Made by a program: the position numbers and the translations under genes. Source: a virus (lineage: Duplodnaviria > Caudoviricetes). Taken from it: a stretch of DNA of 64,000 bases. The notes under the pieces are model-generated. The model worked only from the letters and a program-made list of their open reading frames with translations, did no database searches and was not told where the DNA came from. The stretch covers positions 1 to 64,000 of the IMG/VR virus record IMGVR_UViG_3300001485_000138. One strand, written 5' to 3'. Shown piece by piece: positions 1 to 64,000 of this stretch (the first letter of the stretch is position 1; each line of letters begins with the position of its first letter).

Positions 1-1
1 T

Positions 2-154
2 ATGACAGCAAAAGAACAAGCAATCCTTGATATTAAAGAGGATTTGAAAGACCAAGGAAAATCCTTCCTCGCTTTCCATCAAGAACTGAACAAGCCAATA
101 GGCAAACTTCTAAAGCAACATCTCTATGCACAAAACAAACTTACCAGAAAGTAA
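2..154 (+). CDS. small hypothetical protein (50 aa, MTAKEQAILDIKEDL...)
   Basis: ATG at 2 to TAA at 152-154, translated by hand; below the ORF-track cutoff. Confidence 0.5.
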   Translation: MTAKEQAILDIKEDLKDQGKSFLAFHQELNKPIGKLLKQHLYAQNKLTRK

Positions 155-308
155 ACACCATATAGTTTTTTATTGTTTAATAAATGTTAGTACTTAAAAG
201 TCTCTCTAAACAATTTCAAACGTTGCTCATGGTATTAATTTTAAATTAAAAGGTTAATTTAAAGAGAGATTATAGTCCTTCAGTCTGAGAAGATAGAAGG
301 ACTTCCAT

Positions 309-382
309 GCTCCGATAGCTCAACTGCATAGAGCAACGGCCTTCTAAGCCGTAGGTTGCGGGTTGGAGTCCCGCTCGGAGTA
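309..382 (+). tRNA. tRNA-Arg (anticodon TCT/UCU), CCA not encoded
   Basis: Acceptor GCTCCGA/TCGGAGT; D arm GCTC..GAGC; anticodon stem ACGGC/GCCGT with loop CT-TCT-AA (343-345); T arm GCGGG-TTGGAGT-CCCGC; discriminator A382. Confidence 0.95.
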
Positions 383-408
383 CTATAACAACTAAAACAA
401 TCATCATT

Positions 409-618
409 ATGAAACTTGTATTAAAAGCAATCACATTCTACCTCCTCCTCTTTTCTTGGATAATTTTTTTATGTGGAGGAGCTGAAAGTCTCATTATGAA
501 AGACTACATATTCCCTACTATCCTCTGGCTCTCATGCAATATTCTTGTCACATTCGTTTGTGAAAGAATGCTTACATACAGGGAACTATGTAAGATAACA
601 GGTAATAAATACATTTAA
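409..618 (+). CDS. small membrane protein (69 aa)
   Basis: ORF track; two hydrophobic segments. Confidence 0.65.
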   Translation: MKLVLKAITFYLLLFSWIIFLCGGAESLIMKDYIFPTILWLSCNILVTFVCERMLTYRELCKITGNKYI

Positions 619-666
619 AGTTAAAGTCATATTAAATAGATTACTATAAGCAAAGTATACCATTTA

Positions 667-806
667 GGAGGTAACATAAGGATGTATATTGGTCACATTG
701 AAAAATTAAGGTGCAAGTCCTTGGTGCTGGGCATTAAGTTGACAGTACCTCAAGGTAGGATAGATGCCTGACTAATATGGTAGTTCGATTCTACTTACCT
801 CCACCA
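667..806 (+). ncRNA. 140-nt tRNA-like structured RNA with encoded CCA and an expanded domain in place of the anticodon arm
   Basis: GGAGGTA(667-673)/TACCTCC(796-802)+A+CCA; T arm GGTAG-TTCGATT-CTACT (779-795); D-like hairpin ACAT-AAGG-ATGT (674-685); 10-bp stem 686-695/769-778. Confidence 0.8.
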
Positions 807-834
807 ATTATTAACAACTAAAAACAAAAGAATC

Positions 835-1050
835 ATGAACGAACATAATTTTGATTTTCTACAAAATCCTAATAAGATTGCAATCGCTAAAGATATTGAA
901 AAGAAATATTGGAATTATTATTTTAATTGTTATGATTTTTCAACAGAAGATATTGATTTTCAACTTAGAATTATATATCAAAGTGGAGATAATGCAGTTC
1001 TTACAATGGAGGAATATTGTAGAGTAATTGATACGATTGAAAATAAGTAA
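835..1050 (+). CDS. hypothetical protein (71 aa)
   Basis: ORF track; A-rich leader typical of Bacteroidota. Confidence 0.65.
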   Translation: MNEHNFDFLQNPNKIAIAKDIEKKYWNYYFNCYDFSTEDIDFQLRIIYQSGDNAVLTMEEYCRVIDTIENK

Positions 1051-1076
1051 TTTAATAAAGAACAAATCGAAAAACT

Positions 1077-1223
1077 ATGACACAAGAAGATAAAGAACTC
1101 CTTTTACATCTTCTTAAAAAGGCTGATGAAGATGGATTATTGAACATATACGACCAAGAAGAGAATCATTATGCAGTAGATTGGATGTTTCTTGATAGTG
1201 AGTTGGTTATAAAAATAAAATAA
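1077..1223 (+). CDS. hypothetical protein (48 aa, MTQEDKELLLHLLKK...)
   Basis: Hand-translated; first 30 nt identical to the start of the next gene. Confidence 0.6.
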   Translation: MTQEDKELLLHLLKKADEDGLLNIYDQEENHYAVDWMFLDSELVIKIK

Positions 1224-1232
1224 AATAGTAAA

Positions 1233-1679
1233 ATGACACAAGAAGATAAAGAACTCCTTTTAAAGGATTTGTGTGCAAGGTTGCCACACCATGTATATGT
1301 AAAGGTTTGGCTTAAAGATAAGACAACAGAAGAAGGCGTGTTGGATTTAGAGCATAACTATGGTGATGTTTTAAGGGACGCATTCTATTATAATAAAATA
1401 ATTGACATTAAGCCGTATCTCAGACCTCTATCATCAATGACTGACGAAGAATTTGTTTATTTTATGGGTATTCATGGTATGAATCTAAAGTCATTTGAAA
1501 TTCAAAAAATGATGTCTGAAAATTTCAATCATCTTAATAGTGTTGCTATAGTAAATACATTGGGCAGATATTCTCATAACATAGATTGGTTAAACAAGAA
1601 TATGTTTGACTATAGAAGTCTTATTGAGAAAGGCTTGGCTATTGCTGTAACACAAGAGAACAATCCTTATGAAAATTAG
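1233..1679 (+). CDS. hypothetical phage protein (PYLRPLSSMT-type family)
   Basis: ORF track; motif style common among Bacteroidota phage accessory genes (recalled). Confidence 0.75.
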   Translation: MTQEDKELLLKDLCARLPHHVYVKVWLKDKTTEEGVLDLEHNYGDVLRDAFYYNKIIDIKPYLRPLSSMTDEEFVYFMGIHGMNLKSFEIQKMMSENFNHLNSVAIVNTLGRYSHNIDWLNKNMFDYRSLIEKGLAIAVTQENNPYEN

Positions 1680-1893
1680 AATTGGATTTAGTACAAATGG
1701 TAACATATATGCAGATTTGGAGAAAGTCAAAGCCTGTAATATTTGTACACATTTTAGAGGTTACGGACTTCATGCTTGTATTGGGCATTGTCTTAAACTT
1801 GATAAAGATATAGACGGAGGTTACATTGGAAATTATAACAAGGTAGCAAAAAAGTGTAATGATTTTAATGTTAAACCAGAACTAATAAATTAA
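1669..1893 (+). CDS. small Cys-rich hypothetical protein
   Basis: CNIC...CIGHC...C pattern; overlaps the previous stop. Confidence 0.65.
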   Translation: MKIRIGFSTNGNIYADLEKVKACNICTHFRGYGLHACIGHCLKLDKDIDGGYIGNYNKVAKKCNDFNVKPELIN

Positions 1894-1908
1894 AAAAGAT
1901 AAATAATT

Positions 1909-2184
1909 ATGAAACTGATAGATAAAGCTGTTATTGTAGCGGAGATAGAACGATTGAAGACTATTTATAATGATGATGAAAACATTCATCATATCGCAAG
2001 ATATAATATTCTTGTTGACATTCTTTCTTTTCTTAACACTCTTGAAGTGAAAGAAGTGGATTTAGATAAAGAGATAAACAATGTAGGTATGGCTATGACA
2101 AATCATAACCCATCGTGGAAGGAAGTAGAATGTTTTGCCAAGCATTTCTTTGAACTTGGATTAAAAGCACAGAGAGGAGAATAA
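1909..2184 (+). CDS. hypothetical protein (91 aa)
   Basis: ORF track; tightly packed array. Confidence 0.7.
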   Translation: MKLIDKAVIVAEIERLKTIYNDDENIHHIARYNILVDILSFLNTLEVKEVDLDKEINNVGMAMTNHNPSWKEVECFAKHFFELGLKAQRGE

Positions 2185-2185
2185 T

Positions 2186-2434
2186 ATGGAAGCACCAGAG
2201 AAAATTTATTTTTCTTCAACTGAAGATGGTCTTCATTATTATACAGAAGAAATTCCCTTTGAACGAGAATATATTGAATACATCCGCACTGATGCCTTTA
2301 TTGAGAAGGCTTGTGAACTTCTTGCAAGAATGGTATGGGAAGTAACCTATGAAGACCTTGAAGGTAATTCTGCTCAGCATTATGATAAAATGGAGTTTAT
2401 TGAAGATTTCAAAAATTACATGAAAGAAGAATAG
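2186..2434 (+). CDS. hypothetical protein (82 aa)
   Basis: ORF track; tightly packed array. Confidence 0.7.
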   Translation: MEAPEKIYFSSTEDGLHYYTEEIPFEREYIEYIRTDAFIEKACELLARMVWEVTYEDLEGNSAQHYDKMEFIEDFKNYMKEE

Positions 2435-2435
2435 T

Positions 2436-2825
2436 ATGGTAAGCAAAGAACTTGAAGATGCTGCAAAGTCTTATTCTATTGAAATGTATAGGACTACACG
2501 CAATGAATTGCTTGCAGAAAAATGCAAGTGGGCATTTATAAGTGGTGCAAGGTTTGAGCAGCGACAAGAGGCTGTACCAAGCAAAGAATTAGCCGATGAA
2601 ATAGATGTTCTAAGCAAGCGTTATCCCGAAATATCATTTGCAAAACTATCTCGCATTGCTGTAAGAATTGCTAAATGGCAAAAAGGACAAGATGAGCTTA
2701 CAGCATCCGACAAGGGTATGGCTGACGAAATAATAATTCACCTTAAAAGAATCGAAGAAGAATACCGATTGAATTTAACTAAGGAAATACAATGGCTAAG
2801 AAACATAACAACGAAAGGAGAATAG
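2436..2825 (+). CDS. hypothetical protein (129 aa)
   Basis: ORF track. Confidence 0.7.
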   Translation: MVSKELEDAAKSYSIEMYRTTRNELLAEKCKWAFISGARFEQRQEAVPSKELADEIDVLSKRYPEISFAKLSRIAVRIAKWQKGQDELTASDKGMADEIIIHLKRIEEEYRLNLTKEIQWLRNITTKGE

Positions 2826-2827
2826 CA

Positions 2828-3202
2828 ATGATGCGAGAAGCATATTGTTCTTTTGAAGTATCTAAGTTACTCAAAGAAAAAGGATTTGGTTGGGAATGTT
2901 GTGGGAGATATTCAGTTCGTTCTAAGGAATTTCATTTGGATTGCACAAGGAGATGTAACAATAGTGGATTATTTGAATACGCCGCTCCAACTCATCAAAT
3001 GGCTATGGCATGGTTGAGGGAAGTACATAATTTACATATTGAAATTGCTAGAGGCCCTAAAGGTTATCATATTATGATAGAAATAATTCCTCTTGGTGTT
3101 GTTAAATATATTACAAGAGAAATTGTTGGAACTAATTATGTCGATTCTTATGAAGAAGCTATTGAAGCAGCATTAAAGTTTATACTTAAAAATTTAATAT
3201 AG
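2828..3202 (+). CDS. hypothetical phage protein (EAYCSFEVSKLLKEKGF family)
   Basis: Track ORF 2792..3202; ATG at 2828 just after the upstream stop is the likelier start. Confidence 0.75.
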   Translation: MMREAYCSFEVSKLLKEKGFGWECCGRYSVRSKEFHLDCTRRCNNSGLFEYAAPTHQMAMAWLREVHNLHIEIARGPKGYHIMIEIIPLGVVKYITREIVGTNYVDSYEEAIEAALKFILKNLI

Positions 3203-3204
3203 TT

Positions 3205-3567
3205 ATGAAATCTTATACTGATATAAATCAAAGTAAACTTTTGGCAGAAATACTGCCACTTGAAAGTGCAGATATGGGTTATTTATGGAATGGAACATCT
3301 TTTTGTGAATATCCAGTAAGTAATCAAACCATTTTCAATAGAGTAGAAAATATTCCATGCTGGTCATTAGCAGCGTTGCTTGATATACTTAGCGAAAAGT
3401 CGCATTCAATCAATGAAGATGGTGCTGTATGTTTAGATTCCTATAAAGGTATCGAATGGGATTTGTTAATGGAAAATACAAATTTAGGCTGGGTTACAAA
3501 AAAATCGAACCCTATTGATGCTTGTTATGAAATGATTATTAGATTACATGAACAAAACCTTTTGTGA
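3205..3567 (+). CDS. hypothetical phage protein (KSYTDINQSK...PCWSLAALL family)
   Basis: ORF track. Confidence 0.75.
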   Translation: MKSYTDINQSKLLAEILPLESADMGYLWNGTSFCEYPVSNQTIFNRVENIPCWSLAALLDILSEKSHSINEDGAVCLDSYKGIEWDLLMENTNLGWVTKKSNPIDACYEMIIRLHEQNLL

Positions 3568-3569
3568 TT

Positions 3570-3713
3570 ATGGATACAGATTTTTTAATTCTAATTATAT
3601 TAGCAGGCATAGCAGCATGTTTAGTATATATAGGATGTGCTATTACTTCAATAGCAAATACATTATGGGATATTTTACAAGAACTTAAAAACAAAGAAAA
3701 TACACGAACTTAA
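3570..3713 (+). CDS. small single-TM protein (47 aa)
   Basis: Hand-translated; fills the gap; hydrophobic N-half. Confidence 0.55.
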   Translation: MDTDFLILIILAGIAACLVYIGCAITSIANTLWDILQELKNKENTRT

Positions 3714-3719
3714 AATGTT

Positions 3720-3953
3720 GTGATTATGGACGATATAGATAATAGTGGAAGATATAAGATAGAAGTTAGTGGTTTTGACCTCAAAATAATTCTTGAATCT
3801 CTAAATGCTGAAAGAGAGAAAAGATTATCTAAAACACCTTGGGAAAATAGAAACTCGAATGGTTATCCACCACTTTTTTCTTATGACTATAAAGCAAAAT
3901 CAGTGCGTCAAGTAGATAGTGTACTCAGTTATATTAAAAACCAAATTAAATAA
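3720..3953 (+). CDS. hypothetical protein (77 aa)
   Basis: ORF track. Confidence 0.6.
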   Translation: MIMDDIDNSGRYKIEVSGFDLKIILESLNAEREKRLSKTPWENRNSNGYPPLFSYDYKAKSVRQVDSVLSYIKNQIK

Positions 3954-3955
3954 TT

Positions 3956-4105
3956 ATGAAAGAAGAAGAGTTAAAAGTTAAAATGCAAGAAGGACTTGCA
4001 AAAATCAAACCCAAAGTTACTGAAATGACAAACATTATTATAGATGCATATCAAGAAGGATTCAGTACTTGTTTTGAGTTGCTAACAGGACAAAAGTTTA
4101 AGTGA
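3956..4105 (+). CDS. hypothetical protein (49 aa)
   Basis: Hand-translated; fills the gap exactly. Confidence 0.55.
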   Translation: MKEEELKVKMQEGLAKIKPKVTEMTNIIIDAYQEGFSTCFELLTGQKFK

Positions 4106-4107
4106 TT

Positions 4108-5451
4108 ATGAAAGAACCAAATATAGAGCAAAAAGCAAAAGCCTATGACGAGGCAATAAAAGTAATTAAGGATAATTTGGATGCCCTTAATGAAATTACC
4201 GAAACAGGGGCAGAGGTTGTAAATATTCAATCTATTAAAAATTGTTTTTACAGAGCATTCCCCGAACTCAAAGAGTCAGAGGACGAGAGGATAAGGAAAG
4301 AAATCATTTATCATATTCAAAATTGTGATGATACAATAGATGAGGAAACAGAGAAAAGAATGATTGCTTGGCTTGAAAAGCAAGGAGGTAATCTTGTTGA
4401 AAATGGTTATACAAACAACAAAGATTATATTAAATATGCCGACAACTATTCGCATGAAATTTGGCATAAATTAATGGATAACTTTAAAAATATTAAAGAT
4501 TATCACATAGGTTGCAATGATGTTTCAGATATTGTTCTTAATGCTATTATAGATACATGCAACTGGCTTGAAAAGCAAAGTGAGCAGAAACCTACTGATA
4601 AGGTTGAGCCAAAGTTCCATCCAGGTGATTGGGTTGTAGATATGTGCGGTTATGTCTGGAAAGTAATAAGAATAATAAATCAATGTTATCTCTTAAAAGA
4701 TACTGATGGAAGTGAATCACTCCCTACAATAGAATGGGTTAGTAAGACCTACCATCTTTGGACTACCAAAGATGCAAAGGATGGTGATGTGATTTCTTGG
4801 GATGATAGCAAATGTATCGCTTTATTCAAAAACATCTACGATAAAGATTCTTTTAATAGTTATGGATTTGTAGGACATTGTACAGGCACATTTGAAGCAA
4901 GACACGGTTATCACGACATAGAAGGTGCTCATCCTGCTACTAAAGAACAGCGTGATACTCTGATGAAAGCGATAACTGATGCAGGCTTCACTTTTGACTT
5001 TGAAAAGAAAGAATTAAAGAAGATTGAAGATGAAATAGAAATCCCTTTTGCTGCTAAGGATAGTGAATTGCAGGAAGCCACTTACTATATTCCTAAAGGT
5101 TTTCATGCAGAAATAGATGATGATAAAGTAGTCATTAAAAAAGGTGAAAAACCTACTACTAAGAGAGAAGAGGAAGAAAGAATGTTAAACTTGATAATTG
5201 CTGTCTTTGAGGTTAATCATCCAAATGAATATTTCAAAGCAAATGAGTTAAACGACCCTAATATGAGGGCTGTTTACACCGAAGAAATAGTCGCTTGGCT
5301 TAAATCCCTCAAACAAAGAATAGGGTGGAAACCAAGTAAAGAACAAATAGACGCTTTAGATTCAACTCTTCAATATAGTCAAGTATCACACAATTCACTT
5401 GAGCACCTTAATTCACTATATAATGATTTAATGAAACTAAAAGAAGAATAA
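4108..5451 (+). CDS. mosaic hypothetical protein (about 447 aa) with repeated WLEKQ/WLKSL modules
   Basis: Track ORF 4102..5451; internal quasi-repeats IAWLEKQG, CNWLEKQS, VAWLKSLK. Confidence 0.8.
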   Translation: MKEPNIEQKAKAYDEAIKVIKDNLDALNEITETGAEVVNIQSIKNCFYRAFPELKESEDERIRKEIIYHIQNCDDTIDEETEKRMIAWLEKQGGNLVENGYTNNKDYIKYADNYSHEIWHKLMDNFKNIKDYHIGCNDVSDIVLNAIIDTCNWLEKQSEQKPTDKVEPKFHPGDWVVDMCGYVWKVIRIINQCYLLKDTDGSESLPTIEWVSKTYHLWTTKDAKDGDVISWDDSKCIALFKNIYDKDSFNSYGFVGHCTGTFEARHGYHDIEGAHPATKEQRDTLMKAITDAGFTFDFEKKELKKIEDEIEIPFAAKDSELQEATYYIPKGFHAEIDDDKVVIKKGEKPTTKREEEERMLNLIIAVFEVNHPNEYFKANELNDPNMRAVYTEEIVAWLKSLKQRIGWKPSKEQIDALDSTLQYSQVSHNSLEHLNSLYNDLMKLKEE

Positions 5452-5454
5452 ATT

Positions 5455-5943
5455 ATGGAAACAAAAGAACTAAAGATTTCAGTACCAGAAGGCTATGTGA
5501 TAGACAAAGAGAACTCTACGTTTGAGTGCATTAAGTTCAAGAAAATTGAACAAAAGAGGTGGAGAGATAATAAAGAGGCTAATATAGTAGGATATTATAT
5601 CAATCTTGATAGCAAGATTGTGCAAATAGAAAAAGACGGTGATTATAAGAATATAAAATCTAATCATGATGTTTTTGCGGCAGAAAAGCAAGCCAAATCT
5701 GCATTGGCTATGGCTCAAATAAGTCAGATAATGGCTAACGACAAAAGGTTTGGAGGTGTTGTTACCGATGAAGAGTGGAATAGTGATGATTGGAAATATA
5801 TTATTGACCGTAAATATAATGATGTATGTATTAACCGTTGCATAAGTAGTTATTATTTTATGGCTTTTCATACAGAAATACAAAGGAATTTATTTTTGAA
5901 AGAGAATGAAGACCTAATAAAAGATTATTTAATGCTTGATTGA
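5455..5943 (+). CDS. hypothetical phage protein (162 aa)
   Basis: ORF track. Confidence 0.75.
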   Translation: METKELKISVPEGYVIDKENSTFECIKFKKIEQKRWRDNKEANIVGYYINLDSKIVQIEKDGDYKNIKSNHDVFAAEKQAKSALAMAQISQIMANDKRFGGVVTDEEWNSDDWKYIIDRKYNDVCINRCISSYYFMAFHTEIQRNLFLKENEDLIKDYLMLD

Positions 5944-6052
5944 TAATGACCAATAGACCAATAGAAGAACTAAGGGCAAACACAACTAATGATTGTCATG
6001 CTTGTGTTAAAGACAGCAAAAATTGTTGTGTTTGTGTATGGAGGAAGTGATT

Positions 6053-6409
6053 ATGACAGTAGAAGAAATAGATAAGGCTTGTGAACTTTGTATGCAAGAG
6101 GATTGCATTGGATGTGAGTTTCAAGATGTTCATTTCCGCGATGTTAGTGATATGAAAAATCTTAATAAATTAAGTATTACTAATAATAAAATAGAAAAAT
6201 CAATAACTAAAGACGAAGCACTAAAGGTATCAGCAAACATGCTAAACAAACTATATCATTCTGATAATGTTGATAGTGATGCAGTAAACCTACAAGCACT
6301 TCTGCTTACAGCCGAAGCAAATAAAGACTATGGTAAGATGTATTCAATGTTAGAGGAACTACGAAAATTAATTGTAAAATTGCAATTAGCATTAAAACAA
6401 AAGGAATAA
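6053..6409 (+). CDS. hypothetical protein with N-terminal CxxC-x4-CxxC and C-terminal coiled coil
   Basis: Track ORF 6023..6409; ATG at 6053 preferred. Confidence 0.65.
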   Translation: MTVEEIDKACELCMQEDCIGCEFQDVHFRDVSDMKNLNKLSITNNKIEKSITKDEALKVSANMLNKLYHSDNVDSDAVNLQALLLTAEANKDYGKMYSMLEELRKLIVKLQLALKQKE

Positions 6410-6410
6410 T

Positions 6411-6833
6411 ATGTGTTGGATGTGTTCAAAAGCAGAGAAAAAAATTGCCGAAGAAGACATTAAAGTCTTTAAGATAGGCAAAGGATATGAAGATATATTT
6501 GAAAGTCTGTATGTAGATTTTAAGTATCAACTTAATCAATTATATACTTCTTGTATAGATGTGAAGTTCCAAACTCATAGTAATAATTTTATAGGCTCAC
6601 AAGGCTTTCATTCTTATGACCCATCCATAGTTCATTTAAAGATTTCTGAAAATGGAATAATACAATGGGCGGTGTATGCAGGAAAAAGAAGATTGGATTG
6701 CGATACTCATATTGGTGATTGTGTCAAAGCCGAATGTGTTATTCCCAAAGGAAGTATGTATTATAAAAATGACATGGGGGAGATAATATCAAACCAAATA
6801 ATAATCAAAAATATTGAACCACTATGGAATTAA
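6411..6833 (+). CDS. hypothetical phage protein (C-terminal IPKGS-YY motif)
   Basis: ORF track. Confidence 0.75.
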   Translation: MCWMCSKAEKKIAEEDIKVFKIGKGYEDIFESLYVDFKYQLNQLYTSCIDVKFQTHSNNFIGSQGFHSYDPSIVHLKISENGIIQWAVYAGKRRLDCDTHIGDCVKAECVIPKGSMYYKNDMGEIISNQIIIKNIEPLWN

Positions 6834-7087
6834 AAGACTATACAACAGATGAATTGCACGAAGAACTAAAGCGTAGAATTGCTGTTGCTAGAGAGCAAAA
6901 AGCAAAAGAGCGAGAACAAAAGCCTATATGTGATAATTGCAAACATTGCATCATCCAAAAACAAGGTGGTGTTACTTTCTATTATTGTGGTGCAAAAACT
7001 TATACACTGAAAGATAGAGGTGTTACAAGAAATTATGTAGTCAATAAGGGTAGTATGTGTAAGTTTAATCTATTTGAACGTAAATAA
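6824..7087 (+). CDS. hypothetical protein with putative Zn-binding Cys cluster
   Basis: CDNCKHC...YYC...C. Confidence 0.7.
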   Translation: MELKDYTTDELHEELKRRIAVAREQKAKEREQKPICDNCKHCIIQKQGGVTFYYCGAKTYTLKDRGVTRNYVVNKGSMCKFNLFERK

Positions 7088-7428
7088 TGATACAAATAAC
7101 TTTTAAGACATTAAAGCGTAAAGTAAAGAACTTTTTACATTTGCCTGTAACAAGAGTAGAAGTTCTTGAATATGCTAAAGAATTGCAAAGTACTTGTCAG
7201 TACCCAGGACTTTGTTCGTTATTAAATGACGCTCTTGAACATTATAACATTCGGCCAGTTGCTCCTACTGTCTTTCCAAAATTCACCAAAGACTATGCAA
7301 GACGTTTTGGAGCATCATACCATGGATATTGGTGGGAACCTTGTCTATGGGACACTGGTAGGCTTGATTTCCTATATTGGCTAATAAATGAGTATAAAGA
7401 CGATAAAACTAATATACGAAAATTATGA
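7087..7428 (+). CDS. hypothetical protein (113 aa)
   Basis: ORF track; TAATG coupling. Confidence 0.7.
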   Translation: MIQITFKTLKRKVKNFLHLPVTRVEVLEYAKELQSTCQYPGLCSLLNDALEHYNIRPVAPTVFPKFTKDYARRFGASYHGYWWEPCLWDTGRLDFLYWLINEYKDDKTNIRKL

Positions 7429-7664
7429 ATATAGTATTAGGTATATTGTCAATTTTAGTTTATGCAGGTTTTGTTATATTTACTCTAAAAAATAGAGTAA
7501 AACTTGTAGGAATTTTTGGTATAACTTTGGGCATACTTCTTACGATTGGTTATTATTACAAAGAGATTAAACCTATAGATGTCTATCGTGGTAATACAAC
7601 TCTTGAAATAACATATAAAGATGGAGTTGCTGTAGATAGTGTAGTAGTTTGGAAAAATAAATAA
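7425..7664 (+). CDS. small membrane protein (79 aa)
   Basis: Two TM-like segments; ATGA overlap. Confidence 0.7.
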   Translation: MNIVLGILSILVYAGFVIFTLKNRVKLVGIFGITLGILLTIGYYYKEIKPIDVYRGNTTLEITYKDGVAVDSVVVWKNK

Positions 7665-7666
7665 TT

Positions 7667-7846
7667 ATGAATATAGTTTTAGAAATTAATGGTATACGTC
7701 ACAAACGTGTACCTGATACAAATTCACACAGTAATCTTTGTGATAATTGTTCGTTAATAGATTTGTGTGATAATTTAGTATATGGTTTTTGTTATGATTT
7801 AGATAAAAAAGAAGGTCTAGGTAATTTTATAAAAGAAGAACAATGA
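7667..7846 (+). CDS. small Cys-rich protein (59 aa)
   Basis: Hand-translated; CDNCSLIDLC. Confidence 0.55.
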   Translation: MNIVLEINGIRHKRVPDTNSHSNLCDNCSLIDLCDNLVYGFCYDLDKKEGLGNFIKEEQ

Positions 7847-8259
7847 AGACGTTAAAATTTGATATACCTTTATACAACATTCATGTTGATTTGGTGCAAG
7901 TGGAAACCAAAGACGATAAAGATGATGTAATTAAGCTTATGCGTACTATAGAATGTGAGCAAGAGTTTATAGACGAATTTATAGATTATATTGAAAGAGG
8001 GTATTATGATGGAGGAAATACATATCGTAATTTTGATTTTAAAAGAATTCTTGTTATCTTTTATCCTATGAGTGATGAAGAGACACGCGCAGAACTCTAT
8101 GCACACGAAAAACGTCATATAGAAGATAGAGTTATGCAACATGCTTCGGTAGATGATATAGAAAGCGCAGGATTGCTTGCAGGGTATCTTGGTAAAATGT
8201 TTTATCAGTTTAATAATAAAGTAAAAAAAATAAATGAAAGCAAGAAGAAAGAACTCTAA
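7843..8259 (+). CDS. small HExxH (zincin-like) protein, paralog 1
   Basis: YAHEKRH...ESAGLLAGYL. Confidence 0.7.
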   Translation: MKTLKFDIPLYNIHVDLVQVETKDDKDDVIKLMRTIECEQEFIDEFIDYIERGYYDGGNTYRNFDFKRILVIFYPMSDEETRAELYAHEKRHIEDRVMQHASVDDIESAGLLAGYLGKMFYQFNNKVKKINESKKKEL

Positions 8260-8542
8260 TGACGAGTGGAAAGAAGTAAAGTATATCCAACTCGAAGACT
8301 CTGATATTCTTTTCAAGCGAGATTACCTGGAGTTTGACAACATAACTCCTGAACAAATTGCGGATGAAGCACATTGGCAAGATGTCAGAGAACGTGCTGC
8401 AATGGCTGCATTACAAGGTATACTTGCTAATCCAACTATTATAGATGCAGCAGATGACCATCGTCTAACTGCAGTAGAAGATGCGGTTGGCTTTGCTGAT
8501 GAACTTGTTAAACAATTAAAAGAACATAATGAAAAGAATTGA
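8234..8542 (+). CDS. hypothetical phage protein (RERAAMAALQGILAN...ADELV family)
   Basis: ORF track; widespread phage motif (recalled). Confidence 0.7.
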   Translation: MKARRKNSNDEWKEVKYIQLEDSDILFKRDYLEFDNITPEQIADEAHWQDVRERAAMAALQGILANPTIIDAADDHRLTAVEDAVGFADELVKQLKEHNEKN

Positions 8543-8687
8543 ACTACATGTATTACCTCCAACTAAGTTCTATTGGGAAATAGCAATATTACCTAATATC
8601 AACTTTGGTTATAGTTATAAAAGATTTTACATGCATTTTGCATGGTTGTTGTGGAGTATAACAATAATAATTGAAAAATCAAAGTAA
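8529..8687 (+). CDS. small hydrophobic peptide (52 aa), ends WLLWSITIIIEKSK
   Basis: Hand-translated. Confidence 0.55.
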   Translation: MKRIELHVLPPTKFYWEIAILPNINFGYSYKRFYMHFAWLLWSITIIIEKSK

Positions 8688-8688
8688 T

Positions 8689-8838
8689 ATGGAAGTAATA
8701 AAAATATATCCTCGTAAGGATAATTGGCAAATAATAATAATGCCATTAGTAGGAATTTTGACCCTAAGTGATAAAGTTGTCCTTATGATAGGGTGGCTAT
8801 GTTGGGGTATTGATATAATAATACAAAAATCGAAGTAA
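8689..8838 (+). CDS. small hydrophobic peptide (49 aa), ends WLCWGIDIIIQKSK; tandem paralog of 8529..8687
   Basis: Hand-translated. Confidence 0.55.
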   Translation: MEVIKIYPRKDNWQIIIMPLVGILTLSDKVVLMIGWLCWGIDIIIQKSK

Positions 8839-9066
8839 TATGGAGACTTATGGATGATATATTCAGACTTGTAATTACTACTAAGAATGGAGACATAAGC
8901 ATCCAGTATTTTGATGATTATAACACTCTTGATTATAATGCAGTATTATGTTAATTTAGTACTAATATTATAAAAGCAGTAGCACAAAAAGCAACATTAC
9001 TTGGTTGGAAAACATTATTTAGTATTAACAGTTAAAAATAATCATTTAACTTAAATCAAATAAATT

Positions 9067-9363
9067 ATGGCAAACAATAGAAAATGGACTGTACGAGAGG
9101 ATGCAGAAATAATGAGAGTTATTGAACGTAATCCACATAACCTTCACAAATGTTTTATTCTTATTTCTGATATAATTGATCGTACTCCTGGAGCTGTGGA
9201 AAACCGATGGTACACACATGTATCCAAAGACCCTGTAAACAAAGCTTTCTTTACAGCTTCACGTCATCATGTAAGTATGAACCGTAAGAATGGTACAGGT
9301 GAAACAAGTAATATCACTGTATGGAACAAACTCATGCGTGCTCTTCATTCAATAGGATTGTAG
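9067..9363 (+). CDS. putative Myb/SANT-like HTH DNA-binding protein
   Basis: KWTxxED...RTPGAVENRW matches the Myb repeat pattern. Confidence 0.55.
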   Translation: MANNRKWTVREDAEIMRVIERNPHNLHKCFILISDIIDRTPGAVENRWYTHVSKDPVNKAFFTASRHHVSMNRKNGTGETSNITVWNKLMRALHSIGL

Positions 9364-9365
9364 CT

Positions 9366-9521
9366 ATGTCATATATAGAAGAACAACAACTCCAACAAGA
9401 AGTCTTTGAGCAAGAAATTGCCAAGGACTTCTTTTTTAATGATGTAGATACCTACACACAATTCATGATAGATGAAAACTTCCAATATGTTCATAGACCT
9501 AAATTCCCTATTGATGGATAA
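9366..9521 (+). CDS. small acidic hypothetical protein
   Basis: Track ORF 9321..9521; ATG at 9366 after the upstream stop. Confidence 0.55.
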   Translation: MSYIEEQQLQQEVFEQEIAKDFFFNDVDTYTQFMIDENFQYVHRPKFPIDG

Positions 9522-9567
9522 TGAACCTTTTCCAGAAATCTGGTACAGCTAAAAATCTCTGATAATA

Positions 9568-10764
9568 ATGACAAGACAAGAAGTATATAATAACTGCCTT
9601 CAATCACTTTCTACCCACACTTCCCTCCTACTACAACTTCCAACAGGATATGGTAAATCAAAACTGTCTATAGACATCATAAACTATCTTTGTGATACTG
9701 TCTATAAGAACAAGGAAACCACTATGCTGTTACTTGTGGCCAAAAGGGTACATAAACAGACTTGGAAGGAGGAGTTTAGTAAGTGGGGAGGTATAAAGGT
9801 AAGTAATATCATCATTGAGTGCTATGAGTCCATGCATAAGCATACACAGAAATCATTTGATTTCCTGCTTATGGATGAAGTACATCATGTAGGTTCTGAA
9901 TTACGTCTGGCATCCTTAAAGCATATCACATTCTCTTATATGCTTGGACTCTCTGCTACAATACCATTCAATCTAAGACAATACTTCAGGTTCAAATACA
10001 GTGCTGATGTTATCCAATGTTCCATCTCTGAGGCTATTGAAGATGCTATCCTTCCAGAACCACAGATACTCTTATTACCACTATCTCTCGACAACACAAG
10101 ACTGTCAGAGACTATAGAAGTCAATGCTAAAGCTCCAGGACCTATAATCCAAGGAGAGTATAAAGACAGGTGGAAATACAAGAAATCCAAGCAACATGCT
10201 ATTCTGAAATGTACACAACGTCAGAAACTTATAGAGATGGACGATTTAATCTCATGGGAAAAATCTCTGTATATGAGAAATCACAACGAAGCTCTCAAAC
10301 AGTCTTGGTTATTCCATGCAGGTAAACGTCTTGAGTTTCTCTCTGACTGTAAGATAGCATGGGTTAAGCTCATACTACAACGCCTGAAAGATTCCCGTAC
10401 TATTACCTTCTGTAAGACAATAGCACAGACAGAACTTCTTGGTAGTAACTGCATACATTCCAAGAATAAGGAAGCAGAAAATCTCTATAATGACTTCAAT
10501 GCTAAGAAAATAGACCACATTACAGCTGTCAACATCCTCAATGAGAATGCTAACTTGGTAGATTGCAAGTATGCTATCTTTACTAACCTCTCATCCTCTG
10601 ACAGGATTATGCTTCAGCGTACAGGAAGGGCTTTGAGACACTCTTCTCCTGTCATCATCATTCCGTACTTTGAAGGAACAAGAGAGCATGAGATAGTTTC
10701 AGACCTTATTACTGAATTTGATAAAGAATATATTAAAACCATAAATTCTTATACAGAAATATGA
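9568..10764 (+). CDS. superfamily 2 (DExH) helicase
   Basis: Motif I PTGYGKS, II DEVH, III SAT, VI QRTGRALR. Confidence 0.9.
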   Translation: MTRQEVYNNCLQSLSTHTSLLLQLPTGYGKSKLSIDIINYLCDTVYKNKETTMLLLVAKRVHKQTWKEEFSKWGGIKVSNIIIECYESMHKHTQKSFDFLLMDEVHHVGSELRLASLKHITFSYMLGLSATIPFNLRQYFRFKYSADVIQCSISEAIEDAILPEPQILLLPLSLDNTRLSETIEVNAKAPGPIIQGEYKDRWKYKKSKQHAILKCTQRQKLIEMDDLISWEKSLYMRNHNEALKQSWLFHAGKRLEFLSDCKIAWVKLILQRLKDSRTITFCKTIAQTELLGSNCIHSKNKEAENLYNDFNAKKIDHITAVNILNENANLVDCKYAIFTNLSSSDRIMLQRTGRALRHSSPVIIIPYFEGTREHEIVSDLITEFDKEYIKTINSYTEI

Positions 10765-10925
10765 TACCTCAAAATGTGCTTTGGGCACTACATTCTCAGA
10801 TAGAATCTATAGTGAATACAATCGTTCTGCTTGGTTATGATAAGATTGATGATGAGTTAATCTTCAACTATGACTTGGCAGATGTAACAGTCAAATTTAA
10901 AACTAAACAAGATGAAACTGAATAA
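10761..10925 (+). CDS. small hypothetical protein (54 aa)
   Basis: Hand-translated; ATGA overlap. Confidence 0.45.
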   Translation: MIPQNVLWALHSQIESIVNTIVLLGYDKIDDELIFNYDLADVTVKFKTKQDETE

Positions 10926-10996
10926 TTGGATAAAACAGCTGCTGATATTCTTTATATCCTTTGTGGTATCCTTCCTGATATTTCAAATGATAGTAT

Positions 10997-11194
10997 ATGA
11001 AACGCTTCAATAACTCTCTCAACCAACATTGGACACAGCATCATGGGAAGATGGTTCCAAAGAAAGCCTACAACTCTCTTGATGAAGCTATGTCCATCAT
11101 TGACACTCTGTATAAAAACAAACCACATTACCACCCCTATATCTGTAGCTTTTGTGGTCAGTGGCATATAGGACACCATAAATTAAAGAAATAG
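10997..11194 (+). CDS. small Zn-finger protein
   Basis: YICSFCGQWHIGH. Confidence 0.7.
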   Translation: MKRFNNSLNQHWTQHHGKMVPKKAYNSLDEAMSIIDTLYKNKPHYHPYICSFCGQWHIGHHKLKK

Positions 11195-11221
11195 TAAGTG
11201 CTCAAAGGTTTTGCCTTTGAG
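11193..11221 (+). promoter_or_regulatory. AGTHAGTG-hairpin element, copy 1
   Basis: AGTAAGTG-CTCAAAGG-TTTTG-CCTTTGAG. Confidence 0.85.
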
Positions 11222-11237
11222 ATAAAAACAAAACAAA

Positions 11238-11849
11238 ATGACTGAATTTACAATCAAAGAAAAAGTATGCCTCAAGCATAAACTCTCTCTTGAGGAGTTT
11301 CTTGTGGCTCTGTCTGTAAGACAAATCAAAGACTTGCAGGCAGTAATTGATAATCTTCTTACCAGAGAAGTTTTAGTCAAGAAAGAAGGAAAGTATTATG
11401 TTACTCAGCATTGGTCTGATGTGGTAGATGAAATCATCTGTGATTCTGCACCAAACGAAGAAATGCCTGAGGAACAGTTAACTGAACTTGCCAAGCAGAT
11501 GCAAGCTATCTATCCTGCTGGCAAAATGCTTAATAAGTTTGGTATTGAAACTCCTTATTATTATCGCTGTAATGTAGGAGAAATCAAGAAACGTCTTAAG
11601 AAGTTCTTCCTGCTTAGTGGAAACTACACCAGTGAGGAAATCCTTGATGCTACACGCAGGTATGTAGAATCTTTCCATGGCAACTATAGAGGTATGCGTC
11701 TCATTAAGTATTTCATCCTTAAAGATGACATCAAGGAGACAGTGGAAGGAAATCACATAGAGCAAATTTCCGACCTTGCCACCTTCCTTGAGAACAAGGC
11801 AGAAGAAGATTATAATTGGAATGGAAGAGAGGAAGAGCTTGTAAACTGA
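11238..11849 (+). CDS. replication-associated protein (possible helicase loader/initiator)
   Basis: Directly upstream of the DnaB-like gene; helical; function inferred from position only. Confidence 0.45.
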   Translation: MTEFTIKEKVCLKHKLSLEEFLVALSVRQIKDLQAVIDNLLTREVLVKKEGKYYVTQHWSDVVDEIICDSAPNEEMPEEQLTELAKQMQAIYPAGKMLNKFGIETPYYYRCNVGEIKKRLKKFFLLSGNYTSEEILDATRRYVESFHGNYRGMRLIKYFILKDDIKETVEGNHIEQISDLATFLENKAEEDYNWNGREEELVN

Positions 11850-11856
11850 AATCTAT

Positions 11857-12948
11857 ATGAATTTAATTCAAAGAGTCCAGGAAAATATAATTCATAGAAG
11901 GCAAAGGATTCTTGATGGAAAGATTAACTGTATTCCTACACCCATTCCTACATTTAAATACTACTATCCAGGAGTAGAAAAAGCAACTTATTATCTTGTG
12001 TCAGGGGCAGGAAAAAGTGCTAAATCCAAAACAACTAATTTCCTGTTTGTATTTAATCCAATACTATATGCCTTTGAACATCAGGATTTGATAAGACTTC
12101 AGATATTTTATGCGCTCTTGGAGGAAACAGCAGAAAACATAACACTCAAATTTATCTGCTATTTACTGTATATAAAATATGGAATAAGAGTAGATATTAA
12201 GACACTCAAGTCCGTAGATTCCTCAAGAATAGTCTCTCAGGATATACTGGAAAAGATAAACTCATTAGAGATACAGGCAATTCTACATTTTTTTGAAGAA
12301 CATGTGGTATTCATACCTGACAGAAATCCTACAGGTATATATAATACCTTAAAAGAATATGCTGAAAGGAATGGGACTACACATAAAAAATTCGACGCAA
12401 GGGTAAATAATGAAATATTCGATTTTTACGAACCTAATGACCCAGAAGAATATGTTATGTGTGTGGTTGACCATGTATCACTGATTTCAACAGAAAGACA
12501 GATGGATTTGAGAGAGTCAATAAAGAAGTTATCAGAGTATATGAAAATCATACGTAATAAATATGGATATATTCCAGTTATCGTACAGCAGCAAAACTCT
12601 GAAACCATCAGTCTGGAAGCCTATAAGGCTAACAAGATAACACCTACCCAAAAAGGATGTGCCGACTCTCAAGACCCTCCTAAAGATTGTGATATGATGA
12701 TTGGAATAACAAATCCAGATGCCTTTGACATGAAAGAGTTCAAAGGCTATAATATTGCAAAATTAGGAGATTCTGCAAGATTCATTAACATTCCATTGGG
12801 AAGAGACAGTGCAAGCAATGTAGTCTTAGGTCTATACTTTGATGGAGCAACAGGTTTCTATAAAGCACTTCCAAAACCTGATGATGTAGTTAATTTGAGT
12901 AAAGTATATGAACTGATACGAAGAAATAAAGAATCCACCTCTAAGTAA
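11857..12948 (+). CDS. DnaB-like (SF4) replicative helicase
   Basis: Walker A-like GAGKSAKS, Walker B VVDHVSL, IVQQQN, R-finger region IPLGRD. Confidence 0.8.
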   Translation: MNLIQRVQENIIHRRQRILDGKINCIPTPIPTFKYYYPGVEKATYYLVSGAGKSAKSKTTNFLFVFNPILYAFEHQDLIRLQIFYALLEETAENITLKFICYLLYIKYGIRVDIKTLKSVDSSRIVSQDILEKINSLEIQAILHFFEEHVVFIPDRNPTGIYNTLKEYAERNGTTHKKFDARVNNEIFDFYEPNDPEEYVMCVVDHVSLISTERQMDLRESIKKLSEYMKIIRNKYGYIPVIVQQQNSETISLEAYKANKITPTQKGCADSQDPPKDCDMMIGITNPDAFDMKEFKGYNIAKLGDSARFINIPLGRDSASNVVLGLYFDGATGFYKALPKPDDVVNLSKVYELIRRNKESTSK

Positions 12949-12982
12949 TTTTCTAATAAAAAATTATCAATATTTTAAGCAT

Positions 12983-13014
12983 GTTGCTTGCCTCACTTAA
13001 AGCAAGTAACTTTG
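12983..13014 (+). promoter_or_regulatory. Bacteroidota housekeeping-sigma promoter
   Basis: -7 element TAACTTTG at 13007-13014; GTTG 20 nt upstream; ATG at 13048. Confidence 0.7.
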
Positions 13015-13047
13015 CAGTCACTAACAATAAAAAGAGTAGAAGAAACA

Positions 13048-13857
13048 ATGAGTGAAATCATTTTGCCTACAGAACGTAGGAAAGCAACTGACTATAACCC
13101 AAGGTTTATGGTCATCTTTGGAAAGCCTAAGAGTGGTAAATCATCCCTTATGGCATCATTAAACAATAATCTCATCATTGATCTTGAAGATGGTTACAGG
13201 TCTCTCGATGTAATGTGTGTCCAAGCAAGAAGTGCCAATGACATATTTCAGATTAAAGCAGCTATTGAAGCTAAGAATAAAGAAGAAGGAAAGAATTTCT
13301 ACCGCTTCATTACTATAGATAATGCCACACGTCTGGAGGAAATGTCATTGCCTTATGCTGCACATAAATATCGTCAAACCTCTATGGGACAGTACTGGGG
13401 CTATAAGACAGATAAAGCAGGAAACCTGCTAAAAGATGCTAATGGAAAGTATGTCATTGACCCTAAGGCTGATGTACGTCTTCTTCCCAATGGTGCAGGT
13501 TATCTTTATATGAGAGAAGCACTAAAGGAAATGATAAATATGTTCAGACCTCTATGTGATACCTTAATTCTTGTATGTCACGTCAAAGATAAGCAAATCA
13601 AGAAGAATGATGTGGAAACTACAGAAATGTCAGTAGATTTAGCTGGTAAAACGGGAGATATTATCTGTGGGGAAGCTGATGCTATAGGTTATGTATCACG
13701 TCAAGGTAATAAAACACTTCTTACATTTAAGGGAGGAGATAATAACATCAAAGGTTCAAGACCTCTGCATCTCAGGGAAAAATCATTCTGTGTAGCAGAA
13801 TCAGATGAAGATGGTAATCTTAAAGTAGATATGTCAGAAATATTTATTGACAACTAA
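13048..13857 (+). CDS. AAA-family ATPase (Sak4-like recombination/annealing protein)
   Basis: Walker A GKPKSGKS, ITIDN, VCHVK, ADAIGY; track start 12988 overlaps the promoter. Confidence 0.8.
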   Translation: MSEIILPTERRKATDYNPRFMVIFGKPKSGKSSLMASLNNNLIIDLEDGYRSLDVMCVQARSANDIFQIKAAIEAKNKEEGKNFYRFITIDNATRLEEMSLPYAAHKYRQTSMGQYWGYKTDKAGNLLKDANGKYVIDPKADVRLLPNGAGYLYMREALKEMINMFRPLCDTLILVCHVKDKQIKKNDVETTEMSVDLAGKTGDIICGEADAIGYVSRQGNKTLLTFKGGDNNIKGSRPLHLREKSFCVAESDEDGNLKVDMSEIFIDN

Positions 13858-13886
13858 AGTCAGTGCAAGACAGTTCGGCTGTCTTG
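13858..13886 (+). promoter_or_regulatory. AGTHAGTG-hairpin element, copy 2
   Basis: AGTCAGTG-CAAGACAG-TTCGG-CTGTCTTG. Confidence 0.85.
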
Positions 13887-13934
13887 ATAAAAAAAAACAA
13901 ATAATCAACCAACCAATTAAAAACCAAAACTATT

Positions 13935-14399
13935 ATGCAAAAAAGAATTTCATACACTCAGTTTCAGAGTGTAAGAGCTGTTGCTAAGGCAATAGACCCA
14001 ATCATCAGAGAACGTAACAAACTGGAAGCTAAACTTCATAGCCTTATCAGTGAGTATAAAGACAAGAAACTTCAGATTGAAGCTCTGGAAGCAGGCATTG
14101 TTAATGTCATAGGTTTCCATGTAGAAGACCTTGTAGAGAAGGTAATTGAGCCTGGTGTAGATGGTAAGGGTAATCCTACTAGGACTACCAAATATCTTCC
14201 TACAAGTATAGTTTCATATGACGAAGCTACCAAGCAATATGTTATCACTATTCCTGATGATGGAGAAGGTACAGGAAATGCACAACCAGTAGAAGAAAAA
14301 GAAGTAGCCACAACACAAACAGAAGAACAGACAACTGAAACATCTCTCCCAGAAGAGGTATTTCCATTTGAACAAACACAAGAAGAATCAGTATTTTAA
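13935..14399 (+). CDS. hypothetical protein with coiled coil and acidic tail
   Basis: ORF track. Confidence 0.75.
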   Translation: MQKRISYTQFQSVRAVAKAIDPIIRERNKLEAKLHSLISEYKDKKLQIEALEAGIVNVIGFHVEDLVEKVIEPGVDGKGNPTRTTKYLPTSIVSYDEATKQYVITIPDDGEGTGNAQPVEEKEVATTQTEEQTTETSLPEEVFPFEQTQEESVF

Positions 14400-14417
14400 T
14401 AGTAAACATCAATAACT

Positions 14418-15317
14418 ATGAAAGAAAACAATTACAGTTTCCTTGCTATTGGCAAGACACAGGACTCCGATAAAGGAGGTTTTAAGAGGTATATTGGTCT
14501 TGGTAGCACATTTATTAAGGGTGTGCAGCCTACCAAGAAAGAGCTTGATGAGTTCTTTGGCTTTGAATCTACATCAGAACCTGAGTACGTTAAAGAGGGA
14601 GAGAATGGAAAGGAAGTACATATCACATTCCTCATCCAGACTGACCCTGAAACTAACAATGGTATAGACCTCAAGTCCAGAGCTATGTTTACCCTCCGTA
14701 TGACTCCTGCTTACAACAGAGACCAGTCTAAGGTACAAGTAATAGACAAGTATGGTAACTATACCTATGTTTCTACTGAAGATGCAAAGGCAGGTAAGCC
14801 TATTCTTAACAGCTCTGGCAACCCTCAGAAGATAGACACCAAGTATCGCATGGCATGTGTAGGAGAATGTGACCTTGTGGCATTCCTCAAGAAGTATCTC
14901 TGTGTACCAGAAGCTTTCAATTATGTCAACGGTTCATGGGTGAAGAAGGAAGATGCTGATAACTATATCTTTGGTCTTGAACATATCAAAGATTATTTCT
15001 CTGGAAATTTCTCTGAGCTTAAAGAGGCATTGGCACTTCAACCAAACAACAAAGTTAAGCTTCTCTATGGGGTCAAAACTGATAAAGGCAAGCAATATCA
15101 AGCTGTTTGCACAAGAGGAGAACTCATCCTTCCAAACAATGCAGGCAGCTCTGCTGTTGCAAGATTGGAGAAAGACCTTACAAATGCTAAGCAGAATGGC
15201 TCATTCAGCACTACTGAGTATCGCGTGCAGGAACTCCAGGAATATACTGTCCAGCCAACTAATCTTGAAGAGAAACCACAGGAAGAAGCCAGTTCTTCCG
15301 ATGACTGGTGGAACTAA
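14418..15317 (+). CDS. probable single-stranded DNA-binding protein
   Basis: Sits between the AAA ATPase and primase; acidic/aromatic C-terminus EEASSSDDWWN. Confidence 0.55.
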   Translation: MKENNYSFLAIGKTQDSDKGGFKRYIGLGSTFIKGVQPTKKELDEFFGFESTSEPEYVKEGENGKEVHITFLIQTDPETNNGIDLKSRAMFTLRMTPAYNRDQSKVQVIDKYGNYTYVSTEDAKAGKPILNSSGNPQKIDTKYRMACVGECDLVAFLKKYLCVPEAFNYVNGSWVKKEDADNYIFGLEHIKDYFSGNFSELKEALALQPNNKVKLLYGVKTDKGKQYQAVCTRGELILPNNAGSSAVARLEKDLTNAKQNGSFSTTEYRVQELQEYTVQPTNLEEKPQEEASSSDDWWN

Positions 15318-15345
15318 GTAAGTGCTTTGAGGTTCTGCCTCAAAG
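15317..15345 (+). promoter_or_regulatory. AGTHAGTG-hairpin element, copy 3
   Basis: AGTAAGTG-CTTTGAGG-TTCTG-CCTCAAAG. Confidence 0.85.
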
Positions 15346-15377
15346 ATAAATAACTAACCCCCAAACGTGATAATCTT

Positions 15378-16400
15378 ATGCTAATAGGTAAAACTGCATC
15401 AAGTATATCAGTTCAAGAATTATTTCAAAAGTATTCAGAGGTACAGATATTCACCGCTGCCTTTCCTGAGATAACTTCAATACCTTGCAAGATAAGTTCA
15501 CCATTCAGAGTGGATAATAACCCGTCATTTAGTATATATCTTGACAATGGTGGGCATATAAAGTTCAAGGATTTTGGAGATTCCACATGTCATGGAGGAC
15601 TTCTTGACCTTCTATGCAAGAAATGGAACTGCTCTTTCCGGCAAGTCTTTGACAAGATTCTGCAACTCATGGCTCATAGTGAAGTCAGTGCAGAGGAATT
15701 TGGTTCCTCTGTTAAATCCAAGCAGATAAAAATACTCACCCGTAAGGAAGCCTCTGAATCTACCAAAATCCAAGTAGCTGTACGTCCTTGGCAAAAGTAT
15801 GACTATGACTACTGGGCATCCTATGGAATAGAAAAGCAGTGGCTTAAGTATGCAGAGATATATCCTATAAGTCATAAGATTGTCACTAAGAGGGATAGTA
15901 AGACAGGAAAACTTAATAAATACATATTTCCTGCTGATCAGTATGCTTATGTCTATGTAGAACGTAAAGAAGAGAAACTACAACTAAAGATATATCAACC
16001 CTATAATACTAAAGGATTTAAGTGGTGTTCTTGTATGGATTCTTCTGTTATATCTTTATGGACTAAAGTACCTGAAAGGGGAGATAGAATCATCATCTGC
16101 TCCTCAGTGAAAGATGCACTCTGTCTGTCTTGCAACTTGTATATACCTGCCATAGCTCCACAAGGAGAAGGCTACAGTCTTAGTGACACTGCTGTCAGTG
16201 AACTCAAAAGAAGGTTTGATAAGGTTTTTATTTGTTTTGATGTAGATAATGCAGGAAAGACAGATGCAGAGAAACTCGCAAAGAAAACAGGTTTTATCAA
16301 CATTGTACCTGACTTGGGGAAAACCAAAGACCTTAGTGACTATTGGAAATCCCTTGAAAACAAAGAAGACTTTAAACAACTTGAAACACTATTTCATTAA
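15378..16400 (+). CDS. DnaG-type DNA primase
   Basis: N-terminal SPFRVDNNPSF...FKDFG domain; TOPRIM CSSVKD and CFDVDNAG. Confidence 0.85.
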   Translation: MLIGKTASSISVQELFQKYSEVQIFTAAFPEITSIPCKISSPFRVDNNPSFSIYLDNGGHIKFKDFGDSTCHGGLLDLLCKKWNCSFRQVFDKILQLMAHSEVSAEEFGSSVKSKQIKILTRKEASESTKIQVAVRPWQKYDYDYWASYGIEKQWLKYAEIYPISHKIVTKRDSKTGKLNKYIFPADQYAYVYVERKEEKLQLKIYQPYNTKGFKWCSCMDSSVISLWTKVPERGDRIIICSSVKDALCLSCNLYIPAIAPQGEGYSLSDTAVSELKRRFDKVFICFDVDNAGKTDAEKLAKKTGFINIVPDLGKTKDLSDYWKSLENKEDFKQLETLFH

Positions 16401-16420
16401 CCAACAAATTCATTTTATTT

Positions 16421-17140
16421 ATGGAACCAAGAGAAATTCTTATCGCTAATTCAAAAGACCAACGTCGTTATAAAATCACCACTGCTGCTGTAACCCTTCT
16501 ACAACTGAAAGAAGATATTATGGCTAATAACAATGTCCAAATGTATGATGGGGTTAATTGGATACCAAACACTGAACCTATCAATACATCAGGAATGACA
16601 TTTACTGAAGGTATTACAAAGACACAGCTTATAGCTGATGATTCTGTATTGCCTACTAATGTTATGTTCCGAGGTACCCCTACTAACTCTCTTGTAATAC
16701 TTCTTACCAACACAACCAAGAATATTGCTTCTGGTGCTGGTGACAGAAAGACTGCCTATGAACTTATCAAGCAGATGGGTCTTCAAAATACCATCAAAGA
16801 AATCTATGGAAAGAACTTCACACAGGTATCTACCGATAATCTCTACACAGTAATAGAAGATAGCAAGAATCATCCTTATGAATGTTCTCAAGATAGCCAG
16901 TGTACTGAAGTTTCCACTCCGGAAACACCATCACCATCCAAGCCTTCTGTTTCTGCTGCACACCCTGAAACTGTCAACTGGCTTTACGATGGTATCAAAG
17001 CTATGGTAAAAAATAACACTCTTTATGTAAATGATGTAGTAGTATTGTCAGAGCTTATCAGTGAATATTCTGCACGACTACAAGAAGAAACACCTCAGAT
17101 TACAGACGAGGATATAACCCTTATGTTGCACAGCCTGTAA
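16421..17140 (+). CDS. ubiquitin-like (beta-grasp) protein with C-terminal extension
   Basis: N-terminal about 105 aa with beta-beta-alpha (TLLQLKEDI)-beta pattern ending KNIASG(105)AG; first gene of the E2-JAB-E1 cluster. Confidence 0.6.
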   Translation: MEPREILIANSKDQRRYKITTAAVTLLQLKEDIMANNNVQMYDGVNWIPNTEPINTSGMTFTEGITKTQLIADDSVLPTNVMFRGTPTNSLVILLTNTTKNIASGAGDRKTAYELIKQMGLQNTIKEIYGKNFTQVSTDNLYTVIEDSKNHPYECSQDSQCTEVSTPETPSPSKPSVSAAHPETVNWLYDGIKAMVKNNTLYVNDVVVLSELISEYSARLQEETPQITDEDITLMLHSL

Positions 17141-17164
17141 TTGAATGCTTCATAGATTTGTTTG

Positions 17165-17202
17165 GAAGTGCAGTAAGCTTTTAGTTTGCTGCACTTCTTT
17201 TT
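17165..17202 (+). terminator. intrinsic terminator between the Ubl and E2 genes
   Basis: 14-bp stem GAAGTGCAGTAAGC/GTTTGCTGCACTTC (two G.U pairs) followed by TTTTT. Confidence 0.8.
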
Positions 17203-17239
17203 ACTATATAGATTACAATATTTTTTAAATTGAAATCTT

Positions 17240-18457
17240 ATGGTTTTTACACCATTACAATTAAAACAACACATATATCAGCCTGTTTTTGATGTGTATG
17301 ATATATTCAAAAATCACTTCGGGGAAGATTATACTGACTTACAAGGCATCCTTAATGATGATGAGTATAACTCCCTGATTGAAGATTACTATCCACAGTC
17401 TGACTCTTCTCAAGAAATAACAGAAGAAACTCTGACTGGACTAAAGGGAAATATTCCCAATCCACATATCTTAGTATGGTGGCCTAAGGTTACTGTAACA
17501 AATGAATATGACAAACATATAAACATTACTGACTTATATGCGAAGATAGAAATCACTACTGACGGTAATATACCTTTTGAATGGACCAGTGGTTTTAAAC
17601 TTATCCGAACATCTGCACCACCATCACAAATAATAGCTGGATATGTCCACTCTCATGTTTATTCAGACAGAAACTACACAAACATACAGGAATTTAAAAC
17701 TCCTTGTCTTGGAAGAGGGCCTATTAGGCAGACAGTCCTAAGTCTTATGACATCATACAGCATGGAACTATGGATGCTTTTTTGTGAAGAGCTGTCAAGA
17801 TATGTTACTGTAGAAAGTCTGAATGGAGGCCCTTATATCCGTATGGAGTCGGTAGGAGGTAAAAGTGAAATTGATATAAAGCAACAGTTTGGATTTAATC
17901 TGGATTATGTGCTCATTCTTGGAGACTTATATAGCCCACATGGCATACAGAAACTGAATGATATAATTAAATCATTCTTTAAATACTACTATATATTAGA
18001 TAACAGGCTATCCATAGACTTCGATGGTTTGCAGTATAGACTGGGAAAAGATATTATACATGGTCTTATAGATGTATCCAACTCTTTTATAAGGTGGGCA
18101 AATATTTTGCCGACAGAGGAAAGGCAATGGATAAAGAATACCAATTTATTAAATAAATATGTATGCACTGAAGGTAAGATATATGAAACCTCAGGATCAC
18201 TTACAAGCAATCTTACTCACTTACATTATTGTCGATGCCTAAAGTTCAAAGAAGAAGATATATACTTCAAGATACTTGATGAAGATATGGTTGAGGATAA
18301 TGCAGTAACATTGTTAGACATCCCCCTTGCCGCAAAACTGATAAAAAACATATTTAATATTCTAAATTACAGATACAATGGAACCAATAACACAGAATCT
18401 TCCAGCAATAGAAAAACAGTCTGCTACATTCAAAATGAATGTACCTCAGAAGGTTGA
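17240..18457 (+). CDS. prokaryotic E2-like (UBC-fold) protein
   Basis: YVHSHV (H137-H139) followed by candidate catalytic C156 in PCLG; neighbours JAB and ThiF. Confidence 0.65.
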   Translation: MVFTPLQLKQHIYQPVFDVYDIFKNHFGEDYTDLQGILNDDEYNSLIEDYYPQSDSSQEITEETLTGLKGNIPNPHILVWWPKVTVTNEYDKHINITDLYAKIEITTDGNIPFEWTSGFKLIRTSAPPSQIIAGYVHSHVYSDRNYTNIQEFKTPCLGRGPIRQTVLSLMTSYSMELWMLFCEELSRYVTVESLNGGPYIRMESVGGKSEIDIKQQFGFNLDYVLILGDLYSPHGIQKLNDIIKSFFKYYYILDNRLSIDFDGLQYRLGKDIIHGLIDVSNSFIRWANILPTEERQWIKNTNLLNKYVCTEGKIYETSGSLTSNLTHLHYCRCLKFKEEDIYFKILDEDMVEDNAVTLLDIPLAAKLIKNIFNILNYRYNGTNNTESSSNRKTVCYIQNECTSEG

Positions 18458-19502
18458 AGCTAAAATCAGACATCTTATTGATAAGTTTCCACATACCGAA
18501 TGGTCTGGAATACTCTTTTATACCTATTCAGGTAACTTTGAAGACAAAAGTCTTATCATCACATGTGAAGACATTCTCCTTATGGATATAGGAACTGCTG
18601 GATGGACTGATTTCCACATGACTCCCGATGTAGCTGCCTATATTGCCCAAAATCCAGAACTCTTCACCGCAGAAACCGGCCTAATCCATTCTCATCACAC
18701 CATGGGTGCTTTCTTTAGTGGTCAGGACATACAAAGACTGAGAGAAGATGGTAATGATACTAATTGCTTTGTTTCTCTGGTTGTAGATACAAGAGGAACT
18801 TATGTAGCTGCTATTACACGGAAAGTAAGAAAACAAAAAGAAATCAAGAATTTTGGTAGCTCTTATGAGTTCTTTGGGAAGGGAAGAGTCTCTGTAGGAG
18901 AAGCTTCAGAAGCACAAATTATTTCAGAAGATGTAGTAGAATATTTCTCTCTGGAGGTAAACAGGGAAATAGTACCTAACAAATTCAGTGAACTGGACTC
19001 AAGAATAGCAGAAATAACTACTCTAAAGCAAAAGCCAGTAACACCAAGTCTTCCTGTGACAACAAAAGGTAATGACTATGATTTTGACTTTTCTGAGTAT
19101 AGAAAACAAAAGAAGGAGGAGAAAATACAACAGCCTACACTATGGACTGACGAAGAAATGGGTACTATAGAACAAGGTGTTAACTCCGAAGATATAGAAC
19201 TCATGGCCACAAAACTGATAACTTGTGACCTTCTTACTGAAACTATACATAACCTGAAGCAATGGGTTGATGAAGTTATGGATACCGCTTATACTGAGTT
19301 CTTCCAAGCTTCCAATGACTTTGATGCATGGGTATCATTTATCATACCATATCTGCTCGACAATTACCGTAATTGTAATCCTTTCTACGAGGAAAAAGAC
19401 ATTGCTCAAGCTCTCTACAACAAGCTCTACACTCTTCCACAAAATGAGTGGGTTGAACAATATATGATAGAACTTACAAACTATTTTGAAGACTATGATT
19501 GA
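18378..19502 (+). CDS. JAB/MPN+ (JAMM) metallo-isopeptidase
   Basis: Complete JAMM motif E41...H104-S-H106-x7-S114-x2-D117. Confidence 0.9.
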   Translation: MEPITQNLPAIEKQSATFKMNVPQKVEAKIRHLIDKFPHTEWSGILFYTYSGNFEDKSLIITCEDILLMDIGTAGWTDFHMTPDVAAYIAQNPELFTAETGLIHSHHTMGAFFSGQDIQRLREDGNDTNCFVSLVVDTRGTYVAAITRKVRKQKEIKNFGSSYEFFGKGRVSVGEASEAQIISEDVVEYFSLEVNREIVPNKFSELDSRIAEITTLKQKPVTPSLPVTTKGNDYDFDFSEYRKQKKEEKIQQPTLWTDEEMGTIEQGVNSEDIELMATKLITCDLLTETIHNLKQWVDEVMDTAYTEFFQASNDFDAWVSFIIPYLLDNYRNCNPFYEEKDIAQALYNKLYTLPQNEWVEQYMIELTNYFEDYD

Positions 19503-20559
19503 TATAGAAGAATGGCCTAACTTAGAAGAATGGATTAACTACATAAATAACCAACAAGTACCTGCTTCATCACTTTCTTCCACACCTACACCACAAGCTG
19601 AATCTAATCACAATGACAATGAAAGCTTTATTACAGAAACTATAAATCTTACTGACCAAGATGTAGAAGATATTATGGCTGACAATCAGTTTAACTCAGT
19701 TGTGGAAAATACTGAAGATAATACAGCAACCGAATTATTTGAAGAAACATCTGAAGAAGAAAGTACTGAAATCCAGATAGAAGATGTACCTATGGAAGAA
19801 CCAGCATCTGAAGCTAACTCTGAGCTTATTCCTGAAAACTCCCCTTCGTTACTTGTAGAAGAAGCCACATCAAGATTTTCTGGAGCTGAATGGTTTGATG
19901 CTCTACAACAAGTAGCTGTAACAATAGCAGGATTGGGAGGTATTGGCTCACACACTGCTTTTCAAATTGCAAGAACGACACCCTATGCTATGTATCTGTA
20001 TGATGATGACATAGTAGAGGAAGGGAATATGTCAGGACAGATGTATGGGAGAGATAATGTAGGAGGATTTAAGACACAAGCAATGTATAAAATCTTAAAA
20101 CAATTTACATCTTGCCCATATATCAGAGTCTATTCTACAAAGTTTACTTATGATTCTCCTCCTACAGATATTATGATTTGTGGGTTTGATAACATGACAG
20201 CAAGAAGAGAATTTTTTAATGCGTGGAAAAGGTGGGTAAACAGAGTAGAAGATAAATCTAAATGCCTTTATATTGATGGCAGACTCAGTTTTGACACTCT
20301 CCAAGTTCTCTGTATTCAAGGCTCAGACTCTTATAATATGCAAAGATATGAAGAAGAGTTCTTGTTTTCAGACAGTGAGGCAGATGCCACTATCTGTTCT
20401 ATGAAGCAAACTACCTATCTTGCATGTATGATAGCCTCTATTATTTCTAATCTCTTTATCAATTTTGTTGCAAATAGTACGAAGCCTGCATTACCCTATG
20501 ACTTGCCTTTCTTTACACAATATGATGCACAAAATATGATATTTAAAACTGAATACTGA
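19486..20559 (+). CDS. ThiF/E1-like adenylyltransferase with acidic N-terminal extension
   Basis: GLGGIG (149-154), YDDDIVEEGNMSGQ, CGFDNMTARR, IDGRL; candidate catalytic C304. Confidence 0.9.
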   Translation: MKTMIDIEEWPNLEEWINYINNQQVPASSLSSTPTPQAESNHNDNESFITETINLTDQDVEDIMADNQFNSVVENTEDNTATELFEETSEEESTEIQIEDVPMEEPASEANSELIPENSPSLLVEEATSRFSGAEWFDALQQVAVTIAGLGGIGSHTAFQIARTTPYAMYLYDDDIVEEGNMSGQMYGRDNVGGFKTQAMYKILKQFTSCPYIRVYSTKFTYDSPPTDIMICGFDNMTARREFFNAWKRWVNRVEDKSKCLYIDGRLSFDTLQVLCIQGSDSYNMQRYEEEFLFSDSEADATICSMKQTTYLACMIASIISNLFINFVANSTKPALPYDLPFFTQYDAQNMIFKTEY

Positions 20560-21272
20560 TGACAAAATTAGAAGAAGCATTATATAAGGTTTATCTTGCT
20601 ATTCCTTATGGCAGGGGACGTTACTCAGATCCTCAAAAATCCATAGTTAAAAACATGGAAATACCAGTGGATACTGATGTAATAGAAATACCTTGTTTCC
20701 TCTTACCGCGGTTTAAATTGTATGCACATTCTAATGACCAATCAGCCGATGCTATTATAACACAATTAGATGACTGCGCACAAGAGCCTATGTACAAAAC
20801 ATTAGCTAGTGAACTTAGTTATAGTATTAGAACCCAATACATCACAAAGTTTGAAATACCTCAGCAAAATCAAACGGTTAAATATCTTATAACATTTGGA
20901 GCAATATTAGAAGAGGACCTTAATCCTATAATGATGTGCTCTTGGGTATTAAGGAGAAGGCCAAATACTGAAAGTGATGATTGCTATGAGTATTTGTATC
21001 CACTACTCCGGATAGCTCCTAAATGTCTTCTATATCCTAATAATCTTATGGAGAGAACAATAGGCAAGAAAATACCGTCATTGCTTATAGGAAAAACAAT
21101 AAAACCTAATTCGTGGGTTACTCTGATAGAAGAAGATTTAAGACCGCTCAGGTTAGAAGTGGCAGATTCTCCGTTTAAGATGACTGCCATTACTCCTGCA
21201 TTTCCAGATGTTTCAAACGAAGATTTACTTAGATGTGCATACAGTTTCAGCGATGATTTCACATTGTTATGA
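20559..21272 (+). CDS. hypothetical protein translationally coupled to E1 (237 aa)
   Basis: TGATG overlap with the E1 stop. Confidence 0.7.
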   Translation: MTKLEEALYKVYLAIPYGRGRYSDPQKSIVKNMEIPVDTDVIEIPCFLLPRFKLYAHSNDQSADAIITQLDDCAQEPMYKTLASELSYSIRTQYITKFEIPQQNQTVKYLITFGAILEEDLNPIMMCSWVLRRRPNTESDDCYEYLYPLLRIAPKCLLYPNNLMERTIGKKIPSLLIGKTIKPNSWVTLIEEDLRPLRLEVADSPFKMTAITPAFPDVSNEDLLRCAYSFSDDFTLL

Positions 21273-21985
21273 CCATAAATGAATATTTTTCTGACTGGTC
21301 AAAAGTAATAGACCTGAATGAGGCAGATAGAATAATGAAGAAACTGTCTGCCTCTAAAACAACTATCTGTCCTAATCTCAAAGACATCTTTAAAGCATTT
21401 CGTCTATGTCCACTGGATAGTCTCAAGGCGATAATACTTGCACAAGACCCCTACCCCACCCTAAAGCAGTCTGTGCAAGGAAGTTCTGCTTCCTTATCCA
21501 TACCTGTAGCTACTGGTCTTGCATTTGCCAACTCTCCAGATACCCCAGAGACTCAATTATCTCCTTCCTTAGACATTCTTAGGAACTCTGTAATCGACTT
21601 TACGGTACCACATAATTGTATTAACTTTGACCCAAGTTTAGAGAAGTGGGAAAGGCAGGGAGTTTTATTACTCAATTCTGCACTCTCATGTGAAGCAGGA
21701 AAAGCAGGTTCACATACTCTGTTATGGAGAAACTTTATGAAAGTCTTGCTCACAAAACTCTCTGAATACCATACTGGTATAGTGTATATCCTGATGGGTA
21801 AGGTGGCAGAAAGCTTCGGTAGCTACATAGATGAAACACATAACTATGTACTGCACATCCGACACCCATCATGGTATGCCAGGGAAAAGAAACAAATGCC
21901 TTCAGATATATGGAGAAAGGTAGATGACATTCTTACACAACAATATGGGTATGGAATAGAGTGGTATCAAGAGTTTAACTTATAA
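21269..21985 (+). CDS. ung: uracil-DNA glycosylase, family 1
   Basis: AQDPYP, GLAF, GVLLLNSAL, HPS motifs. Confidence 0.9.
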   Translation: MTINEYFSDWSKVIDLNEADRIMKKLSASKTTICPNLKDIFKAFRLCPLDSLKAIILAQDPYPTLKQSVQGSSASLSIPVATGLAFANSPDTPETQLSPSLDILRNSVIDFTVPHNCINFDPSLEKWERQGVLLLNSALSCEAGKAGSHTLLWRNFMKVLLTKLSEYHTGIVYILMGKVAESFGSYIDETHNYVLHIRHPSWYAREKKQMPSDIWRKVDDILTQQYGYGIEWYQEFNL

Positions 21986-22000
21986 ATTAATTTTTACATT

Positions 22001-22432
22001 ATGAAAGAAATAAAGTATTACATGTTTGGCACTGATGATGAAGTGCAGTTTGGAGACCATATCGAAGTAAACTTTACCGAGGACACTGATAAGGGAACTA
22101 CCAAGCATTATCATTTTGACTGCAAGTTTATTCCAGAACTTGTACCTATGCTTCTTGAACATGAAGTGATTGAAGCTGAAGAAACAGAAGAAGAGGGTGA
22201 AGATGTTCCTACCACTACAGAAGATGGAAGTGATTTTGATGTAGATATGGGTACTCTTATCAAAGATTATCTTAAAGCAACTGATACTGAAAGAAATAAA
22301 GCTATTGAAGTCCTTACAGATATTTCAAACTCTCTTGCAAATATTTTGGAGGACATCAAGACCACCAATAAGCTGGTAAAGCTTATAGTAGAGGAGAAAG
22401 CCGAAGATACAAAGCCTAAAACCAAGAAGTAA
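22001..22432 (+). CDS. acidic hypothetical protein
   Basis: ORF track. Confidence 0.7.
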   Translation: MKEIKYYMFGTDDEVQFGDHIEVNFTEDTDKGTTKHYHFDCKFIPELVPMLLEHEVIEAEETEEEGEDVPTTTEDGSDFDVDMGTLIKDYLKATDTERNKAIEVLTDISNSLANILEDIKTTNKLVKLIVEEKAEDTKPKTKK

Positions 22433-23013
22433 TGGGTGAGAGAATTAAGGGTGTAGTAGAAAAGGAGTACAATAGTGTCAAGTACCGTTCTACTCTTGAA
22501 GCTGATACAGCAGAAATACTGGATAAACTGGGTGTTAAGTTTGAGTATGAGGCAAGGAAACTGACTCTCATCCCATCATTTCATTCTCCTTTCCAGAAGA
22601 ATGCTGTAAGGGCACTCACCTACACCCCTGACTTTATCATAGGTAACATCATACTTGAATGTAAAGGCTTTGAAACTCCGGAATGGAAAATCAAGAAGAA
22701 ACTTGTATTCAAGTACCTGCAATCTCATGAGCCAGATACTAAATTCTATCAAGTACATAATACAAGAAGTGCTCTTCTTGATGTACTGGATGAAAACTGG
22801 CTCTATATGGGATTTGCTGTTAGAGTAGTATCCAAAAAACTTAACAAACAAACTAAACAACCAGTTGTAGATAATATATACAGCTCTGTAAAGGAAGCTA
22901 TGGAGGACTTAAACCTTATAGGAAAACCTACAGGAAGTATAATACGAAGTCTTATAGGAGCTGCTAAGTATATCTATGGCTATGACTGGAAACTAAAAAA
23001 GATTGAAGTATGA
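22432..23013 (+). CDS. PD-(D/E)XK endonuclease (resolvase-like) with C-terminal NUMOD1-like helix-turn-helix
   Basis: YRSTLE...YTPDFIIG...LECKG; tail YSSVKEA...GYDWK. Confidence 0.8.
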   Translation: MGERIKGVVEKEYNSVKYRSTLEADTAEILDKLGVKFEYEARKLTLIPSFHSPFQKNAVRALTYTPDFIIGNIILECKGFETPEWKIKKKLVFKYLQSHEPDTKFYQVHNTRSALLDVLDENWLYMGFAVRVVSKKLNKQTKQPVVDNIYSSVKEAMEDLNLIGKPTGSIIRSLIGAAKYIYGYDWKLKKIEV

Positions 23014-23279
23014 GTAATATTGCGACTTATAACAAACAGAATGTAGCTCCTATCAGCTATGCTAAGAAACCTGATTTCACCGGTAAGATACAGGAGTTTG
23101 TACAACATCTGCATGATTTCATGCCAGTTATACAACAGGAATTTGATGACTTGGAGAAGAGAGCTGAAACAAAACCATGCAAGGCTTTTGATGACAAGAT
23201 GAATGGACTTGCTGCTATCTATCAGGCAGAGAAAGACCTTTATTATTGGTATATAGAAAACCAGAAGAGACAAGCATGA
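23010..23279 (+). CDS. hypothetical protein (89 aa)
   Basis: ORF track; ATGA overlaps at both ends. Confidence 0.7.
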   Translation: MSNIATYNKQNVAPISYAKKPDFTGKIQEFVQHLHDFMPVIQQEFDDLEKRAETKPCKAFDDKMNGLAAIYQAEKDLYYWYIENQKRQA

Positions 23280-24319
23280 TTACTATTGAGAAAGAACTAC
23301 CTCAAATCAGCTGGTTAGTAGATGAGCCTTCATATAGAGCTGACCCTGCTCTTTCATACTCTACCATCAGTACTTATGAATCTCTTGGGTTTGATGGACT
23401 TGACCACCTGTTTGACAGAAAAGAAACTCCTTCATTACTTCTTGGAAGTTGTGTAGATTCAATCATTACAGGTGGTATGGAGGAATTCAATGACAGGTTT
23501 GCTGTTATAGATGTTACTATCACTGATGGTGGTATGGATACACTGAGCAGACTTAAATCCATGGAACTGCCATTCAAATCCTTTAATGAGATTCCAGAAC
23601 AGATAGTATCTGATGCAGCAAAAGAAGTAGGATTCTGGAAGGCCGACAAGTGGGATAAGGTAAGATATAAGAAAGTTCTTGAAACAGGTAATGTAGCAGA
23701 ATACTATGATGCGTGTATGCATAGTGATAAGACACTGGTAACACAAAAGATGTATCAAGACGTACTAAACTGTGTAAGAGCACTGAAGGAATCTCCTGCA
23801 ACAGCATCCTATTTTGCTGATAATGATATGCTATCTCCTATCAGAAGGTACTATCAGCTAAAATTCAAGGCTGAGCTTGATGGTGTACCATACAGATGTA
23901 TGGCCGACATGATAGCTGTAAATTATGAAAAGAAGATAATATATCCATGTGACCTCAAGACATCATCTACCGAAGAATGGAACTTTGAAAAGAGCTTTGT
24001 CAAATGGCATTATTTGATCCAGGCGATGTTATACTGGAAGTTGATCAGGTATAACCTTAACAAAGACCCTTATTTCAAGGATTTCAAACTTCATGATTAC
24101 CGCTTTATTGTGGTGAACCCAAGAACCCTTACACCTCTTGTATGGGAGTTCCCTCTTACACAGGCAGAAGTTGACCTTGTAGATGATGAAGGCACTGTAT
24201 GGAAACACCCACTTACTCTCGGTAAAGAACTCTATGACTATCTAATGAGAAGACCAAGAGTACCAAATGGTATCTCCCTTACAGGAGTTAACACTATCAC
24301 TTGCCTTCACAAGGCATAG
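23276..24319 (+). CDS. PD-(D/E)XK exonuclease (RecE/ExoVIII-like)
   Basis: RCMADMI...CDLKTS...YLIQAMLY; track start 23246, ATG at 23276 coupled to the upstream stop. Confidence 0.8.
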   Translation: MITIEKELPQISWLVDEPSYRADPALSYSTISTYESLGFDGLDHLFDRKETPSLLLGSCVDSIITGGMEEFNDRFAVIDVTITDGGMDTLSRLKSMELPFKSFNEIPEQIVSDAAKEVGFWKADKWDKVRYKKVLETGNVAEYYDACMHSDKTLVTQKMYQDVLNCVRALKESPATASYFADNDMLSPIRRYYQLKFKAELDGVPYRCMADMIAVNYEKKIIYPCDLKTSSTEEWNFEKSFVKWHYLIQAMLYWKLIRYNLNKDPYFKDFKLHDYRFIVVNPRTLTPLVWEFPLTQAEVDLVDDEGTVWKHPLTLGKELYDYLMRRPRVPNGISLTGVNTITCLHKA

Positions 24320-24348
24320 AGTCAGTGCTTTGCAATTTGGTTGCAAAG
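24320..24348 (+). promoter_or_regulatory. AGTHAGTG-hairpin element, copy 4
   Basis: AGTCAGTG-CTTTGCAA-TTTGG-TTGCAAAG. Confidence 0.85.
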
Positions 24349-24385
24349 AAAACCCTATAACATAATGCTTAAACATAATATAATA

Positions 24386-27300
24386 ATGGATGAACAACAA
24401 TGGTTAAATGATAACCAACTCTCTATGACTATATATGATAAGAAGTATAAAAATGCTTCCGAATCATTTGACTCCTTTCTAAATAGAGTATCAGGAAATT
24501 ATCCAGAAATGGAAAACCTGATAAAAGAAAAGAAATTTATATTTGGAGGTAGAATACTTGCAAGTAGAGGAGTTCAAGACAGGAAAGTTACATATAGTAA
24601 TTGCTATGTTATTACTCCACCGGAAGATAACATAGAATCTATCTTTGAGTGTGCCTCTAAATTAGCAAGAACCTATAGCTTTGGGGGAGGATGTGGTATA
24701 GATTTATCTAAGCTCAGACCTAATGGAGCAACAGTTCATAATGCAAGTAAGACTTCAAGTGGTCCAGTAAGTTTTATGGATATGTTCTCTCAGGTAACTC
24801 AAACTATATCTCAGAATGGTAGAAGAGGAGCATTAATGATTTCTCTTGATATTAACCATCCTGATGTAGAAGAGTTTATCAACTGCAAGACAGACCTTAA
24901 CAGAGTCAACTTTGCTAATATCTCAGTCAGAGTAAATGATGAGTTTATGAAGGCTGTAGAAGAAGACAAAGATTATATCCTCAGATGGCCATGTGATGCT
25001 AAGTATCTTAGTTCTATAGGTAGAGGACAAGTCATAGTAGATGAAAAGAATATTACTTATGACCACCTATATCCTATCTATAAATATGATGCTGAAGACA
25101 ATAATACAGGAGAGATAACAGGCTATATCAAAAGAGTCAAAGCAAGAGACCTATTTAACAAGCTTGTAAAGAACAACTGGGACTATGCTGAACCTGGTAT
25201 CTTGTATTGGGATAGAATACAAGGCTATAATCTGTTGGATAACACAGACTTTAAGTATGCAGGAGTAAATCCGTGTGTAAGTGGAGACACCTTAATCCTT
25301 ACTTCTGAAGGGTATCAGAGGATTGATAATCTTGTAGATAAGGAAGTTAATATCTGGAATGGGTATGAATGGAGCCAGGTTGTACCAAAAGTAACTGGAC
25401 ATAACCAGCCAATGTATAATATTACTTTCTCTAACGGTTGTCAACTTAGGTGTACCCTTTATCATAAATTCCTACTTAAAGATGGAAACAGGGTTGAAGC
25501 TCAACAGTTAAAAGTAGGAGACAAACTTGCTAAATACACATATCCATGCATAATAAGCCCTGGGATTTCAGGACAATCAAAACTATGTTATAGTCTTGGA
25601 GTATTTGCTGGAGATGGCTACATAAAAAGAAAAGATGAACCTGTAATATACTTATATGGAGAAAAACAAAAACTTCTTCCATATATAGTAGAAGGTAAAG
25701 TAAGAAAAGACCCTAAAGAGAATAGATTGGCAATTACTATTGGAAATACAAAAGAATGCTTTCTAAATGGTAAAACATTTGTTCCTTCTCAATATTGGAA
25801 GATAACTGAGAAATTAGATTGGTTGGCAGGTCTGATTGATGCAGATGGATGCATTAATAGTTCAGATGGAAGCATTTCAATATCTTCAATAGATAGAGCT
25901 TTCTTAAATAAAGTACAACTGATGTTACACACCATTGGAATAGCATCTACAGTAGCCATAATGCATAAAGCTGCAAATAGAAGACTGCCATCCCATAACT
26001 TAGAAACCCCTTATAAAGAGTATGCTTGTAAGGAATCCTACAGATTATCCATCTCATCCAACAATGTTAAAATATTGCTAAAATTAGGACTTGAATTACA
26101 TAGAATTAATGTATCCCAAAATCCTAACAGAGATGCTGCAAGATTTATATCTGTTGTAAGTATTGAAGATGATGGTATAAGTGATAATGTGTATTGTGTA
26201 AATGAACCTAAGAATCATACAGTTGTATTCAATGGTATAATGACAGGTAATTGTGCTGAGGAACCCCTGCCAGCAGGAGGTTCATGTCTTCTTGGCAGTA
26301 TCAACTTGTCTGAGTTTGTGAAGAACCCATTTACATCTAACTCCTATATAGATTATGAAGCTCTTGAAGAAGCAGTTACTATAGCTGTAAAAGGACTTAA
26401 CCAAGTACTTTCAGAAGGATTGAAGAAGCATCCTCTTAAAGAGCAACAAGAGTCTGTAGCAAATTGGAGACAGATAGGTCTTGGAACATTAGGACTTGCT
26501 GATATGCTTATCAAGCTTGGTATAACCTATGGAAGTACAGATTCACTGAAGACTATAGACAGTGTCTATAAAACTATTGCAAAACAAGCAGTATTAACAT
26601 CACTTGAGTTAGCCAAAGTAGATTCATGCTATCCTATGTGTGATAAGAAGAAGCTTGCTGAATCCAGCTTTATTAAGAACCTTAATCTTCCTACAGAAGT
26701 ACTTAAGGATATTAAGAAATACGGACTTTACAATAGTCAGCTTCTTACTTGTGCTCCCACAGGAAGTATAGGTACTATGCTTGAAGTAAGTACAGGAGTA
26801 GAACCTAACTTTGCATTTAGCTATACAAGAAAAACTCAGTCTCTCGAAGGTAAGGACACATTCTATGAAGTAAAGGCAAAGATAGTCAATGACTATTTAG
26901 AAGTTCATAAGGATGAATCCTTGGAAAATCTTCCTGGATACTTTGTGACATCAGCAGACATAAAACCTATTGACAGAGTAAAAGTACAAGCAGTTCTACA
27001 GAAATATACTGATGCCAGCATATCATCTACAGTAAATCTTCCTAAAGAGGCCACTGTTGAAGATGTGTATGACATATACATGAACGCTTGGAAAGAAGGT
27101 CTTAAAGGCATCACTATCTATAGAAGTGGATGTAAGAGAGAAGGTATCCTTACTACTGAGAAAGTACAGCCAATGGAAGTACCTGCTACAAAAGCCCCTA
27201 AAAGACCAAAAGAACTGGAAGCAGATTATTATACATTTAAAGTCAAAGGAGAACAATATATTGTATTAGTAGGTTTGCTGAATAAAAAACCTTATGAAAT

Positions 27301-27685
27301 ATTTGCTTTCCAACCAAACATCAGGTTTACAGCTACTGACCACAAAGGTATAATCATCAAGAAATCTAAGATGCATTATAGCTTTGAGTCACCTATTCTC
27401 CAAATACCGGAACTGGAACTTGCTAATGATAATGTGGAAGAAAAGGCTGCTACACTATATGCTTCCATGCTTCTCCGTCATGGAGTAGATATAAAGTATA
27501 TCATCAAGACTGCCAAAAAGGTTAATAATAACATAGCCTCTTTCAGTGCTGCTATGTGCAGGGTACTTGCCAAATATATACCTTCTGAAATAACAGGAGA
27601 AAAGTGTCCTGAATGTGGTGGAGATGTAATAAATGAAGGAGGCTGTAAACACTGTAAAGACTGTGGATGGTCTAAATGTGAATAA
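24386..27685 (+). CDS. nrdJ: class II (adenosylcobalamin-dependent) ribonucleotide reductase with intein
   Basis: GGRIL, YSNCYV, GGGCGID, RRGALM, NP|C-AE catalytic loop, APTGSI, GITIYR; C-terminal Cys cluster CPECGG...CKDCGWSKC; no beta subunit nearby. Track start 24341 lies inside the hairpin. Confidence 0.9.
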   Translation: MDEQQWLNDNQLSMTIYDKKYKNASESFDSFLNRVSGNYPEMENLIKEKKFIFGGRILASRGVQDRKVTYSNCYVITPPEDNIESIFECASKLARTYSFGGGCGIDLSKLRPNGATVHNASKTSSGPVSFMDMFSQVTQTISQNGRRGALMISLDINHPDVEEFINCKTDLNRVNFANISVRVNDEFMKAVEEDKDYILRWPCDAKYLSSIGRGQVIVDEKNITYDHLYPIYKYDAEDNNTGEITGYIKRVKARDLFNKLVKNNWDYAEPGILYWDRIQGYNLLDNTDFKYAGVNPCVSGDTLILTSEGYQRIDNLVDKEVNIWNGYEWSQVVPKVTGHNQPMYNITFSNGCQLRCTLYHKFLLKDGNRVEAQQLKVGDKLAKYTYPCIISPGISGQSKLCYSLGVFAGDGYIKRKDEPVIYLYGEKQKLLPYIVEGKVRKDPKENRLAITIGNTKECFLNGKTFVPSQYWKITEKLDWLAGLIDADGCINSSDGSISISSIDRAFLNKVQLMLHTIGIASTVAIMHKAANRRLPSHNLETPYKEYACKESYRLSISSNNVKILLKLGLELHRINVSQNPNRDAARFISVVSIEDDGISDNVYCVNEPKNHTVVFNGIMTGNCAEEPLPAGGSCLLGSINLSEFVKNPFTSNSYIDYEALEEAVTIAVKGLNQVLSEGLKKHPLKEQQESVANWRQIGLGTLGLADMLIKLGITYGSTDSLKTIDSVYKTIAKQAVLTSLELAKVDSCYPMCDKKKLAESSFIKNLNLPTEVLKDIKKYGLYNSQLLTCAPTGSIGTMLEVSTGVEPNFAFSYTRKTQSLEGKDTFYEVKAKIVNDYLEVHKDESLENLPGYFVTSADIKPIDRVKVQAVLQKYTDASISSTVNLPKEATVEDVYDIYMNAWKEGLKGITIYRSGCKREGILTTEKVQPMEVPATKAPKRPKELEADYYTFKVKGEQYIVLVGLLNKKPYEIFAFQPNIRFTATDHKGIIIKKSKMHYSFESPILQIPELELANDNVEEKAATLYASMLLRHGVDIKYIIKTAKKVNNNIASFSAAMCRVLAKYIPSEITGEKCPECGGDVINEGGCKHCKDCGWSKCE
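25274..26251 (+). mobile_element. intein (326 aa) with LAGLIDADG homing endonuclease in NrdJ
   Basis: Starts CVSGDT (C312), ends VYCVNEPKNHTVVFNGIMTGN (N637), followed by C638; internal WLAGLIDADG. Confidence 0.95.
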
Positions 27686-27690
27686 ATTTC

Positions 27691-27719
27691 AGTTAGTGCA
27701 GGGCAGTTCGGCTGCCCTG
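27691..27719 (+). promoter_or_regulatory. AGTHAGTG-hairpin element, copy 5
   Basis: AGTTAGTG-CAGGGCAG-TTCGG-CTGCCCTG. Confidence 0.85.
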
Positions 27720-27747
27720 TTCTATAATTAATAACCAAAAAATCAAA

Positions 27748-28284
27748 ATGAAAATTAAAGTATTAGAAAAAACACCTGGATGTCTGCCTTTCATCATTAA
27801 GAAGGGTGACTGGATAGACCTCCGTCTGGCTGAGGAAGTAAAGCTTAAAGCTCCTCAAGCAAACAAAATGCATATAAGGAATAAAAGCAAGGAAGATGTA
27901 GAGACTATCAGAACAAGAGATGTAGATTTTGACTTCTACGTAGCATCTCTCGGAGTAGCCATGCAATTACCTGATGGCTTTGAAGCTATTGTAGCCCCAC
28001 GAAGTTCTACATTTAAGAAGTGGGGAGTAACAGTACCTAATTCCTTTGGAGTTATAGACAATAGTTATAGTGGCAATAAAGATGAGTGGAAAGTACCACT
28101 CTTAGCTTTCCGAAAGACTACAATACCTAAAGGTACTGCCATTGTACAATTCCGCATACAACTGTCACAAAAGGCTACTATGTGGCAGAAACTCAAATGG
28201 CTTTTCTCATCATCAATAGAAATAGAATCAGTTCCATTCCTTGATAACCCAGACAGAGGAGGATTTGGAACCACAGGTAATTAA
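27748..28284 (+). CDS. dut: trimeric dUTPase
   Basis: WIDL, PRSS, GVIDNSYSG, IVQFRI, RGGFGTTG. Confidence 0.95.
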   Translation: MKIKVLEKTPGCLPFIIKKGDWIDLRLAEEVKLKAPQANKMHIRNKSKEDVETIRTRDVDFDFYVASLGVAMQLPDGFEAIVAPRSSTFKKWGVTVPNSFGVIDNSYSGNKDEWKVPLLAFRKTTIPKGTAIVQFRIQLSQKATMWQKLKWLFSSSIEIESVPFLDNPDRGGFGTTGN

Positions 28285-28292
28285 CATGTCAA

Positions 28293-28320
28293 CTATGCTA
28301 TAACATTGTTATAGCCCTAA
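28293..28320 (+). repeat. CTAT-hairpin-YCTAA element, copy A
   Basis: CTAT-GCTATAAC-ATT-GTTATAGC-CCTAA. Confidence 0.7.
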
Positions 28321-28331
28321 CACACTACAAT

Positions 28332-28763
28332 ATGAACAAAAGTAAGAATAAATCATTTTTAGCATTCTCATTCAGTCAGGGATTTGTACCACCTAATATA
28401 CCTATTGCTACTTTCAAACAAGGTGATAAGGAACTAAATTTCATCCTTGATTCAGGTTCTGACAGAAATGTCATTGACAAAGGTGTACTCTCGGAAATAC
28501 AGTATGAAAAGATTAACTCTGAAGATATACACACTCTTACAGGAGTGAATGGTGTTGTACAAGTAGAGAAGTGCAAGATTACCTTTCAGCATGACGATGA
28601 TGAATATACTACAGAATTTCTTGTAACAGACCTGAAAGAACCTTTTAGTGCCATCAGAGCATCTCATTCAATACCTCTGCATGGTATGCTTGGCTCTATA
28701 TTCTTCAAAGAGAACAAGATTGTTATGGATTTTGATAAAATGGTAGCCTATAACAAAGAGTAA
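28332..28763 (+). CDS. retropepsin-like aspartyl protease
   Basis: FILDSGS catalytic motif and GMLGSIF. Confidence 0.85.
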   Translation: MNKSKNKSFLAFSFSQGFVPPNIPIATFKQGDKELNFILDSGSDRNVIDKGVLSEIQYEKINSEDIHTLTGVNGVVQVEKCKITFQHDDDEYTTEFLVTDLKEPFSAIRASHSIPLHGMLGSIFFKENKIVMDFDKMVAYNKE

Positions 28764-28858
28764 TGATATACTTAGTTACCACACAACATCTTTGGCTGGG
28801 AAAATTATAAAACCTCTCAGCCAAAGAGTCTCTACAAGTTGACAACACCGTGCTATAA
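28763..28858 (+). pseudogene. probable relic of the 5' end of a family A DNA polymerase gene
   Basis: TAATG-coupled start MIYLVTTQ, then ENYK (shifted frame) and LSAKESLQ; resembles the crAss-type PolA N-terminus as recalled. Confidence 0.5.
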
Positions 28859-28889
28859 GAATGGAAAACAAATAATAACGAACAGCAAG

Positions 28890-30782
28890 ATGATAATATA
28901 CAACAAGACGGTTCTGGTCTATGATGTTGAGGTATTCCCCAATGTGTTCAGTTGCACTCTGAAAAATAGTGAGACTGGACAGGTTAAAGTATATGAATTA
29001 TCCCATAGGAAAAATAATATCATCGAGGAAGCTACAGCAATGGTCAATCTCTTCAAAGATGATAGGTATCTTTTCTGTGGATATAACAATATTCACTATG
29101 ATAATCCGATTATGAACTTTATTATTGAGAACGTTGGTTCTATGCCCAACGATTATCAGAAAGTCTGTAATAGGATTTATAAACTTAGTCAGCAGATAGT
29201 TACTTCTGAGACCTCAGAATCATGGAAACAATGGAAATATGCTACCAGGTTTGCAACTCTTGACCTCTTAACTATGTTGTTTTCTCAAAAACTTAGAGTG
29301 GGTTTAAAGGAGATGCAAGTTACTATGCAATATCGTAATGTCCAAGAGTATGAAGGTGACTTTGAAAGCTGGCTTCCTGATAGTGAGATAGATACCATGT
29401 TAGCTTATAACCTTAACGATGTAGATTCTACTCTAGAGTTACTGAATAGATGTAAAAAGGATATTGATTTGAGAATTGGTATTCAGCAGGAGTATGGAGT
29501 AGATGTACTTTCTAAAGATGGCATGAGCATTGGTACTGAGATTCTGAAGATTAAATATCTGGAGAAAACTAAGAAACAATGGTATCAAATCAAAGATCTT
29601 AGAAGTCCCTGTGATGAAATAGAATTGAGTAAGGTGATATTTCCTTTCATTCAGTATGAGACTCCTGTTCTTCAAAATCTACTTAAGGAAATGAAGCAGC
29701 AAACAGTCAGTGCTGGCAGAAAAGGATATGAGAAACACTTCCTTCTTGACAATGTAGAAGTAACTGTAGGAGTTGGAGGCATTCATACCAAGAACGATCC
29801 TGAAGCTATCATTCCTAAAGAGGATGAATTACTTCTGGACAGTGATGTTAATAGTCTATATCCAAGTCTTATCATTAGTTACAGTCTTGTTCCTCAGCAT
29901 TTAGGTAAAGAATTCCTTGAAATTTATGGTCAAGTCAGAGAGGAAAGACTTGCTGCTAAAAGAGTACATCAGGATGTAAAGAATACAACTTTAAAGCTTG
30001 CTCTTAATGGTGCTACAGGTAACTATCAGAATCAATATAGTTGGCTTTATGACCCAATGGCTGTAATGAAGATTAGAATTAATGGTCAGTTACTTCTTCT
30101 TATGCTTACAGAAATGCTTCTGAAAGCTGGTGCAAGACTCAAACAACTTAATACTGATGGTATTCTCTATACTATTCCAAAGTCTGTAGATTATCAGGTT
30201 ATTCTTAAAGAATGGGAAGAAAAGACTAAACTTACTCTGGAGACAGAGGAATATGAAGCCTTCTATCAGTTTGCTATTAATGACTATCTTGCTATCGGTA
30301 AAGGGTATGCTGAAACCAAAGACAAAAAACTAATAAAACAGAAAGGTCTCTTTATCGATAAGGTAAAACTTGGCAAAGGTATGCAGCCTATGATTATTCC
30401 TGAAGCTCTCAATAAATATTTTGCAGATGGTGTTCCCATCGAGCAAACTATTAAAGAATGTAAAGATTTAAGTAAATTTATCACCTATCAAAAAGCTGAT
30501 AAAAAATTTAGTGTAGAGTACAATAACAAACTAATATCCAGAATCAATAGGTATTATATTAGTACCAACGGCTCATATCTCTATAAATGTGAAGTTGTTG
30601 ATGGGAAAAGGATTGGCTATATCAACATGCTTAAAGCTTCTGGCGTAACTATAGTAAATAATCTGGATGAAGTAAAAGAGTTTCCTAAGAATATCAACTA
30701 TAGATATTATATAGCAGAATGCAATAAAATTCTTGATCCTTTCATTCATCGACAAACTTCATTATTTGATTTTGTGGCTTAA
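28890..30782 (+). CDS. polB: DNA polymerase family B (crAss-type)
   Basis: Exo I YDVEVF, Exo II GYNNIHYD, Exo III YNLNDV; DVNSLYPS, KLALNGATG, NTDGI; track start 28839. Confidence 0.95.
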   Translation: MIIYNKTVLVYDVEVFPNVFSCTLKNSETGQVKVYELSHRKNNIIEEATAMVNLFKDDRYLFCGYNNIHYDNPIMNFIIENVGSMPNDYQKVCNRIYKLSQQIVTSETSESWKQWKYATRFATLDLLTMLFSQKLRVGLKEMQVTMQYRNVQEYEGDFESWLPDSEIDTMLAYNLNDVDSTLELLNRCKKDIDLRIGIQQEYGVDVLSKDGMSIGTEILKIKYLEKTKKQWYQIKDLRSPCDEIELSKVIFPFIQYETPVLQNLLKEMKQQTVSAGRKGYEKHFLLDNVEVTVGVGGIHTKNDPEAIIPKEDELLLDSDVNSLYPSLIISYSLVPQHLGKEFLEIYGQVREERLAAKRVHQDVKNTTLKLALNGATGNYQNQYSWLYDPMAVMKIRINGQLLLLMLTEMLLKAGARLKQLNTDGILYTIPKSVDYQVILKEWEEKTKLTLETEEYEAFYQFAINDYLAIGKGYAETKDKKLIKQKGLFIDKVKLGKGMQPMIIPEALNKYFADGVPIEQTIKECKDLSKFITYQKADKKFSVEYNNKLISRINRYYISTNGSYLYKCEVVDGKRIGYINMLKASGVTIVNNLDEVKEFPKNINYRYYIAECNKILDPFIHRQTSLFDFVA

Positions 30783-30813
30783 AAAGTTATATACAGACCA
30801 CTGGGTACATTAA
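30781..30813 (+). pseudogene. probable relic of the 3' end of a family A DNA polymerase gene
   Basis: Reads KKLYTDHWVH* just past the PolB stop; DHW(I/V)H* recalled as the crAss-type PolA terminus. Confidence 0.5.
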
Positions 30814-30843
30814 AAAACATCAACCCTTTAATTTATAAATACT

Positions 30844-31026
30844 ATGCAAATCTTCTTAAATCGTAATGAAATCCTGCAACTGAAAAACTACATGGACAAC
30901 AATCCAAAGAGGTTTAATTTCCAAATCACACAATCTCATGAAAGTGGTAATGGATACACAACCTTAGTAGAAGCAACTGATAGCCCAACCCCATTTGCAG
31001 ATATATCTGATTATGATGCTTGGTAA
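30844..31026 (+). CDS. small hypothetical protein (ends ADISDYDAW)
   Basis: ORF track. Confidence 0.65.
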   Translation: MQIFLNRNEILQLKNYMDNNPKRFNFQITQSHESGNGYTTLVEATDSPTPFADISDYDAW

Positions 31027-31030
31027 TTAT

Positions 31031-31153
31031 ATGCACAATGAAGAGGAAGAGGTGGAAAGAGACACTCTGGAGGAGGAGTTGTACTTACTTACCCATACTC
31101 CCCACCTCTTTCCTGTTAATACCCCAAACCGCGTGAATTATAAACAAGAGTAG
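31031..31153 (+). CDS. small acidic peptide (40 aa)
   Basis: Hand-translated; TAG stop overlaps hairpin copy 6. Confidence 0.4.
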   Translation: MHNEEEEVERDTLEEELYLLTHTPHLFPVNTPNRVNYKQE

Positions 31154-31180
31154 TTAGTGCAAGATGATTCGGTCATCTTG
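31152..31180 (+). promoter_or_regulatory. AGTHAGTG-hairpin element, copy 6
   Basis: AGTTAGTG-CAAGATGA-TTCGG-TCATCTTG. Confidence 0.85.
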
Positions 31181-31196
31181 ATAAAAAGAAAACACT

Positions 31197-31631
31197 ATGC
31201 TGATAGAATTAAAAGTAAAAACTAAACGTACTGATTCTACTGGTAAGACCAGAAAGAAAACAGAAACTTATCTCATCAACAAAGACTTCTTTGCAGAAGC
31301 TGAGTATGCAATTACAGAAATGCTTACAGAAGAGACAAACTCTCATCTTCTTGATGAATTTGAAATCCTCTCTCTCAAGATTTCTCAGTTAAAAGAGATT
31401 GCCACTCAATATCAAGGAGAAAATCCATTCATCATATCCCTCAAGGATGTATTCCATGAAGATGATGGTACTGAGAAATATACAAAGTACAAGATACTAT
31501 TATGGGCAGACTCTCTCACAGAAGCTAATTCAAGAGCACATGAACTGTCCATGCAGGGATATGACATGCTTATCGAAAGTATTAAACAAGTAGAATATGT
31601 ATTCATAAACGAAGAGGATAATAATGCATAA
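31197..31631 (+). CDS. DUF4494-like Bacteroidota protein
   Basis: KKTETYL...FAEAE...KYKILLWADSLTEA pattern (recalled). Confidence 0.6.
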   Translation: MLIELKVKTKRTDSTGKTRKKTETYLINKDFFAEAEYAITEMLTEETNSHLLDEFEILSLKISQLKEIATQYQGENPFIISLKDVFHEDDGTEKYTKYKILLWADSLTEANSRAHELSMQGYDMLIESIKQVEYVFINEEDNNA

Positions 31632-31899
31632 TTTAACAGAATTAGAAAATTCACCACAGGAAATCCAAGAGGAAGATTTAGTCAACAATCCCTCACATTA
31701 TGATTCATTCATAAAGGATGGCCCAGATTGTATCACAGCTATGCAGGCAGCTTTTGGAAAAGATGCTGTAGCTGACTTTGCTTTATGCAATAGCTTTAAG
31801 TATATCTGGAGACATCATAACAAGAATGGAAAGCAGGATATTCATAAAGCCATATGGTATCTCAACAAATATCTTGAACTACAGGAAAATCCCAGTTAA
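31624..31899 (+). CDS. DUF3310-family phage protein
   Basis: DLVNNPSHY...FKYIWR...KNGKQDIHKAIWYL. Confidence 0.85.
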   Translation: MHNLTELENSPQEIQEEDLVNNPSHYDSFIKDGPDCITAMQAAFGKDAVADFALCNSFKYIWRHHNKNGKQDIHKAIWYLNKYLELQENPS

Positions 31900-31900
31900 C

Positions 31901-31928
31901 CTATGCTGTAACACTGTTACAGCTCTAA
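31901..31928 (+). repeat. CTAT-hairpin-YCTAA element, copy B
   Basis: CTAT-GCTGTAAC-ACT-GTTACAGC-TCTAA. Confidence 0.7.
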
Positions 31929-31940
31929 AACCGATAAACT

Positions 31941-32129
31941 ATGGCAATACATTTTCATAACTCAAAGACAAGGCTTCCTGAAGCCCTCAAACTCTCTGCA
32001 TCAATAGCAACATATATGTTTGAACAAGAGTATGGAGAGATGGAATTCCTCACTGAAACTGATAAGAAACTCCTCAAACGTGCAGGAGAAATGCTGGCAA
32101 AGAAAGCTAATAAATGGATAAAGAAATAA
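31941..32129 (+). CDS. hypothetical protein (62 aa)
   Basis: ORF track. Confidence 0.6.
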   Translation: MAIHFHNSKTRLPEALKLSASIATYMFEQEYGEMEFLTETDKKLLKRAGEMLAKKANKWIKK

Positions 32130-32133
32130 CATT

Positions 32134-32535
32134 ATGAAAGAAAGTGGATATTATCCTCCAGGAGCAGAGTTTGATTCTCAAGCACCTTGGAATTACAAAG
32201 AACCCAAGCCCATGAATTTCTATATGTCTGTCTCACAATCTCTCAGTAAGTCAGTGAAAGTATCAACAAGCGACTATGAGCCTGTAGTAGAAAAGGAAAT
32301 GGATGATACAGGAGGATACTACTATGAAACTCAAGACACTTCCAATACTGACTGGAAAGCTGTATATGAAAACAACAGACATGAAACTCCGATGAAGCTT
32401 ATAGAAATCCTGAAAGAAATGCTGATAATGTATAAAGAACATGGATTAGTATTTGGTTCACCTGCATATACAGAACATCTAATTGAGGAATGTGATAACT
32501 GGACTGATGACGAAACAGAATTTATAGGAGAATGA
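32134..32535 (+). CDS. hypothetical phage protein (YYPPGA...APWN family)
   Basis: ORF track. Confidence 0.75.
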   Translation: MKESGYYPPGAEFDSQAPWNYKEPKPMNFYMSVSQSLSKSVKVSTSDYEPVVEKEMDDTGGYYYETQDTSNTDWKAVYENNRHETPMKLIEILKEMLIMYKEHGLVFGSPAYTEHLIEECDNWTDDETEFIGE

Positions 32536-32536
32536 T

Positions 32537-32791
32537 ATGAATGCTTTTATTTGGTTTGCAGCAGTATTACTGTTATTTGCACTGATAATTCTTATAGATA
32601 TTATCTCTATAAACTATAAGATATATCGTACACACAAATGTCCTAACTGTGGTAAATACATGGAATTCTCACATATTAAGAAACTGTCGACTTTCAACAT
32701 GTATGTGTTCAAATGTCATTCATGTGGTACAAGAGATGAAGTAGAAGAAGATGTACTTGCTGATAAAATAGCAAATATTCCTAAGCTATGA
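32537..32791 (+). CDS. membrane-anchored Zn-ribbon protein
   Basis: N-terminal TM; CPNC...CHSC. Confidence 0.7.
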   Translation: MNAFIWFAAVLLLFALIILIDIISINYKIYRTHKCPNCGKYMEFSHIKKLSTFNMYVFKCHSCGTRDEVEEDVLADKIANIPKL

Positions 32792-32976
32792 AGACAAAAC
32801 AATTCCTGCTGGTAGAAGAAGCAACAGGAGCTATTGAAGGATTTTATCCTAACGACATGCTCCTTGTTGCTATAAATGATGCTCAGAAGAAAGAAGGAAA
32901 ATACTATGTGATTGCTGATGATGAGTATGCTACAATAGTATATGACTCTCAACCAGGAGTATCCTATAAAATCTAA
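32788..32976 (+). CDS. hypothetical protein (62 aa)
   Basis: ORF track. Confidence 0.6.
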   Translation: MKTKQFLLVEEATGAIEGFYPNDMLLVAINDAQKKEGKYYVIADDEYATIVYDSQPGVSYKI

Positions 32977-32979
32977 AGT

Positions 32980-33008
32980 AGTAAGTGCAGCAAGATTTGG
33001 TATTGCTG
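32980..33008 (+). promoter_or_regulatory. AGTHAGTG-hairpin element, copy 7 (one stem mismatch)
   Basis: AGTAAGTG-CAGCAAGA-TTTGG-TATTGCTG. Confidence 0.75.
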
Positions 33009-33028
33009 ATAAAAATTTTATTATAATC

Positions 33029-33466
33029 ATGATATTCAAAGATAAAGGTATTATAGAAGAACATATAAACCAAATCTATCCAAACATCTTAGTAGTAGCA
33101 TTTGGAGACTTGGAACAGGAGGTAAATAAATATTATAAACCTTATGATACAGACTATAATTGGATAGCTAAACCAAGAGAAATTTCCAATGCTGCTACAT
33201 ATCAGATAACAAATAAAAAGACATTGGATAATGGTCTGCTTGTATGGTTTTCCTCAATGGATAAATATTCAACAAAGACATTATGTCATGAGTCTGGACA
33301 TGTAGCTCTTGAAATGTTTGCGTATATAAAGGAGAAAATAAGTACAGAATATCAAGAACCATTCTGCTATCTCCTCGGCTATATAGGCAAGTGTATCAAC
33401 AATACATTCTACAAGTATAAAGAATATTTAGAAAAGCAAAAAGAAATCAATAACACTCAAAAGTAA
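33029..33466 (+). CDS. small HExxH (zincin-like) protein, paralog 2
   Basis: LCHESGH...EPFCYLLGYI; track start 32942 runs through the hairpin, ATG at 33029 preferred. Confidence 0.7.
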   Translation: MIFKDKGIIEEHINQIYPNILVVAFGDLEQEVNKYYKPYDTDYNWIAKPREISNAATYQITNKKTLDNGLLVWFSSMDKYSTKTLCHESGHVALEMFAYIKEKISTEYQEPFCYLLGYIGKCINNTFYKYKEYLEKQKEINNTQK

Positions 33467-33490
33467 GTGCAAAGAGATTTGGTCTCTTTG
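33462..33490 (+). promoter_or_regulatory. AGTHAGTG-hairpin element, copy 8
   Basis: AGTAAGTG-CAAAGAGA-TTTGG-TCTCTTTG. Confidence 0.85.
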
Positions 33491-33502
33491 ATAATTAACT
33501 AT

Positions 33503-34498
33503 ATGAAACTGATAGAATCAAAAGCAGAATACATACCTCAAGAAGAAGGTCTTGAAGGTATTTATAAACAAATAGAACTTGCTGGAAGAACAGCCTATCA
33601 CTCTCAAGATAAAATTACTCCTACATCCGCAAAAGATTTTGTTGATAAGATGATTAAATCAAAGCACGGGGCAGCCTTAGAGCATGGTACTGTGTATTTG
33701 AAAATACCTATCCATGAAATGAGATATGGTTTATTATTTTGGATAAATTCCTCCAATATATTTTATGAGAATAACCCGTTTTCAAAAAGTATAAATGATA
33801 GAATATTTAAGTTATCTCCAGAGGATAATGCTTATATAGTAACTAACTATAGAGTTATTGTAGAAAACAGCAAGCTTGATGACCTTCAATATCTTTGCTC
33901 TCCTACTGAGTTTCATGAAAAAAGATATACCATGAGATTTACTTGTTCAAGAGCTATTGCAAATGAGCTGGTAAGACACAGAACCATGTCATTCCTTCAA
34001 GAATCAACCAGATATATCAATTATTCTAAGGAATGTCATGGAGGTGAGATTAACTTTATTAAACCTTCTTGGTTTAAAGAAAACCTATTATCAGTTGATT
34101 CAACAGTAGCACAACCATCTGACACTAATGGTGCTGTTTTCTATGAAAGACCATATAAGACTTATTATTTAGATGGTACAGAGACTGATGGTTTTGATTG
34201 GGATAAAGAAGACTTTTTCATTCATAGTTGTCAAACAGCAGAGAGGTGTTACCTCCTTATGTTAGAAGAAGGTGCTACTCCTCAGCAAGCAAGAGATGTT
34301 CTTCCCAATGCTACTAAGACAGAGTTAGTGGTCACTGGTTTTGCCAGTGATTATAAACATCTTTTTGACCTCAGGTTATTTGGCAAGACAGGAGCCCCTC
34401 ATCCAGATATGACTGACCTTATGCAGAAAGCTCAAGCAGCTATGCAAGAAGCTGGTATATGGAACGACATTATGAATAAACCATCTAAATTTGAATAA
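33503..34498 (+). CDS. thyX: flavin-dependent thymidylate synthase
   Basis: KHGAALEH, RHR-x7-S motif (RHRTMSFLQES), ESTRY, QQARDVLP; track start 33467 lies in the hairpin. Confidence 0.92.
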   Translation: MKLIESKAEYIPQEEGLEGIYKQIELAGRTAYHSQDKITPTSAKDFVDKMIKSKHGAALEHGTVYLKIPIHEMRYGLLFWINSSNIFYENNPFSKSINDRIFKLSPEDNAYIVTNYRVIVENSKLDDLQYLCSPTEFHEKRYTMRFTCSRAIANELVRHRTMSFLQESTRYINYSKECHGGEINFIKPSWFKENLLSVDSTVAQPSDTNGAVFYERPYKTYYLDGTETDGFDWDKEDFFIHSCQTAERCYLLMLEEGATPQQARDVLPNATKTELVVTGFASDYKHLFDLRLFGKTGAPHPDMTDLMQKAQAAMQEAGIWNDIMNKPSKFE

Positions 34499-34898
34499 AC
34501 CTATGACTCCACAAAAATTCAAAATCCTTTCCCAATCACTCTATGGCAAAGGGTATAAGAAATACAACCAACAATGGCATAATGAAGACTATGTAATAGG
34601 CAAATCTTTCCTTGTAGGTATGAACCGATGGGAAGAAAATAGAGCACCGTATATTATAACATTAGCCATTTATGACTATACTTTACATCCTGAATTCTTC
34701 ACCAGACTGCCAGACTGTAAGAAAGACCGTGTAGGAATATCTATTTATATTACAGTGTCAAGGACAATAGAAGAAGTAATAGAGATGCAAATAGGGTGGA
34801 TTGACGATACTACTACAATAGAAGAAGTAGAATCTACTGCCAAATCCTTTTATGAGTTTATATGTAAAACCTATCCTGAACCAAGAAAATATGAGTAA
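34491..34898 (+). CDS. hypothetical protein (about 131-135 aa)
   Basis: ORF track. Confidence 0.65.
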   Translation: MNKPMTPQKFKILSQSLYGKGYKKYNQQWHNEDYVIGKSFLVGMNRWEENRAPYIITLAIYDYTLHPEFFTRLPDCKKDRVGISIYITVSRTIEEVIEMQIGWIDDTTTIEEVESTAKSFYEFICKTYPEPRKYE

Positions 34899-35202
34899 AG
34901 TAGTATTTATCACCAATAACTCTCCTGAGATAAGAATTAAACTCTCGGAAGAGGGCTTTATTCTATGCCCATGTGCAGCATTCAAGGATGCTATATGGTT
35001 AGATTATGACCCAAACTCACCAGCTCCTAACTATATACATGGAGAAGGATATGCTGATGAAGGGGATATAGGCTTAAATCTGTCACCTCTTGATAGAATA
35101 CACAGAAGATTAGAACTGAAAGGGTACTACTCTGAAGAAAAGGAGTTCTACCCTAATGCAGAAGAGTTTTTAGAACATTATAAACCAAAACAAATAGGAT
35201 GA
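34891..35202 (+). CDS. hypothetical protein
   Basis: Track ORF 34852..35202; ATG at 34891 preferred. Confidence 0.65.
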   Translation: MSKVVFITNNSPEIRIKLSEEGFILCPCAAFKDAIWLDYDPNSPAPNYIHGEGYADEGDIGLNLSPLDRIHRRLELKGYYSEEKEFYPNAEEFLEHYKPKQIG

Positions 35203-35747
35203 TGGAAGACTTTGAAATAGTAGGATGGCCTGATGTACAAAAATATATGGAATTAGAGGGGTTTTATGAGCACTCATCCCTTATTGAGGAAAACAATTTT
35301 ATGGGTATAGGTGATTCTACCTACCTTATAGATAAGGAATGGATAAGAAGATTACAAATTAAATTTTATAAAGATAAATATATGAATTTCGAAAGTTTTA
35401 AAGCTTTCTTAAAACGTATACATCTTTGTGATATTAAAGCTCTTCATATACAAAAAGAAGGCTCAGAAACAACGGAGTGTTGTATTTTTAGATGTACCAG
35501 ATTTGACTGTGAAAATATTATTTTGTACAGGAAGAATGAAAACAGTAGCGTAGAAACAATACATTGTAAAAAACCACGCTTTGAGAATGATGCTAAAAGT
35601 GCTTATGATAAAATTACTGAAAATGATAGGCATAAAATTCTCAATCCTAAATTTGCAAATGAACTAATAAAGTATCATGATAACTCTAAAACTATTCAAC
35701 AACCTGCCTCCTTCAATCAGAAAGAAGATAGCCAAGGTAGTGTTTAA
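35199..35747 (+). CDS. hypothetical protein, possibly a fusion of a small core gene and an inserted ORF
   Basis: ORF track; sequence style changes near 35345. Confidence 0.55.
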   Translation: MMEDFEIVGWPDVQKYMELEGFYEHSSLIEENNFMGIGDSTYLIDKEWIRRLQIKFYKDKYMNFESFKAFLKRIHLCDIKALHIQKEGSETTECCIFRCTRFDCENIILYRKNENSSVETIHCKKPRFENDAKSAYDKITENDRHKILNPKFANELIKYHDNSKTIQQPASFNQKEDSQGSV

Positions 35748-35901
35748 CCACATGAGTGACTCCTTTCAACAGGAAATGTCACAGCCTTTCCACCATAACT
35801 TCGACTATGATGGTGGGCATTGGTACAAACTTATGCTTAACCACTGTACCTACAATAAAACAAAAAACCAGATTTCAGTAACCCTAACTTACAACATATA
35901 G
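35677..35901 (+). CDS. hypothetical protein (74 aa)
   Basis: ORF track; stop overlaps hairpin copy 9. Confidence 0.6.
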   Translation: MITLKLFNNLPPSIRKKIAKVVFNHMSDSFQQEMSQPFHHNFDYDGGHWYKLMLNHCTYNKTKNQISVTLTYNI

Positions 35902-35928
35902 TAAGTGCAGAAAGGTTCGGCCTTTCTG
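35900..35928 (+). promoter_or_regulatory. AGTHAGTG-hairpin element, copy 9
   Basis: AGTAAGTG-CAGAAAGG-TTCGG-CCTTTCTG. Confidence 0.85.
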
Positions 35929-35947
35929 AAAAAACCAAGCAAAAACT

Positions 35948-36379
35948 ATGAAAGAAATAAAACAAGAAGTGACAAGTACCTACACTGCCTATCAAGCAGA
36001 AGATGGTACAATCTTTAAATCATCAGAAGAATGTCGGAAATATGAATCCTCAGCAAGAGCTGTCCTGTTAGGAAGACTCAAGAAACTCATTGTAGCAGAT
36101 AAGAATAAATGGGACCTTCTTGGGGGTATGGATGACCACACAGTACATGCAGTCAAACTCAACACAAAGGAAGATGCCAACACACTTCTACAATTTCTGT
36201 ATCTTGAGTGTCCTTGGTTCTCTGATGAGCGTAGGAAAGAAATAGAAGTTATAGTAGATACCACACAGAAAAATAAAGAAGTCATTCTTCTTGGTGAAAA
36301 TTGTGAGGGTACATATTACTTCATAAACTCCCGCCAAAATATCATTGAGGGTCTTAACCATCTTACAGAAAATAAATAG
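35948..36379 (+). CDS. hypothetical phage protein (YQAEDGTIF...ECRKYE family)
   Basis: ORF track. Confidence 0.75.
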   Translation: MKEIKQEVTSTYTAYQAEDGTIFKSSEECRKYESSARAVLLGRLKKLIVADKNKWDLLGGMDDHTVHAVKLNTKEDANTLLQFLYLECPWFSDERRKEIEVIVDTTQKNKEVILLGENCEGTYYFINSRQNIIEGLNHLTENK

Positions 36380-36413
36380 TAAATAATAAATAGTAAATCG
36401 TCAAATAGTAAAT
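36374..36413. repeat. three direct repeats of AAATAGTAAAT
   Basis: Copies at 36374, 36388 and 36403. Confidence 0.8.
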
Positions 36414-36419
36414 AAGATT

Positions 36420-36992
36420 ATGCCAAACTGGGCTTCTGTATCCTACAGAATCGTAGGACCTAAAGAAATATTACAAAAAGTATATGATGCTGTACAGTAT
36501 CCTATGATAGAAGAAGGCTCAAGTGAAGATTGGGAAGGTAATGTACTAAAAACCCTTAAACCTGACTGGAAATGCCCTGAAGGGGAATCTATACGAGGAT
36601 TCATACAATACTTTGATTTACAAAGATTAGATGAATGTGAATATATAATCTTAGATGCTGATGAAGCATGGGGCTTAACATGTTTCCATGAAGAACTCAG
36701 CAAGATATTCTCTGACCTTAACATCTTCTATATAGTTGAAGAACCTGGACTTGAAGTATATCACACTAATGATGTTGAAGGTGTATTCTTTCCAGAAAGA
36801 TTATATGTAGATGCTTGTATTGATAATGACTATTATTCTGAATACTTCCAAACAGAGAAAGATGCCTATCATTATATCGCAAAGATAACCAAAGGTGCAA
36901 TCAAAAGCAAGGATGACCTTGAGAGATTCAACAAAGATAACACCAATGAAAATGATTTCATAAGCGTTCATGAGTTTGAAATTGATGAGTAA
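36420..36992 (+). CDS. MPNW-start (DUF1281/ferredoxin-like-fold) phage protein
   Basis: MPNWASVSYRI...EAW...EEPG pattern (recalled family). Confidence 0.55.
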   Translation: MPNWASVSYRIVGPKEILQKVYDAVQYPMIEEGSSEDWEGNVLKTLKPDWKCPEGESIRGFIQYFDLQRLDECEYIILDADEAWGLTCFHEELSKIFSDLNIFYIVEEPGLEVYHTNDVEGVFFPERLYVDACIDNDYYSEYFQTEKDAYHYIAKITKGAIKSKDDLERFNKDNTNENDFISVHEFEIDE

Positions 36993-37016
36993 GTGCTTCA
37001 AGATTCGGTCTTGAAG
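36988..37016 (+). promoter_or_regulatory. AGTHAGTG-hairpin element, copy 10
   Basis: AGTAAGTG-CTTCAAGA-TTCGG-TCTTGAAG. Confidence 0.85.
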
Positions 37017-37050
37017 TAATCCCAACTACCTATTGGTAGAACATTCCACA

Positions 37051-37087
37051 GGAGAGGGAGATAACAAGTGTATTTGCCTCTCCTTTT
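37051..37087 (+). terminator. putative intrinsic terminator ending the replication module
   Basis: GGAGAGG/CCTCTCC stem followed by TTTT. Confidence 0.55.
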
Positions 37088-37147
37088 ACCAATCCTAATA
37101 ACAACTAACAAAAATCCTAAACAACACTAAGATTTAGCTTAAACTGT

Positions 37148-37178
37148 TTTGTTATATAAACATTAAGCTGTATCTTTG
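37148..37178 (+). promoter_or_regulatory. Bacteroidota housekeeping-sigma promoter for the RNAP gene
   Basis: TTTG (37148-51)-19 nt-TATCTTTG (37171-78), a perfect -33/-7 consensus. Confidence 0.85.
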
Positions 37179-37198
37179 TGCTAATAAATTCAACAGAC

Positions 37199-40100
37199 AT
37201 GAACAAACTGATTTGCTATACAGTAAATAAGCATATTGATGGCTACATAGCATCAAGATTTGGATGGAAACCTGAATATAAGGAAAGAGGTATGAGTCCT
37301 TATACAATAGCTTCGCTCAGAGGTGTATATGACCAGTATCATCCAGAGAATCATCTATTAGATGATAATAAGACAGAGTTTACTGATGAGGAGCTTGAGG
37401 AAGCTTATAAGAAATTGGCTGAATTCAGAAGAGTTATCAACAGTACTACAAGACAGAAGCTTGCAGGAAATCTTAAAAGAATGAATGAAGCTTTTGACTC
37501 TCTCAGACATGCTTTTACTGTAGAACAACGTAAGTCAAGAATATCATATCTAACAGCAGCCTTTTCTTCTGAAGTAGACAGACTGATGAGAGGCAATAAT
37601 TTTGATAGGGATAACCTGATCAATGGTTTCTATACTACTACTGGAGAATATGTAGGAGGCCCACTGGCTATATTCAGTTCTGTCTATAACCATATAGCAT
37701 ATCTCAGGCAAAACTACTACAGCAGATACAAAAATGCTGAATTAGGATTTAACAAAGACAAGGATAAGCTCAACTTTGCATTTGCTCCAACAAATGTCGA
37801 AGAATATAGAACCCTTATGAAAGAAAGGTATGAAGCATATTCTTCTATCCTTGAACACTGGGAAGAACTCCTTCCTTTTGTCTTCAAGAACCTTATGGTT
37901 ACTGAAGGGTTAAAGATGGGCATAAAAAATGAGTATGCTACTGCTGCAAGTACTGACTCTTTTGGAGAGAATGATATAGCTGCTAAATGGGAAATATCTG
38001 AATCTAAGAGAGATGGATGGCAGGAAAATTCTGACTTACAAAGTGCATTTGGTTCTGTAGGAAAACAAGTAAGGAGGGTTTTAGCTACATGTCCTGAATT
38101 AGTACCTGTACCTGTAGAGGATGCTGCTGGTAATGTTGTAAGGATAGAGTATAAGATTGCATACGATGACTTAGGTAATGTGAAATTCAGAGACCCTGTT
38201 GAAACTCATCAGGCTATTATAGAGATGCTGCGTGGAGTACAAAACTCCGATGACATGTATAAAAGACTTGTAAAAGAAGGTACAAATAATGCTAAGATAC
38301 CTTGGATGCAGCCTGTAGTAAACTTACTGTCAGACCCTACAGTTAGAACTCAGTTCTTTGTGGATTTCAGAAGAGTTTTCCAACCTTATTCTGCATCTTT
38401 TGAAGATAAGGAGTCTTCAAGTAACTTTATAAAGAAAGTAAAAACAAGAATCCTGAACAGACCAACTAACATGCTCCTTGGTAAATTTAAGACCCTTATG
38501 TCAAAGAAAGGAGTTTTACCAAAGAGTGTAAGGATGTGGAAGACTAAAACTGTATTCAAGCCAGGTAAAGAAGGAGGAACTATAAACTGGGAAAGACTGG
38601 TAGAAGTTAAGAAAGCTGTTCAGAAGTGGGTAGTAGCTGATAAAAATAAAGGTATATTCAGTGAAGCTCCGCTCATAGACAGGGGTGAAGGGATCACTAT
38701 AAATATCGAGGGTAAGAGTCAGGAGGTCACACATGATTTGAAGAGAAAGTTTCTTATGGAAGTATTTACATCTTTTGGTTTTGATGTGCTTCCAGATACT
38801 GTGGAGAGTATACTTCTTTCACCTGATATTTATGAGGTAAAAAGACAGCTGGAAAGACTTTTCTCTGATAACGGAGGTATTAAGTTTGCCATGAATGGTA
38901 TTGGTGAAATAGCAACTGAACATTATGGTAAAATTAAAATATCTGATAGATATGGTACACTCTCTAATCCAAGTAAGTCTAAAGAAGATAAAGAAGAAGC
39001 AGAAAAGGCTTTGGATGAAGCCAAACTGACAATGCAGAAACTTTATGGTACTAAACGTAATGACGGATATCCTGTAGCTGACTGCATAGAAAAGCTGCTC
39101 AATATAATCAACAAACATCAAGAAGGTTATAGAGTGGAATCAAGAGTCAGATATATGGACAATACTTTGTATTCCTTTGTGTCCCCTTCTTATTTAGGAG
39201 ACAGACTTGAGGCTATTGAAGCCTATGTTAACAATAATGATAAAGCAGGATTGAAGTCTTTCTTGGAGAAAGAATATCTTAGAAGCCCATACTTCGTAGA
39301 TGATGAATGCCTTGTTAATGGCCCTGATACTAATGGCAAGGGAATACTTAACATGTGGGTCAGGGAGCTGTATGCTGCATGTCAGAATAATAATGTACCA
39401 CTCAGTGATTCTGTAGCAGCTATATTCTCTTTTGAAAGAAATCTGGGCAGTGACATCAAGAAGTTTGAAGACTTTACTGCAAGAGAACATGGTGTAGATA
39501 TGCTCATACATTTCTTTGCAGATGAACAGCAAGGTAAGACATTTGGAGGAAGAAATAAGAAAGACTTAAATAGAAGACTGTCTGCTTTATTCCCTGTCTT
39601 TGTACTGGGTGATGCTGGTGTAAGTAAATACATCAGGGCTCCAAGAATAACAAGTCCTCATAGTGTAGATGCTGAAGGTAACAAAACAATAGAAGAGGAT
39701 AAGATAAAGGGAGTTGCATTTGAATTTGACAACTATGCTAAAAGGGATGTGCTGGAGAATTTCTACAATGTGTTCACACAGGAAATGCGTCGCATGGACT
39801 TGGATAAGATTATAGCAAAGTCATATACTCTGTATGCCAATGGAAAACCTGTGGAACATGGTGAAAGGGAGTTCTCTATACTTACATTCCTCAACCCTAA
39901 CTCTCAAGAATATAAGCCTGAGTATAATCCTTTCAATGCTGATGGTACTGCTAAGAGCAAAGATGAGATTATGGATATTATCAACAAATATCTCAATGAT
40001 GCTACTGAAAGATTTACCAATAGACTTGAGAAACTTGGTGTATTAGATACTACTACAGTTGGTAATACGCAGGTATTAAGACACTTGAGCAGTATTGCCA

Positions 40101-43100
40101 ATCCAAGTAATATCGGCAGTAAGATTGAGGAGTTCTTCTGGAACACTAAACTTGCTACTATACAGCAGCTACAAATGATGACCATAGACCCTGCTTTCTA
40201 TGCTAACACCAAGGACCTTCAGAAACGATATAAGGAAATTCATGCTCCTGGCTCTATACTGGATGTCAGAGCTATAGATATCTATGCTCCTAATGCAGGA
40301 ACAAGATACTCTGATGGTATAGAAAGAGTTGTGTACTTTGATGATTTGTCACTCAATGCAGAGGTGTTTAATCCTGAGTTCATGGAAGCGATCTTAAGAA
40401 ATTTTGCTGCACCAGGTGTTACCAAAGAAGATATAGACCAAGCAGTAGCCGATAATATCTTGTCTCCAAGGGATTCTAAGGAAGAAGAAACGAAGAGAAT
40501 AAACAGGCTGTCTGAGTTATTAGGAAGTAATTATAAGATTTATGATGTCTATATGAAGAACTCCCTCACTGATGGTCAAGGTTACAGAACTCTTCATAGC
40601 TACCGTAAGGTTATGGGTATGGCTGGTAAGTGGACTCCTGAAATGCAGAGTGCTTATGAGACCATCATGAACATCAGAAATACCCATGCTATATGGGAGA
40701 ATGGTAAGATAGTGGACTATTCAGAACTTACAGATGAGGAAATGAAACAGCTGGGAGACCTTGCTGTCATATTCCAACCTATAAAGCCTTATATGTTCAC
40801 ACATGAAACTATACCTGTGGAAGTAAACCTCAAAAAAGATGGTAAGACTGTTGTTGGTCTTGATGAAAAACCTGTTACTAAAAAGACAGTTCATTATATA
40901 CCTGTACAACATAAGTATGCTGAAGCTGTAATCATACCGGAATTACTTCCTAAAGGACATAAACTCAGAGACCTCGGATATTGGATGGATGAGAATAATG
41001 TGGATATGATTGGTTCTACCAAGATTGCAAAGGTAGGTGCCTATGGACAAGCTGACTTCAGTGATGTAAAGGATAAGTCTGACTTGTATGGAAGACTTAA
41101 CAATAGCTCTGTTGTAATTCATTCTCTTGACTATAGTGACTATAGAATTCAGACTAATGTTCCTGAGCATATCAACTCTTCACAACTCTTTGGTACTCAA
41201 ATAAGAAAGCTGATAATGGCTGGACTATTAGACTCTAAAGACTACTCTGATTACATTAACGGACATGTGGTCAATCTTGAAGCAGGAGATGGAAGAAACA
41301 CTGAAACAAGATTGTTAGGCAATAACCTGCTGGCTTTCTATAACAGCTTGCATACTGCAAATATCATGGACTCTTACAATATATTTGCTAATAATGCTAC
41401 AGACATAATCAAGATGGCAGAACTCTTACAGCAAAGTACTGTCACTTCCATGAGAGAGGCTATGGATAATATCCTCTCCTATGTTGTAACTGGCTCTGAG
41501 AAAGAACTGCAAAGATTCCTCATTCCTCTGTTTGAAGGGGGTCTTGAGCATGACTCTGCTGCTCTCATACTTTCTACTTTTAAGAAGATTGTCAACAAGC
41601 AGCAAATATCAGGTGGTTCTGCTGTTCAGGTTTCTGCATTTGGAATACAAGGGTATGAAGAGGATGGAGACCTTAGGTATGTTACTGACCCTGACAATGC
41701 TGCCAATGTCTTGTATGCAGAGGTTGAAATGCCATTCGACAAGTCTATTACTGTAGATGTAGCAACTAAAGATGGTACTGTTAAAAAGCCGGTAAGTCTG
41801 AGTTATGATAAGTATTGTTTCCATGATGGTCATTTAAGACCTATGGATAAGGCTCTTGAAAAGGGAACAAAGGAGTGGAAAAAATATCAGTCATACACTT
41901 ATAAAAGGGTAGATGGAAAACTTGTACCTTGCAAGTACAATGACCCTCAAGCTGAGGTACACAAACCTCTTATAGAAGAAGAATACCCTGATTGTCTTAG
42001 TTTCATAGCATACCGCATACCTACAGAGCGTGCTTACTCCATGATGAATTGTCAAATCAAGAGGTTCACATCTAAGGTAGCTGGTGGTACTATCAAAGTT
42101 CCAGCACAAGGTACTACTATTGCAGGTTTTGACTTTGATATTGATAAGCTCTACTTCATGCTGAGAGAATACCACAAGCATTACAAGAGTGAGATGTATG
42201 TAGAAAATAACTTCTCTAATAAGGACAAGCAGGATATATGGAATAGAGTTTATGAAAAATATCCAGATGTAAAAGTAGCACTCATAGCTGCAAGAAGCAC
42301 TGCTGAATTCCAAAATCCTGAACTTACTACAGATGAAAGTAAAAGACCTGCTCTCAACTCTTACTGGGAGGCTGCTGATATTGAAGCAAGATTTGGCCTT
42401 AACAAAAGGACTGCTTTTGCCGAAGCTGCTTTGGAGTTAGATATAAAACCTACAAAGAACGTAGTTACTGGAGAAACATCTGAATGGTTAGAAACCTATG
42501 ACTTCAGTAAGACTCCTGAAGAAAATACAAGAGCTTCGAGGAATAACATACTTATATCTCTCATACAAGCAAGACTTATGGATGCAGATACTATGAATGC
42601 AAGATACACACCAGGTGGTTTTGATAATGCTTCAAGAGCTGCAAGATTCATGAGGGAACTTATGCATGGAGATATGGAAGGTGTTACAAAAACCAATGGT
42701 TCTCAATACACAGCTATTTATATAAATGAGATATTGAAAAGGTATGACGACAAGAAAGCTCAAGACCCTGAGCCTAATTATGACCCATCTGACCCTTATA
42801 CTATTCTCTACTATAACCAGCAGAATCAGATTGCAGGTAAGCTGATTGGTATATTTGCCAACCAAAACACTAACCATGCATTTGTATCTGCTATGGAGTT
42901 ATTTGAGTTGAAAGAACCAATAGAGTTCTGTGGGCATAAATTCAAAGACCTGCTACATAAGAATACTCCAATGGCTGCGGAAATTGATACCAATATGGCT
43001 AATTTCCTGGGTGCTGCTGTAGATGCAGTGAAAGACCCTACACTGAACTTCCTTAATCTTAACACTGTAACTGCTGATGCAGGAGCTATGTTGGCAAGAC

Positions 43101-45709
43101 TGGGATATAATCTTAGGGAGATAGGTCTCTTATTCAATCAGCCTGTTATAAGAAAGGCATGTGAAGAGGCTTTGAACAGAGGGATTAAGGTTAACACTGT
43201 AATTGATGAGTTAGTAGATGATTTGAAAGGTAATATCGAGGGACAGTATAACAATGATACCTCCAACTTATCAGAAGAAAATCTGGCTCTGGCCATACTT
43301 AATGAGAGGCGATTCTTGGAAGAAGATGAGAAAAACACAAGAGACCAATACATCAAGAATAATGCAAGGATGCAGATTGATGTTCTTGAATTATTCGGAA
43401 AAATCATTTCTGCTGCTAATGATGTGTCTCAGTTTGTGTTAAATACAAAATTCACTGCTTCAAATGCTGTCAGCTCTACCTTCGGAGGTATGTATGCACA
43501 GCAACTTAGAGTAGATGAATACCTCAAAAAGTTTCCAAAAGCCCTCAAAGACAAATCTAAAGGTAAAAATGACAAAGATAATCCTAAAGATAAGAAAGAA
43601 TTAAGCTACGATGCCAAAGTATCTAAACAGTTATCTGATACTTATCCAGGATTCTTTGATTCTCCTATATCCAACAACGAGACATTGCTTAAGCTTGTGA
43701 GCACTGAGGGCAAAACTCCTGAACAAATCAAGGAAGACAGAAAGAAATATCTTAAACTTGTAAGGTTTAATCCATTTGCTTATGAACAAGCTATGTATGA
43801 TGCTAACCGTGCAGCCATAAAAACTCTTGGTAAATACTATCCTTATGAGACAGAACTTTATAGGAAAATAAGGGAGAAGATGCAAAATCTTGCAGCTTTT
43901 GGTACTCTGTCTGAGGATGAAATCAATGATATTCATGGAGACCTGTGCATAGCATTACTTGCTTCACAATCTGCTTCTTATTTCAATGGGGAAGCTCTGT
44001 ATAGACCCAACTCAACCCTCACTAACAGAGAGTATTACAGGGAGAAGTTTGCTGGAAAACTTGCAGATATGATTGCTAAGGACCCTGATGGTCTTGGAAG
44101 CTTGGAGGTATTCAAGTATATAACTCCTTCCGTGGAAATAGTAGCACAGCCTAAGAAGAAAGGTATAGCACAGCCATCTATAGAAGTATGGAGCCTCAGA
44201 GTACAGGATGTAGGAGGATTAAGCACTGATATAAAGGAGGCTATACGGGAAAGCTGGGCTTCACTCATGGAGATGGATGAAGATGGAGACTTTGTAAATC
44301 CTGAATATGCTGAACTGGGTAAAGACTTGTTTATGTATTGCTTCTACCAGCTTGGATTTGATTTTAGTCCCTTGTCATTCATGCATCTGGCTCCTACAGA
44401 TGTGAAGAATAACATCATTGTAGAAAGAAGTGATATGTTACCTCTGGAAGCTTTTGATAAGATAAATCCTCCAAGACAGAACAGTCCAAGTGATGATGTC
44501 TTAGTATGGTCTGAAGGAGTAACAGGAGGTAAAGACAGGGTTCTTGAGTTTGGGGAATATGCAATAAATGATAATGTGTTGTTCAAAAATGCTTATAAAC
44601 TTCCTACTAACTTGGTAGGTAACTATACAGCTGTGATACAACTCATACAGACAGCTAAAAATCACCCTGAACTGACTTTCAAGATAGACAGGCAACTGAC
44701 TCAGGAAGAGTTTGATATGTTTACCAAAGATTCTCATGTAGAGGGAGTACCTTCTAACATTAAATTCTCACAAGCTACATTAGACAATGTGTCTCAAGAA
44801 AGTAGGGAGAAGATAGAATATGGTAGATATAGAACTTATAGGGAGTTTCTGAATGAAATTCTTGATGGTAAGGTTGATATGAATGCTGATGATTTTGCTC
44901 AGATGTTCATACTTAACCATCTTGACTACCCACGGTTCACTCTTGATACAAACAAAACACATAAGAACCTCAGAAAGCTTATACAGAAAAAAGCAGGAGT
45001 AACAGCAGAAACAAGGAGAATGCCTGATACAATAGAAATTGATATTTCAGGAGAAAACAAAGAGGTTATCAAGAATCTGGCATCTGTGGAAAAAACCAAC
45101 GGAGAAATAACCAAGGTTACATGGAGACCTTGTATAAAGGTTAATAACACTTACTATCTTGCTCAAGGTAATGGTGGAAGTTTCAATGAGACAACTAACC
45201 CAACTATAACTTATGTGAAGATAGAACCTAAAGGTACTAAAAAAGCTCTTAAATATGATGATGGACAGACACTGAAACCTTCATTAAGATACTCAACTTC
45301 TGTAGGACAACTGCTTACTGTAAGTACCAAGATGGGAAATACTCCTCAAGAAACTCAGGAAGAAGGTAATCCTGACAATACTCCTGCACCTGATAATAGC
45401 AACAATGGACAGCAACTTGTTGATGACAACATGCAGCCTGAAGAACCTATAGCTGCTAATAATGGGAACCCATCAAGCTTAGGTGAGTTGCGTGGCACTT
45501 TGAAAACAGGAGTAATAAATGAGTATGTAAGGGCTATTGAGATGAGGAATAATGGTATATCAGAGGCAGAAAGACAAAGTGTTAAACAAGCTATTACCAA
45601 TCTGTCTGATGATGATTTACTTTCAGAAATAAACCTCATAAGGGATGCTTGCAGGAGAAATGGAGTAATAGTATTGGATGAAGAAGGAAATCCTGTCAAG
45701 TCATGCTAA
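37199..45709 (+). CDS. giant virion-associated two-barrel RNA polymerase (crAss gp66-like)
   Basis: About 2836 aa; catalytic AGFDFDIDKL (DFDID at 42131-42145), preceded by YRIPT; TDGQGY, PIKP, QHKY and KVG motifs; track start 37178. Confidence 0.92.
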   Translation: MNKLICYTVNKHIDGYIASRFGWKPEYKERGMSPYTIASLRGVYDQYHPENHLLDDNKTEFTDEELEEAYKKLAEFRRVINSTTRQKLAGNLKRMNEAFDSLRHAFTVEQRKSRISYLTAAFSSEVDRLMRGNNFDRDNLINGFYTTTGEYVGGPLAIFSSVYNHIAYLRQNYYSRYKNAELGFNKDKDKLNFAFAPTNVEEYRTLMKERYEAYSSILEHWEELLPFVFKNLMVTEGLKMGIKNEYATAASTDSFGENDIAAKWEISESKRDGWQENSDLQSAFGSVGKQVRRVLATCPELVPVPVEDAAGNVVRIEYKIAYDDLGNVKFRDPVETHQAIIEMLRGVQNSDDMYKRLVKEGTNNAKIPWMQPVVNLLSDPTVRTQFFVDFRRVFQPYSASFEDKESSSNFIKKVKTRILNRPTNMLLGKFKTLMSKKGVLPKSVRMWKTKTVFKPGKEGGTINWERLVEVKKAVQKWVVADKNKGIFSEAPLIDRGEGITINIEGKSQEVTHDLKRKFLMEVFTSFGFDVLPDTVESILLSPDIYEVKRQLERLFSDNGGIKFAMNGIGEIATEHYGKIKISDRYGTLSNPSKSKEDKEEAEKALDEAKLTMQKLYGTKRNDGYPVADCIEKLLNIINKHQEGYRVESRVRYMDNTLYSFVSPSYLGDRLEAIEAYVNNNDKAGLKSFLEKEYLRSPYFVDDECLVNGPDTNGKGILNMWVRELYAACQNNNVPLSDSVAAIFSFERNLGSDIKKFEDFTAREHGVDMLIHFFADEQQGKTFGGRNKKDLNRRLSALFPVFVLGDAGVSKYIRAPRITSPHSVDAEGNKTIEEDKIKGVAFEFDNYAKRDVLENFYNVFTQEMRRMDLDKIIAKSYTLYANGKPVEHGEREFSILTFLNPNSQEYKPEYNPFNADGTAKSKDEIMDIINKYLNDATERFTNRLEKLGVLDTTTVGNTQVLRHLSSIANPSNIGSKIEEFFWNTKLATIQQLQMMTIDPAFYANTKDLQKRYKEIHAPGSILDVRAIDIYAPNAGTRYSDGIERVVYFDDLSLNAEVFNPEFMEAILRNFAAPGVTKEDIDQAVADNILSPRDSKEEETKRINRLSELLGSNYKIYDVYMKNSLTDGQGYRTLHSYRKVMGMAGKWTPEMQSAYETIMNIRNTHAIWENGKIVDYSELTDEEMKQLGDLAVIFQPIKPYMFTHETIPVEVNLKKDGKTVVGLDEKPVTKKTVHYIPVQHKYAEAVIIPELLPKGHKLRDLGYWMDENNVDMIGSTKIAKVGAYGQADFSDVKDKSDLYGRLNNSSVVIHSLDYSDYRIQTNVPEHINSSQLFGTQIRKLIMAGLLDSKDYSDYINGHVVNLEAGDGRNTETRLLGNNLLAFYNSLHTANIMDSYNIFANNATDIIKMAELLQQSTVTSMREAMDNILSYVVTGSEKELQRFLIPLFEGGLEHDSAALILSTFKKIVNKQQISGGSAVQVSAFGIQGYEEDGDLRYVTDPDNAANVLYAEVEMPFDKSITVDVATKDGTVKKPVSLSYDKYCFHDGHLRPMDKALEKGTKEWKKYQSYTYKRVDGKLVPCKYNDPQAEVHKPLIEEEYPDCLSFIAYRIPTERAYSMMNCQIKRFTSKVAGGTIKVPAQGTTIAGFDFDIDKLYFMLREYHKHYKSEMYVENNFSNKDKQDIWNRVYEKYPDVKVALIAARSTAEFQNPELTTDESKRPALNSYWEAADIEARFGLNKRTAFAEAALELDIKPTKNVVTGETSEWLETYDFSKTPEENTRASRNNILISLIQARLMDADTMNARYTPGGFDNASRAARFMRELMHGDMEGVTKTNGSQYTAIYINEILKRYDDKKAQDPEPNYDPSDPYTILYYNQQNQIAGKLIGIFANQNTNHAFVSAMELFELKEPIEFCGHKFKDLLHKNTPMAAEIDTNMANFLGAAVDAVKDPTLNFLNLNTVTADAGAMLARLGYNLREIGLLFNQPVIRKACEEALNRGIKVNTVIDELVDDLKGNIEGQYNNDTSNLSEENLALAILNERRFLEEDEKNTRDQYIKNNARMQIDVLELFGKIISAANDVSQFVLNTKFTASNAVSSTFGGMYAQQLRVDEYLKKFPKALKDKSKGKNDKDNPKDKKELSYDAKVSKQLSDTYPGFFDSPISNNETLLKLVSTEGKTPEQIKEDRKKYLKLVRFNPFAYEQAMYDANRAAIKTLGKYYPYETELYRKIREKMQNLAAFGTLSEDEINDIHGDLCIALLASQSASYFNGEALYRPNSTLTNREYYREKFAGKLADMIAKDPDGLGSLEVFKYITPSVEIVAQPKKKGIAQPSIEVWSLRVQDVGGLSTDIKEAIRESWASLMEMDEDGDFVNPEYAELGKDLFMYCFYQLGFDFSPLSFMHLAPTDVKNNIIVERSDMLPLEAFDKINPPRQNSPSDDVLVWSEGVTGGKDRVLEFGEYAINDNVLFKNAYKLPTNLVGNYTAVIQLIQTAKNHPELTFKIDRQLTQEEFDMFTKDSHVEGVPSNIKFSQATLDNVSQESREKIEYGRYRTYREFLNEILDGKVDMNADDFAQMFILNHLDYPRFTLDTNKTHKNLRKLIQKKAGVTAETRRMPDTIEIDISGENKEVIKNLASVEKTNGEITKVTWRPCIKVNNTYYLAQGNGGSFNETTNPTITYVKIEPKGTKKALKYDDGQTLKPSLRYSTSVGQLLTVSTKMGNTPQETQEEGNPDNTPAPDNSNNGQQLVDDNMQPEEPIAANNGNPSSLGELRGTLKTGVINEYVRAIEMRNNGISEAERQSVKQAITNLSDDDLLSEINLIRDACRRNGVIVLDEEGNPVKSC

Positions 45710-45757
45710 CTCTATAACCTTTATAACTTCTATAAATAACAGATAAAATTCAATAAT

Positions 45758-48700
45758 ATGGCAGAAGCATGTGCATTAAAAGCTCATGTCAAGAATCCTC
45801 AAGGAGAAATAGTGGAAAGCAGGTTATTCAATGACCTGCTCCACTACACCTCCAATGACAGACAGCTTACAAAGGAATACTATGCTGTAGGTACTGATAA
45901 GGATTTTCTTAACATGGTGCAGGATAGGGAAGAGTTTAAAACTGATGAAAATGGGGAGATTACATTTGCTTCCCTCAGAACTCTTACCAAGATGGACATT
46001 GAAGCAGATAAACTGCTGAAAGTCTTAAACAAGGATATTGGTCAGGGGGAATATGACTATGAAGAAGCTCTGAGAAGAGTGCAGAACTTCAATACCCATA
46101 ATCCTATGGCTGATAGGGCTATGGCTATACTGACCCCTACATCTGGTGGCAGATACACAGTAAGTGTAACTATGAATACATCTACTGTTACTGATATTGA
46201 TGGTAAGGAATCTAAAGAATCTAATGTGTCTGACACACAAAAGAAACTTCATGATACCGTAAGAAACAAAGAGGTTGAAAAAAGAATCATAGCTCTGCTA
46301 AGAGGGCATCATGTCTCTGTAGATTTCCTTGAGAATAAACAAGATGGAGGAAGATATTCTACTGAAAATATTTCTGCTGCTGAAGATGGCCTGTATGCTC
46401 TCATTACAATAAATGGGGGAGGCAATGTCACTGATACTCTTGCTGAGGAAGCAGGACACTTTGCTATAGGTGCCATGGGAAATCACCCATTAGTACAAAG
46501 GCTGGAAAAGATACTATCAAGTCCTGAAGCTCAAAAGGAAGCATTGGGACAGGAAGAATATGAGAATACTGCACTTGGTAAAAATCCTGCAAGGGAAGTA
46601 GCAGGTAGGTTGGTAGGTAAAGCCTTGCAAAGAAAACTTGGCAACAACTCTTCAATAAATGTATTAGCTAACAGAATTGCCAATATAGCCAAAAGAATGT
46701 TTGCTAAGATTTCAGGAAATGAAGTAAGATGGGCTGCTGCTAAAGCTGAACAGATTGCTAACAGAATTGCATACCAGTTTATTGAAGGTAACAGTAACTT
46801 CTCTGTGCAGAATGCAATAGACATTGAGGAAACTATGATGCATGGTACTACAACCATGAATCAAAGGATATTCAGAGATACAGTAGATGAGTTGGGAAGG
46901 CTATGTAAAAGACTGGAAGCTATATCTGAGGATAACTTTGCAGGACAGGCTAACATGGCTTTAGGTCTGTCTATGCTGGCTAGTGTAGATGAAACAAGTG
47001 GAGAGTCTGCACTTCAAATGGCAGGACAGACTGCTGATGCATTTGCATTTGATGGTGTTGTACAAGCTGTAGTGCAAATATCCAACTTTCTCGGTCAGGG
47101 AATGAGGATTGACAACATGCTTAGTGAGATAGACTCGAGGAATCCTTCCAAGTTCTATACTAACATGGCTGCTAATGGTAGGAAACTAAGGCAGGTAAGA
47201 ACATTTCTTTACAGTGCAAGAAGCATTATAGATAATATAAGTCAATCTCTTGACTATGATGCAAGAGTAAAACTAAACACTGTAGGACCTTCAGCACATG
47301 AAGTGCAATACCAAGATTCTAATAATGTGTGGCAAACACTTGACTTGATAAACACCTTGGAACAATGTTCAAAGCTGGTAAGGCACTATGAACAAAAGCT
47401 TAATATAAAGGAATCTGCTTACTTTGCACAATTCTGCACTGATGTATATGGACATAAATATATATCTGGTGCTACTGGAGTATTATGGAAAGACATCAGA
47501 GAAGGACAATCTGCTGGTGAAGAAAGAAAAATAACATTTGAGGATGCAATCAGTGGGGAAGGTATAACTGATATAGATATATTCCACAGATTCCTCGGCT
47601 CTATGTCTAACAATCCTGATGTTGTAGGACAGATTGCTGATAAAGTAATGAAGACTGCCAATAAAAATGCAGATGACTTTACACTAAGGGATACAGAAGA
47701 CATCCTGATACTTGATCAGAGAGCAAGAGATTTAGGACTTAACATGAGTGACCTTATGGAAAAAGACACTGAAGGTGTTCCTACAGGTAATCTCATAACT
47801 CCTCCTGCACAACCTAATGATAACAATCCTGAAGAAACTGCCATATACAATGCCTACATGAACGAACTTAACTATGTACCTGCTATCAATCATGGGGCTT
47901 GGGAAGCTGCAAGAGACAAGGCTAAACAAGAGGCTTGGGAGGAATTCAAAGAGGCTAACCCAGGATGGGAATCATGGGTTGGTATATATAGAGGACTGAA
48001 ATGGGATGAGTTTTATCGCAAAAGGTATAAGGAATGGAATAAAAACAACAGTATCCTTATCAAAGTAACTAATCCTCAGACAGGAAGAGAATACTCTAAG
48101 TGGATTCCTAATGGTATATATACTACAGATGCATGGAGCGAACTTGAGAAGAAATACCCTAAGAAAGGAAATGATTCTATACTCAGATGGGTATCTGACT
48201 ATATGGCTGTCAAGAAGAGGTTAGATGATAAACTTCCTATGGAAGCCACATTGTCTTACAGATTACCACAAGTAAGAGGTACTTTGATAGATACCATGCG
48301 TAATACTGAAATGCAACAGAGTGGTAATTTCAGGCGATTTAAAGCTTTCAACAAAGGATTAAGAAGAAGAATACTTGACTCATTTGTTGTACAGGCAGAT
48401 GAGACAGATTTTGGAGATATGTCAACTATGAACTCTTCTAAGGATGAGCTGCTTGGAACTCCACTCAACTATGAACAGGAGAGGTCAATGAGACTTACCA
48501 CCTTTGGTATCAATAAATTAGATGATATGAGAGATTTATCTAACGATATATTAGGCTCTCTTATTGCATACTCCTCAATGGCCAATTCCTACATGTGTAC
48601 AGATGCTGTAGTAGATGCACTGGAGGTAGGAAGGTCAACACTATATACAAGAGAATTCAAGGATGACTGGTTAGACAGGCAGCTTAAGAAAACTAAGGGA

Positions 48701-50668
48701 GGAAAGGCTCTATATAAAAAGATGAACTCTTACAGAAAACCTCAAGGCATTACTGAAACTATATATGAAGGTTCTAAGAACAGGGCATTTAACAGGTATA
48801 TCAAGTTCCTCGACAAACAGGTATATGGAATTTCTTCAAGTTATTTTAGTTTCTCACTTTTTGGTAAGCAAATAGTACCTGCAAGAATCATGAACAATCT
48901 AAGCAGTCTGGCAGGATTTACTTACCTGCAAGGTAATGTTCTTGGCGGTATGGTAAATACCAATACTGGTTTCCTCAATATATTCAAAGAAGCTCTGTCA
49001 AGTGAGTTTTTCAATACTAAAGATTGGGGATGGGCACATAGATGGTATTTTAAACACTTCTTCCAAATGTGGGGGTCTGATGCTGGTAAAATACACAAAA
49101 ATAATAAGCTGGGACTATTCCTTGAAATGGTAAATGCTCAAGGAGATAACAAAACTAAATTCAGGCATTGGAGAACTAACAGAAGCAGAGTTACCAACTT
49201 CCTTAATATGTCAGGGTATCTCCCCTACTCTTCTGGAGACCACTACATGCAGGCCATGTCATACCTCTCTGTTGCTCATGGAACAAATCTATATGACATC
49301 TATGGTAATAAAGTTTCTAACCTGTGGGATGCCTATAAGACAAGAGAGAATAAGGATGACTTAGGTGATTTCAAGAAAGGCAAAACCATTGAGTTTGAAA
49401 AACTAAACCCTGTGGCAGCTACATCCATAACAATAAAAGACATAGATTCTAAGGGAGTTTATCTTAAACCTATAAAGAGAAATGACCAAACATTCTATGA
49501 GTGGGCTATAACTCAAGATGCAAGATTTGCTGATGATGCTTACAGAAGGGATAATCAGTATGAGTATTTCCAACTTAAGGAAAAGTTTGACAACTTATCT
49601 GAGAAAGAACTCATGCAGTACGTATCACAAAGATATCAATTAGCAGAAAGTATCCTCAGAAAAGTTGAAAACTATAAGAATGACACAAGTCCACTTAAAG
49701 TAGTTCCAACTTTTACACAAGAGGAAGAAGACTACCTGAGAATGTTAGGAAGAGGTGATACAGAATACGACAATATCCTTGCATCTGTCAAGAATGATAT
49801 ATTCAGCTTGATATGGAATAAAGATGAAGAGTCTGCATATATGGACAAATGTCGTGAAATAAATAACAGGCTGCATGGTATATATAATCAGCAAGATAAA
49901 ACTGCTGCACAACAAAACTGGTTCTTTAATGCTGTACTTGCTATGAGGGGATGGGCTCTTGGAAATCTTGAAAATATGTGGTCAAATAATCACTACAGTA
50001 TGGCTCTTGACAGATATACTGAAGGATTTATGAACACTGCCCTTAAAGTAGGTATTGATGGTTTTTGGAGAAGAAGGATAGATACCGAAAATAGGCTTAC
50101 CATAATACAAGCTCTGACAGCCATTACTGTTCCTTGGTCTCAAAGAAGCAAGAACGCTATGAATAAAGCTGGGTATTCTATTACACAGTATAATAATATG
50201 AAAAGATTTGCTGCACACATGTACCTCATGACGTTGTTATATCTTGCTAAATGGGCTACTACGCCTCCTCCAAAAGAAGAAGATGAAGATGGAAACCCTT
50301 GGATAGTAAATATGATGTATTACCTATCCATGCGTGCATACTATGAACAATCTGCATTAGCAGCTTCTATTGACTTCATAAACTCTGCAACCGAAATGCA
50401 TCAGCTTGCAGAAATAGTACCGGTAGGTATTTCTGCTACTATTCAATTAGGAGAATTGCTATGGCAGCTTGTCAACACCCCATTCCATGAAGAAGATAAT
50501 AGTGATTACTACTATCAACAGGACGATCCAAATGGAAAATATAAGGAAGGTGATTGGAAAGCTCTTATTAAAATCAGAGGCATGATACCATATTATAAAT
50601 CCCTATGGGGACTTCAGCACCCAGATGCAGCTGCTGATGCTTATTCATTCGGAAGAAAGATGAAATAA
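45758..50668 (+). CDS. large virion/ejection protein of the RNAP cluster (1636 aa) with degenerate zincin motif
   Basis: Size and position; LAEEAGH (230-234) where HExxH is expected. Confidence 0.65.
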   Translation: MAEACALKAHVKNPQGEIVESRLFNDLLHYTSNDRQLTKEYYAVGTDKDFLNMVQDREEFKTDENGEITFASLRTLTKMDIEADKLLKVLNKDIGQGEYDYEEALRRVQNFNTHNPMADRAMAILTPTSGGRYTVSVTMNTSTVTDIDGKESKESNVSDTQKKLHDTVRNKEVEKRIIALLRGHHVSVDFLENKQDGGRYSTENISAAEDGLYALITINGGGNVTDTLAEEAGHFAIGAMGNHPLVQRLEKILSSPEAQKEALGQEEYENTALGKNPAREVAGRLVGKALQRKLGNNSSINVLANRIANIAKRMFAKISGNEVRWAAAKAEQIANRIAYQFIEGNSNFSVQNAIDIEETMMHGTTTMNQRIFRDTVDELGRLCKRLEAISEDNFAGQANMALGLSMLASVDETSGESALQMAGQTADAFAFDGVVQAVVQISNFLGQGMRIDNMLSEIDSRNPSKFYTNMAANGRKLRQVRTFLYSARSIIDNISQSLDYDARVKLNTVGPSAHEVQYQDSNNVWQTLDLINTLEQCSKLVRHYEQKLNIKESAYFAQFCTDVYGHKYISGATGVLWKDIREGQSAGEERKITFEDAISGEGITDIDIFHRFLGSMSNNPDVVGQIADKVMKTANKNADDFTLRDTEDILILDQRARDLGLNMSDLMEKDTEGVPTGNLITPPAQPNDNNPEETAIYNAYMNELNYVPAINHGAWEAARDKAKQEAWEEFKEANPGWESWVGIYRGLKWDEFYRKRYKEWNKNNSILIKVTNPQTGREYSKWIPNGIYTTDAWSELEKKYPKKGNDSILRWVSDYMAVKKRLDDKLPMEATLSYRLPQVRGTLIDTMRNTEMQQSGNFRRFKAFNKGLRRRILDSFVVQADETDFGDMSTMNSSKDELLGTPLNYEQERSMRLTTFGINKLDDMRDLSNDILGSLIAYSSMANSYMCTDAVVDALEVGRSTLYTREFKDDWLDRQLKKTKGGKALYKKMNSYRKPQGITETIYEGSKNRAFNRYIKFLDKQVYGISSSYFSFSLFGKQIVPARIMNNLSSLAGFTYLQGNVLGGMVNTNTGFLNIFKEALSSEFFNTKDWGWAHRWYFKHFFQMWGSDAGKIHKNNKLGLFLEMVNAQGDNKTKFRHWRTNRSRVTNFLNMSGYLPYSSGDHYMQAMSYLSVAHGTNLYDIYGNKVSNLWDAYKTRENKDDLGDFKKGKTIEFEKLNPVAATSITIKDIDSKGVYLKPIKRNDQTFYEWAITQDARFADDAYRRDNQYEYFQLKEKFDNLSEKELMQYVSQRYQLAESILRKVENYKNDTSPLKVVPTFTQEEEDYLRMLGRGDTEYDNILASVKNDIFSLIWNKDEESAYMDKCREINNRLHGIYNQQDKTAAQQNWFFNAVLAMRGWALGNLENMWSNNHYSMALDRYTEGFMNTALKVGIDGFWRRRIDTENRLTIIQALTAITVPWSQRSKNAMNKAGYSITQYNNMKRFAAHMYLMTLLYLAKWATTPPPKEEDEDGNPWIVNMMYYLSMRAYYEQSALAASIDFINSATEMHQLAEIVPVGISATIQLGELLWQLVNTPFHEEDNSDYYYQQDDPNGKYKEGDWKALIKIRGMIPYYKSLWGLQHPDAAADAYSFGRKMK

Positions 50669-50723
50669 TAATTGCTATCTGGACTTTACAAATCATCCAG
50701 ACTTGTTGATGAAAATGTTGTTA

Positions 50724-50763
50724 GGAGAGGGAGTAATACCAACTTCCTCTCCCTTTCTTTTTT
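50724..50763 (+). terminator. intrinsic terminator
   Basis: GGAGAGGGAG/CTTCCTCTCC stem followed by a T-rich tract. Confidence 0.8.
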
Positions 50764-50782
50764 CCATCTGAGCCAAAACTCC

Positions 50783-50790
50783 TACCTTTG
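50783..50790 (+). promoter_or_regulatory. Bacteroidota -7 promoter element
   Basis: TACCTTTG 12 nt before the ATG at 50802. Confidence 0.6.
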
Positions 50791-50801
50791 CAGAAAAAGA
50801 C

Positions 50802-51449
50802 ATGTGGGAGAAAATCAAAAATAGCGGAATATCAAGAGGAATAAAAAAGCATATAAAAATTATAGCACTAATATTCCTAATGGTAGAAGTATATATAATG
50901 TTTATAATAAATCCACACAATGAATACTCTACTTCTATTAAACTGTCGATTGCCATTTGTGGGTCTATTGCTATTGATTTTTTATTATTGGGAATTATAG
51001 TGGCCATTTCAATAACCTACAATATTACAAAATCTGTAGCATACGGAATATGTAAAGGTTTAAAATTTATTAAAGAAAAATGTAAAAAGGAAAAAGACGC
51101 CTTTAAAGCAATCGGAGGATTTTTATTTATGATTATTCTTGTTGCTACTGGTATATGTGTTGTCTTTGCTGTAGGATGGGTTTTAGACCAAATTAAAGAT
51201 ATACTTGCAGTTATATTTTGTATTATTTTATATCTTATAATTATAATATTATACATTTATTTATTATGTCATAATTACAAATATTTTAGAGAAAAGCATA
51301 GTATATTTGGTTCAAGCATGCTATCCTTCTTTAGATCGACTTTTATTTTTTGTATTATAGGAGGTGTACTACATTTTATAGGAAAATGTGCACCAGATTT
51401 TGATACTACTGAATATCCAGGAAGATTAAAGATGGAACATCGTAGGTAA
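50802..51449 (+). CDS. AT-rich polytopic membrane protein (215 aa)
   Basis: About 5 Ile/Phe-rich TM segments; own promoter; followed by hairpin copy 11. Confidence 0.75.
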   Translation: MWEKIKNSGISRGIKKHIKIIALIFLMVEVYIMFIINPHNEYSTSIKLSIAICGSIAIDFLLLGIIVAISITYNITKSVAYGICKGLKFIKEKCKKEKDAFKAIGGFLFMIILVATGICVVFAVGWVLDQIKDILAVIFCIILYLIIIILYIYLLCHNYKYFREKHSIFGSSMLSFFRSTFIFCIIGGVLHFIGKCAPDFDTTEYPGRLKMEHRR

Positions 51450-51468
51450 ATGTAAAGTTTTCAGCAAT

Positions 51469-51497
51469 AGTCAGTGCAGCCTGATTTGGTCAGGCTG
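51469..51497 (+). promoter_or_regulatory. AGTHAGTG-hairpin element, copy 11 (at the convergence point)
   Basis: AGTCAGTG-CAGCCTGA-TTTGG-TCAGGCTG. Confidence 0.85.
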
Positions 51498-51510
51498 TTC
51501 CTACATTTAC

Positions 51511-51942
51511 TCACACCTTCCTCCACTCCCTCCACATTCTCTCCACTAAATACCCTATAGTATAAGCAGGTTCCTCTCCTCTATCCTCAACATCATAGGC
51601 TAATAACATTGCCTGCTTCACATGTTCTGCCTCATGCACCAAAGAGTTAAGATAATCTCCTCTGTCTTCATGCTCATTAAACAGCACTATACTCACATGA
51701 CTCTCCAAGTTACTATAAGTAACTGCCTTTGCCATCCCACTCCTCATCCACACATATATCTCTTCCAAGTCCCCTATTACCCCATCATAATAGGCATCCA
51801 TAGTTAGTGCTTTGAAGTTTGGCTTCAAAGATAAAAACTCCTTCCTCACATCTCTAACCACATAACCAAAAAGGCTATAGTCCATATCATAATAAACTAT
51901 AACCTTCCAGTATCCATCAACATCTATCACCTGTCTTCCCAT
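51511..51942 (-). CDS. small HExxH (zincin-like) protein, paralog 3
   Basis: LVHEAEH...EEPAYTIGYL. Confidence 0.75.
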   Translation of the reverse strand: MGRQVIDVDGYWKVIVYYDMDYSLFGYVVRDVRKEFLSLKPNFKALTMDAYYDGVIGDLEEIYVWMRSGMAKAVTYSNLESHVSIVLFNEHEDRGDYLNSLVHEAEHVKQAMLLAYDVEDRGEEPAYTIGYLVERMWREWRKV

Positions 51943-51949
51943 CTGTCCA

Positions 51950-51977
51950 CTATGCTGTCATACCATGACAGTCCTAA
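51950..51977 (+). repeat. CTAT-hairpin-YCTAA element, copy C
   Basis: CTAT-GCTGTCAT-ACC-ATGACAGT-CCTAA. Confidence 0.65.
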
Positions 51978-52393
51978 ATCATATCCTCCCACTCAACAGG
52001 GTCATTCATATACATAGTATCTGCATAGAATCTGTTGAATATAAAGCCCTCATCTGCATCTGGGTCATCTACCATATCTTTTACAAACATAGCTAAGTGT
52101 TCCTCATCAGGTACTGACCTGCCCAAATAATCTGCCTTACACATGTTAGCTACATACACTGCATCATACAACTTAGCTCTCTTGACTTTTATTCCATAAG
52201 ATTTCAACAGGGAGTCTATCTGCTCCTTGGTATAAGGTTTAATATGTTCCTTCTCACCATCATCATCTTCCCTATACATCCTATTTACTGCCTCTTCACA
52301 TAACTTCTTGTTGAAGTGACAACCATAGTTATTGATATATACCTTCATTCCCTCCGGTATCTCATCATAACTTCCCATATTCCTATGATACAT
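51974..52393 (-). CDS. conserved hypothetical protein (YGCHFNKKLC...YVANMCKADY family)
   Basis: Track ORF 51974..52423; ATG at 52393 preferred. Confidence 0.8.
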   Translation of the reverse strand: MYHRNMGSYDEIPEGMKVYINNYGCHFNKKLCEEAVNRMYREDDDGEKEHIKPYTKEQIDSLLKSYGIKVKRAKLYDAVYVANMCKADYLGRSVPDEEHLAMFVKDMVDDPDADEGFIFNRFYADTMYMNDPVEWEDMI

Positions 52394-52465
52394 ATTTATC
52401 TTTAATTTAAAAGGCTTGCACAACCTTACATCATTAGATACTCAGTCATGCAAGCCAGTTCAACA

Positions 52466-52696
52466 TTAACCCATATGACTATAACGACTTCTCATTGATG
52501 AAGTACCCTTCATCCTACGCATGTTACTGCGATAGTCAGGCTCTTCCTCAACATCCTCATAGTCCTCACTCTCTTCAAGACAATCTCTGAACTCATCAAT
52601 AAACTCAGACATCTTATCAAGCTTCTTGACCCACTTCTCTTTCTTCTCTGGAGTCATCTTATACATTACTATCATACTAATCTCCTTGTTTTTCAT
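52466..52696 (-). CDS. small charged protein (acidic middle, Arg-rich tail)
   Basis: ORF track. Confidence 0.7.
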   Translation of the reverse strand: MKNKEISMIVMYKMTPEKKEKWVKKLDKMSEFIDEFRDCLEESEDYEDVEEEPDYRSNMRRMKGTSSMRSRYSHMG

Positions 52697-53180
52697 TTCT
52701 TACTTTAAGCAAAGACAGGGCTTCTGCAAGTTGTGACTGAAGACTTCCTACCTGCTCTTTCAATTCTTTCACTTCTGCTGCACTGCTTACATCTGGTCTC
52801 ATCTCTGCCAACACTCCTTTATACTGGGGTATCTGAGCTTCATGATACTTGATATTATCTGCATCTACAGCATCCTCACTAATCTTTAATAAAGATTTCA
52901 CATAGTTATACAGATAGTCTTTATTGTCAGAAAGAATCCAGGAACCTTTACCAAAGTCTGCTATAGTGTCTCCACCATGCACTCCCTTATATTCTTTCTG
53001 AACACCATCTATAATTGCTACTATATCAACATCCATTACAGGAGGTTGTCCAAATGGATTTGAGTTAGTACTATTCATGGAAGGGGTTATCCTTTCAATA
53101 GAACCTGTAACCCACCTCATCTTACCGTTACTTCTATCTACTACATGCAGAATACTGCCTTTACTTAAATTCAGAAACAT
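52677..53180 (-). CDS. hypothetical protein with C-terminal coiled coil
   Basis: ORF track. Confidence 0.75.
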   Translation of the reverse strand: MFLNLSKGSILHVVDRSNGKMRWVTGSIERITPSMNSTNSNPFGQPPVMDVDIVAIIDGVQKEYKGVHGGDTIADFGKGSWILSDNKDYLYNYVKSLLKISEDAVDADNIKYHEAQIPQYKGVLAEMRPDVSSAAEVKELKEQVGSLQSQLAEALSLLKVRNEKQGD

Positions 53181-53206
53181 AGTTAATTACTTTTGAAAAT
53201 TATTCA

Positions 53207-53542
53207 CTAAATATTACTTATCAACTGAAGTGTATCTGCCCACCTATCAAAGTATACCAGATATATACCTGTACCTGGTAAGTCTGCCACTGTTACATTG
53301 GCTCCTCCTGCTATAGTCAAGGTACTGGTAACACCAGCCATTGAGAACTGAACTGGAAGAGTGGTTGTAGTACCTTCAGGAATAATCTCAGAGATATAGA
53401 CCAAAATCAATCCTCTGAAGGGCCTCCCATCAAAGTCAGGAGCAAACTTGAAGGTTACAGCTGTATCTGATACTACTACAGTCTGGGTCTTAATACAAGG
53501 TATGCCATTAATATTTGCATACTGATATGGAAATCTTGCCAT
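53207..53542 (-). CDS. hypothetical beta-rich protein (111 aa)
   Basis: ORF track. Confidence 0.75.
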   Translation of the reverse strand: MARFPYQYANINGIPCIKTQTVVVSDTAVTFKFAPDFDGRPFRGLILVYISEIIPEGTTTTLPVQFSMAGVTSTLTIAGGANVTVADLPGTGIYLVYFDRWADTLQLISNI

Positions 53543-53548
53543 AATTAT

Positions 53549-53579
53549 TTTGCTATTTAAATTATTTTTATTAACTTTG
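53549..53579 (+). promoter_or_regulatory. Bacteroidota promoter for the HNH gene
   Basis: TTTG (53549-52)-19 nt-TAACTTTG (53572-79). Confidence 0.8.
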
Positions 53580-53671
53580 TAGCTGGGAATAGGTAGGAGT
53601 CATGACCTGCTGATAAGAGATAAGTCAACATCTCTTTCCCATTTTTCAATCGTTGACATCATTAAACAAAG

Positions 53672-54355
53672 TTGACAATGACAAACGAAGAATTTATTAA
53701 GAGCATAGCTCTAGAGGGAGAAGAGTGGAGAGATGTAGTCGGATATGAAGGGTACTACATAGTTTCTAATTATGGTAGAATAGCAGTCTTAGAAAGACTG
53801 GTGCATCGAAAACATAGAAATGGTAAGGATGCAAATTTTCTATTAAAACCCCATATATGTAGCACATCTATTGCCCCAAGTACAAATTATTGTAGAATGA
53901 CATTTAAAGCTTTCCACAATAAAGATACACAATTAGTACACCGTGTAGTAGCAGAAGCTTTTATACCAAATCCCAATAATTATACTTGTGTAGACCATAT
54001 TGATGATAATCCCCAAAATAACAATGCTGACAATCTTCAGTGGTGCAGTTATAAAATAAATAATTCCAAACCTCATCATAGAAAAGCTCAGTCTATTGCT
54101 AAAACAGGAAGAGTTGATCCTAAAAGAATTCCTCTTGTTACTCTGAAGAATGGAATACCATATAAAGTATATTCGTCTATGCACGAAGCACATATTACTG
54201 ATGGTCACCAAAACTCAGCAATTTTAAGAGTGCTAAGAGGGCAACTAAAAACACATCATGGGTTACAATGGATGTACCTTTCCGATTATGAATCTCTTAC
54301 AAACAAGTCAAAGAACTCTTTACCTGCTCCTATAACAGCAGATTATCCCCAGTAG
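53672..54355 (+). mobile_element. free-standing NUMOD4-HNH homing endonuclease
   Basis: EEWRDVVGYEGYYIVSNYGRI (NUMOD4); VHRVVAEAF...VDHIDDNPQNNNADNLQWC (HNH); C-terminal NUMOD1-like motif. Confidence 0.92.
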
Positions 54356-55305
54356 CTTTGGCCACCTCCCCAGTAGTTACCCATCCAAGGAGTCTGACTC
54401 ACAGCAACCAAATTAGGATATGTTACTGGAACAGTAGAAGGTTGCTTAGCTGCAATAGCATCAATCTTGTCGTCAAGGGCATGGAATGCCGCATTAAACT
54501 GAAGAGTCTGCTTATCGTTGCTGATTTGATTTCTCAACTGGGTAATAACATCACCCTGAGCATTGATTTGGTTCTGGAGTTCACGCTCTTTTAACTGGCA
54601 GAACTGATCAGTTATCATGGCATTCTGAGCCTGAATAGCACCAAGAATACTATTAGTATTATTAGCTGCCTGAGTCTGCAAAGCATTAGTTTGCTGACAT
54701 ACACTCAGTTGGTCTGCTGCTTCATTCTGTGCCATTTGAAGCTGGGTAGCTGCAAAGTTCCTTGCTGAATCTGCTTGAAGGGTAGCTGTCTGATTAGCTA
54801 TAGCAAGCCTGTTTTCACAGCAACACTCACAGAGTTGTCTGCCAAGGGCAGCATCACCATTCTGAATAGCATTGATTACCTGCATTCCAGTCATACCTAC
54901 CTGACTACCAATGTCTGCAAGCTTTGAATTTGCAATAGCAACAGCATTGCGTACATCACTAATACTTGTGTTAGTAGTATTAGCAAGCTGAGCAATAGCA
55001 TCAGAATTATAACGAAGAGCATTAAGAATAGTTTCTTTGTCATTGTTGTTATTAAGCTGGTTAGAGAGAAAGCCTGTACCAAGCAGGTTAGCTCCACCAC
55101 CATAACCACCAAAGCCTCCGAAACCTCCATACATTCCATTAAGGAAAGGAAGGATGAAAGGATACATAAACATCATCCAGAGAGGATTATTCATACCTCC
55201 AAAACCACCATTGCCATTAAGGGCAGCAATAGTAGCTACATCAGAAAGGCCACTACGTCCTGTAGCACCATCTGAAAATACATAAACACCATCATTTTGT
55301 GCCAT
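54343..55305 (-). CDS. Gly-rich, coiled-coil CECCC protein of unknown function (320 aa)
   Basis: GGFGGFGGYGGG segment, GRQLCECCCENR, Gln/Asn-rich coiled coil. Confidence 0.8.
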   Translation of the reverse strand: MAQNDGVYVFSDGATGRSGLSDVATIAALNGNGGFGGMNNPLWMMFMYPFILPFLNGMYGGFGGFGGYGGGANLLGTGFLSNQLNNNNDKETILNALRYNSDAIAQLANTTNTSISDVRNAVAIANSKLADIGSQVGMTGMQVINAIQNGDAALGRQLCECCCENRLAIANQTATLQADSARNFAATQLQMAQNEAADQLSVCQQTNALQTQAANNTNSILGAIQAQNAMITDQFCQLKERELQNQINAQGDVITQLRNQISNDKQTLQFNAAFHALDDKIDAIAAKQPSTVPVTYPNLVAVSQTPWMGNYWGGGQSYWG

Positions 55306-55388
55306 AGTTTCTTTTTCTTTTTAATCATTAAACATTGTTCTCTTTGCTGCATCATTGTTGCAGCTACATTATCCTTGCAAAGACACTG

Positions 55389-55396
55389 CAAAGTTA
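55389..55396 (-). promoter_or_regulatory. Bacteroidota -7 promoter element for the minus-strand operon
   Basis: CAAAGTTA on + = TAACTTTG on -; no clear -33 box. Confidence 0.6.
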
Positions 55397-55427
55397 GGCA
55401 CAATATATCTCAATGTCTAATATTACC

Positions 55428-55473
55428 AAAAACAAAAATAATCCACTAACTATCAATGAGTTAATGGATTATT
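55428..55473 (-). terminator. intrinsic terminator after the 2520-aa gene
   Basis: 15-bp stem 55437-51/55459-73 (one G.U on the - strand) followed by a U-tract (A-run 55428-37 on +). Confidence 0.8.
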
Positions 55474-55509
55474 CATTACTTAAAAAGTCTGTGTGTAAAG
55501 ATTTTCCTT

Positions 55510-58500
55510 CTATGATGTAGCACAATCTATAGCATTTTTTATGGCTTCTCTTGTAGCACTATCACTTAAAAGACTTGAATAAGCTTCTGCATCTGTGATA
55601 CCCATTCTCTTCAAAGCTTCCTTTGCTGCATCACTAAGAGTCCCATAATCAGGCATACTATAACTGCCTGCTCCTCCTACTTCTGGTGCTGTTGAAGGAA
55701 CAAACTCTCCCCAGTCCACATCATTATCCATCTCTCCCAAAGAACTTTCAAATGAATATAAGAAAGATTCTCCTGACGGCTTTTCTACTTCTGCACTACT
55801 TGGTTTTACAGGAGTCTCTCCTTCTTTTAAGGATTCCACTGCGGCTTCTGACTCAATAAGTTGTGCAAGTTCTTTTTCTGCATCAGTAAGTTTATCCCAA
55901 CTGATATTGATTTTTCTTCTGCCAGGATGGAACAACTGCTCTGGTACTGTTGTATGCATAGCTGGAGTTAATGCAGTGAAAGGCTCTGATTTTGACTTAT
56001 ACCCCATTACTAACTGACCATCATTATCTGAGTACACAGGGCCTGTCGGATTAGTACCCCTCATTCCATCTCCTTTAGGTGAAGGATACTCAATACCAAA
56101 GGAAACAATCCTAAGATTATCTGGATTTATCTTGATGCCATAGGTTTGCTCAAGCAGGTCTGCATACAAAGACAACTGAAGAGACCACTTATCTTTATTC
56201 TCCTGCTCTTTTACACTCAAAGGCTTATTGTTAGTTCTGGAAGTCTTCATATCAAAGATATAGAAATTGCCATCTCTGTCATAGCCAAACAAGTCAAGAG
56301 TTCCTGCTACATTTATCTTCCTTTCCTTACCTTCACTATCCGTAATAGTTATATTACCTACAGCCTTAATACCATTAGATACTATAGTAATTCCTTTTCC
56401 ATCAAGATTATTCTTAAATGGAATAAGCTGCTTTTCAACAAACTCTTTAAGGACTTCATTAATAATATTAGGATAGCTGTCTTTAAGACTTCCTTCAAAG
56501 AAATCTCTGACTATAGTATCAACTGTATTACCTAATGTTGTAGATGGAACACCCCACACTCCATAATCACCATCCCTGCCTTTAGCATAGCTCTCATCAG
56601 CACTACCAATAGTAGTAACTCTCAAATATCTTATCTCTTCACCATTAGGACCTTTCTCTATGTAGTATTTCTCATCCTCACTGAGTTCCAACATAGAACT
56701 TCTCTTCTTAATGGTGTCTATCAACTCCTTGGCTTTCTTCTGGGCTTCGGTTTCAGGAACATCCTTATTATTAGGAGAAACTGGAGCTGTAGGATTACCT
56801 TCTACAACTATACCTGTCTCTGCTTGAATAGTACCATTACCTCTTCCCTGAACACCTCCTTCAACTATTGGAGTAGTATCCTGAGGTTTTGGCCTCTGGG
56901 CATTATCTGGATTACCTACAGTTCTTGAACTACTTGATACATTACCATTAGCAGCAGAATAAACTGGCTTGCCATCACTGGTGAGGGGATTCCTTATATC
57001 AAGATATATAGGGTCATAAACCAATGATGTGCCTGCAAAAGTAAGGAATCCATCATCTATAATCCTACTTACCTCTTCTTCAGCAGATGCTCTCTCTCCC
57101 GCATTACTTGAATTAACATTGGAGAAATCAAAGTGAGACAACTGCCAGACAAAAGTATTCCTGACCTCACCAGCATCTTTATCATACATGATATTACGGA
57201 GCATCTCTTTAGCAACACTTATGTTACTGTCAACATCACCGCCTGCTATAATCTCACCTACCATAATATCATCAACATCAGGGTCTTCATTTGCCAACCA
57301 TACTATATACCTCGAAGGACCATTACCATTATCAAAGGCTTCTTCATCAAAGGTAACTGTCAACTTACTTTCTCCTGTAAGAAACAGATAGTTGTTAAAG
57401 TCATTCTTCCTATAGCGTTTGCCTTTGGCATTAACACCATTAAGTGCTTTTGTCAGTCTTTCTGCTTCTGCATCTCCGTCATCTATAGTAGTAACTACCT
57501 TAGCTGACTTATCTGTTCCATTACCAAAGGCTGGAGGGGCAAACAGAGGTCTGATAATTCCAAAAGCTGCCTTGGTCCTGCTGTTAAAGTTAACTACATC
57601 ATCACCACTACCTTCACCACATACTTCACCAAGTGTCTTTGTCTGAGTATCCCTGTCTTTAGTTTCAGCAGGGGAAAGCCTCATGACAAACATTGGATTA
57701 CCTTTGGAGTCACCATTAAGATTATAAGGAGCATACTGAGCCTGACCTCTGTCATCATTCCATCCAAAACCTCTAAGTAAGGATTTCTTTTTTTCCTTAT
57801 ACTCATCACTCTCTAACAGCTCTTTCCTGCTAAGACCTTCCAATCTACTGCGAGTGGTTGCATCAAAGGTATTAAGTATGCCTTCAATAAAACCATTATT
57901 ATTCTCTTGGGTATTGCTCCTGTCTGTCTGGGAATCTATATGAGCAGCATGAACATGTCCTTTTATAACTTGGGATACTAAAGGATTACCTCCTACCTTT
58001 ACTACATGTGTACCAATATTCTTATTAGCTGCATCTCTTATACTGTTTGTGTATGCTGCACCTTCCCACATTTTCCTTTTACCACTTGGTAATAGTCCTA
58101 TAGGCTGATACCATGCACCTTCTATTTCAATAGCTGTAGTAGTATTTACATTTGAAGGGGTATCTACAAGTACTGCAACAACTACAGGAAGATTGTCATC
58201 AGTACTATAATTTTCCATCTCTTCCTCAGCTGCTCTTGACCACTCATCACTGGTTAAGAAATAGACAGGCTGCCCTTCTACATTATGCTCTCGGAGATAT
58301 TCTCTTACACCATGTTGTTCTATGAACCTGGTTATCCAAGAATCAGGATAGTTATTTGCAATATGGTTAATATCAGTGGTAGCAATAAAAGCTCCCTTCC
58401 CATCAGTTACATGAACTGGGGAAGTTCTTTCTGCATATTGTCTTGCACCACTATTTCCCTTTGCTTTAGTATTCAATGTCATGGACAACTTTTCAAGTAT

Positions 58501-61500
58501 GTTTGCTGCCTTATGATATACATTATCCTGACTCTCCTGATTATTTGATTCTGCCTCCAAAGCACTTACCTGCTCAGACAAAGCATCAAGGAAATCCTCA
58601 AGTGTATCATAATGTGCATCTTCATTATTAACGAATATATCAATGAAATATTGCCATGCTAAAGCTTTTTCTTCACTTTGCTCCTTATCATAATCCAAGC
58701 TGTGCTCTGCAAGAGGAAGTATCTGTCTTGCTAAACTTAAAGGCATAGCTTGTGAAAGGAGCTTTTCATTTTCTGTATTAGGAATATCTTCCTGAGGCAT
58801 TTGCATCATCTCCACCTGAGCTTCTGTAGCCACAGTACCATTACCATCAACAAAATGTCCTGAATCTGGAGTACTGCTAAGGTTAAAAGGAGAAGGTGTA
58901 ACTGTAGGTGCTGGGGTAGGTTCAGGATTTATAACAGTAGGAGCAGCCTTAGGATTTCCTTCTGCACTTGCAGGGGCTATAGTACCTTCTACATTGAGAT
59001 TTCCTTGGTTAACTTCTTCCTCTACCTTACCGTTTATAAGTCCTACATACTGACTTACCACCCTACCTATAGTAGTAAACACCGGTACAGTCTCTTGCTG
59101 AGGAAGTCTCTTGGCATTTACAGATTCTACATACTCTCTGAATTTACCTCCCTGCTCTCCTTGGTCATTCAGCTCTGATAATGCTTGTACTACTGCCTGC
59201 TTATCTGTTACATCTACTCCCTGACTGCTGAGATACTTCATGGCATCAAACAAAAGACTGACATCATTTGGTGTCAAATCATTAAGTTTATCCATTTGTG
59301 CTATAAGGGACATGATGTTCTTCTGATTCTCTACATACCTGTCATAGTTACTCTTCTCTGTAGGCAAAGGTATTCCTTCTTCTTCATTTCTACGCTGAGT
59401 TTCCTTTTTCTCTCTTGCGTCATCTTCTACCAAAGCCTGTTTAATCACTTGTCTCTCAAACTCTGAAGCATTGGCAAGCAGATTATCCAACTCTTTTGAG
59501 TATGTTTGGAAATCATCTATACTTTCAACTCTCTCAGCAAGTCTTCTGGCTTTATCGACAGCTGCATTAAACTTAATACCTTTCACATAGTTCTGATATG
59601 CCTTTGGGTCTGTAAGTATGGCATTATACTGGTTATAGTAATCTCTTATGCCTTTCTCTAACCTACCCATATCTACCACCTTATCCAAGAAGCCTGAATC
59701 TCTCTGACTTCCTTGTCTTACAAGATTATCTATGACTTCTTGCTGCACACTGGAATATACAGGCTTAGCATTCAGACTGCCTTGTACTGCATCAAGCTGT
59801 CTCAATTTAGCATCTCTCTGCTTGTTTAGTTCTGAGAGATTCTTCCTTGCTGTTTCTACTTGCTTATTATGACGTTTCTTTGCCTTACCACTGTCATCTG
59901 TCCAGTTATCTATTTGACTTTCTGTATCTGCTATCTTACGCTCTATATCATTTAATTCCAAGTTTAAATCTTCAATCTTCTGCCTATCTTGATGTAAGAC
60001 ATTATATTGTCTTTGTGCTCCTTGTGCAAGAACCATAGCTCTGGTTACAGGGTCAAGATGCATGATGTCCTGCTCATTAAGTACAAGCTGGGCAACACTG
60101 CTATCTACATTTCCTTTCTTATCAGTAAGAGCATCAAACTCCTTAAGCTTTGCCTGCGCTTTCTTTACTTCTTCTTTTTTCTGTTTGAGTTCACCATTCT
60201 GTTTATCACTGCGCTTATCCTTAGCAATAGTCTCCAGTGCTTTTACTTTATCCTCTGCTTCTCTCTTAGTCTCCTCCAGCCTCTCTCTTTCTTTTAAAGC
60301 CTTGTTAAGACTTCCATACTTAAGTATAAGCCTCTCAAGGTTTTCTGATAATCCACTACTTTGACTTCCTCTTGAATTCTGAATACTTCCTGAAAGCCTG
60401 TCTATCTCTTCTTTGAGTTGGTCTCTTCTGCTTACAAAATCATCATGCATCAACTTGCCATAGATAAGACTCTGCTTAGTATCTTCATCTACCCTGCCTA
60501 AGGTATTATCTACTTTCCTACCTTCTGCCTCTACCTCAGACATAAGACCTAACATCCTGTTAGCATTCTTCTGAAGCCTCTCCACTATCTGCTGGTCACT
60601 CATATTAGCCATCTCATCAGTGGACTTACGCATAGTATCAATAAGTCTCTTGGTAGTTTCTGCATTCATATCCATCTCAGATACAGCCTGAAGTTCTCCT
60701 ATAATACTGTCATAGAAGTCAGTACCTTTCAGCTTATCAAGCATGAACACATCATTGATAAACCTTCCCATCTGAGACTTTCTGAAACTGAACTGATCAT
60801 TACCCTCTGCTGCACTAAACATCTTATTAAGCCAGTTAGCCGTACCTACTGCACCATCCCATTTGGCTTTGTTCTGAGGGTCTTTCATCCATTCAGTAAG
60901 ATAAGAAGACATTGCATTGGCTGCTTCTGTCTCATCCTGCATGTCATTCCAAGCATTGACAGCACCACTTCTCCAAGGAGTAAGACGTTTGGTTACATCC
61001 CACCAACTTTCTTTCTCACCTCTTTCATTAAGTCCTCTGCCCCACTTATTCTGTCTGAGCTTACCATCTTCACCTCTGCTATAACCTCTTCTTACTCCTG
61101 CCACTGTACCAAGAGTAGAACTTACTGCACCTAAGATACCTGACTGAAGAGATTGTCTGTTAAAACTTCCACCAGCAGCAGTAAAGAAAGCAGATAAGTC
61201 AGAAGCAAACTGGTCTCCTACAGCAGCATCACCATCACCTTCAAACTTATTCTTGATAAACTCTGATATGTTATTCTCTGCGGCACCTTGAGCAGCATTA
61301 CTACTTACATCCTGCCAAAATTCTTCTCCACCTTGACCTAAAGGCTCTCTAAGTACATTCCATACTCTTTGAGCCTTAGATATAGTTGGAGTGACAGTAC
61401 CATCTGCACTGACTTTATATTTAGGACCGCCATATAATATCTTACCAATCCATGATTTCTCTCCTATCACCTTGGAGTTACGCATGGACTCTTGGACACT

Positions 61501-63072
61501 TGGAGCCATAAGGCCTGCTTTAAGCGTAGTATTGGCTATACCATTTATAAAAGAGTTTACACCAAAGTCTGTGATTCCTGCAATAGTAGAGGCATAGTTC
61601 ACCTGTGCAGCTGACTCATTATACTCATCGGCATATCTATCCCACACTTCCCTGTATATAGCAGCAGGATTAGGCATTTCTGGCTTAACCAATGTCGTAC
61701 TACCATCATCTCTTCTTATTTCCATCATAGGAGCATTCTCCCATTCTGCCATCCTCTGCCTGTATAAAGCACTGGCTTCCTCTGCTACAAGATTCTGATA
61801 GTAGTCATTGAGGTTATTCATTCCCTCTGTCTGAGTTTCTATCTTAGTGTTAAGACCATTAACTGCTCCTTCAAGAGTTCCCACACTTCCAGGTATCACA
61901 AATCTGTCTGTAAAATTCTGTACTTGTTTTAGGACTGTAAGAGCTCTCTTGGTGGATTCTAACCCCTTAAATACTTTCCCTGTGTTATATAAAGCCATGA
62001 CTCCCTTGGATGCAGCACCGAATAACTTATTAGCTATTGCTGCTTCTCCATATCCCCACAGCATACTTAAAACTGTAAATCCTCCTGACTGCAATGCCTG
62101 AGGTATGGTAGAAGAATTAAATAGATAATTCTCTTGGTCATCAGTAGTAACTATGGCATCATTACCTATCCCTTCAGGATTATATCTTGTTGCAGTTTCT
62201 TTTGTCCTTGCTATTCTCTCATCTGCTGTCTCATTCATAAGACCAAGCACAGATAATGCATCTTGTATATGTGAAGCTCCTGCATGTTCCAAATCCCTGC
62301 CATATCTTGTAATAGGATTATCCATCATCACATCAAGCTTACCTGCTAACCAGTTGGTGTGCTCTTCTTCAGGACTTAAAAACAAAGCACCATATATATT
62401 ACCAAATCCTTGTATCAGACCTCCTTCAATAGCAGGTATAAGATGTGATATACCATCCCACAACTGAGAACCAAATGTCTGGTTTTCTCCCACCCTGTTC
62501 TTCATCTGACGGTCTAACCACATGTTAGCATCATCCTCACCATATAACTCAAGATAGGTATCATAACCAGCTGCAAGTTGTCTGTAATCAGCATCTGTCA
62601 AAGGTAACAAGTCAGTATTGCTATATCTCTTATAATAAGAGGACACATCACTGGCTATCCTATCTATCTTCTCCTTTGCTGTCAAGTTAGCACTACCAGT
62701 CCTACCTACACCATACTGCTGTAAGTATTTATTTAATGCAGGCTGCAAAGCTTTTTTTCTCTCATCTTCATATTCATCATATACTGAAAATGCACGATTT
62801 TTAGAACTACCAGAATCCATACTGCCAAGTAAAGAAAGCCCACTTACACCAACAGAACCTCCACTACCCACATTCAAACGAGCATCATCCTTTACAAATT
62901 CAACAGCAGTTCCTACAGAATCAGGACTATTATGCCTTTCCTGTATGAGTGTATCTATAATGGTAGTATCAGGCTCTTGCTGATAACCCATCACTTCATC
63001 TATATTCCTTTTCTCTTCATCTGTCCTATCTGATGCTGACAGACCTCTTAATTCTCCTGTATATATTGGCAT
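55510..63072 (-). CDS. giant virion/ejection protein (2520 aa) with C-terminal PD-(D/E)XK nuclease-like domain
   Basis: VAGTLDLFGYDRDGNFYIFDMKTS...QLSLYA near the C-terminus; coiled-coil middle. Confidence 0.75.
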   Translation of the reverse strand: MPIYTGELRGLSASDRTDEEKRNIDEVMGYQQEPDTTIIDTLIQERHNSPDSVGTAVEFVKDDARLNVGSGGSVGVSGLSLLGSMDSGSSKNRAFSVYDEYEDERKKALQPALNKYLQQYGVGRTGSANLTAKEKIDRIASDVSSYYKRYSNTDLLPLTDADYRQLAAGYDTYLELYGEDDANMWLDRQMKNRVGENQTFGSQLWDGISHLIPAIEGGLIQGFGNIYGALFLSPEEEHTNWLAGKLDVMMDNPITRYGRDLEHAGASHIQDALSVLGLMNETADERIARTKETATRYNPEGIGNDAIVTTDDQENYLFNSSTIPQALQSGGFTVLSMLWGYGEAAIANKLFGAASKGVMALYNTGKVFKGLESTKRALTVLKQVQNFTDRFVIPGSVGTLEGAVNGLNTKIETQTEGMNNLNDYYQNLVAEEASALYRQRMAEWENAPMMEIRRDDGSTTLVKPEMPNPAAIYREVWDRYADEYNESAAQVNYASTIAGITDFGVNSFINGIANTTLKAGLMAPSVQESMRNSKVIGEKSWIGKILYGGPKYKVSADGTVTPTISKAQRVWNVLREPLGQGGEEFWQDVSSNAAQGAAENNISEFIKNKFEGDGDAAVGDQFASDLSAFFTAAGGSFNRQSLQSGILGAVSSTLGTVAGVRRGYSRGEDGKLRQNKWGRGLNERGEKESWWDVTKRLTPWRSGAVNAWNDMQDETEAANAMSSYLTEWMKDPQNKAKWDGAVGTANWLNKMFSAAEGNDQFSFRKSQMGRFINDVFMLDKLKGTDFYDSIIGELQAVSEMDMNAETTKRLIDTMRKSTDEMANMSDQQIVERLQKNANRMLGLMSEVEAEGRKVDNTLGRVDEDTKQSLIYGKLMHDDFVSRRDQLKEEIDRLSGSIQNSRGSQSSGLSENLERLILKYGSLNKALKERERLEETKREAEDKVKALETIAKDKRSDKQNGELKQKKEEVKKAQAKLKEFDALTDKKGNVDSSVAQLVLNEQDIMHLDPVTRAMVLAQGAQRQYNVLHQDRQKIEDLNLELNDIERKIADTESQIDNWTDDSGKAKKRHNKQVETARKNLSELNKQRDAKLRQLDAVQGSLNAKPVYSSVQQEVIDNLVRQGSQRDSGFLDKVVDMGRLEKGIRDYYNQYNAILTDPKAYQNYVKGIKFNAAVDKARRLAERVESIDDFQTYSKELDNLLANASEFERQVIKQALVEDDAREKKETQRRNEEEGIPLPTEKSNYDRYVENQKNIMSLIAQMDKLNDLTPNDVSLLFDAMKYLSSQGVDVTDKQAVVQALSELNDQGEQGGKFREYVESVNAKRLPQQETVPVFTTIGRVVSQYVGLINGKVEEEVNQGNLNVEGTIAPASAEGNPKAAPTVINPEPTPAPTVTPSPFNLSSTPDSGHFVDGNGTVATEAQVEMMQMPQEDIPNTENEKLLSQAMPLSLARQILPLAEHSLDYDKEQSEEKALAWQYFIDIFVNNEDAHYDTLEDFLDALSEQVSALEAESNNQESQDNVYHKAANILEKLSMTLNTKAKGNSGARQYAERTSPVHVTDGKGAFIATTDINHIANNYPDSWITRFIEQHGVREYLREHNVEGQPVYFLTSDEWSRAAEEEMENYSTDDNLPVVVAVLVDTPSNVNTTTAIEIEGAWYQPIGLLPSGKRKMWEGAAYTNSIRDAANKNIGTHVVKVGGNPLVSQVIKGHVHAAHIDSQTDRSNTQENNNGFIEGILNTFDATTRSRLEGLSRKELLESDEYKEKKKSLLRGFGWNDDRGQAQYAPYNLNGDSKGNPMFVMRLSPAETKDRDTQTKTLGEVCGEGSGDDVVNFNSRTKAAFGIIRPLFAPPAFGNGTDKSAKVVTTIDDGDAEAERLTKALNGVNAKGKRYRKNDFNNYLFLTGESKLTVTFDEEAFDNGNGPSRYIVWLANEDPDVDDIMVGEIIAGGDVDSNISVAKEMLRNIMYDKDAGEVRNTFVWQLSHFDFSNVNSSNAGERASAEEEVSRIIDDGFLTFAGTSLVYDPIYLDIRNPLTSDGKPVYSAANGNVSSSSRTVGNPDNAQRPKPQDTTPIVEGGVQGRGNGTIQAETGIVVEGNPTAPVSPNNKDVPETEAQKKAKELIDTIKKRSSMLELSEDEKYYIEKGPNGEEIRYLRVTTIGSADESYAKGRDGDYGVWGVPSTTLGNTVDTIVRDFFEGSLKDSYPNIINEVLKEFVEKQLIPFKNNLDGKGITIVSNGIKAVGNITITDSEGKERKINVAGTLDLFGYDRDGNFYIFDMKTSRTNNKPLSVKEQENKDKWSLQLSLYADLLEQTYGIKINPDNLRIVSFGIEYPSPKGDGMRGTNPTGPVYSDNDGQLVMGYKSKSEPFTALTPAMHTTVPEQLFHPGRRKINISWDKLTDAEKELAQLIESEAAVESLKEGETPVKPSSAEVEKPSGESFLYSFESSLGEMDNDVDWGEFVPSTAPEVGGAGSYSMPDYGTLSDAAKEALKRMGITDAEAYSSLLSDSATREAIKNAIDCATS

Positions 63073-63077
63073 GACTT

Positions 63078-64000
63078 TTAGTTGGTTTTAATTGCTACTA
63101 AATAATGAGGGCGACTACCTCCCTCACTTGGAACTTCTATTACTTCATAAGTAGGAGATGTATGCAATCCATTATCCTTCTTATACCTTCCTACAAGGGT
63201 TTCTATTGCATCACGGACCCTATTATCTAAGAACTGGAAGTCATCTCTTGGAGTAGGGGCACCAGTAGCATCATGTTCTTCTTTCAATATTCGTACACCT
63301 CTACCTTTATCTTTATCATCAAACATATCGCTGGTAGAAAAGTCTCCATACCAGTCTACTACATTCGAGTTAGTATAACCCATAAATCTGTTTGGCAGAT
63401 CTTCCCCCAGATAACCAGATACCCAGCCAAAGTCATATTTAAAATTCGGATTACCATTTGCTCTTTGTTTTTGAGCTTGTAAATCTTCATTACTAACATC
63501 ATGGTCATATTTTACCCCACCTATAATTTCATATTCAAAATTCTGATTACCAACTTTTAAAGTGAATTTATTACCATGTTTAACATTTTTGAAATTCCTA
63601 TTTGCCTCATCCTTAGCTCTATTTAATAAAGCCATGCCTTGAGTTCCCTCAGTATTAAGTACAGGAGTGCCATCTTCACTTATCGTATAAGCAGGTATTT
63701 TTGATAAATCATCACCATTATTTCCGCCTTTTCCATTCCCATAAGTCAGATTACCACTACTACTTATACCAAACTTACTTGGGTCTATATCATCCCTAAG
63801 CTTTATCCTGCCATTCTCATCTGTAGTGTATAATGGGTTATTCTGCATAGGTACTATATTACCCTTATCATCTCTGGTAAAGCCTTGTTGTAATAAACCA
63901 AAATTAAATACATCTACCTGACGTTGAGTTGACTCCCTCTGTCTTGCATCCTGTGCTGCCTGTGCTGCTGTCAATACTCCAGGATTCTGCATTGCCTTCC
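63078..64000 (-). CDS. C-terminal part of a probable virion protein, truncated by the window edge
   Basis: Frame stays open upstream of the track ATG (63992) to the window end. Confidence 0.65.
   Translation of the reverse strand, partial: KAMQNPGVLTAAQAAQDARQRESTQRQVDVFNFGLLQQGFTRDDKGNIVPMQNNPLYTTDENGRIKLRDDIDPSKFGISSSGNLTYGNGKGGNNGDDLSKIPAYTISEDGTPVLNTEGTQGMALLNRAKDEANRNFKNVKHGNKFTLKVGNQNFEYEIIGGVKYDHDVSNEDLQAQKQRANGNPNFKYDFGWVSGYLGEDLPNRFMGYTNSNVVDWYGDFSTSDMFDDKDKGRGVRILKEEHDATGAPTPRDDFQFLDNRVRDAIETLVGRYKKDNGLHTSPTYEVIEVPSEGGSRPHYLVAIKTN

Follow-up and report, generated by a model that had tools for sequence, protein, structure and literature searches.

A crAss-like gut phage contains a 140-nt sequence that begins and ends like a tRNA and encloses 73 nt between the two strands of its anticodon stem. 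Is this a tRNA gene with an intervening sequence, the remains of a tRNA gene, or the gene of an RNA that imitates tRNA? The window analysed here is a stretch of 64,000 nt (positions 1 to 64,000 of IMG/VR virus record IMGVR_UViG_3300001485_000138), to which all positions of the element refer. The source record has 86.7 kb, is ~73% complete and contains giant ORFs typical of crAss-like phages. Among gut phages, Crassvirales are the most abundant. Coding density in the record is high under the standard code (code 11) and signs of stop-codon recoding are absent; thus a role of the element as a suppressor tRNA for recoding was ruled out.

The outer tRNA frame

The preliminary description of this locus had listed a 7-bp acceptor stem, a discriminator A, an encoded CCA, a T arm with the loop TTCGATT and a D-like hairpin with GG, and all of these are read directly from the sequence (Table 1). 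The outer T arm has the canonical residues G53, T54, T55, C56, R57, A58 and C61, and position 3-70 of the outer acceptor is A3-U70. For the outer D region two readings exist. As a hairpin (ACAU-AAGG-AUGU, 674-685) it contains the GG, and the 10-bp helix begins right behind it; this is the form used by the MFE structure. In the cloverleaf reading, which ARAGORN uses on the in-silico spliced sequence, A8 and C9 precede a D stem (676-678/687-689) with the loop AGGAUGUA, followed by U26. The element departs from the tRNA invariants in having A8, no A14, and A33.

Table 1. Features of the element (positions in the 64,000-nt window)
Feature	Positions	Strand	Description
Whole element	667-806	+	140-nt tRNA-like element of a crAss-like gut phage
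Outer acceptor, 5' strand (GGAGGUA)	667-673	+	7 Watson-Crick pairs with 796-802; pair probability 0.9-1.0
Outer D region	674-690	+	Two alternative readings, hairpin or cloverleaf
Central helix, 5' strand (AUAUUGGUCA)	686-695	+	10 contiguous pairs with 769-778, enclosing 73 nt
Linker, reads as V region of the inner body	696-707	+	Starts with CAUUGAA, 7 nt similar to the anticodon loop of tRNA-Gln(UUG), with A33
Inner T-arm-like hairpin (AAGG-UGCAAGU-CCUU)	708-722	+	Optional fifth pair U707.G723; pair probability 0.02
Inner acceptor-like stem (AS)	723-749	+	GGUGCUG (723-729) with CAGUACC (743-749), 7 bp including one G.U; pair probability 0.16
Inner D-arm-like hairpin (GGUA-GGAUAGA-UGCC)	754-768	+	4 bp, 7-nt loop containing GG; abuts the central helix
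Central helix, 3' strand (UGACUAAUAU)	769-778	+	In the cloverleaf, 774-778 form the variable loop
Outer T arm (GGUAG-UUCGAUU-CUACU)	779-795	+	Stem 779-783/791-795, loop UUCGAUU
Outer acceptor, 3' strand (UACCUCC), discriminator A803 and encoded CCA (804-806)	796-806	+	Direct reading

A scanner for full tRNA frames with an oversized loop picked up the element and gave 0 matches in shuffled sequence, and the fold of the full 140-nt RNA has a z of -2.76 against shuffles. The outer tRNA frame is real and not a product of chance. The standard detectors were silent on it, as had been expected: ARAGORN made no call on the native element in its standard, intron and tmRNA modes, and no Rfam 15 family matched it at gathering thresholds or at E<=10, with positions 600-880 scanned permissively. 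The neighbouring tRNA-Arg(UCU) at 309-383 scored 65.6 bits where the element gave nothing. The tRNA family (RF00005) has no model match to the native element, which carries 73 nt between its anticodon-stem strands and A at position 33. The element is real, unusual and missed by every standard annotation tool.

The central helix

The 10-bp helix around 73 nt noted earlier is confirmed, with 10 contiguous pairs. How the frame around it is drawn depends on the reading. In the cloverleaf, positions 8-9 are followed by a 3-bp D stem, U26, an anticodon stem (691-695/769-773), a 5-nt variable loop and the T arm. The reading of the preliminary description amounts to a linkerless four-way junction: AUAUU, the 3' strand of the D stem together with U26, is paired to AAUAU of the "variable loop", and the stem thereby grows to 10 bp. 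Positions 691-695, pairing with 769-773, are the anticodon-stem equivalent and are common to both tRNA-like bodies discussed below. Contrary to what had been proposed, the anticodon arm is not replaced: a 5-bp anticodon stem and a loop-like stretch of 7 nt, CAUUGAA, are both there.

The outward extension of the anticodon stem amounts to 5 bp in the element. Among 635 distinct class-I phage tRNAs none had an extension of at least 4 bp, the maximum being 3 bp. The 10-bp helix is real and exceptional among phage tRNAs.

A putative permuted second body inside the loop

By its sequence, the 73-nt insert reads as a second tRNA-like body that is circularly permuted, with the order V, T, AS, D, and uses the helix of the outer frame as its anticodon stem. 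The hairpin at 708-722 had been recognized before as resembling a T arm. Its sequence is present and its loop, UGCAAGU, is a genuine T-loop variant that occurs in more than 100 phage tRNAs; the nearest-neighbour pair probability, however, is only 0.02. The 5' strand of the AS stacks directly on this hairpin, and the stem is capped by a 13-nt loop (730-742). Four nucleotides separate its 3' strand from the inner D-like hairpin, which appears in the frame-enforced MFE structure as well as in that of the insert alone; the GG lies at the 5' side of its loop, which is not the canonical pattern. Two further inner helices of the preliminary description, a GGCAU/AUGCC stem and a UACC-UCAA-GGUA hairpin, have a pair probability of ~0 and compete with better readings.

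Such a combination is rare. Among 200,000 shuffled inserts, a T-type hairpin was present in 1,217, together with a directly stacked 7-bp helix in 9, and with a terminal GG hairpin in addition in 0. When 4.26 Mb of real phage DNA was scanned on both strands, the module with a shared helix was found at three places, namely the element and two junctions of adjacent tRNAs; shuffles gave 0, 0 and 0. The content of the module descriptor is the standard tRNA feature set, but it was composed after inspection of the sequence, which weakens the p-value. The element can also be viewed as two 64-nt units, 667-730 and 743-806. Since the acceptor strands are swapped between the units, neither closes its own acceptor, unlike the members of a tandem tRNA pair.

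Thermodynamically, the insert by itself is only slightly more stable than its shuffled versions (z -1.5 to -1.8). The nearest-neighbour model favours another fold of the insert, a long irregular hairpin at 709-750 (pair probability 0.84), and gives -30.6 kcal/mol for the twin-body fold versus an MFE of -44 kcal/mol. Only the plus strand shows the structure (minus strand z -0.14), which rules out a DNA palindrome. The idea that the insert is a copy of the AGTAAGTGC hairpin repeat of this genome was rejected.

The adjacent-tRNA junctions also bear on whether the element could be an accident or a gene in decay: recombination with a neighbouring permuted module or with another tRNA would have disrupted a tRNA gene, which might be kept as an RNase P processing signal of the early operon or have no function. 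We regard this as rather improbable. Only tandem-tRNA junctions otherwise pass the module test, so illegitimate tRNA recombination could build the layout, and the several departures from the invariants (A8, no A14, A33) would fit a degenerating gene. Yet both acceptor stems are perfect 7-bp helices between different units, which means that four strands must match, and the extra 5 bp of the central helix are unexpected for junk given their absence from all 635 phage tRNAs.

A stand-alone permuted RNA in sister phages

Two Logan contigs, L184 and L185, carry an 81-nt stand-alone permuted mimic (L184:322-402, equal to L185:582-662), followed by an ordinary tRNA-Gln(UUG). Its MFE structure, by plain thermodynamics, is the same permuted design (z -5.16). 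It resembles the element in its slot, the same downstream ORF, a closing helix, a T arm with a UUCGAUU loop, a capped acceptor-like stem of 7 nt against 7 nt and a GG-containing strand. In contrast to the element, it is closed by a 12-bp stem of its own, lacks a D stem, lies separate from the tRNA frame and has no sequence similarity to the insert. As modelled, this RNA shows that phages of this group have permuted modules also as RNAs of their own.

Whether permuted modules form a broad stand-alone class among the loci collected was also considered, but after removal of overlaps with tRNAs only the element and the L184/L185 mimic were convincing. A family of elements with UGCAAGU and GGAUAGA in tandem (L044 and others) was dropped as a source of homologs because its topology differs. 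Homology of the insert with the equally long insert of L082 was dropped as well; the comparison gave p ~0.01 before correction for four comparisons, and scans gave no support.

Genomic slot, copies and homologs

In L184 and L185 a homolog of the downstream ORF (82% identical) lies behind the same leader sequence, and the same slot, directly upstream of this leader, is occupied by an ordinary tRNA-Gln(UUG) of 48-56 bits. The ENA contig L188 has the element (100% identical), leader and ORF unchanged next to a different upstream gene, and its identity with the record stops exactly at -1 of G667. The leader and ORF common to L184, L185 and L188 begin right past position 806. The identity break at -1 and the tRNA-Gln in the slot indicate that the slot is occupied by a cassette that can be exchanged and has the tRNA ends as its limits. 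The element is flanked neither by a promoter of the sigma-70-like or Bacteroidota type nor by an intrinsic terminator, hence the RNA would need to be processed from an early polycistronic transcript. In two metatranscriptome runs, contigs lay on the neighbouring tRNA-Arg only and none on the element, which is uninformative on its expression.

Two bovine-gut contig sets span the element at 95-99% identity, and the known copies altogether are 95-100% identical, a range in which selection is not demonstrable. This, the recombination hot spot with its exchangeable cassettes and the lack of a dedicated promoter or terminator would be compatible with a decaying gene. Against decay speaks that the cassette is unchanged in two genomic contexts and that the two natural variants are structure-neutral (G758A, in a loop) or pair-improving (G779A, which turns a G.U into an A-U pair in the outer T arm).

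No diverged homolog was found with blastn "distant" against 50,697 phage records, with blastn and nhmmer against 65 related loci, in pattern scans of IMG/VR, where the GGTGCAAGTCC pattern was non-specific (tandem tRNAs), or in prokaryote genomes. Scanning IMG/VR with cores common to the element and L082 produced coincidences in coding sequence only. The 3' exon end retrieved from metagenomes the identical copy L187, one unrelated tRNA and nothing else, and no homologs of the upstream ORF were found. A covariance model built from the element matched only ordinary tRNAs and unrelated long tRNA-like frames. As no collection searched yielded a diverged homolog, the homolog search and covariation check proposed in the preliminary description brought no support from covariation.

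Could it be a tRNA-Gln with an intervening sequence?

A group I intron has a ribozyme core, P3-P9, and usually at least 200 nt. The insert is too small for this, as had been stated before, with 66-73 nt and no Rfam match at E<=10. The earlier dismissal of an intron had rested solely on the size of group I introns, and a small protein-dependent intervening sequence stays a serious rival. The element would then encode a tRNA-Gln(UUG) interrupted by 66 nt (703-768 or 702-767), which proteins would cut out before a host ligase, e. g. RtcB, joins the exons into a 74-nt tRNA reading CAA. We consider this unlikely, though clearly worth weighing.

In its favour speaks the slot: L184 and L185 carry an ordinary tRNA-Gln(UUG) in exactly this place, with the same leader and ORF. 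The best non-self match of the covariance model was likewise a tRNA-Gln(UUG), with 32.3 bits, and the start of the loop, CAUUGAA, compares with CUUUGAA in another phage tRNA-Gln. The exon body, however, is not Gln-like when the loop is masked (p 0.66), and its acceptor has the pairs G1-C72 and A3-U70 where the sister tRNA-Gln has U1-A72 and G3-C70. When the intervening sequence was removed in silico, ARAGORN reported a 74-nt tRNA-Gln(ttg) at the sub-default threshold of 92-90%; the default threshold was reached if position 33 was set to T as a scoring control. On the other hand, 0 of 4,860 deletions gave a tRNA at the default threshold, and deletions shifted by one nucleotide, with other anticodons, scored slightly higher. 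The A33 in place of the near-universal U33 occurs in 4 of 767 phage tRNAs. Moreover, the spliced RNA would prefer the fold with the 10-bp helix over the cloverleaf (-23.8 vs -14.9 kcal/mol). The helix extension, the A33 and this misfolding of the spliced RNA all argue against an ordinary decoder.

RtcB is encoded by Bacteroides thetaiotaomicron, which served as the control, and could be supplied by a host. RtcB, Rnl1, Rnl2 and a CCA-adding enzyme are all absent from the phage record, although for Rnl1 this negative is weak since the control was positive nowhere, and a splicing endonuclease is missing there too. Bacteria have no demonstrated mechanism for such splicing. A BHB splicing motif was also considered; none that was clean by eye was present, and the corresponding endonuclease is absent from the record. 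With a permuted module, RNase P or RNase Z would be expected to open the cap and not to excise the insert.

Precedents for inserts at this site exist. L024 is a tRNA-Ala frame with a 31-nt insert past a complete loop. The Lak megaphages, which infect Prevotella, have "enigmatic" tRNA introns of 79-114 nt at the same site, which match no Rfam family and some of which are tRNA-shaped (Devoto et al. 2019, PMC6784885, Table S6). The element shares with them the origin from a gut Bacteroidota phage, a non-group-I insert of tens of nucleotides, which in the tRNA-Gln reading lies directly past the anticodon, the absence of an Rfam match, tRNA-like features in the insert and an A/U-rich linker of the AAAUUA type. 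It differs in the order of the module. In the Lak introns this is the standard 5'-to-3' order, ending at the 3' junction, whereas in the element the T arm comes first, followed by the acceptor 5' strand and the D arm, and the insert, which has no terminal acceptor stem, is permuted and capped. Furthermore, the Lak introns reside in canonical U33 tRNAs and not in a frame with A33 and a 10-bp helix, and the phage studied here is crAss-like (~90-120 kb) and has no RNA ligase in its recovered part.

The order of the inner body recalls the permuted tRNA genes of Cyanidioschyzon merolae (Soma et al. 2007, considered here as cited in 10.1101/312249). There, too, the 3' half (T arm and acceptor 3' strand) lies ahead of the 5' half (acceptor 5' strand and D arm), and a capped acceptor is expected to be opened by RNase P and RNase Z. 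Those genes, however, are eukaryotic or archaeal and give rise to decoding tRNAs by way of a BHB endonuclease and a circular intermediate, whereas the inner body of the element has no anticodon loop and the record no such endonuclease.

Relation to YrlA and tmRNA

Bacterial Y RNAs of the YrlA type consist of a Ro60-binding stem, a V region, a "T" stem-loop, an acceptor-like "AS" and a "D" stem-loop (PMC4201824). In the element the same permuted V-T-AS-D body sits on a helix that stands in for the anticodon stem, with the linker at 696-707, T at 708-722, AS at 723-749, D at 754-768 and the helix at 691-695/769-773. The size is similar, 140 nt versus the 147 nt of Mycobacterium smegmatis YrlA, and the AS has 7 bp in both. 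The M. smegmatis AS is cleaved by RNase P in vivo, after which CCA is added (Chen et al. 2014, PMC4201824; Wang et al. 2018, 10.1101/312249). YrlA RNAs occur also in phages and beside tRNA genes, and an origin from dimeric tRNAs has been proposed for Y RNAs (PMC4201824; 10.1101/312249), which fits the two 64-nt units of the element.

Other features of the family are missing. When the YrlA model (RF02553, gathering score 69 bits) was run against the whole phage genome at E<=10, the only score was 9.3 bits on the T arm of the tRNA-Arg, and the Y_RNA model (RF00019) did not match the element. Its T and D stems depart from the sequences that are nearly invariant in YrlA, and the 5' motif GNCGAAN0-1G is absent on direct reading. 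YrlA genes lie within ~4 kb of rsr on the same strand, and the RNA is bound by Rsr and modified by TruB and DusA (PMC4201824; 10.1101/312249). In the 86.7-kb, ~73% complete record the TROVE domain (PF05731; rsr/Ro60 ortholog) is absent, whereas the same search was positive in Bacteroides thetaiotaomicron. In addition, the helix of the element leads at its far end into another tRNA top half, which is open and bears its own CCA, and not into a simple Ro60-binding stem. Thus the element agrees in order, size and 7-bp AS, the remaining family features fail, and we use YrlA-like as a working term without filing it as a YrlA member.

The 5' strand of the helix, GGUCACA, agrees in 5 of 7 positions with the metazoan GGUCCGA that is contacted by Ro60, and lacks the bulged C. 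UGGUC/GACUA in the central helix presumably resembles the core of a Ro60-binding helix; we take this as a lead only.

The tRNA-like domain of tmRNA had been named earlier as similar in architecture. The resemblance holds for the acceptor with CCA, the T arm, the reduced D region and a long helix at the anticodon arm. So do the differences that had been pointed out, A3-U70 in place of G3.U70 and a far shorter RNA (140 nt versus ~350). The element lacks pseudoknots and a credible tag frame as well, ARAGORN in tmRNA mode made no call even at an 80% threshold, and YrlA is the closer likeness. A short tmRNA-like tag frame starting from GCA 713 was dropped because the alanine identity pair is missing. 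A 2026 preprint describes three new bacterial families of tRNA mimics; all are motifs that Rfam already contains, and none of them matches here. As far as we could find, the double-bodied layout is undescribed so far and would be a new variation on the YrlA-type mimic.

A proposed double-bodied tRNA mimic

The reading that we favour, with confidence just short of even, is that the phage encodes here a tRNA mimic that does not decode and has two bodies, with a YrlA-like architecture nested in a tRNA frame. The preliminary description had also arrived at a tRNA mimic. The roles suggested for it there, as a decoy for anticodon nucleases, a ligand of SmpB or the ribosome, or an aminoacylated RNA, gained no support and stay hypothetical. 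The mimic as such is favoured here too, on the grounds of the permuted nested body, while the GGCAU/AUGCC and UACC-UCAA-GGUA helices drawn inside it are unsupported. With two tRNA bodies joined where an anticodon belongs, the RNA probably imitates tRNA and does not read codons.

In this mimic, the first body would be a tRNA top half in ordinary order (acceptor, T arm, reduced D region, encoded CCA). The second, in the place of the anticodon loop, would consist of the permuted V linker, the T arm, the capped 7-bp AS and the D-like arm. Both would be served by one central helix, which has 5 bp and can be lengthened to 10 bp. Equivalently, the RNA may be described as two 64-nt tRNA-like units with exchanged acceptor strands. 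Its release from the early polycistronic transcript would require an RNase P cut at G667 and trimming to the encoded CCA. RNase P could possibly also open the capped inner stem, at 742/743, as this stem has 7 bp like that of M. smegmatis YrlA. The mature RNA may then occupy host proteins that recognize the elbow or the acceptor end of tRNA.

A more elaborate possibility, which we consider very improbable, is a two-headed tRNA decoy. RNase P would cut both at G667 and at 742/743 and CCA would be added to the new 3' end, giving a symmetric "tRNA dimer" of two paired 64-76-nt strands with two CCA ends and no anticodon. Such a dimer could hijack or block a host machine that recognizes tRNA, e. g. 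RNA decay by Rsr/Ro60-PNPase or a tRNA-sensing anti-phage defence. If true, the dimeric-tRNA intermediate that has been suggested in the origin of Y RNAs would have a living representative in it. If instead the intervening-sequence explanation were right, the element would be a further unexplained ribozyme-free insert in a gut-phage tRNA, and the permuted module and the lack of a phage ligase would constrain the splicing mechanism.

Should the double-bodied architecture hold, the permuted mimic of the YrlA type would extend to Crassvirales, here without a linked Ro60 gene. A natural RNA would then carry a body in normal order and a permuted one on a single helix, which is the topology that has been suggested for dimeric tRNA transcripts as ancestors of Y RNAs. 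Likewise, some of the oversized "tRNA-like" or "intron-bearing" phage tRNA genes missed by annotators may be mimics and not decoders, and whether they are matters for the interpretation of tRNA repertoires, recoding and anti-defence functions in phages.

Permuted and two-part tRNA-like RNAs in other phages

In two sister phages (Logan contigs L184 and L185), a circularly permuted tRNA mimic of 81 nt occurs as a stand-alone RNA, immediately 5' of an ordinary tRNA-Gln(UUG). It is composed of a 12-bp closing stem, the T arm GUGAG-UUCGAUU-CUCAC, an acceptor-like stem that carries a cap (AAGUCCC/GGAACUU) and a strand containing GG. The permuted design is exactly the minimum free energy structure of this RNA (z -5.16), and no match to it was found in Rfam.

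The T-loop variant UGCAAGU, which has a G at the usual psi55 position, occurs in numerous phage tRNAs. GGTGCAAGTCC was found shortly 5' of a second tRNA in more than 119 loci (IMG/VR loci L002-L120). A two-part element recurs in L005, L031, L040, L044, L059, L061, L065, L066, L071 and L104. Its first part is a tRNA-like RNA of about 105 nt (GCGUAGU...GAGG-UGCAAGU-CCUC-ACUACGC); 3 nt later the second part begins with GGUAUUGUUGAU..GGAUAGAAAUGC.., followed by a T arm and a capped acceptor 3' strand, whose pairing partner lies 6-7 nt further downstream.

Oversized tRNA frames

The covariance model built from the 140-nt element also found RNAs of 119-146 nt with the acceptor/T-arm frame of a tRNA. 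Their interiors are idiosyncratic and some have an ACCA end; those in L136 and L179 lie in loci of rumen phages that are related to the present locus. The 138-nt tRNA frame in L082, with a canonical D arm and G3.U70, lies between tRNA-Lys and tRNA-Leu, where it fills a gap in an array of 37 tRNAs that lacks tRNA-Ala. Its 73-nt 'anticodon loop' folds into two hairpins (z -3.2), and simple deletions restore no canonical anticodon loop. In L024 a gene resembling tRNA-Ala, again with G3.U70, contains the complete loop TTTGCAA, which a 31-nt insert separates from the 3' half of the anticodon stem.

Features in the window and in other loci
Feature	Location	Strand
tRNA-Arg(UCU)	window 307-384	
Identical starts of small ORFs	window 1077-1106, 1233-1262	
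AGT(A/T)AGTGC hairpin repeats	window 11192-11227, 13858-13890, 15317-15350, 15682-15717, 24320-24353, 31151-31186, 32979-33014, 33461-33496, 35899-35934, 36987-37022, 51468-51503, 51802-51835	
81-nt permuted mimic	L184:322-402; L185:582-662	
138-nt tRNA frame	L082:2883-3020	
tRNA-Ala-like gene	L024:10309-10410	minus
119-146-nt frame RNAs	L146:2083-2228; L179:1487-1625; L136:3763-3881; L070:3265-3408; L027:5674-5805; L035:8269-8391	

tRNA-Arg, codon usage and repeats

The exact sequence of the window's tRNA-Arg(UCU) is present in contigs from two metatranscriptome runs. The flanks of these copies are unrelated, and thus the tRNA is common to other genomes. Across the whole genome record G000, which contains the window, Ile is most often encoded by ATA (35.8 per 1000) and Arg mainly by AGA (21.7 per 1000). 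The phage encodes tRNA-Arg(UCU); an AUA-reading tRNA-Ile was not detectable in the recovered 73% of its genome.

A repeat family in the window, intergenic and located in the early/replication block, consists of AGT(A/T)AGTGC and, after it, a 7-bp hairpin whose loop reads (A/G)TTYGG, with a tail rich in A. It has no relation to the tRNA-like element at 667-806. Two adjacent small ORFs share their first 30 nucleotides (ATGACACAAGAAGATAAAGAACTCCTTTTA), a gene start that was duplicated locally.

Follow-up and report, generated by a model that had tools for sequence, protein, structure and literature searches.

A strand-locked family of covarying 29-nt hairpins at cistron boundaries in the replication module of a crAss-like phage

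What is the short hairpin that recurs between the genes of this gut crAss-like phage, and what reads it? The question is raised by a 64,000-nt window (positions 1 to 64,000 of IMG/VR record IMGVR_UViG_3300001485_000138), in which a sequence-only reading had listed eleven copies of a 29-nt element and proposed a signal for the phage RNA polymerase, either a hairpin promoter or a terminator, or a processing or protein-binding site. The element, here called family 1, consists of the 8-mer AGTHAGTG, a C, an 8-bp stem of free sequence and a TTYKG loop; the hairpin part comprises 21 nt, and the top two stem pairs are purine–pyrimidine in every copy. The strict pattern matched 13 sites in the window, where shuffled sequence predicts 0.02. 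A covariance model recovered 15 copies there and, over the roughly 105 kb covered out of a genome of 120 kb, 19 in all, the remaining ~15 kb (roughly 95.9–110.7 kb in window coordinates) lying outside this count. The copy at about 93146 is on a 120-kb ENA scaffold, which matches the window at 100% identity across the 20.4 kb compared. The 19 copies score between 32 and 45 bits, with noise at or below 16.4 bits, and all 19 lie on the + strand. The eleven listed copies are real in coordinates, strand and 29-nt length; the list was nevertheless too short, as it lacked the copies at 15683 and 51802 and the variants at 21468 and 34323 (Table 1).

All family-1 stem sequences differ between copies. 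Across 21 distinct copies, 98.2% of the stem cells are paired, compared with 57% in shuffles (none of 500 as high) and 30–54% in slid controls, and changes on both sides are seen at all eight stem pairs, which bears out the covariation described from the sequence alone. G·T (G·U in RNA) occupies one of 168 stem cells and other mismatches three, so that the near-absence of wobble pairs stands, as do the perfect Watson–Crick stems in ten of the eleven listed copies (the exception, at 32980, has a G·A mismatch). Read as RNA, the stem may be extended to 9 bp with a terminal U·G pair and a 3-nt loop. The hairpin is followed by tails such as ATAAAAA or TTCC, with ATAA next in 7 of the 19 copies of this genome. 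No complementarity of flank or loop to rRNA, or within a pseudoknot, was found by eye, and at the Rfam gathering score no family matches the elements in the whole window, the single match being a tRNA at 309–382. The 8-mer AGTNAGTG was considered as a Chi-like sequence and rejected, since its excess is wholly accounted for by family-1 elements.

Table 1. Positions of the hairpin elements and of neighbouring transcription signals
Feature	Position	Strand	Score (bits)	Context
Family 1	11193..11221	+	41.0	Over TAG stop of small ORF; ATG 11238 16 nt on; first copy, start of replication module
Family 1	13858..13886	+		Directly 3' of TAA of Sak4-like gene
Family 1	15317..15345	+		Over stop codon; primase ATG 32 nt on
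Family 1	15683..15711	+	42.1	In frame within primase ORF (15378-16400)
Family 1, variant	21468..21496	+	34.1	Within ORF 21269-21985; flank AGTCTGTG, C·A at stem base
Family 1	24320..24348	+		Directly 3' of TAG stop; nrdJ ATG 16 nt on
Family 1	27691..27719	+		5 nt past nrdJ stop; dUTPase ATG 28 nt on
Family 2	28294..28320	+		Gap 3' of dUTPase
Family 1	31152..31180	+		Over TAG stop; ATG of DUF4494 gene 16 nt on
Family 2	31902..31928	+		Beside 91-aa gene
Family 1	32980..33008	+		One G·A mismatch; 3 nt past stop of 62-aa ORF; ATG 33029 20 nt on
Family 1	33462..33490	+		Flank forms TAA stop of upstream gene; thyX ATG 12 nt on
Family 1	34323..34351	+		Within thyX, on conserved ELV(M/V)TGF motif; first pair G·T
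Family 1	35900..35928	+		Over TAG of 49-aa ORF; ATG 35948 19 nt on
Family 1	36988..37016	+		Flank forms TAA stop of last replication-module gene; then canonical hairpin and U-run, then host-type promoter
Intrinsic-terminator-like hairpin and U-run	37050..37087	+		Canonical; not a family member; context for 36988
Host (Bacteroidota-type) -7 box TATCTTTG	37171..37178	+		TTTG 19 nt upstream; ahead of vRNAP gene
Family 1	51469..51497	+		Convergent gap: last + gene stop 51449, first - gene stop 51511
Family 1	51802..51830	+	44.9	Antisense to - strand ORF 51511-51942; abuts in-frame ATG at 51801
Family 2	51951..51977	+		Between two - strand genes
Family 1	66557	+		Beyond the window, same genome
Family 1	68330	+		Beyond the window, same genome
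Family 1	68777	+		Beyond the window, same genome
Family 1	~93146	+		On the 120-kb ENA scaffold

Family-1 elements occupy the boundaries of cistrons and cassettes, most of them in the replication module: 13 of the 19 copies fall inside a 26-kb replication block, and stretches of 14 to 24 kb elsewhere in the genome are free of them. As had been noted, there is no copy below 11 kb and none inside 37–51.4 kb. The first ~19 kb of the + block is likewise empty, though the small + strand genes there have free gaps. The initial description of every copy as lying on or just after a stop codon and shortly before the next ATG fits the ten intergenic copies of the + block, all of which lie within 5 nt of a stop (counting the small ORFs of 49 and 62 aa that end at the 35900 and 32980 copies) and 12–48 nt before an ATG, or ~180 nt at 36988. 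It does not extend to the whole family, as four of the 19 copies are intragenic, three of them in sense (in primase, ORF 21269–21985 and thyX), and six lie among − strand genes, antisense to the local genes. A second hairpin family, composed of TATG, a stem of 7–8 bp, a 3-nt loop and NN-CTAA, has three copies, again all on the + strand. Three hairpins, at 51469, 51802 and 51951, are found within the 500 bp that follow the convergent junction, each in or next to one of the successive gene junctions there; the 51802 copy is conserved in the relatives L223, L224 and L225, and at the family-2 site at 51951 L223 and L224 carry a family-1 copy. In the − module, seven of seven hairpins of both families are on the + strand (two-sided p ~0.016 if orientation is free).

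Relatives at 93% identity have kept the orthologous copies, and the stems have changed by 1.3% compared with 3.3% in the surrounding 150-nt flanks, that is, 2.5 times more slowly and with one compensatory pair change, from A–T to G–C at the loop-closing pair of the 33462 copy in L217 and L218. The 15683 copy is identical in three relatives at 93–96%, the 15317 copy has orthologues in L211, L213 and L215, and the 13858 orthologues in L211 and L213 combine a decayed flank (AATCTATA, AGTTTGTA) with an intact hairpin. The length of the A-run 3' of the hairpin varies among relatives. Relatives at 90–99% identity also occur in the contigs of four sequencing runs, one of them labelled metatranscriptomic but probably DNA, and the differences listed for these include none at an element. 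Pairing, covariation and stem constraint together support the earlier view of a selected cis-acting signal in which structure matters more than stem sequence. Family 1 was absent from 2.7 Mb of related crAss-like loci, a de novo listing of hairpins in the nearest PolB relatives gave no equivalent family, and megablast against GenBank phages gave no match. Pattern scans of IMG/VR returned 7 and 28 matches, none with a paired stem; a scan of species genomes showed, among the at least 120 matches listed, single matches in unrelated taxa and no family, one of these matches having a single mismatch, which is about the chance prediction. Family 1 is a lineage-specific cis-element under purifying selection for structure.

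The same comparisons place the elements at points of gene exchange. Eight of 21 mosaic breakpoints lie within 25 nt of an element, against 3% expected at random and 21% when the random positions are confined to the 25 nt around intergenic gaps, and crossovers fall exactly between flank and hairpin. The swaps at elements involve family 1 and family 2, nrdJ and nrdD, and a 187-aa gene (about 540 bp) that L211, L213 and L215 have in place of the element at 11193. At the 24320 site L216 has the same flank followed by a wholly different hairpin (TCTTGTGG-TTTTC-CCACAAGA) and by nrdD instead of nrdJ, and its homology restarts 5 nt past the 27691 hairpin; it also lacks the 91-aa gene together with the family-2 hairpin at 31902, the right boundary coinciding with the hairpin end. 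In L009 and L097 the junctions orthologous to 31152 have no hairpin, and one family-1 copy has moved with a single gene into L222, an otherwise unrelated phage. These alignments show the nine shared bases and the hairpin acting as crossover points for gene exchange among relatives, as a side effect of the element.

For the copy inside thyX the origin can be traced. Comparison with solved ThyX structures revealed no indel, and ThyX orthologues have ELVMTGFISDWK at this site, where only 0–5 of the 8 pairs can form. Its assembly took several substitutions, among them changes of M to V and of I to A within the conserved motif, and its G·T pair has become G–C in L217. Because it was built by point changes without an indel in a conserved motif, the comparison with orthologues shows that this copy, at least, arose in place and was not inserted.

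The suggestion that the elements serve the phage's own polymerase can be weighed against the virion RNA polymerase (vRNAP) gene at 37199–45709, which is of the two-barrel type with the motif DFDID. In L207, L217 and L225 this module is replaced by one about 25% identical in protein, with DFDVD and fused to a PIF1 helicase, and the elements are unchanged in flank, loop and stems, the stems still being constrained. This weakens the idea of a polymerase-specific promoter or terminator and makes it probable that the element functions independently of the RNA polymerase encoded by the phage. What stands in favour of the suggestion is the concentration of elements in a block that, by analogy with phi14:2, may be an early module read by the vRNAP: in phi14:2 the replication module belongs to the early class read by the virion polymerase. 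Host −7 boxes are almost lacking in this block and in the ~19 kb before it and are present in most large gaps of the − module and the vRNAP module. A scan with the sigma-70 consensus, which is uninformative for a Bacteroidota host, gave fewer matches than shuffles, and no TAnnTTTG or TTTG box was found in or after the elements, where usually 12–21 nt are left before the ATG. The elements are not classical intrinsic terminators, as had been recognised, for no copy is directly followed by a U-tract, and canonical terminators occur separately from them at 17164, ~37050 and 50724. The observation that the 36988 and 51469 copies lie at the ends of transcription units was confirmed; where this genome has the 51469 element, the convergent junctions of L223 and L225 carry a canonical bidirectional terminator. 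A plain promoter or terminator, on the other hand, does not agree with + strand copies among − strand genes, four intragenic copies and a thyX copy built in place.

We consider a hairpin promoter for a phage RNA polymerase improbable. It might be read rightward, with a start in the A-rich run after the hairpin, or leftward as in N4, with the + strand as template and a start in AGTHAGTG. In vitro the virion polymerase of phi14:2 accepts only single-stranded DNA as template, no motif for early promoters has been found in that phage, N4 offers a precedent for promoters recognised by hairpin structure, and perfect inverted repeats are suited to cruciform extrusion; the spacing to the ATGs, the frequent ATAA, the harmlessness of intragenic copies as internal promoters and the early block largely lacking host-type promoters would also fit. 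Against this, in addition to the polymerase swap, transcription started rightward at 36988 would reach a terminator after 35 nt and six copies would drive antisense transcription of late genes, and a leftward promoter would make 13 copies antisense to replication genes. The variable A-run and the absence of the family from all other crAss-like relatives examined are also unfavourable. The likeness to N4 lies in a conserved single-stranded stretch 5' of the hairpin on one strand. However, the N4 stem is short (P2: 5 bp) and closes a 3-nt loop with a key central purine (−11G) on the template strand, whereas family 1 has 8 bp and a 5-nt TTYKG loop; N4 promoters are few and lie at the leading end of the entering genome, whereas 19 copies are found here, with none in the ~19 kb where an early promoter of N4 type would be expected and where a 5-copy TGTGTAAAAG array heads the + block instead. 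The N4 enzyme is T7-like, in contrast to the two-barrel type of this phage, and N4 promoters are recognised by the phage's own virion polymerase, a dependence that the swapped modules argue against here, if indirectly.

A closer parallel is provided by the PeSL cassettes of T4-type phages, small repeated intergenic units that reach from a stop codon to the next start and contain a stem-loop (PMC2839356; PMC4122927). They are concentrated in plastic early regions, border DNA polymerase and nrdD genes, and mark boundaries of indels and replacements between close relatives (PMC2839356; PMC4122927). Family 1 resembles PeSLs as intergenic stop-to-start units in a plastic region that is early by analogy, and as markers of replacement boundaries, given the breakpoint enrichment above. 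PeSLs, however, contain a host sigma-70 promoter, whereas family-1 elements have no host-type −33/−7 motif and no room for one, and PeSL stems are often poly-G/poly-C with G–T pairs, whereas family-1 stems have free sequence and strict Watson–Crick pairing next to a flank and a loop that are fixed; the parts of the PeSL accounts consulted mention neither strand-locking independent of gene direction nor birth inside a coding motif.

Our preferred reading, held tentatively and with less than even confidence, is that a conserved factor reads the element as PeSL-like punctuation in rightward transcripts of the replication module, which is early by analogy. We hypothesise that the element marks + sense transcripts, on which the hairpin would form just past the stop codon, and that hairpin, flank and apical loop would be bound by a putative conserved trans-acting protein distinct from the virion RNA polymerase; attenuation, termination or a protected 3' end would then set the ratios and timing of the replication cistrons. 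In the − module, if + sense transcription is assumed there, the + strand copies would stop or mark rightward antisense transcription. We favour this reading because all ten intergenic copies of the + block adjoin stops and 13 of 19 copies lie in the replication block; the placement is terminator-like because the 36988 copy ends the module and the 51469 copy occupies the convergent gap, and a factor other than the vRNAP is suggested because the elements are unchanged across the module swap. Hairpins past stops are familiar from REP/BIME elements and the RNase III sites of T7, which are intercistronic and can protect the mRNA 3' end or attenuate transcription. The T7 sites are two-tier duplexes of about 20 bp. 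The three sense intragenic copies speak against punctuation, since termination or cleavage there would cut essential mRNAs short, and as a downstream promoter would not fit into hairpin-to-ATG gaps of 12–21 nt, termination could be no more than partial. The lack of a U-tract and the decay of the flank with retention of the hairpin at 13858 also count against it, as does the near-lack of G·U, which is unusual for a constraint acting on RNA only.

A serious rival, although we give it a rather low probability, is a DNA-level, strand-specific signal, in which a phage protein of replication or recombination recognises a + strand hairpin, single-stranded or in a cruciform. In a genome that replicates unidirectionally, the hairpin could mark where priming or loading takes place on one of the template strands; it could also be a hot spot for nicking or recombination. 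Genes for primase, DnaB-like helicase, Sak4-like annealase and an exonuclease lie beside the elements, all 19 family-1 and all three family-2 copies keep to the + strand irrespective of gene direction, G·T is almost absent, intragenic copies are tolerated (one having been built in place), the elements are the same with either vRNAP type, and crossovers, which fall exactly between flank and hairpin, are enriched at elements. The clustering of 13 copies in 26 kb, the empty ~19 kb and the 14- to 24-kb gaps would, however, be left unexplained, as would the fusion to stop codons beyond tolerance for intergenic sites; third-position GC skew, compared between + and − genes, points to the − strand, if either, as the more exposed, a comparison confounded by expression class and level. 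In a broader form, also doubtful in our judgement, single-strand DNA hairpins would serve a genome-wide one-directional process in which strand, not local gene direction, is decisive: they might be sites where a primer or loader acts on one of the template strands, or sites of entry or pausing in transcription-driven genome handling. Selection would then recruit new sites, those within essential genes included, and the two hairpin families would be interchangeable parts of one machinery. Integron attC sites are a comparable case of conserved structure without conserved sequence, occurring one per cassette gene in one orientation and recombining as a folded single strand; they are 57–141 nt long, imperfect, carry R and L boxes and extrahelical bases, and need the IntI integrase, whereas family-1 hairpins are perfect and 21 nt long, and no integrase is among the annotated genes. 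Very improbable, in our view, is a selfish miniature hairpin (REP-, PATE- or MITE-like) inserting into one strand without benefit to the phage. Presence, absence and replacement of elements among relatives at 93–97%, the copy carried with a single gene into L222 and a strand bias resembling transposition through single-stranded DNA would suit it, but every stem differs, which is not copy-and-paste, stems are under purifying selection, the thyX copy arose from point changes, and no related family emerged among the at least 120 species-genome matches listed. REPs have a short conserved 5' motif beside a palindrome, with shared stem sequence and both orientations, and depend on RAYT transposases. 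Family-1 stems of 8–9 bp, by contrast, are all different and on the + strand only, and the Pfam matches of the called genes, an incomplete gene set, include no transposase, RAYT, Y1/HUH or integrase.

Whichever machinery reads it, the element is a sharply defined 29-nt signal in a crAss-like lineage and a candidate organiser of early transcription or replication. The thyX copy is a case of a cis-signal born inside a conserved enzyme motif, and the short shared flanks appear to be seams for the exchange of gut-phage replication genes, such as nrdJ for nrdD, PolB for PolA, and polymerase modules. Natural variants include an intact hairpin behind a decayed flank, a pair altered by compensatory change, a different hairpin joined to an unaltered flank, families 1 and 2 at one site, and either of two very different virion polymerases.

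The family-1 element (29 nt: AGTHAGTG flank, C, 8-bp free-sequence stem, TTYKG loop; copies named by start coordinate) is a selected, structure-dependent cis-element, locked to one strand and placed at the borders of cistrons and cassettes. The window has 13 matches to the strict pattern AGTHAGTGC-N7-TTYKG, every one on the + strand, versus 0.02 in shuffles. All eleven coordinates listed by the sequence-only reading were correct, ten copies having perfect Watson–Crick stems and one (32980) a single G.A mismatch, but its census was incomplete, with four window copies overlooked (Table). The window covers bases 1–64000 of an 86,674-bp IMG/VR record with an estimated completeness of 73%, and a 120,340-bp ENA scaffold matches it at 100% across the 20.4 kb compared; further copies lie in both extensions. 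A covariance model built on 21 distinct copies scored these at 26.7–45 bits (32–45 bits for the 19 of this genome), the best noise score being 16.4 bits, and the search gave no real family-1 match on the − strand. Across the 21 copies, 98.2% of stem cells are paired, compared with 57% in shuffled sequences and 30–54% with slid partners, all eight stem pairs show covariation on both sides, and G.U occupies 1 of 168 stem cells. In 19 of these copies the stem opens with a C-G pair, and in 19 its second position is occupied by A or T; both top pairs always carry the purine on the 5' arm. The hairpins have predicted RNA folding energies of about −9 to −17 kcal/mol, and the first U and last G of the loop are predicted to pair in RNA, leaving a 3-nt loop. 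A search of Rfam gave no match for the element. The post-capsid copy has a third arm (TTATCTGT / CCAGATAA / TTATCTGG at 2744–2790 of the scaffold piece L220, ~93.13–93.17 kb in window coordinates), so that two mutually exclusive hairpins are possible there.

Features of the phage genome and positions of hairpin copies (window coordinates)
Feature	Position	Strand	Remark
Small ORFs	about −7.9 to 11 kb	+	
Replication module	11–37 kb	+	DnaB-like helicase, Sak4-like annealase, primase, exonuclease, nrdJ, dUTPase, PolB, ThyX
Virion RNA polymerase	37199–45709	+	DFDID at residue 1645, numbered from ATG 37199
Small genes, tail, portal, ring and capsid proteins	51.5 kb onward	−	
Canonical hairpin-plus-U terminators	17164, ~37050, 50724		separate from the elements
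Family-1 copy	15683	+	inside primase ORF; previously overlooked
Family-1 variant	21468	+	flank AGTCTGTG; previously overlooked
Family-1 copy	34323	+	inside thyX; G.T as first pair; previously overlooked
Family-1 copy	51802	+	strict-pattern match; previously overlooked
Family-1 copies in the record beyond the window	66557, 68330, 68777	+	
Family-1 copy on extra sequence of the ENA scaffold	~93146	+	gap after major capsid gene
Family-2 hairpins	28294, 31902, 51951	+	TATG, 7–8 bp stem, 3-nt loop, NN-CTAA

The 26-kb replication module holds 13 of the 19 copies. The preceding ~19 kb of small + strand genes has none, despite free gaps, and the polymerase module has none either; the sequence-only reading had noticed this for the first 11 kb and for the giant genes. 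Its placement of copies at stop codons holds for the intergenic copies of the + block, ten of ten of which start within 5 nt of a stop (for 35900 and 32980, the stops of small ORFs of 49 and 62 aa, respectively), but not for the four intragenic copies (15683, 21468, 34323 and 66557). TAG or TAA is frequently common to the stop codon and the element flank, and the next ATG in the + block follows 12–48 nt past the hairpin, much as described, except at 36988 (~180 nt). All six family-1 copies in the − strand module are still + oriented, and the three family-2 copies also keep this orientation, which is thus set by the genome strand and not by the local gene.

The thyX copy allows the origin of an element to be followed. 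It coincides with a conserved ThyX motif without any indel relative to solved structures; other crAss-like ThyX genes have ELVMTGFISDWK or similar at the motif, compared with ELVVTGFASDYK in this lineage, and their DNA shows a partial flank match and just 0–5 of 8 pairs. Relative to L014, the closest ortholog shown, two synonymous changes completed the flank, and the replacements M to V and I to A did so for the stem. Selected point changes, and not an insertion, therefore gave rise to this copy.

The distribution of the element is lineage-restricted. No member occurs in a set of 160 PolB-homolog loci from IMG/VR and metagenomes (2.7 Mb in total), in IMG/VR pattern scans or, among the matches listed, in a pattern scan of species genomes; the nearest PolB-locus relatives have the orthologous junctions without the hairpin. 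Close relatives of ~93–99% nucleotide identity, reached by exact-protein look-ups, have orthologous copies. Pooled over 24 comparisons, substitution rates are 1.3% in stems, 4.2% in loops and 5.2% in the element flank (mostly one site), and 3.3% in the surrounding 150-nt flanks. Two of the five stem changes together make up one compensatory switch from A-T to G-C, at 33462 in the relative L217, one converts G.T to G-C at 34323, and two break a pair; loop positions 3–4 and flank position 4 vary freely.

The element is also independent of polymerase type. Three relatives (L207, L217, L225) have a different polymerase module between 37180 and 51518, with a giant protein in which DFDVD occurs alongside a PIF1 helicase part; its catalytic region shares ~25% identity with that of the enzyme in this genome. 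Up to 37180, L207 shows 99% identity, with no change in its 35900 and 36988 copies, and L217 keeps four copies with stems intact or improved. This retention makes sequence-specific recognition by the virion polymerase unlikely. The convergent junction has a canonical bidirectional terminator in the swapped module and the 51469 copy in this genome. The exchange, seen among 93–99% relatives (L207, L217, L225, L223), comprises the whole module: 2836, 1636 and 215 aa in the window, and a 3541-aa protein (PIF1/AAA helicase hits, DFDVD) plus a 1295-aa protein in the swapped form. Its left boundary lies directly past the host-type promoter at 37171.

The element also serves as a crossover seam. Of 21 homology breakpoints, 8 fall no more than 25 nt from an element; the random expectation is 3%, or 21% when random positions are restricted to those at most 25 nt from an intergenic gap. 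Where this genome has 11193, relatives have a 187-aa gene at exactly that place. At 24320, the relative L216 retains the flank but continues with an unrelated hairpin and nrdD in place of nrdJ; after nrdD comes a distinct family-1 copy, and homology picks up 5 nt past the 27691 hairpin. L216 also lacks the 31.6–31.9 kb gene, the 91-aa DUF3310 gene, with its family-2 hairpin, the boundary being the hairpin end. The otherwise unrelated phage L222 has only a 110-aa gene and the 68777 copy in common with this genome, homology stopping at the element, and 51943–51973 is occupied by a family-2 hairpin here and in L225 and by a family-1 copy in L223 and L224. Compared with window 24327–31934, L216 (93% identity) further shows an nrdD split by an HTH-bearing ORF, a family A polymerase where the window has PolB, and an additional 157-aa gene. 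Homing-endonuclease insertions occur in other relatives, as an HNH ORF in the Sak4-like gene region (L215, window 13644/13645) and a LAGLIDADG ORF (L211, window 18707), neither coinciding with a hairpin element.

In the model crAss-like phage phi14:2, the entire replication module belongs to the early class and is read by the virion polymerase, which is active in vitro on single-stranded DNA only; no common promoter motif was found for its early genes, and middle and late genes are transcribed by the host polymerase. By analogy, the present genome appears consistent with this picture: Bacteroidota-type −7 boxes (TAnnTTTG) are present in nine − module gaps and precede gene 50802 and the polymerase gene (37171, TTTG 19 nt upstream), and are nearly missing from + block gaps up to 37 kb. 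We tentatively favour a scenario in which the element punctuates rightward transcripts of the early replication module and is recognised by a conserved factor via the flank and apical loop; (i) recognition would attenuate or terminate transcription or protect the 3' end, and (ii) + strand copies beyond the convergent junction would stop antisense run-on. The sense-orientation intragenic copies, the missing U-tract and the near lack of G.U argue against such punctuation. A strand-specific signal at the DNA level, a strong competitor that we rate somewhat less likely, would better account for the strand-lock, for the copies inside genes and for the strict Watson–Crick pairing, but leaves the regional clustering unaccounted for. 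A hairpin promoter for the phage RNA polymerase, one of the functions initially proposed, is weakened by the polymerase swap, the head of the early block without copies and the antisense copies, and has become improbable. Still less credence is due to a selfish mobile hairpin, which is contradicted by stems that differ and by the in-place birth of the thyX copy.

The closest known kind is the promoter-early stem-loop (PeSL) cassette of T4-type phages (PMC2839356, PMC4122927), which resembles the element in placement, in its plastic early regions and in its part in modular shuffling. In contrast to PeSLs as described there, the element is without a host promoter, combines free-sequence, strictly paired stems with a fixed flank and loop, and stays on one strand regardless of gene direction. 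The element lacks defining features of an N4 promoter, an intrinsic terminator, a REP element and an attC site.

Window 36985–37095 contains three consecutive hairpins (the 36988 element, a small CUACC/GGUAG hairpin and the canonical terminator; −37.8 kcal/mol, z −4.75) and would be an sRNA-like unit of ~70 nt if transcription started past the element. Five tandem copies of TGTGTAAAAGRRAGATAT lie within 170 bp (636–806 of the scaffold piece L219, about 8.1–8.0 kb left of window base 1) in the divergent gap heading the + strand block; the + strand motif does not recur in the 105 kb covered. The array is a candidate for early promoters or origin iterons. On the − strand at 51802–51830 and 15317–15345, the right arm ending CAAAG and the following ATA form TATCTTTG, this phage's most frequent host-type −7 box, which at 51802 stands ~24 nt ahead of the in-frame ATG 51801. 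Coding-strand GC skew at third positions amounts to +0.03 for genes on the + strand and +0.25 for those on the − strand (whole-record ORFs), reflecting either genome-wide strand asymmetry or an expression-class difference. The gap at 36380–36422, between genes 35948–36379 and 36420–36992, is built of repeated AAATAGTAAAT units; in four of four contig runs compared, its summed depth is very high and loose ends number in the dozens, as if this short motif were common to many other contigs.

Follow-up and report, generated by a model that had tools for sequence, protein, structure and literature searches.

The stretch of DNA analysed here, 64,000 nt long in full (the window), comes from a crAss-like gut phage and carries, in the interval between the primase and uracil-DNA glycosylase (UDG) genes, a cassette of five plus-strand genes that are predicted to encode a precursor of a ubiquitin-like protein (pro-Ubl, ORF1), an E2-like protein (ORF2), a JAB peptidase (ORF3), an E1 (ORF4) and a fifth protein (ORF5). 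The features of the locus are as follows:

15378..16400, + strand: DNA primase, upstream neighbour, given for context (phmmer E-values of 2e-96 to 2e-172 against related-phage ORFs annotated as DNA primase)
16421..17140, + strand: ORF1, pro-Ubl, 239 aa, with N-terminal beta-grasp, flexible tail and conserved helical C-terminal extension (AlphaFold2 model)
16421..16735, + strand: beta-grasp and tail of ORF1 (residues 1-105), predicted mature modifier with Gly105 at its end
16718..16735, + strand: tail motif K100-N-I-A-S-G105, predicted site of JAB cleavage and E1 activation
16736..17137, + strand: C-terminal extension of ORF1 (residues 106-239), i.e., helices 109-150, disordered linker, helices 182-238
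17164..17203, + strand: terminator-like hairpin of 16 bp followed by a T run (terminator scan)
17240..18457, + strand: ORF2, 405 aa, with E2-like (UBC/UEV/RWD fold) N-terminal half and a C-terminal domain without assigned fold
17648..17707, + strand: H137-S-H139 ... C156 of ORF2, candidate HPN-like motif and candidate catalytic cysteine
18378..19502, + strand: ORF3, 374 aa, JAB/JAMM metallopeptidase (residues about 20-160) with helical C-terminal region
19486..20559, + strand: ORF4, 357 aa, acidic variable N-terminal extension and a single ThiF/E1 adenylation domain (residues 118-357)
20395..20397, + strand: Cys304 of ORF4, candidate E1 catalytic (crossover-loop) cysteine
20559..21272, + strand: ORF5, 237 aa, fast-evolving fifth gene with no function assigned, translationally coupled to ORF4 and UDG
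21269..21985, + strand: UDG, downstream neighbour, given for context (phmmer matches to annotated UDG genes)

The initial annotation had placed five genes between primase and UNG, and all coordinates proved correct when re-derived. ORF2 to ORF5 overlap by 80 nt (ORF2/ORF3), 17 nt (ORF3/ORF4) and a TGATG (ORF4/ORF5), and ORF5 overlaps UDG in an ATGA. The 80-nt and TGATG overlaps stand as first described, and so does the 17-nt overlap for the gene as called, but ORF4 probably begins at the ATG at 19495, given at least 90% conservation of its Met4, and with this start the overlap would shrink to 8 nt. A 99-nt spacer, not remarked upon earlier, parts ORF1 from the four overlapping genes and contains the hairpin (MFE -26.7 kcal/mol, z = -3.99), for which no second such element was found in the window. 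Of 47 distinct related spacers, 36 have a hairpin at this position, of a different sequence and mostly with a T run behind, and in most lineages a hairpin lies between ORF1 and the enzyme genes.

A syntenic cassette was recovered in 80 IMG/VR loci, all genes being co-conserved there, and primase lies directly 5' of ORF1 in 80 out of 82 loci. crAss001 carries the syntenic set as gp79-gp75 and Flavobacterium phage FpV4 a more distant version of it; the cassette was found in neither crAss002 nor cr55_1 (both examined). Searches with ORF2 and with ORF4 match the identical 74 phage records, and the cassette is always accompanied by phage primase and UDG, also in the 12 loci that came from genome and MAG contigs. 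It is inherited as a block, with the whole set either present or missing, and the synteny check originally proposed, once run, finds the genes co-conserved in this way in crassviruses and FpV4-type phages. ORF5 has no match to any family, PDB or Atlas entry, yet its profile HMM detects it in 69/69 crass-type loci covering the interval from ORF4 to UDG; FpV4 gp49, in the same position, has no detectable relation to it. All the motifs quoted in the initial annotation are found in the translations and are conserved far beyond chance in homologues that share only 30-50% identity.

ORF1 has more than 1100 homologues and matches none of the Pfam, PHROG, NCBIfam or PADLOC families. Its AlphaFold2 model (mean pLDDT 78.7, falling below 50 at residues 101-106) bears out the beta-grasp that had been predicted for residues 1-105, with the fold covering residues 1-100 and a disordered tail ending in an invariant SG: a ubiquitin-like beta-grasp was obtained in 50/50 best PDB matches for residues 1-100 (VIA structure comparison), and in Foldseek most of the best matches of the N-terminal domain are beta-grasp as well. 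The only invariant residues of the disordered tail are K100, I102, S104 and G105 (52 sequences), the residue after A106 being free, and FpV4 gp53 retains the tail as K-Q-V-K-S-G-G at about 25% identity. The C-terminal extension has invariant residues of its own (R109, N132, T134, L141, H181, K193, D205, P225) and is always there, no natural stand-alone short ORF1 having been found among the homologues.

ORF3 is confirmed, from its sequence, as a JAB/JAMM peptidase whose relatives in PDB and Pfam are all JAB isopeptidases. Every one of 22 family members is matched by Pfam Prok-JAB (E 1e-6 at best, 1e-4 for the protein in the window), and a PDB profile search gave matches limited to CSN5, archaeal JAMM1 and an Rpn11-like protein. 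The JAMM motif reported before (E41, H104, H106, S114, D117) is intact and does not vary across 28 diverged homologues, and S105 is invariant as well.

In a few loci, introns or homing endonuclease genes are located at the ORF1 SG region and at the JAB H-x-H codons: an HNH endonuclease gene interrupts ORF1 two codons past SG in one locus (L059), and group I introns split the H-x-H codons in three others (L040, L044 and L067). The positions of these mobile elements fit the view that these are the most constrained sites.

For ORF2, an E2-like identity is suggested by fold matches of low Z (4-5.8) together with an invariant Cys/His pattern. E2, UEV, RWD or Atg10 chains make up 37 of the 50 best matches of residues 5-207 among 48,161 chains, bacterial BubB (9eav) is also among the structural matches, and the region around C156, where a UBC fold had been anticipated, lies in a probable UBC/UEV/RWD-type fold, at these low Z values. 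Y135, S138, H139, C156 and G158 are invariant in 49 sequences of 26-43% identity, in at least 90% of which H137 is conserved too, and FpV4 gp52 retains Y-M-H-S-H ... F-C-I-G. The His and Cys follow each other in the order expected of an E2, and in the model C156 sits in a loop right before helix 161-171, behind a four-strand sheet. At the sequence level, Prok-E2 (Pfam) gave 0 matches in the 49 homologues, and profile comparison with BilB revealed no link.

ORF4 was earlier read as an E1/ThiF adenylation enzyme, and here the support is broad: it scores above the gathering threshold of Pfam ThiF (PF00899; 8e-13, 48.5 bits, cut-off 28.1) over one domain (residues 133-353), has the GxGxxG loop and Arg/Lys/Asp site of the ThiF/MoeB-type family, and keeps G149, G151, G152, G154, R163, D173, D175, N181 and Q185, as well as K196, D235, R240 and D264-G-R266, invariant, including the nucleotide-site residues. 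C304 is present in 32/32 complete non-redundant sequences within the motif (D/E)-x-T-x-C-S-x-K-Q-T, has a counterpart in FpV4 gp50 (P-C-T-M-K-Q-T) and presumably occupies the position of ThiF C184 and MoeB C187. The 117 N-terminal residues are acidic, variable and missing from FpV4 gp50 (228 aa), and ORF4 has no inactive adenylation domain, CYS domain or ubiquitin-fold domain. Its PDB relatives are TcdA, UBA5 (1.5e-4) and MccB, the part alignable to UBA5 or the ThiF/MoeB type being the Rossmann core only, and the BilD model of PADLOC aligns to residues 147-243 only. As a single-domain, ThiF-sized E1 it is like UBA5 of the UBA5-UFC1-UFM1 pathway, whose modifier UFM1 also requires C-terminal trimming to expose its Gly; there is no evidence in the cassette of a UFC1-type E2, or of the sulfur-transfer partners of ThiF/MoeB-ThiS/MoaD.

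These ThiF-type affinities bear on a different explanation, i.e., a sulfur-carrier or small-molecule pathway in which ORF1 would act like ThiS, MoaD, CysO or QbsE, trimmed by the JAB and adenylated by the ThiF-type enzyme, with a thiocarboxylate (or acyl-adenylate) from which the phage would obtain a modified nucleotide, cofactor or DNA/tRNA base. There are known cases of sulfur carriers trimmed by a JAB (CysO/Mec, QbsE/QbsD), the best named matches of ORF4 are ThiF (NCBIfam, 3e-17), MoeB, TcdA and MccB, the MoaD chains 6jc0 and 5mpo are among the beta-grasp matches of ORF1, and the neighbours (primase, UDG and other DNA-metabolism genes) make a replication/nucleotide-metabolism module that would suit such a role. 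However, rhodanese, cysteine desulfurase, ThiG, MoaE or the like are absent from the five genes, among which no sulfur-transfer or synthase family found a match, and the tail of ORF1 is S-G105 followed by a conserved domain of 134 residues, not the terminal Gly-Gly of ThiS/MoaD. A large protein of UBC-type fold with an invariant Cys is moreover co-conserved, whereas sulfur-carrier pathways are without a UBC-type protein (10.1101/2023.09.26.559546), and we consider this explanation quite unlikely.

The Bil (BilABCD) systems of bacteria, which are ISG15-like and act against phages, consist of the same four components, likewise arranged as Ubl, E2, JAB and E1, as described (PMC11601596) and as seen in our own reading of a Bil operon from Bacteroidota (L104), and they too have overlapping genes and no encoded E3. 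Their JAB pre-processes the Ubl, exposing its C-terminal Gly, and a BilA-GFP fusion is cleaved by BilC (10.1101/2023.09.26.559546). The phage JAB likewise has the E...HxH...S...D motif intact, but the phage E1 has one adenylation domain and neither IAD nor CYS, as against the IAD-AAD-CYS architecture of Bil (PMC11601596). Other differences are the conserved 134-residue domain of the phage Ubl, the size of the E2 and JAB (each more than twice that of BilB and BilC), the fifth gene, and the location on a virus contig, that of a virulent-type phage, rather than in a bacterial defence island. Nor is there a detectable sequence relation of the Ubl, E2 and JAB to their Bil counterparts (for ORF1, hhalign probability 0.3% against a BilA and no match to PADLOC BilA).

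Phages are already known to encode a Ubl and a JAB without E1 or E2, in lambda/T1 tail assembly (PMC1779556). Tail assembly protein I is, like ORF1, a phage beta-grasp protein with a conserved Gly and an extra C-terminal domain, and the adjoining TAPK JAB, predicted to cut at this Gly (PMC1779556), parallels ORF3; that pair is part of the tail module and conjugation is not ascribed to it, whereas the cassette lies in the replication module with E1 and E2-like genes. By analogy, ORF1 could be processed and never conjugated, as a fusion precursor like eukaryotic ubiquitin-ribosomal protein fusions or lambda TAPI, its beta-grasp aiding folding or assembly, or else polymerising in the manner of DIX/PB1 into a scaffold for the replication machinery; the JAB would then just free the C-terminal domain, ORF2 would be a non-catalytic adaptor of UEV/RWD type and the ThiF enzyme would have another substrate. 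The conserved, never lost C-terminal domain speaks for this, as do the DIX, SOSEKI and PB1 domains that are level with ubiquitin in Z among the structure matches of ORF1 and the non-enzymatic UEV and RWD domains among the best matches of ORF2. It leaves unexplained the invariant Cys156 of ORF2 with its His pair, the invariant Cys304 of the E1, the strict co-inheritance of four genes across two distant phage groups and a gene order identical to that of Bil operons, and appears unlikely to us.

In the ubiquitination-like type I Bub systems of bacteria (formerly '6E'/DUF6527), the Ubl is fused to a downstream domain and released by a JAB just past a conserved Gly (BubAB is cut by BubCD after G229; PMC11601596), which resembles the processing proposed for ORF1. 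There, however, it is the E2 that forms the downstream domain, with the JAB fused to the E1, an enzyme without catalytic Cys in a system forming serine oxyesters, whereas the phage cassette has four separate genes and invariant Cys156 and Cys304; with no Pfam match to the DUF6527/BubE protease either, we rejected type I Bub membership. The cassette is best read as resembling Bil or Bub in its working and as a member of neither. Membership of PRTRC, a comparison drawn in the initial annotation, does not hold, as the scores are far under the family cut-offs (TIGR03735/TIGR03736 set: PRTRC_ThiF 28.5 bits against 144.75, PRTRC_A 13.5 against 101.8).

CBASS type II (Cap2/Cap3) also brings ThiF-type E1 chemistry together with an E2-like domain and, as antagonist, a JAB, and ORF4 scores better in PADLOC with Cap2 E1-E2 (8e-11) than with BilD (6e-6). 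Cap2 is an E2-E1 fusion, whereas the phage proteins are separate and come with their own beta-grasp modifier; with neither fusion, CD-NTase nor Prok-E2 match in the cassette, and an hhalign probability of 0.1% for ORF2 against five Bacteroidota Cap2 E2 domains, membership was rejected here too. The cassette might nonetheless work, in the manner of Cap2/Cap3, as a regulator of one dedicated protein, ORF1 itself being attached via Gly105 to one partner or into chains so as to switch activity, like Cap2 acting on the CD-NTase, with the JAB as off-switch and no free tag spread over many targets. The second conserved domain of ORF1, suggestive of more than a tag, and its place next to primase would fit, but E2 and E1 are separate, ORF2 lacks similarity in profile to the E2 domain of Cap2, and the reactive glycine lies within ORF1, so that activation would cost the C-terminal domain. 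We regard this as very unlikely, and it is less a real alternative than a version of the main explanation.

Taken as a Ubl-E2-JAB-E1 cassette, an interpretation made earlier and supported here by folds, motifs and co-conservation, the locus most likely encodes a self-contained phage-borne pathway for ubiquitin-like protein conjugation. We consider it reasonably probable that the JAB exposes Gly105, the E1 activates it and the E2 conjugates it to targets. ORF1 would be made as a precursor of beta-grasp modifier, flexible K-x-I-x-S-G tail and 134-residue C-terminal domain, and as it appears to be co-transcribed with primase and is followed by the hairpin and T run, this substrate is probably in excess over the four coupled enzyme genes. 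Cleavage by ORF3 past Gly105 would yield two products, the modifier and the C-terminal domain; the minimal ThiF-type ORF4, which like MoeB or UBA5 is probably homodimeric, would adenylate Gly105 and load it onto Cys304, from where the modifier would be handed to Cys156 of the E2-like ORF2. Target choice may fall to the C-terminal domain of ORF2, perhaps with ORF5, and the modifier would be attached to lysines in proteins of the phage or the host, as a mark reversible by the JAB. Against conjugation it can be held that the tail is S-G and not G-G and that the conserved C-terminal domain is always kept with no natural mature form, so that ORF1 could act uncleaved; that the E1 is minimal, without the parts by which BilD or Uba1 engage E2; that the best relatives of ORF4 include the non-conjugating ThiF, TcdA and MccB; and that no E3 and no target is evident. 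We found no literature description of a complete phage-encoded ubiquitin-like set, such systems having been studied so far in bacteria, as anti-phage defence. For the purpose of this one, carried by the phage itself, our leading guesses are that it may serve the control of infection or counter-defence.

The 86.7-kb IMG/VR virus from which the window derives has its nearest named relatives among the Steigviridae-type crAss-like Bacteroides phages (crAss001, Kolpuevirus, DAC15 and the cr106/cr126 group). The initial annotation had described five genes between the primase and the uracil-DNA glycosylase (UDG) as a ubiquitin-like (Ubl) conjugation cassette, and this arrangement holds exactly, with all five on the + strand:

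15378-16400, + strand, primase, upstream flank of the cassette
16421-17140, + strand, ORF1 (ORF call), predicted Ubl precursor
17240-18457, + strand, ORF2 (ORF call), predicted E2-like protein
18378-19502, + strand, ORF3 (ORF call), predicted JAB peptidase
19486-20559, + strand, ORF4 (ORF call), predicted E1/ThiF enzyme
20559-21272, + strand, ORF5 (ORF call), fifth gene
21269-21985, + strand, UDG, downstream flank of the cassette

From ORF2 to the UDG, successive genes overlap by 80 nt, 17 nt, 1 nt (TGATG) and 4 nt (ATGA), i.e., they form a translationally coupled chain. The first three overlaps had been described before, as had a series of motifs, every one of which we located in the translations of ORF1-ORF5. 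One detail changes: since Met4 of ORF4 is kept in at least 90% of homologues, this gene probably starts 9 nt later, at ATG 19495 and not at TTG 19486, and with this start the ORF3/ORF4 overlap is 8 nt (ATGATTGA).

An alignment-based scan of IMG/VR recovered 80 loci, all of which show the order primase-ORF1-ORF2-ORF3-ORF4-ORF5-UDG as far as the contig reaches; a search of viral contigs with the single ORF4 protein gave no match. When two annotated GenBank loci (L001 and L002) are included, ORF1-4 occur together in 73 of 82 loci, the remainder being mostly ended by contig edges. The genes are thus co-conserved as a block across crassviruses, in keeping with the synteny expected by the initial annotation. 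Among GenBank phages the same 74 records were matched by ORF2 and ORF4, and in crAss001 the genes gp79 to gp75 correspond to ORF1-ORF5 (there, the counterparts of ORF3 and ORF4 are annotated as “metalloprotease domain” and “thiamine biosynthesis protein ThiF”, the other three as hypothetical). Members of other crassvirus families with the same primase family have no trace of the block, e.g., crAss002 (Intestiviridae), cr55_1 (Suoliviridae) and Carjivirus communis. In FpV4-type Flavobacterium phages the four core genes keep their order yet follow the UDG instead of lying between it and the primase, and the fifth gene there is not detectably related to ORF5. This block-wise presence and absence, along with the relocation in FpV4-type phages, marks the block as an accessory module that is inherited and moved whole. 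Across the genomes of 185,579 species, scanned with the ORF4 alignment, every occurrence of the cassette was in a phage-like setting, alongside primase and UDG. Diverged versions lie on a 640-kb Bacilli MAG contig (L097; ORF1-ORF5 and UDG) and a 374-kb Puia sp. MAG contig (L098; primase, ORF2, ORF3 and ORF4), and these could stem from a crass-type phage, integrated or plasmid-like, or else from a chimeric assembly.

Five jumbo phages were matched by ORF4 only, and HMM searches found no relatives of ORF1, ORF2 or ORF3 near the jumbo-phage ThiF genes (Xanthomonas, Erwinia). In the Xanthomonas phage PhiXhv-15 (L086:2262-5636), a 227-aa ThiF related to ORF4 directly follows an 892-aa hypothetical protein whose H-P-H ... 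C-L-G recalls the ORF2 motif and which is unmatched by the ORF1-ORF3 HMMs; the arrangement in Erwinia phage Ep032 is similar.

ORF4 matches ThiF in Pfam (8e-13, 48.5 bits, cut-off 28.1) and NCBIfam (3e-17), as well as the PADLOC models for Cap2 “E1-E2” (8e-11) and BilD (6e-6). In 33 non-redundant homologues (35-51% identity) the residues G149-x-G-G-x-G154, R163, D173, D175, N181, Q185, K196, C232-G-F-D235, R240 and D264-G-R266 are invariant, and Cys304, within the motif (D/E)-x-T-x-C-S-x-K-Q-T, is present in every complete sequence. By these family matches and core residues ORF4 is an E1-type adenylation enzyme, and the adenylation core originally read from the translation holds. Its catalytic part is one domain of ~240 residues, which suggests a minimal ThiF/MoeB/UBA5-like E1, unlike the IAD-AAD-CYS architecture of BilD. 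The solved structures nearest by sequence are TcdA, UBA5 and MccB; that the cassette serves a sulfur-carrier or small-molecule pathway we consider unlikely. Residues 1-117 (19486-19836) are strongly acidic and of low complexity, vary in length among phages and are absent from FpV4 gp50.

The ORF3 of the window scores just below the Pfam Prok-JAB threshold (1e-4, 22.6 bits, threshold 25), and all 22 family members scanned match this model (best 1e-6). Against PDB, the family profile retrieved only CSN5, archaeal JAMM1 and an Rpn11-like protein, in alignments covering the H-S-H ... S ... D segment. E41, H104, S105, H106, S114 and D117 are invariant among homologues, so that the JAMM motif is intact as first reported, and ORF3 is, judged by profile and motif, a JAB/JAMM peptidase. 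Beyond the catalytic domain it has ~215 residues without an assignable family. In one related locus (L006:6986-8227) the JAB gene is split into two ORFs, 6986-7858 and 7889-8227, which may reflect a frameshift or a sequencing error.

The predicted modifier is a different matter, as no family was assigned to ORF1 by Pfam, PHROGs, NCBIfam or PADLOC, scans of all alignment members gave scattered chance hits only, and its profile found no meaningful match among PDB sequences. An AlphaFold2 model built with 52 homologues (pLDDT ~90 for residues 1-80 and 81-82 for residues 81-100) has the order strand-strand-helix-strand, which fits a beta-grasp, and the top Foldseek rows against PDB are mostly ubiquitin, ISG15, UBX, FAT10, SUMO or Urm1, with weak E-values (0.02-0.1), probabilities of ~0.9-0.99 and target TM-scores of ~0.6. 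Model and rows agree with the beta-grasp claimed for this N-terminus and support a predicted ubiquitin-like domain. Residues 101-106 have the lowest confidence of the N-terminal region (pLDDT <50), and the sole invariant cluster lies around them: K100, I102, S104 and G105, with A106 at 90% and the following residue free. Invariant inside a disordered linker, the S-G105 tail is a candidate protease/E1 recognition site. The counterpart in FpV4 gp53 (profile match only 1e-10) reads K-Q-V-K-S-G-G. Past S-G, ORF1 has two helical stretches (residues 109-150 and 182-238) joined by a disordered linker and bearing invariant residues of their own; a search among homologues for a naturally short, already mature form ending at Gly found only truncated fragments.

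For ORF2 the same four resources returned unnamed PHROGs and no named family, Prok-E2 and UQ_con of Pfam matched no alignment member at all, other families gave scattered chance hits only, and the profile found no meaningful match among PDB sequences. With 3104 clusters at 50% identity the family is a large one, and the best 150 matches listed from an exhaustive profile search were all close phage homologues. The ESM Atlas entry is a poor model (pLDDT 0.27); our own (pLDDT 82.9 overall, >90 over most of residues 1-190) starts with a long helix, which is followed by strands 32-35, 76-87, 93-104 and 120-123; next come Y135-x-H-S-H139, a loop and C156-L-G, and after these helices 161-171 and 175-188. 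This order fits the UBC plan and suggests an E2-like fold. Y135, S138, H139, C156 and G158 are invariant and H137 nearly so (49 sequences, 26-43% identity), and FpV4 gp52 retains Y-M-H-S-H and F-C-I-G. Foldseek with the model gave no credible match in PDB and uncharacterised phage homologues only in BFVD. Low-Z fold matches from a separate comparison include residues 239-361 of 9eav chain D, which we take as BubB because they fit residues 230-362 of BubAB, given in PMC11601596 as the E2 of the bacterial Bub system. The UBC fold proposed around C156 is favored by the model and the invariant Cys/His, but hhalign lends it nothing: the ORF2 core against the Cap2 E2 domain (a thin template of five Bacteroidota sequences) and ORF2 against BilB (template of one Bacteroidota Bil operon) both gave probabilities of 0.1-0.2%, although with templates this thin such a negative says little about true absence. 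As an alternative to which we give little weight, ORF1 would be processed but not conjugated, and ORF2 would be an adaptor of the UEV/RWD type. Residues 210-380 of ORF2 make up a further domain, for which no match was found.

ORF5 evolves fast (15-28% identity) and is nonetheless detected by a profile HMM in all 69 loci spanning ORF4 to UDG. Pfam, PHROGs, NCBIfam and PADLOC assign it no family (alignment members gave scattered chance hits only), its profile found no meaningful match among PDB sequences and ESM Atlas no usable one.

Homing elements favor the most constrained DNA, and their positions fit the S-G and H-x-H sites being functional cores. In one locus (L059:4673-5886) a 157-aa HNH-type endonuclease ORF (4995-5468) splits ORF1 two codons past S-G, the N-terminal half ending in ...KKIKSGKF stop and the C-terminal half resuming at 5395-5886; the group I intron model had no match there, and the two halves may be either spliced or produced as separate proteins. 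Three group I introns (Rfam RF00028, 66-70 bits) split the JAB gene exactly at the H-x-H codons:

L044:1727-1939, group I intron in the JAB gene
L067:7473-7732, group I intron in the JAB gene
L040:7486-7704, group I intron in the JAB gene

At the same point two loci (L017/L018:7495-9362) carry a 1.9-kb insert that contains a LAGLIDADG-type ORF and matches nothing in Rfam.

A 16-bp GC-rich hairpin followed by a T run lies 3' of ORF1 (17164-17203, MFE -26.7 kcal/mol, z = -3.99), and 36 of 47 distinct spacers of related phages have a hairpin of unrelated sequence at the same spot, mostly then a T run. The simplest reading is that of a conserved, probably leaky terminator, by which the substrate gene would be expressed above the enzyme genes. 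Membership of a repeated element was rejected, as the hairpin is unique in the window. Given a Bacteroides-type -7-like box (TAGATTTG, 17153-17160) 3 nt upstream, a transcript of ORF2-5 could instead carry the hairpin at its 5' end; the box is a single 8-mer match, with no conservation seen by eye in related spacers, and was set aside as promoter evidence on these grounds.

Compared with known systems, the cassette would work as Bil does, having the same parts in the same order (as read in the Bil operon L104), but differs in E1 architecture, genomic context and protein sizes, and three of its four parts show no detectable sequence relation to Bil; hhalign of ORF1 against BilA and of ORF3 against BilC was negative, a weak negative with that one Bacteroidota operon as template. 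It departs from Bub in its separate genes, invariant cysteines and lack of DUF6527. CBASS differs by its CD-NTase and fusion, neither of which the cassette has, and a Cap2-like switch on a single partner seems to us quite improbable. The earlier comparison with PRTRC-type cassettes was not borne out as membership, the scores being far below cut-offs. The only phage precedent we found, the TAPI/JAB of lambda, comes without E1 and E2 (PMC1779556), and for Asgard viruses only E1-like genes have been reported (10.1101/2021.07.29.454249). No published description of the cassette was found in full-text literature, a scope outside which most subscription journals fall.

Among 401 sampled genomes from the phylum of G001 (the genome holding the Puia sp. 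contig), one has a Bil operon (L104, in genome G289; BilB E 5e-50) and five have a CBASS Cap2 with a neighboring 330-360-aa gene (L099-L103), so Ubl-type defenses of hosts do occur in this phylum, though seldom among the genomes sampled.

Folds, motifs and comparative genomics support a predicted Ubl conjugation cascade, the best-supported model and one we hold to be reasonably probable. The JAB would cut ORF1 after Gly105, the E1 would adenylate Gly105 and then bind the modifier on Cys304, and the modifier would move to Cys156 of ORF2 and be transferred to target lysines, with ORF2's extra domain, and perhaps ORF5, making the choice; the JAB may also erase the mark. Each unusual step has a precedent: BilC cleaves a BilA-GFP fusion, exposing Gly (10.1101/2023.09.26.559546), BubCD cleavage of the BubAB fusion falls directly behind G229, and Bil is described as E3-less, with the E2 picking the target (both PMC11601596). 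The wider reading, that Steigviridae-type crAss-like phages (including crAss001) and FpV4-type phages encode a complete Ubl cascade and tag host or phage proteins during infection, we judge to be evenly balanced, and in it the Ubl and E2 families would be unrelated in sequence to described ones. The prediction is directly testable, since the cassette occurs in the cultured pairs crAss001/Bacteroides intestinalis, DAC15/B. thetaiotaomicron and FpV4/Flavobacterium psychrophilum.

Systems of this kind are already known, but the carrier is unexpected. To our knowledge, prokaryotic Ubl conjugation has so far been characterized in bacterial chromosomes, mostly as anti-phage defense (Bil, CBASS Cap2/Cap3 and probably Bub). 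The genes recorded as “hypothetical”, “metalloprotease” and “thiamine biosynthesis protein” (four or five in all) would gain a likely role, two new sequence families would be added to the Ubl and E2 folds, and the modifiers made as fusion precursors would gain a further example. A complete set on a phage would reverse the picture of defense and prompt one to ask what advantage a phage draws from tagging proteins. If true, this would be the first complete Ubl system of a virus of bacteria, as far as we found, giving the defense machinery of bacteria (Bil, Bub and CBASS) a counterpart on the viral side, offensive or regulatory, in one of the most abundant groups of human-gut phages.
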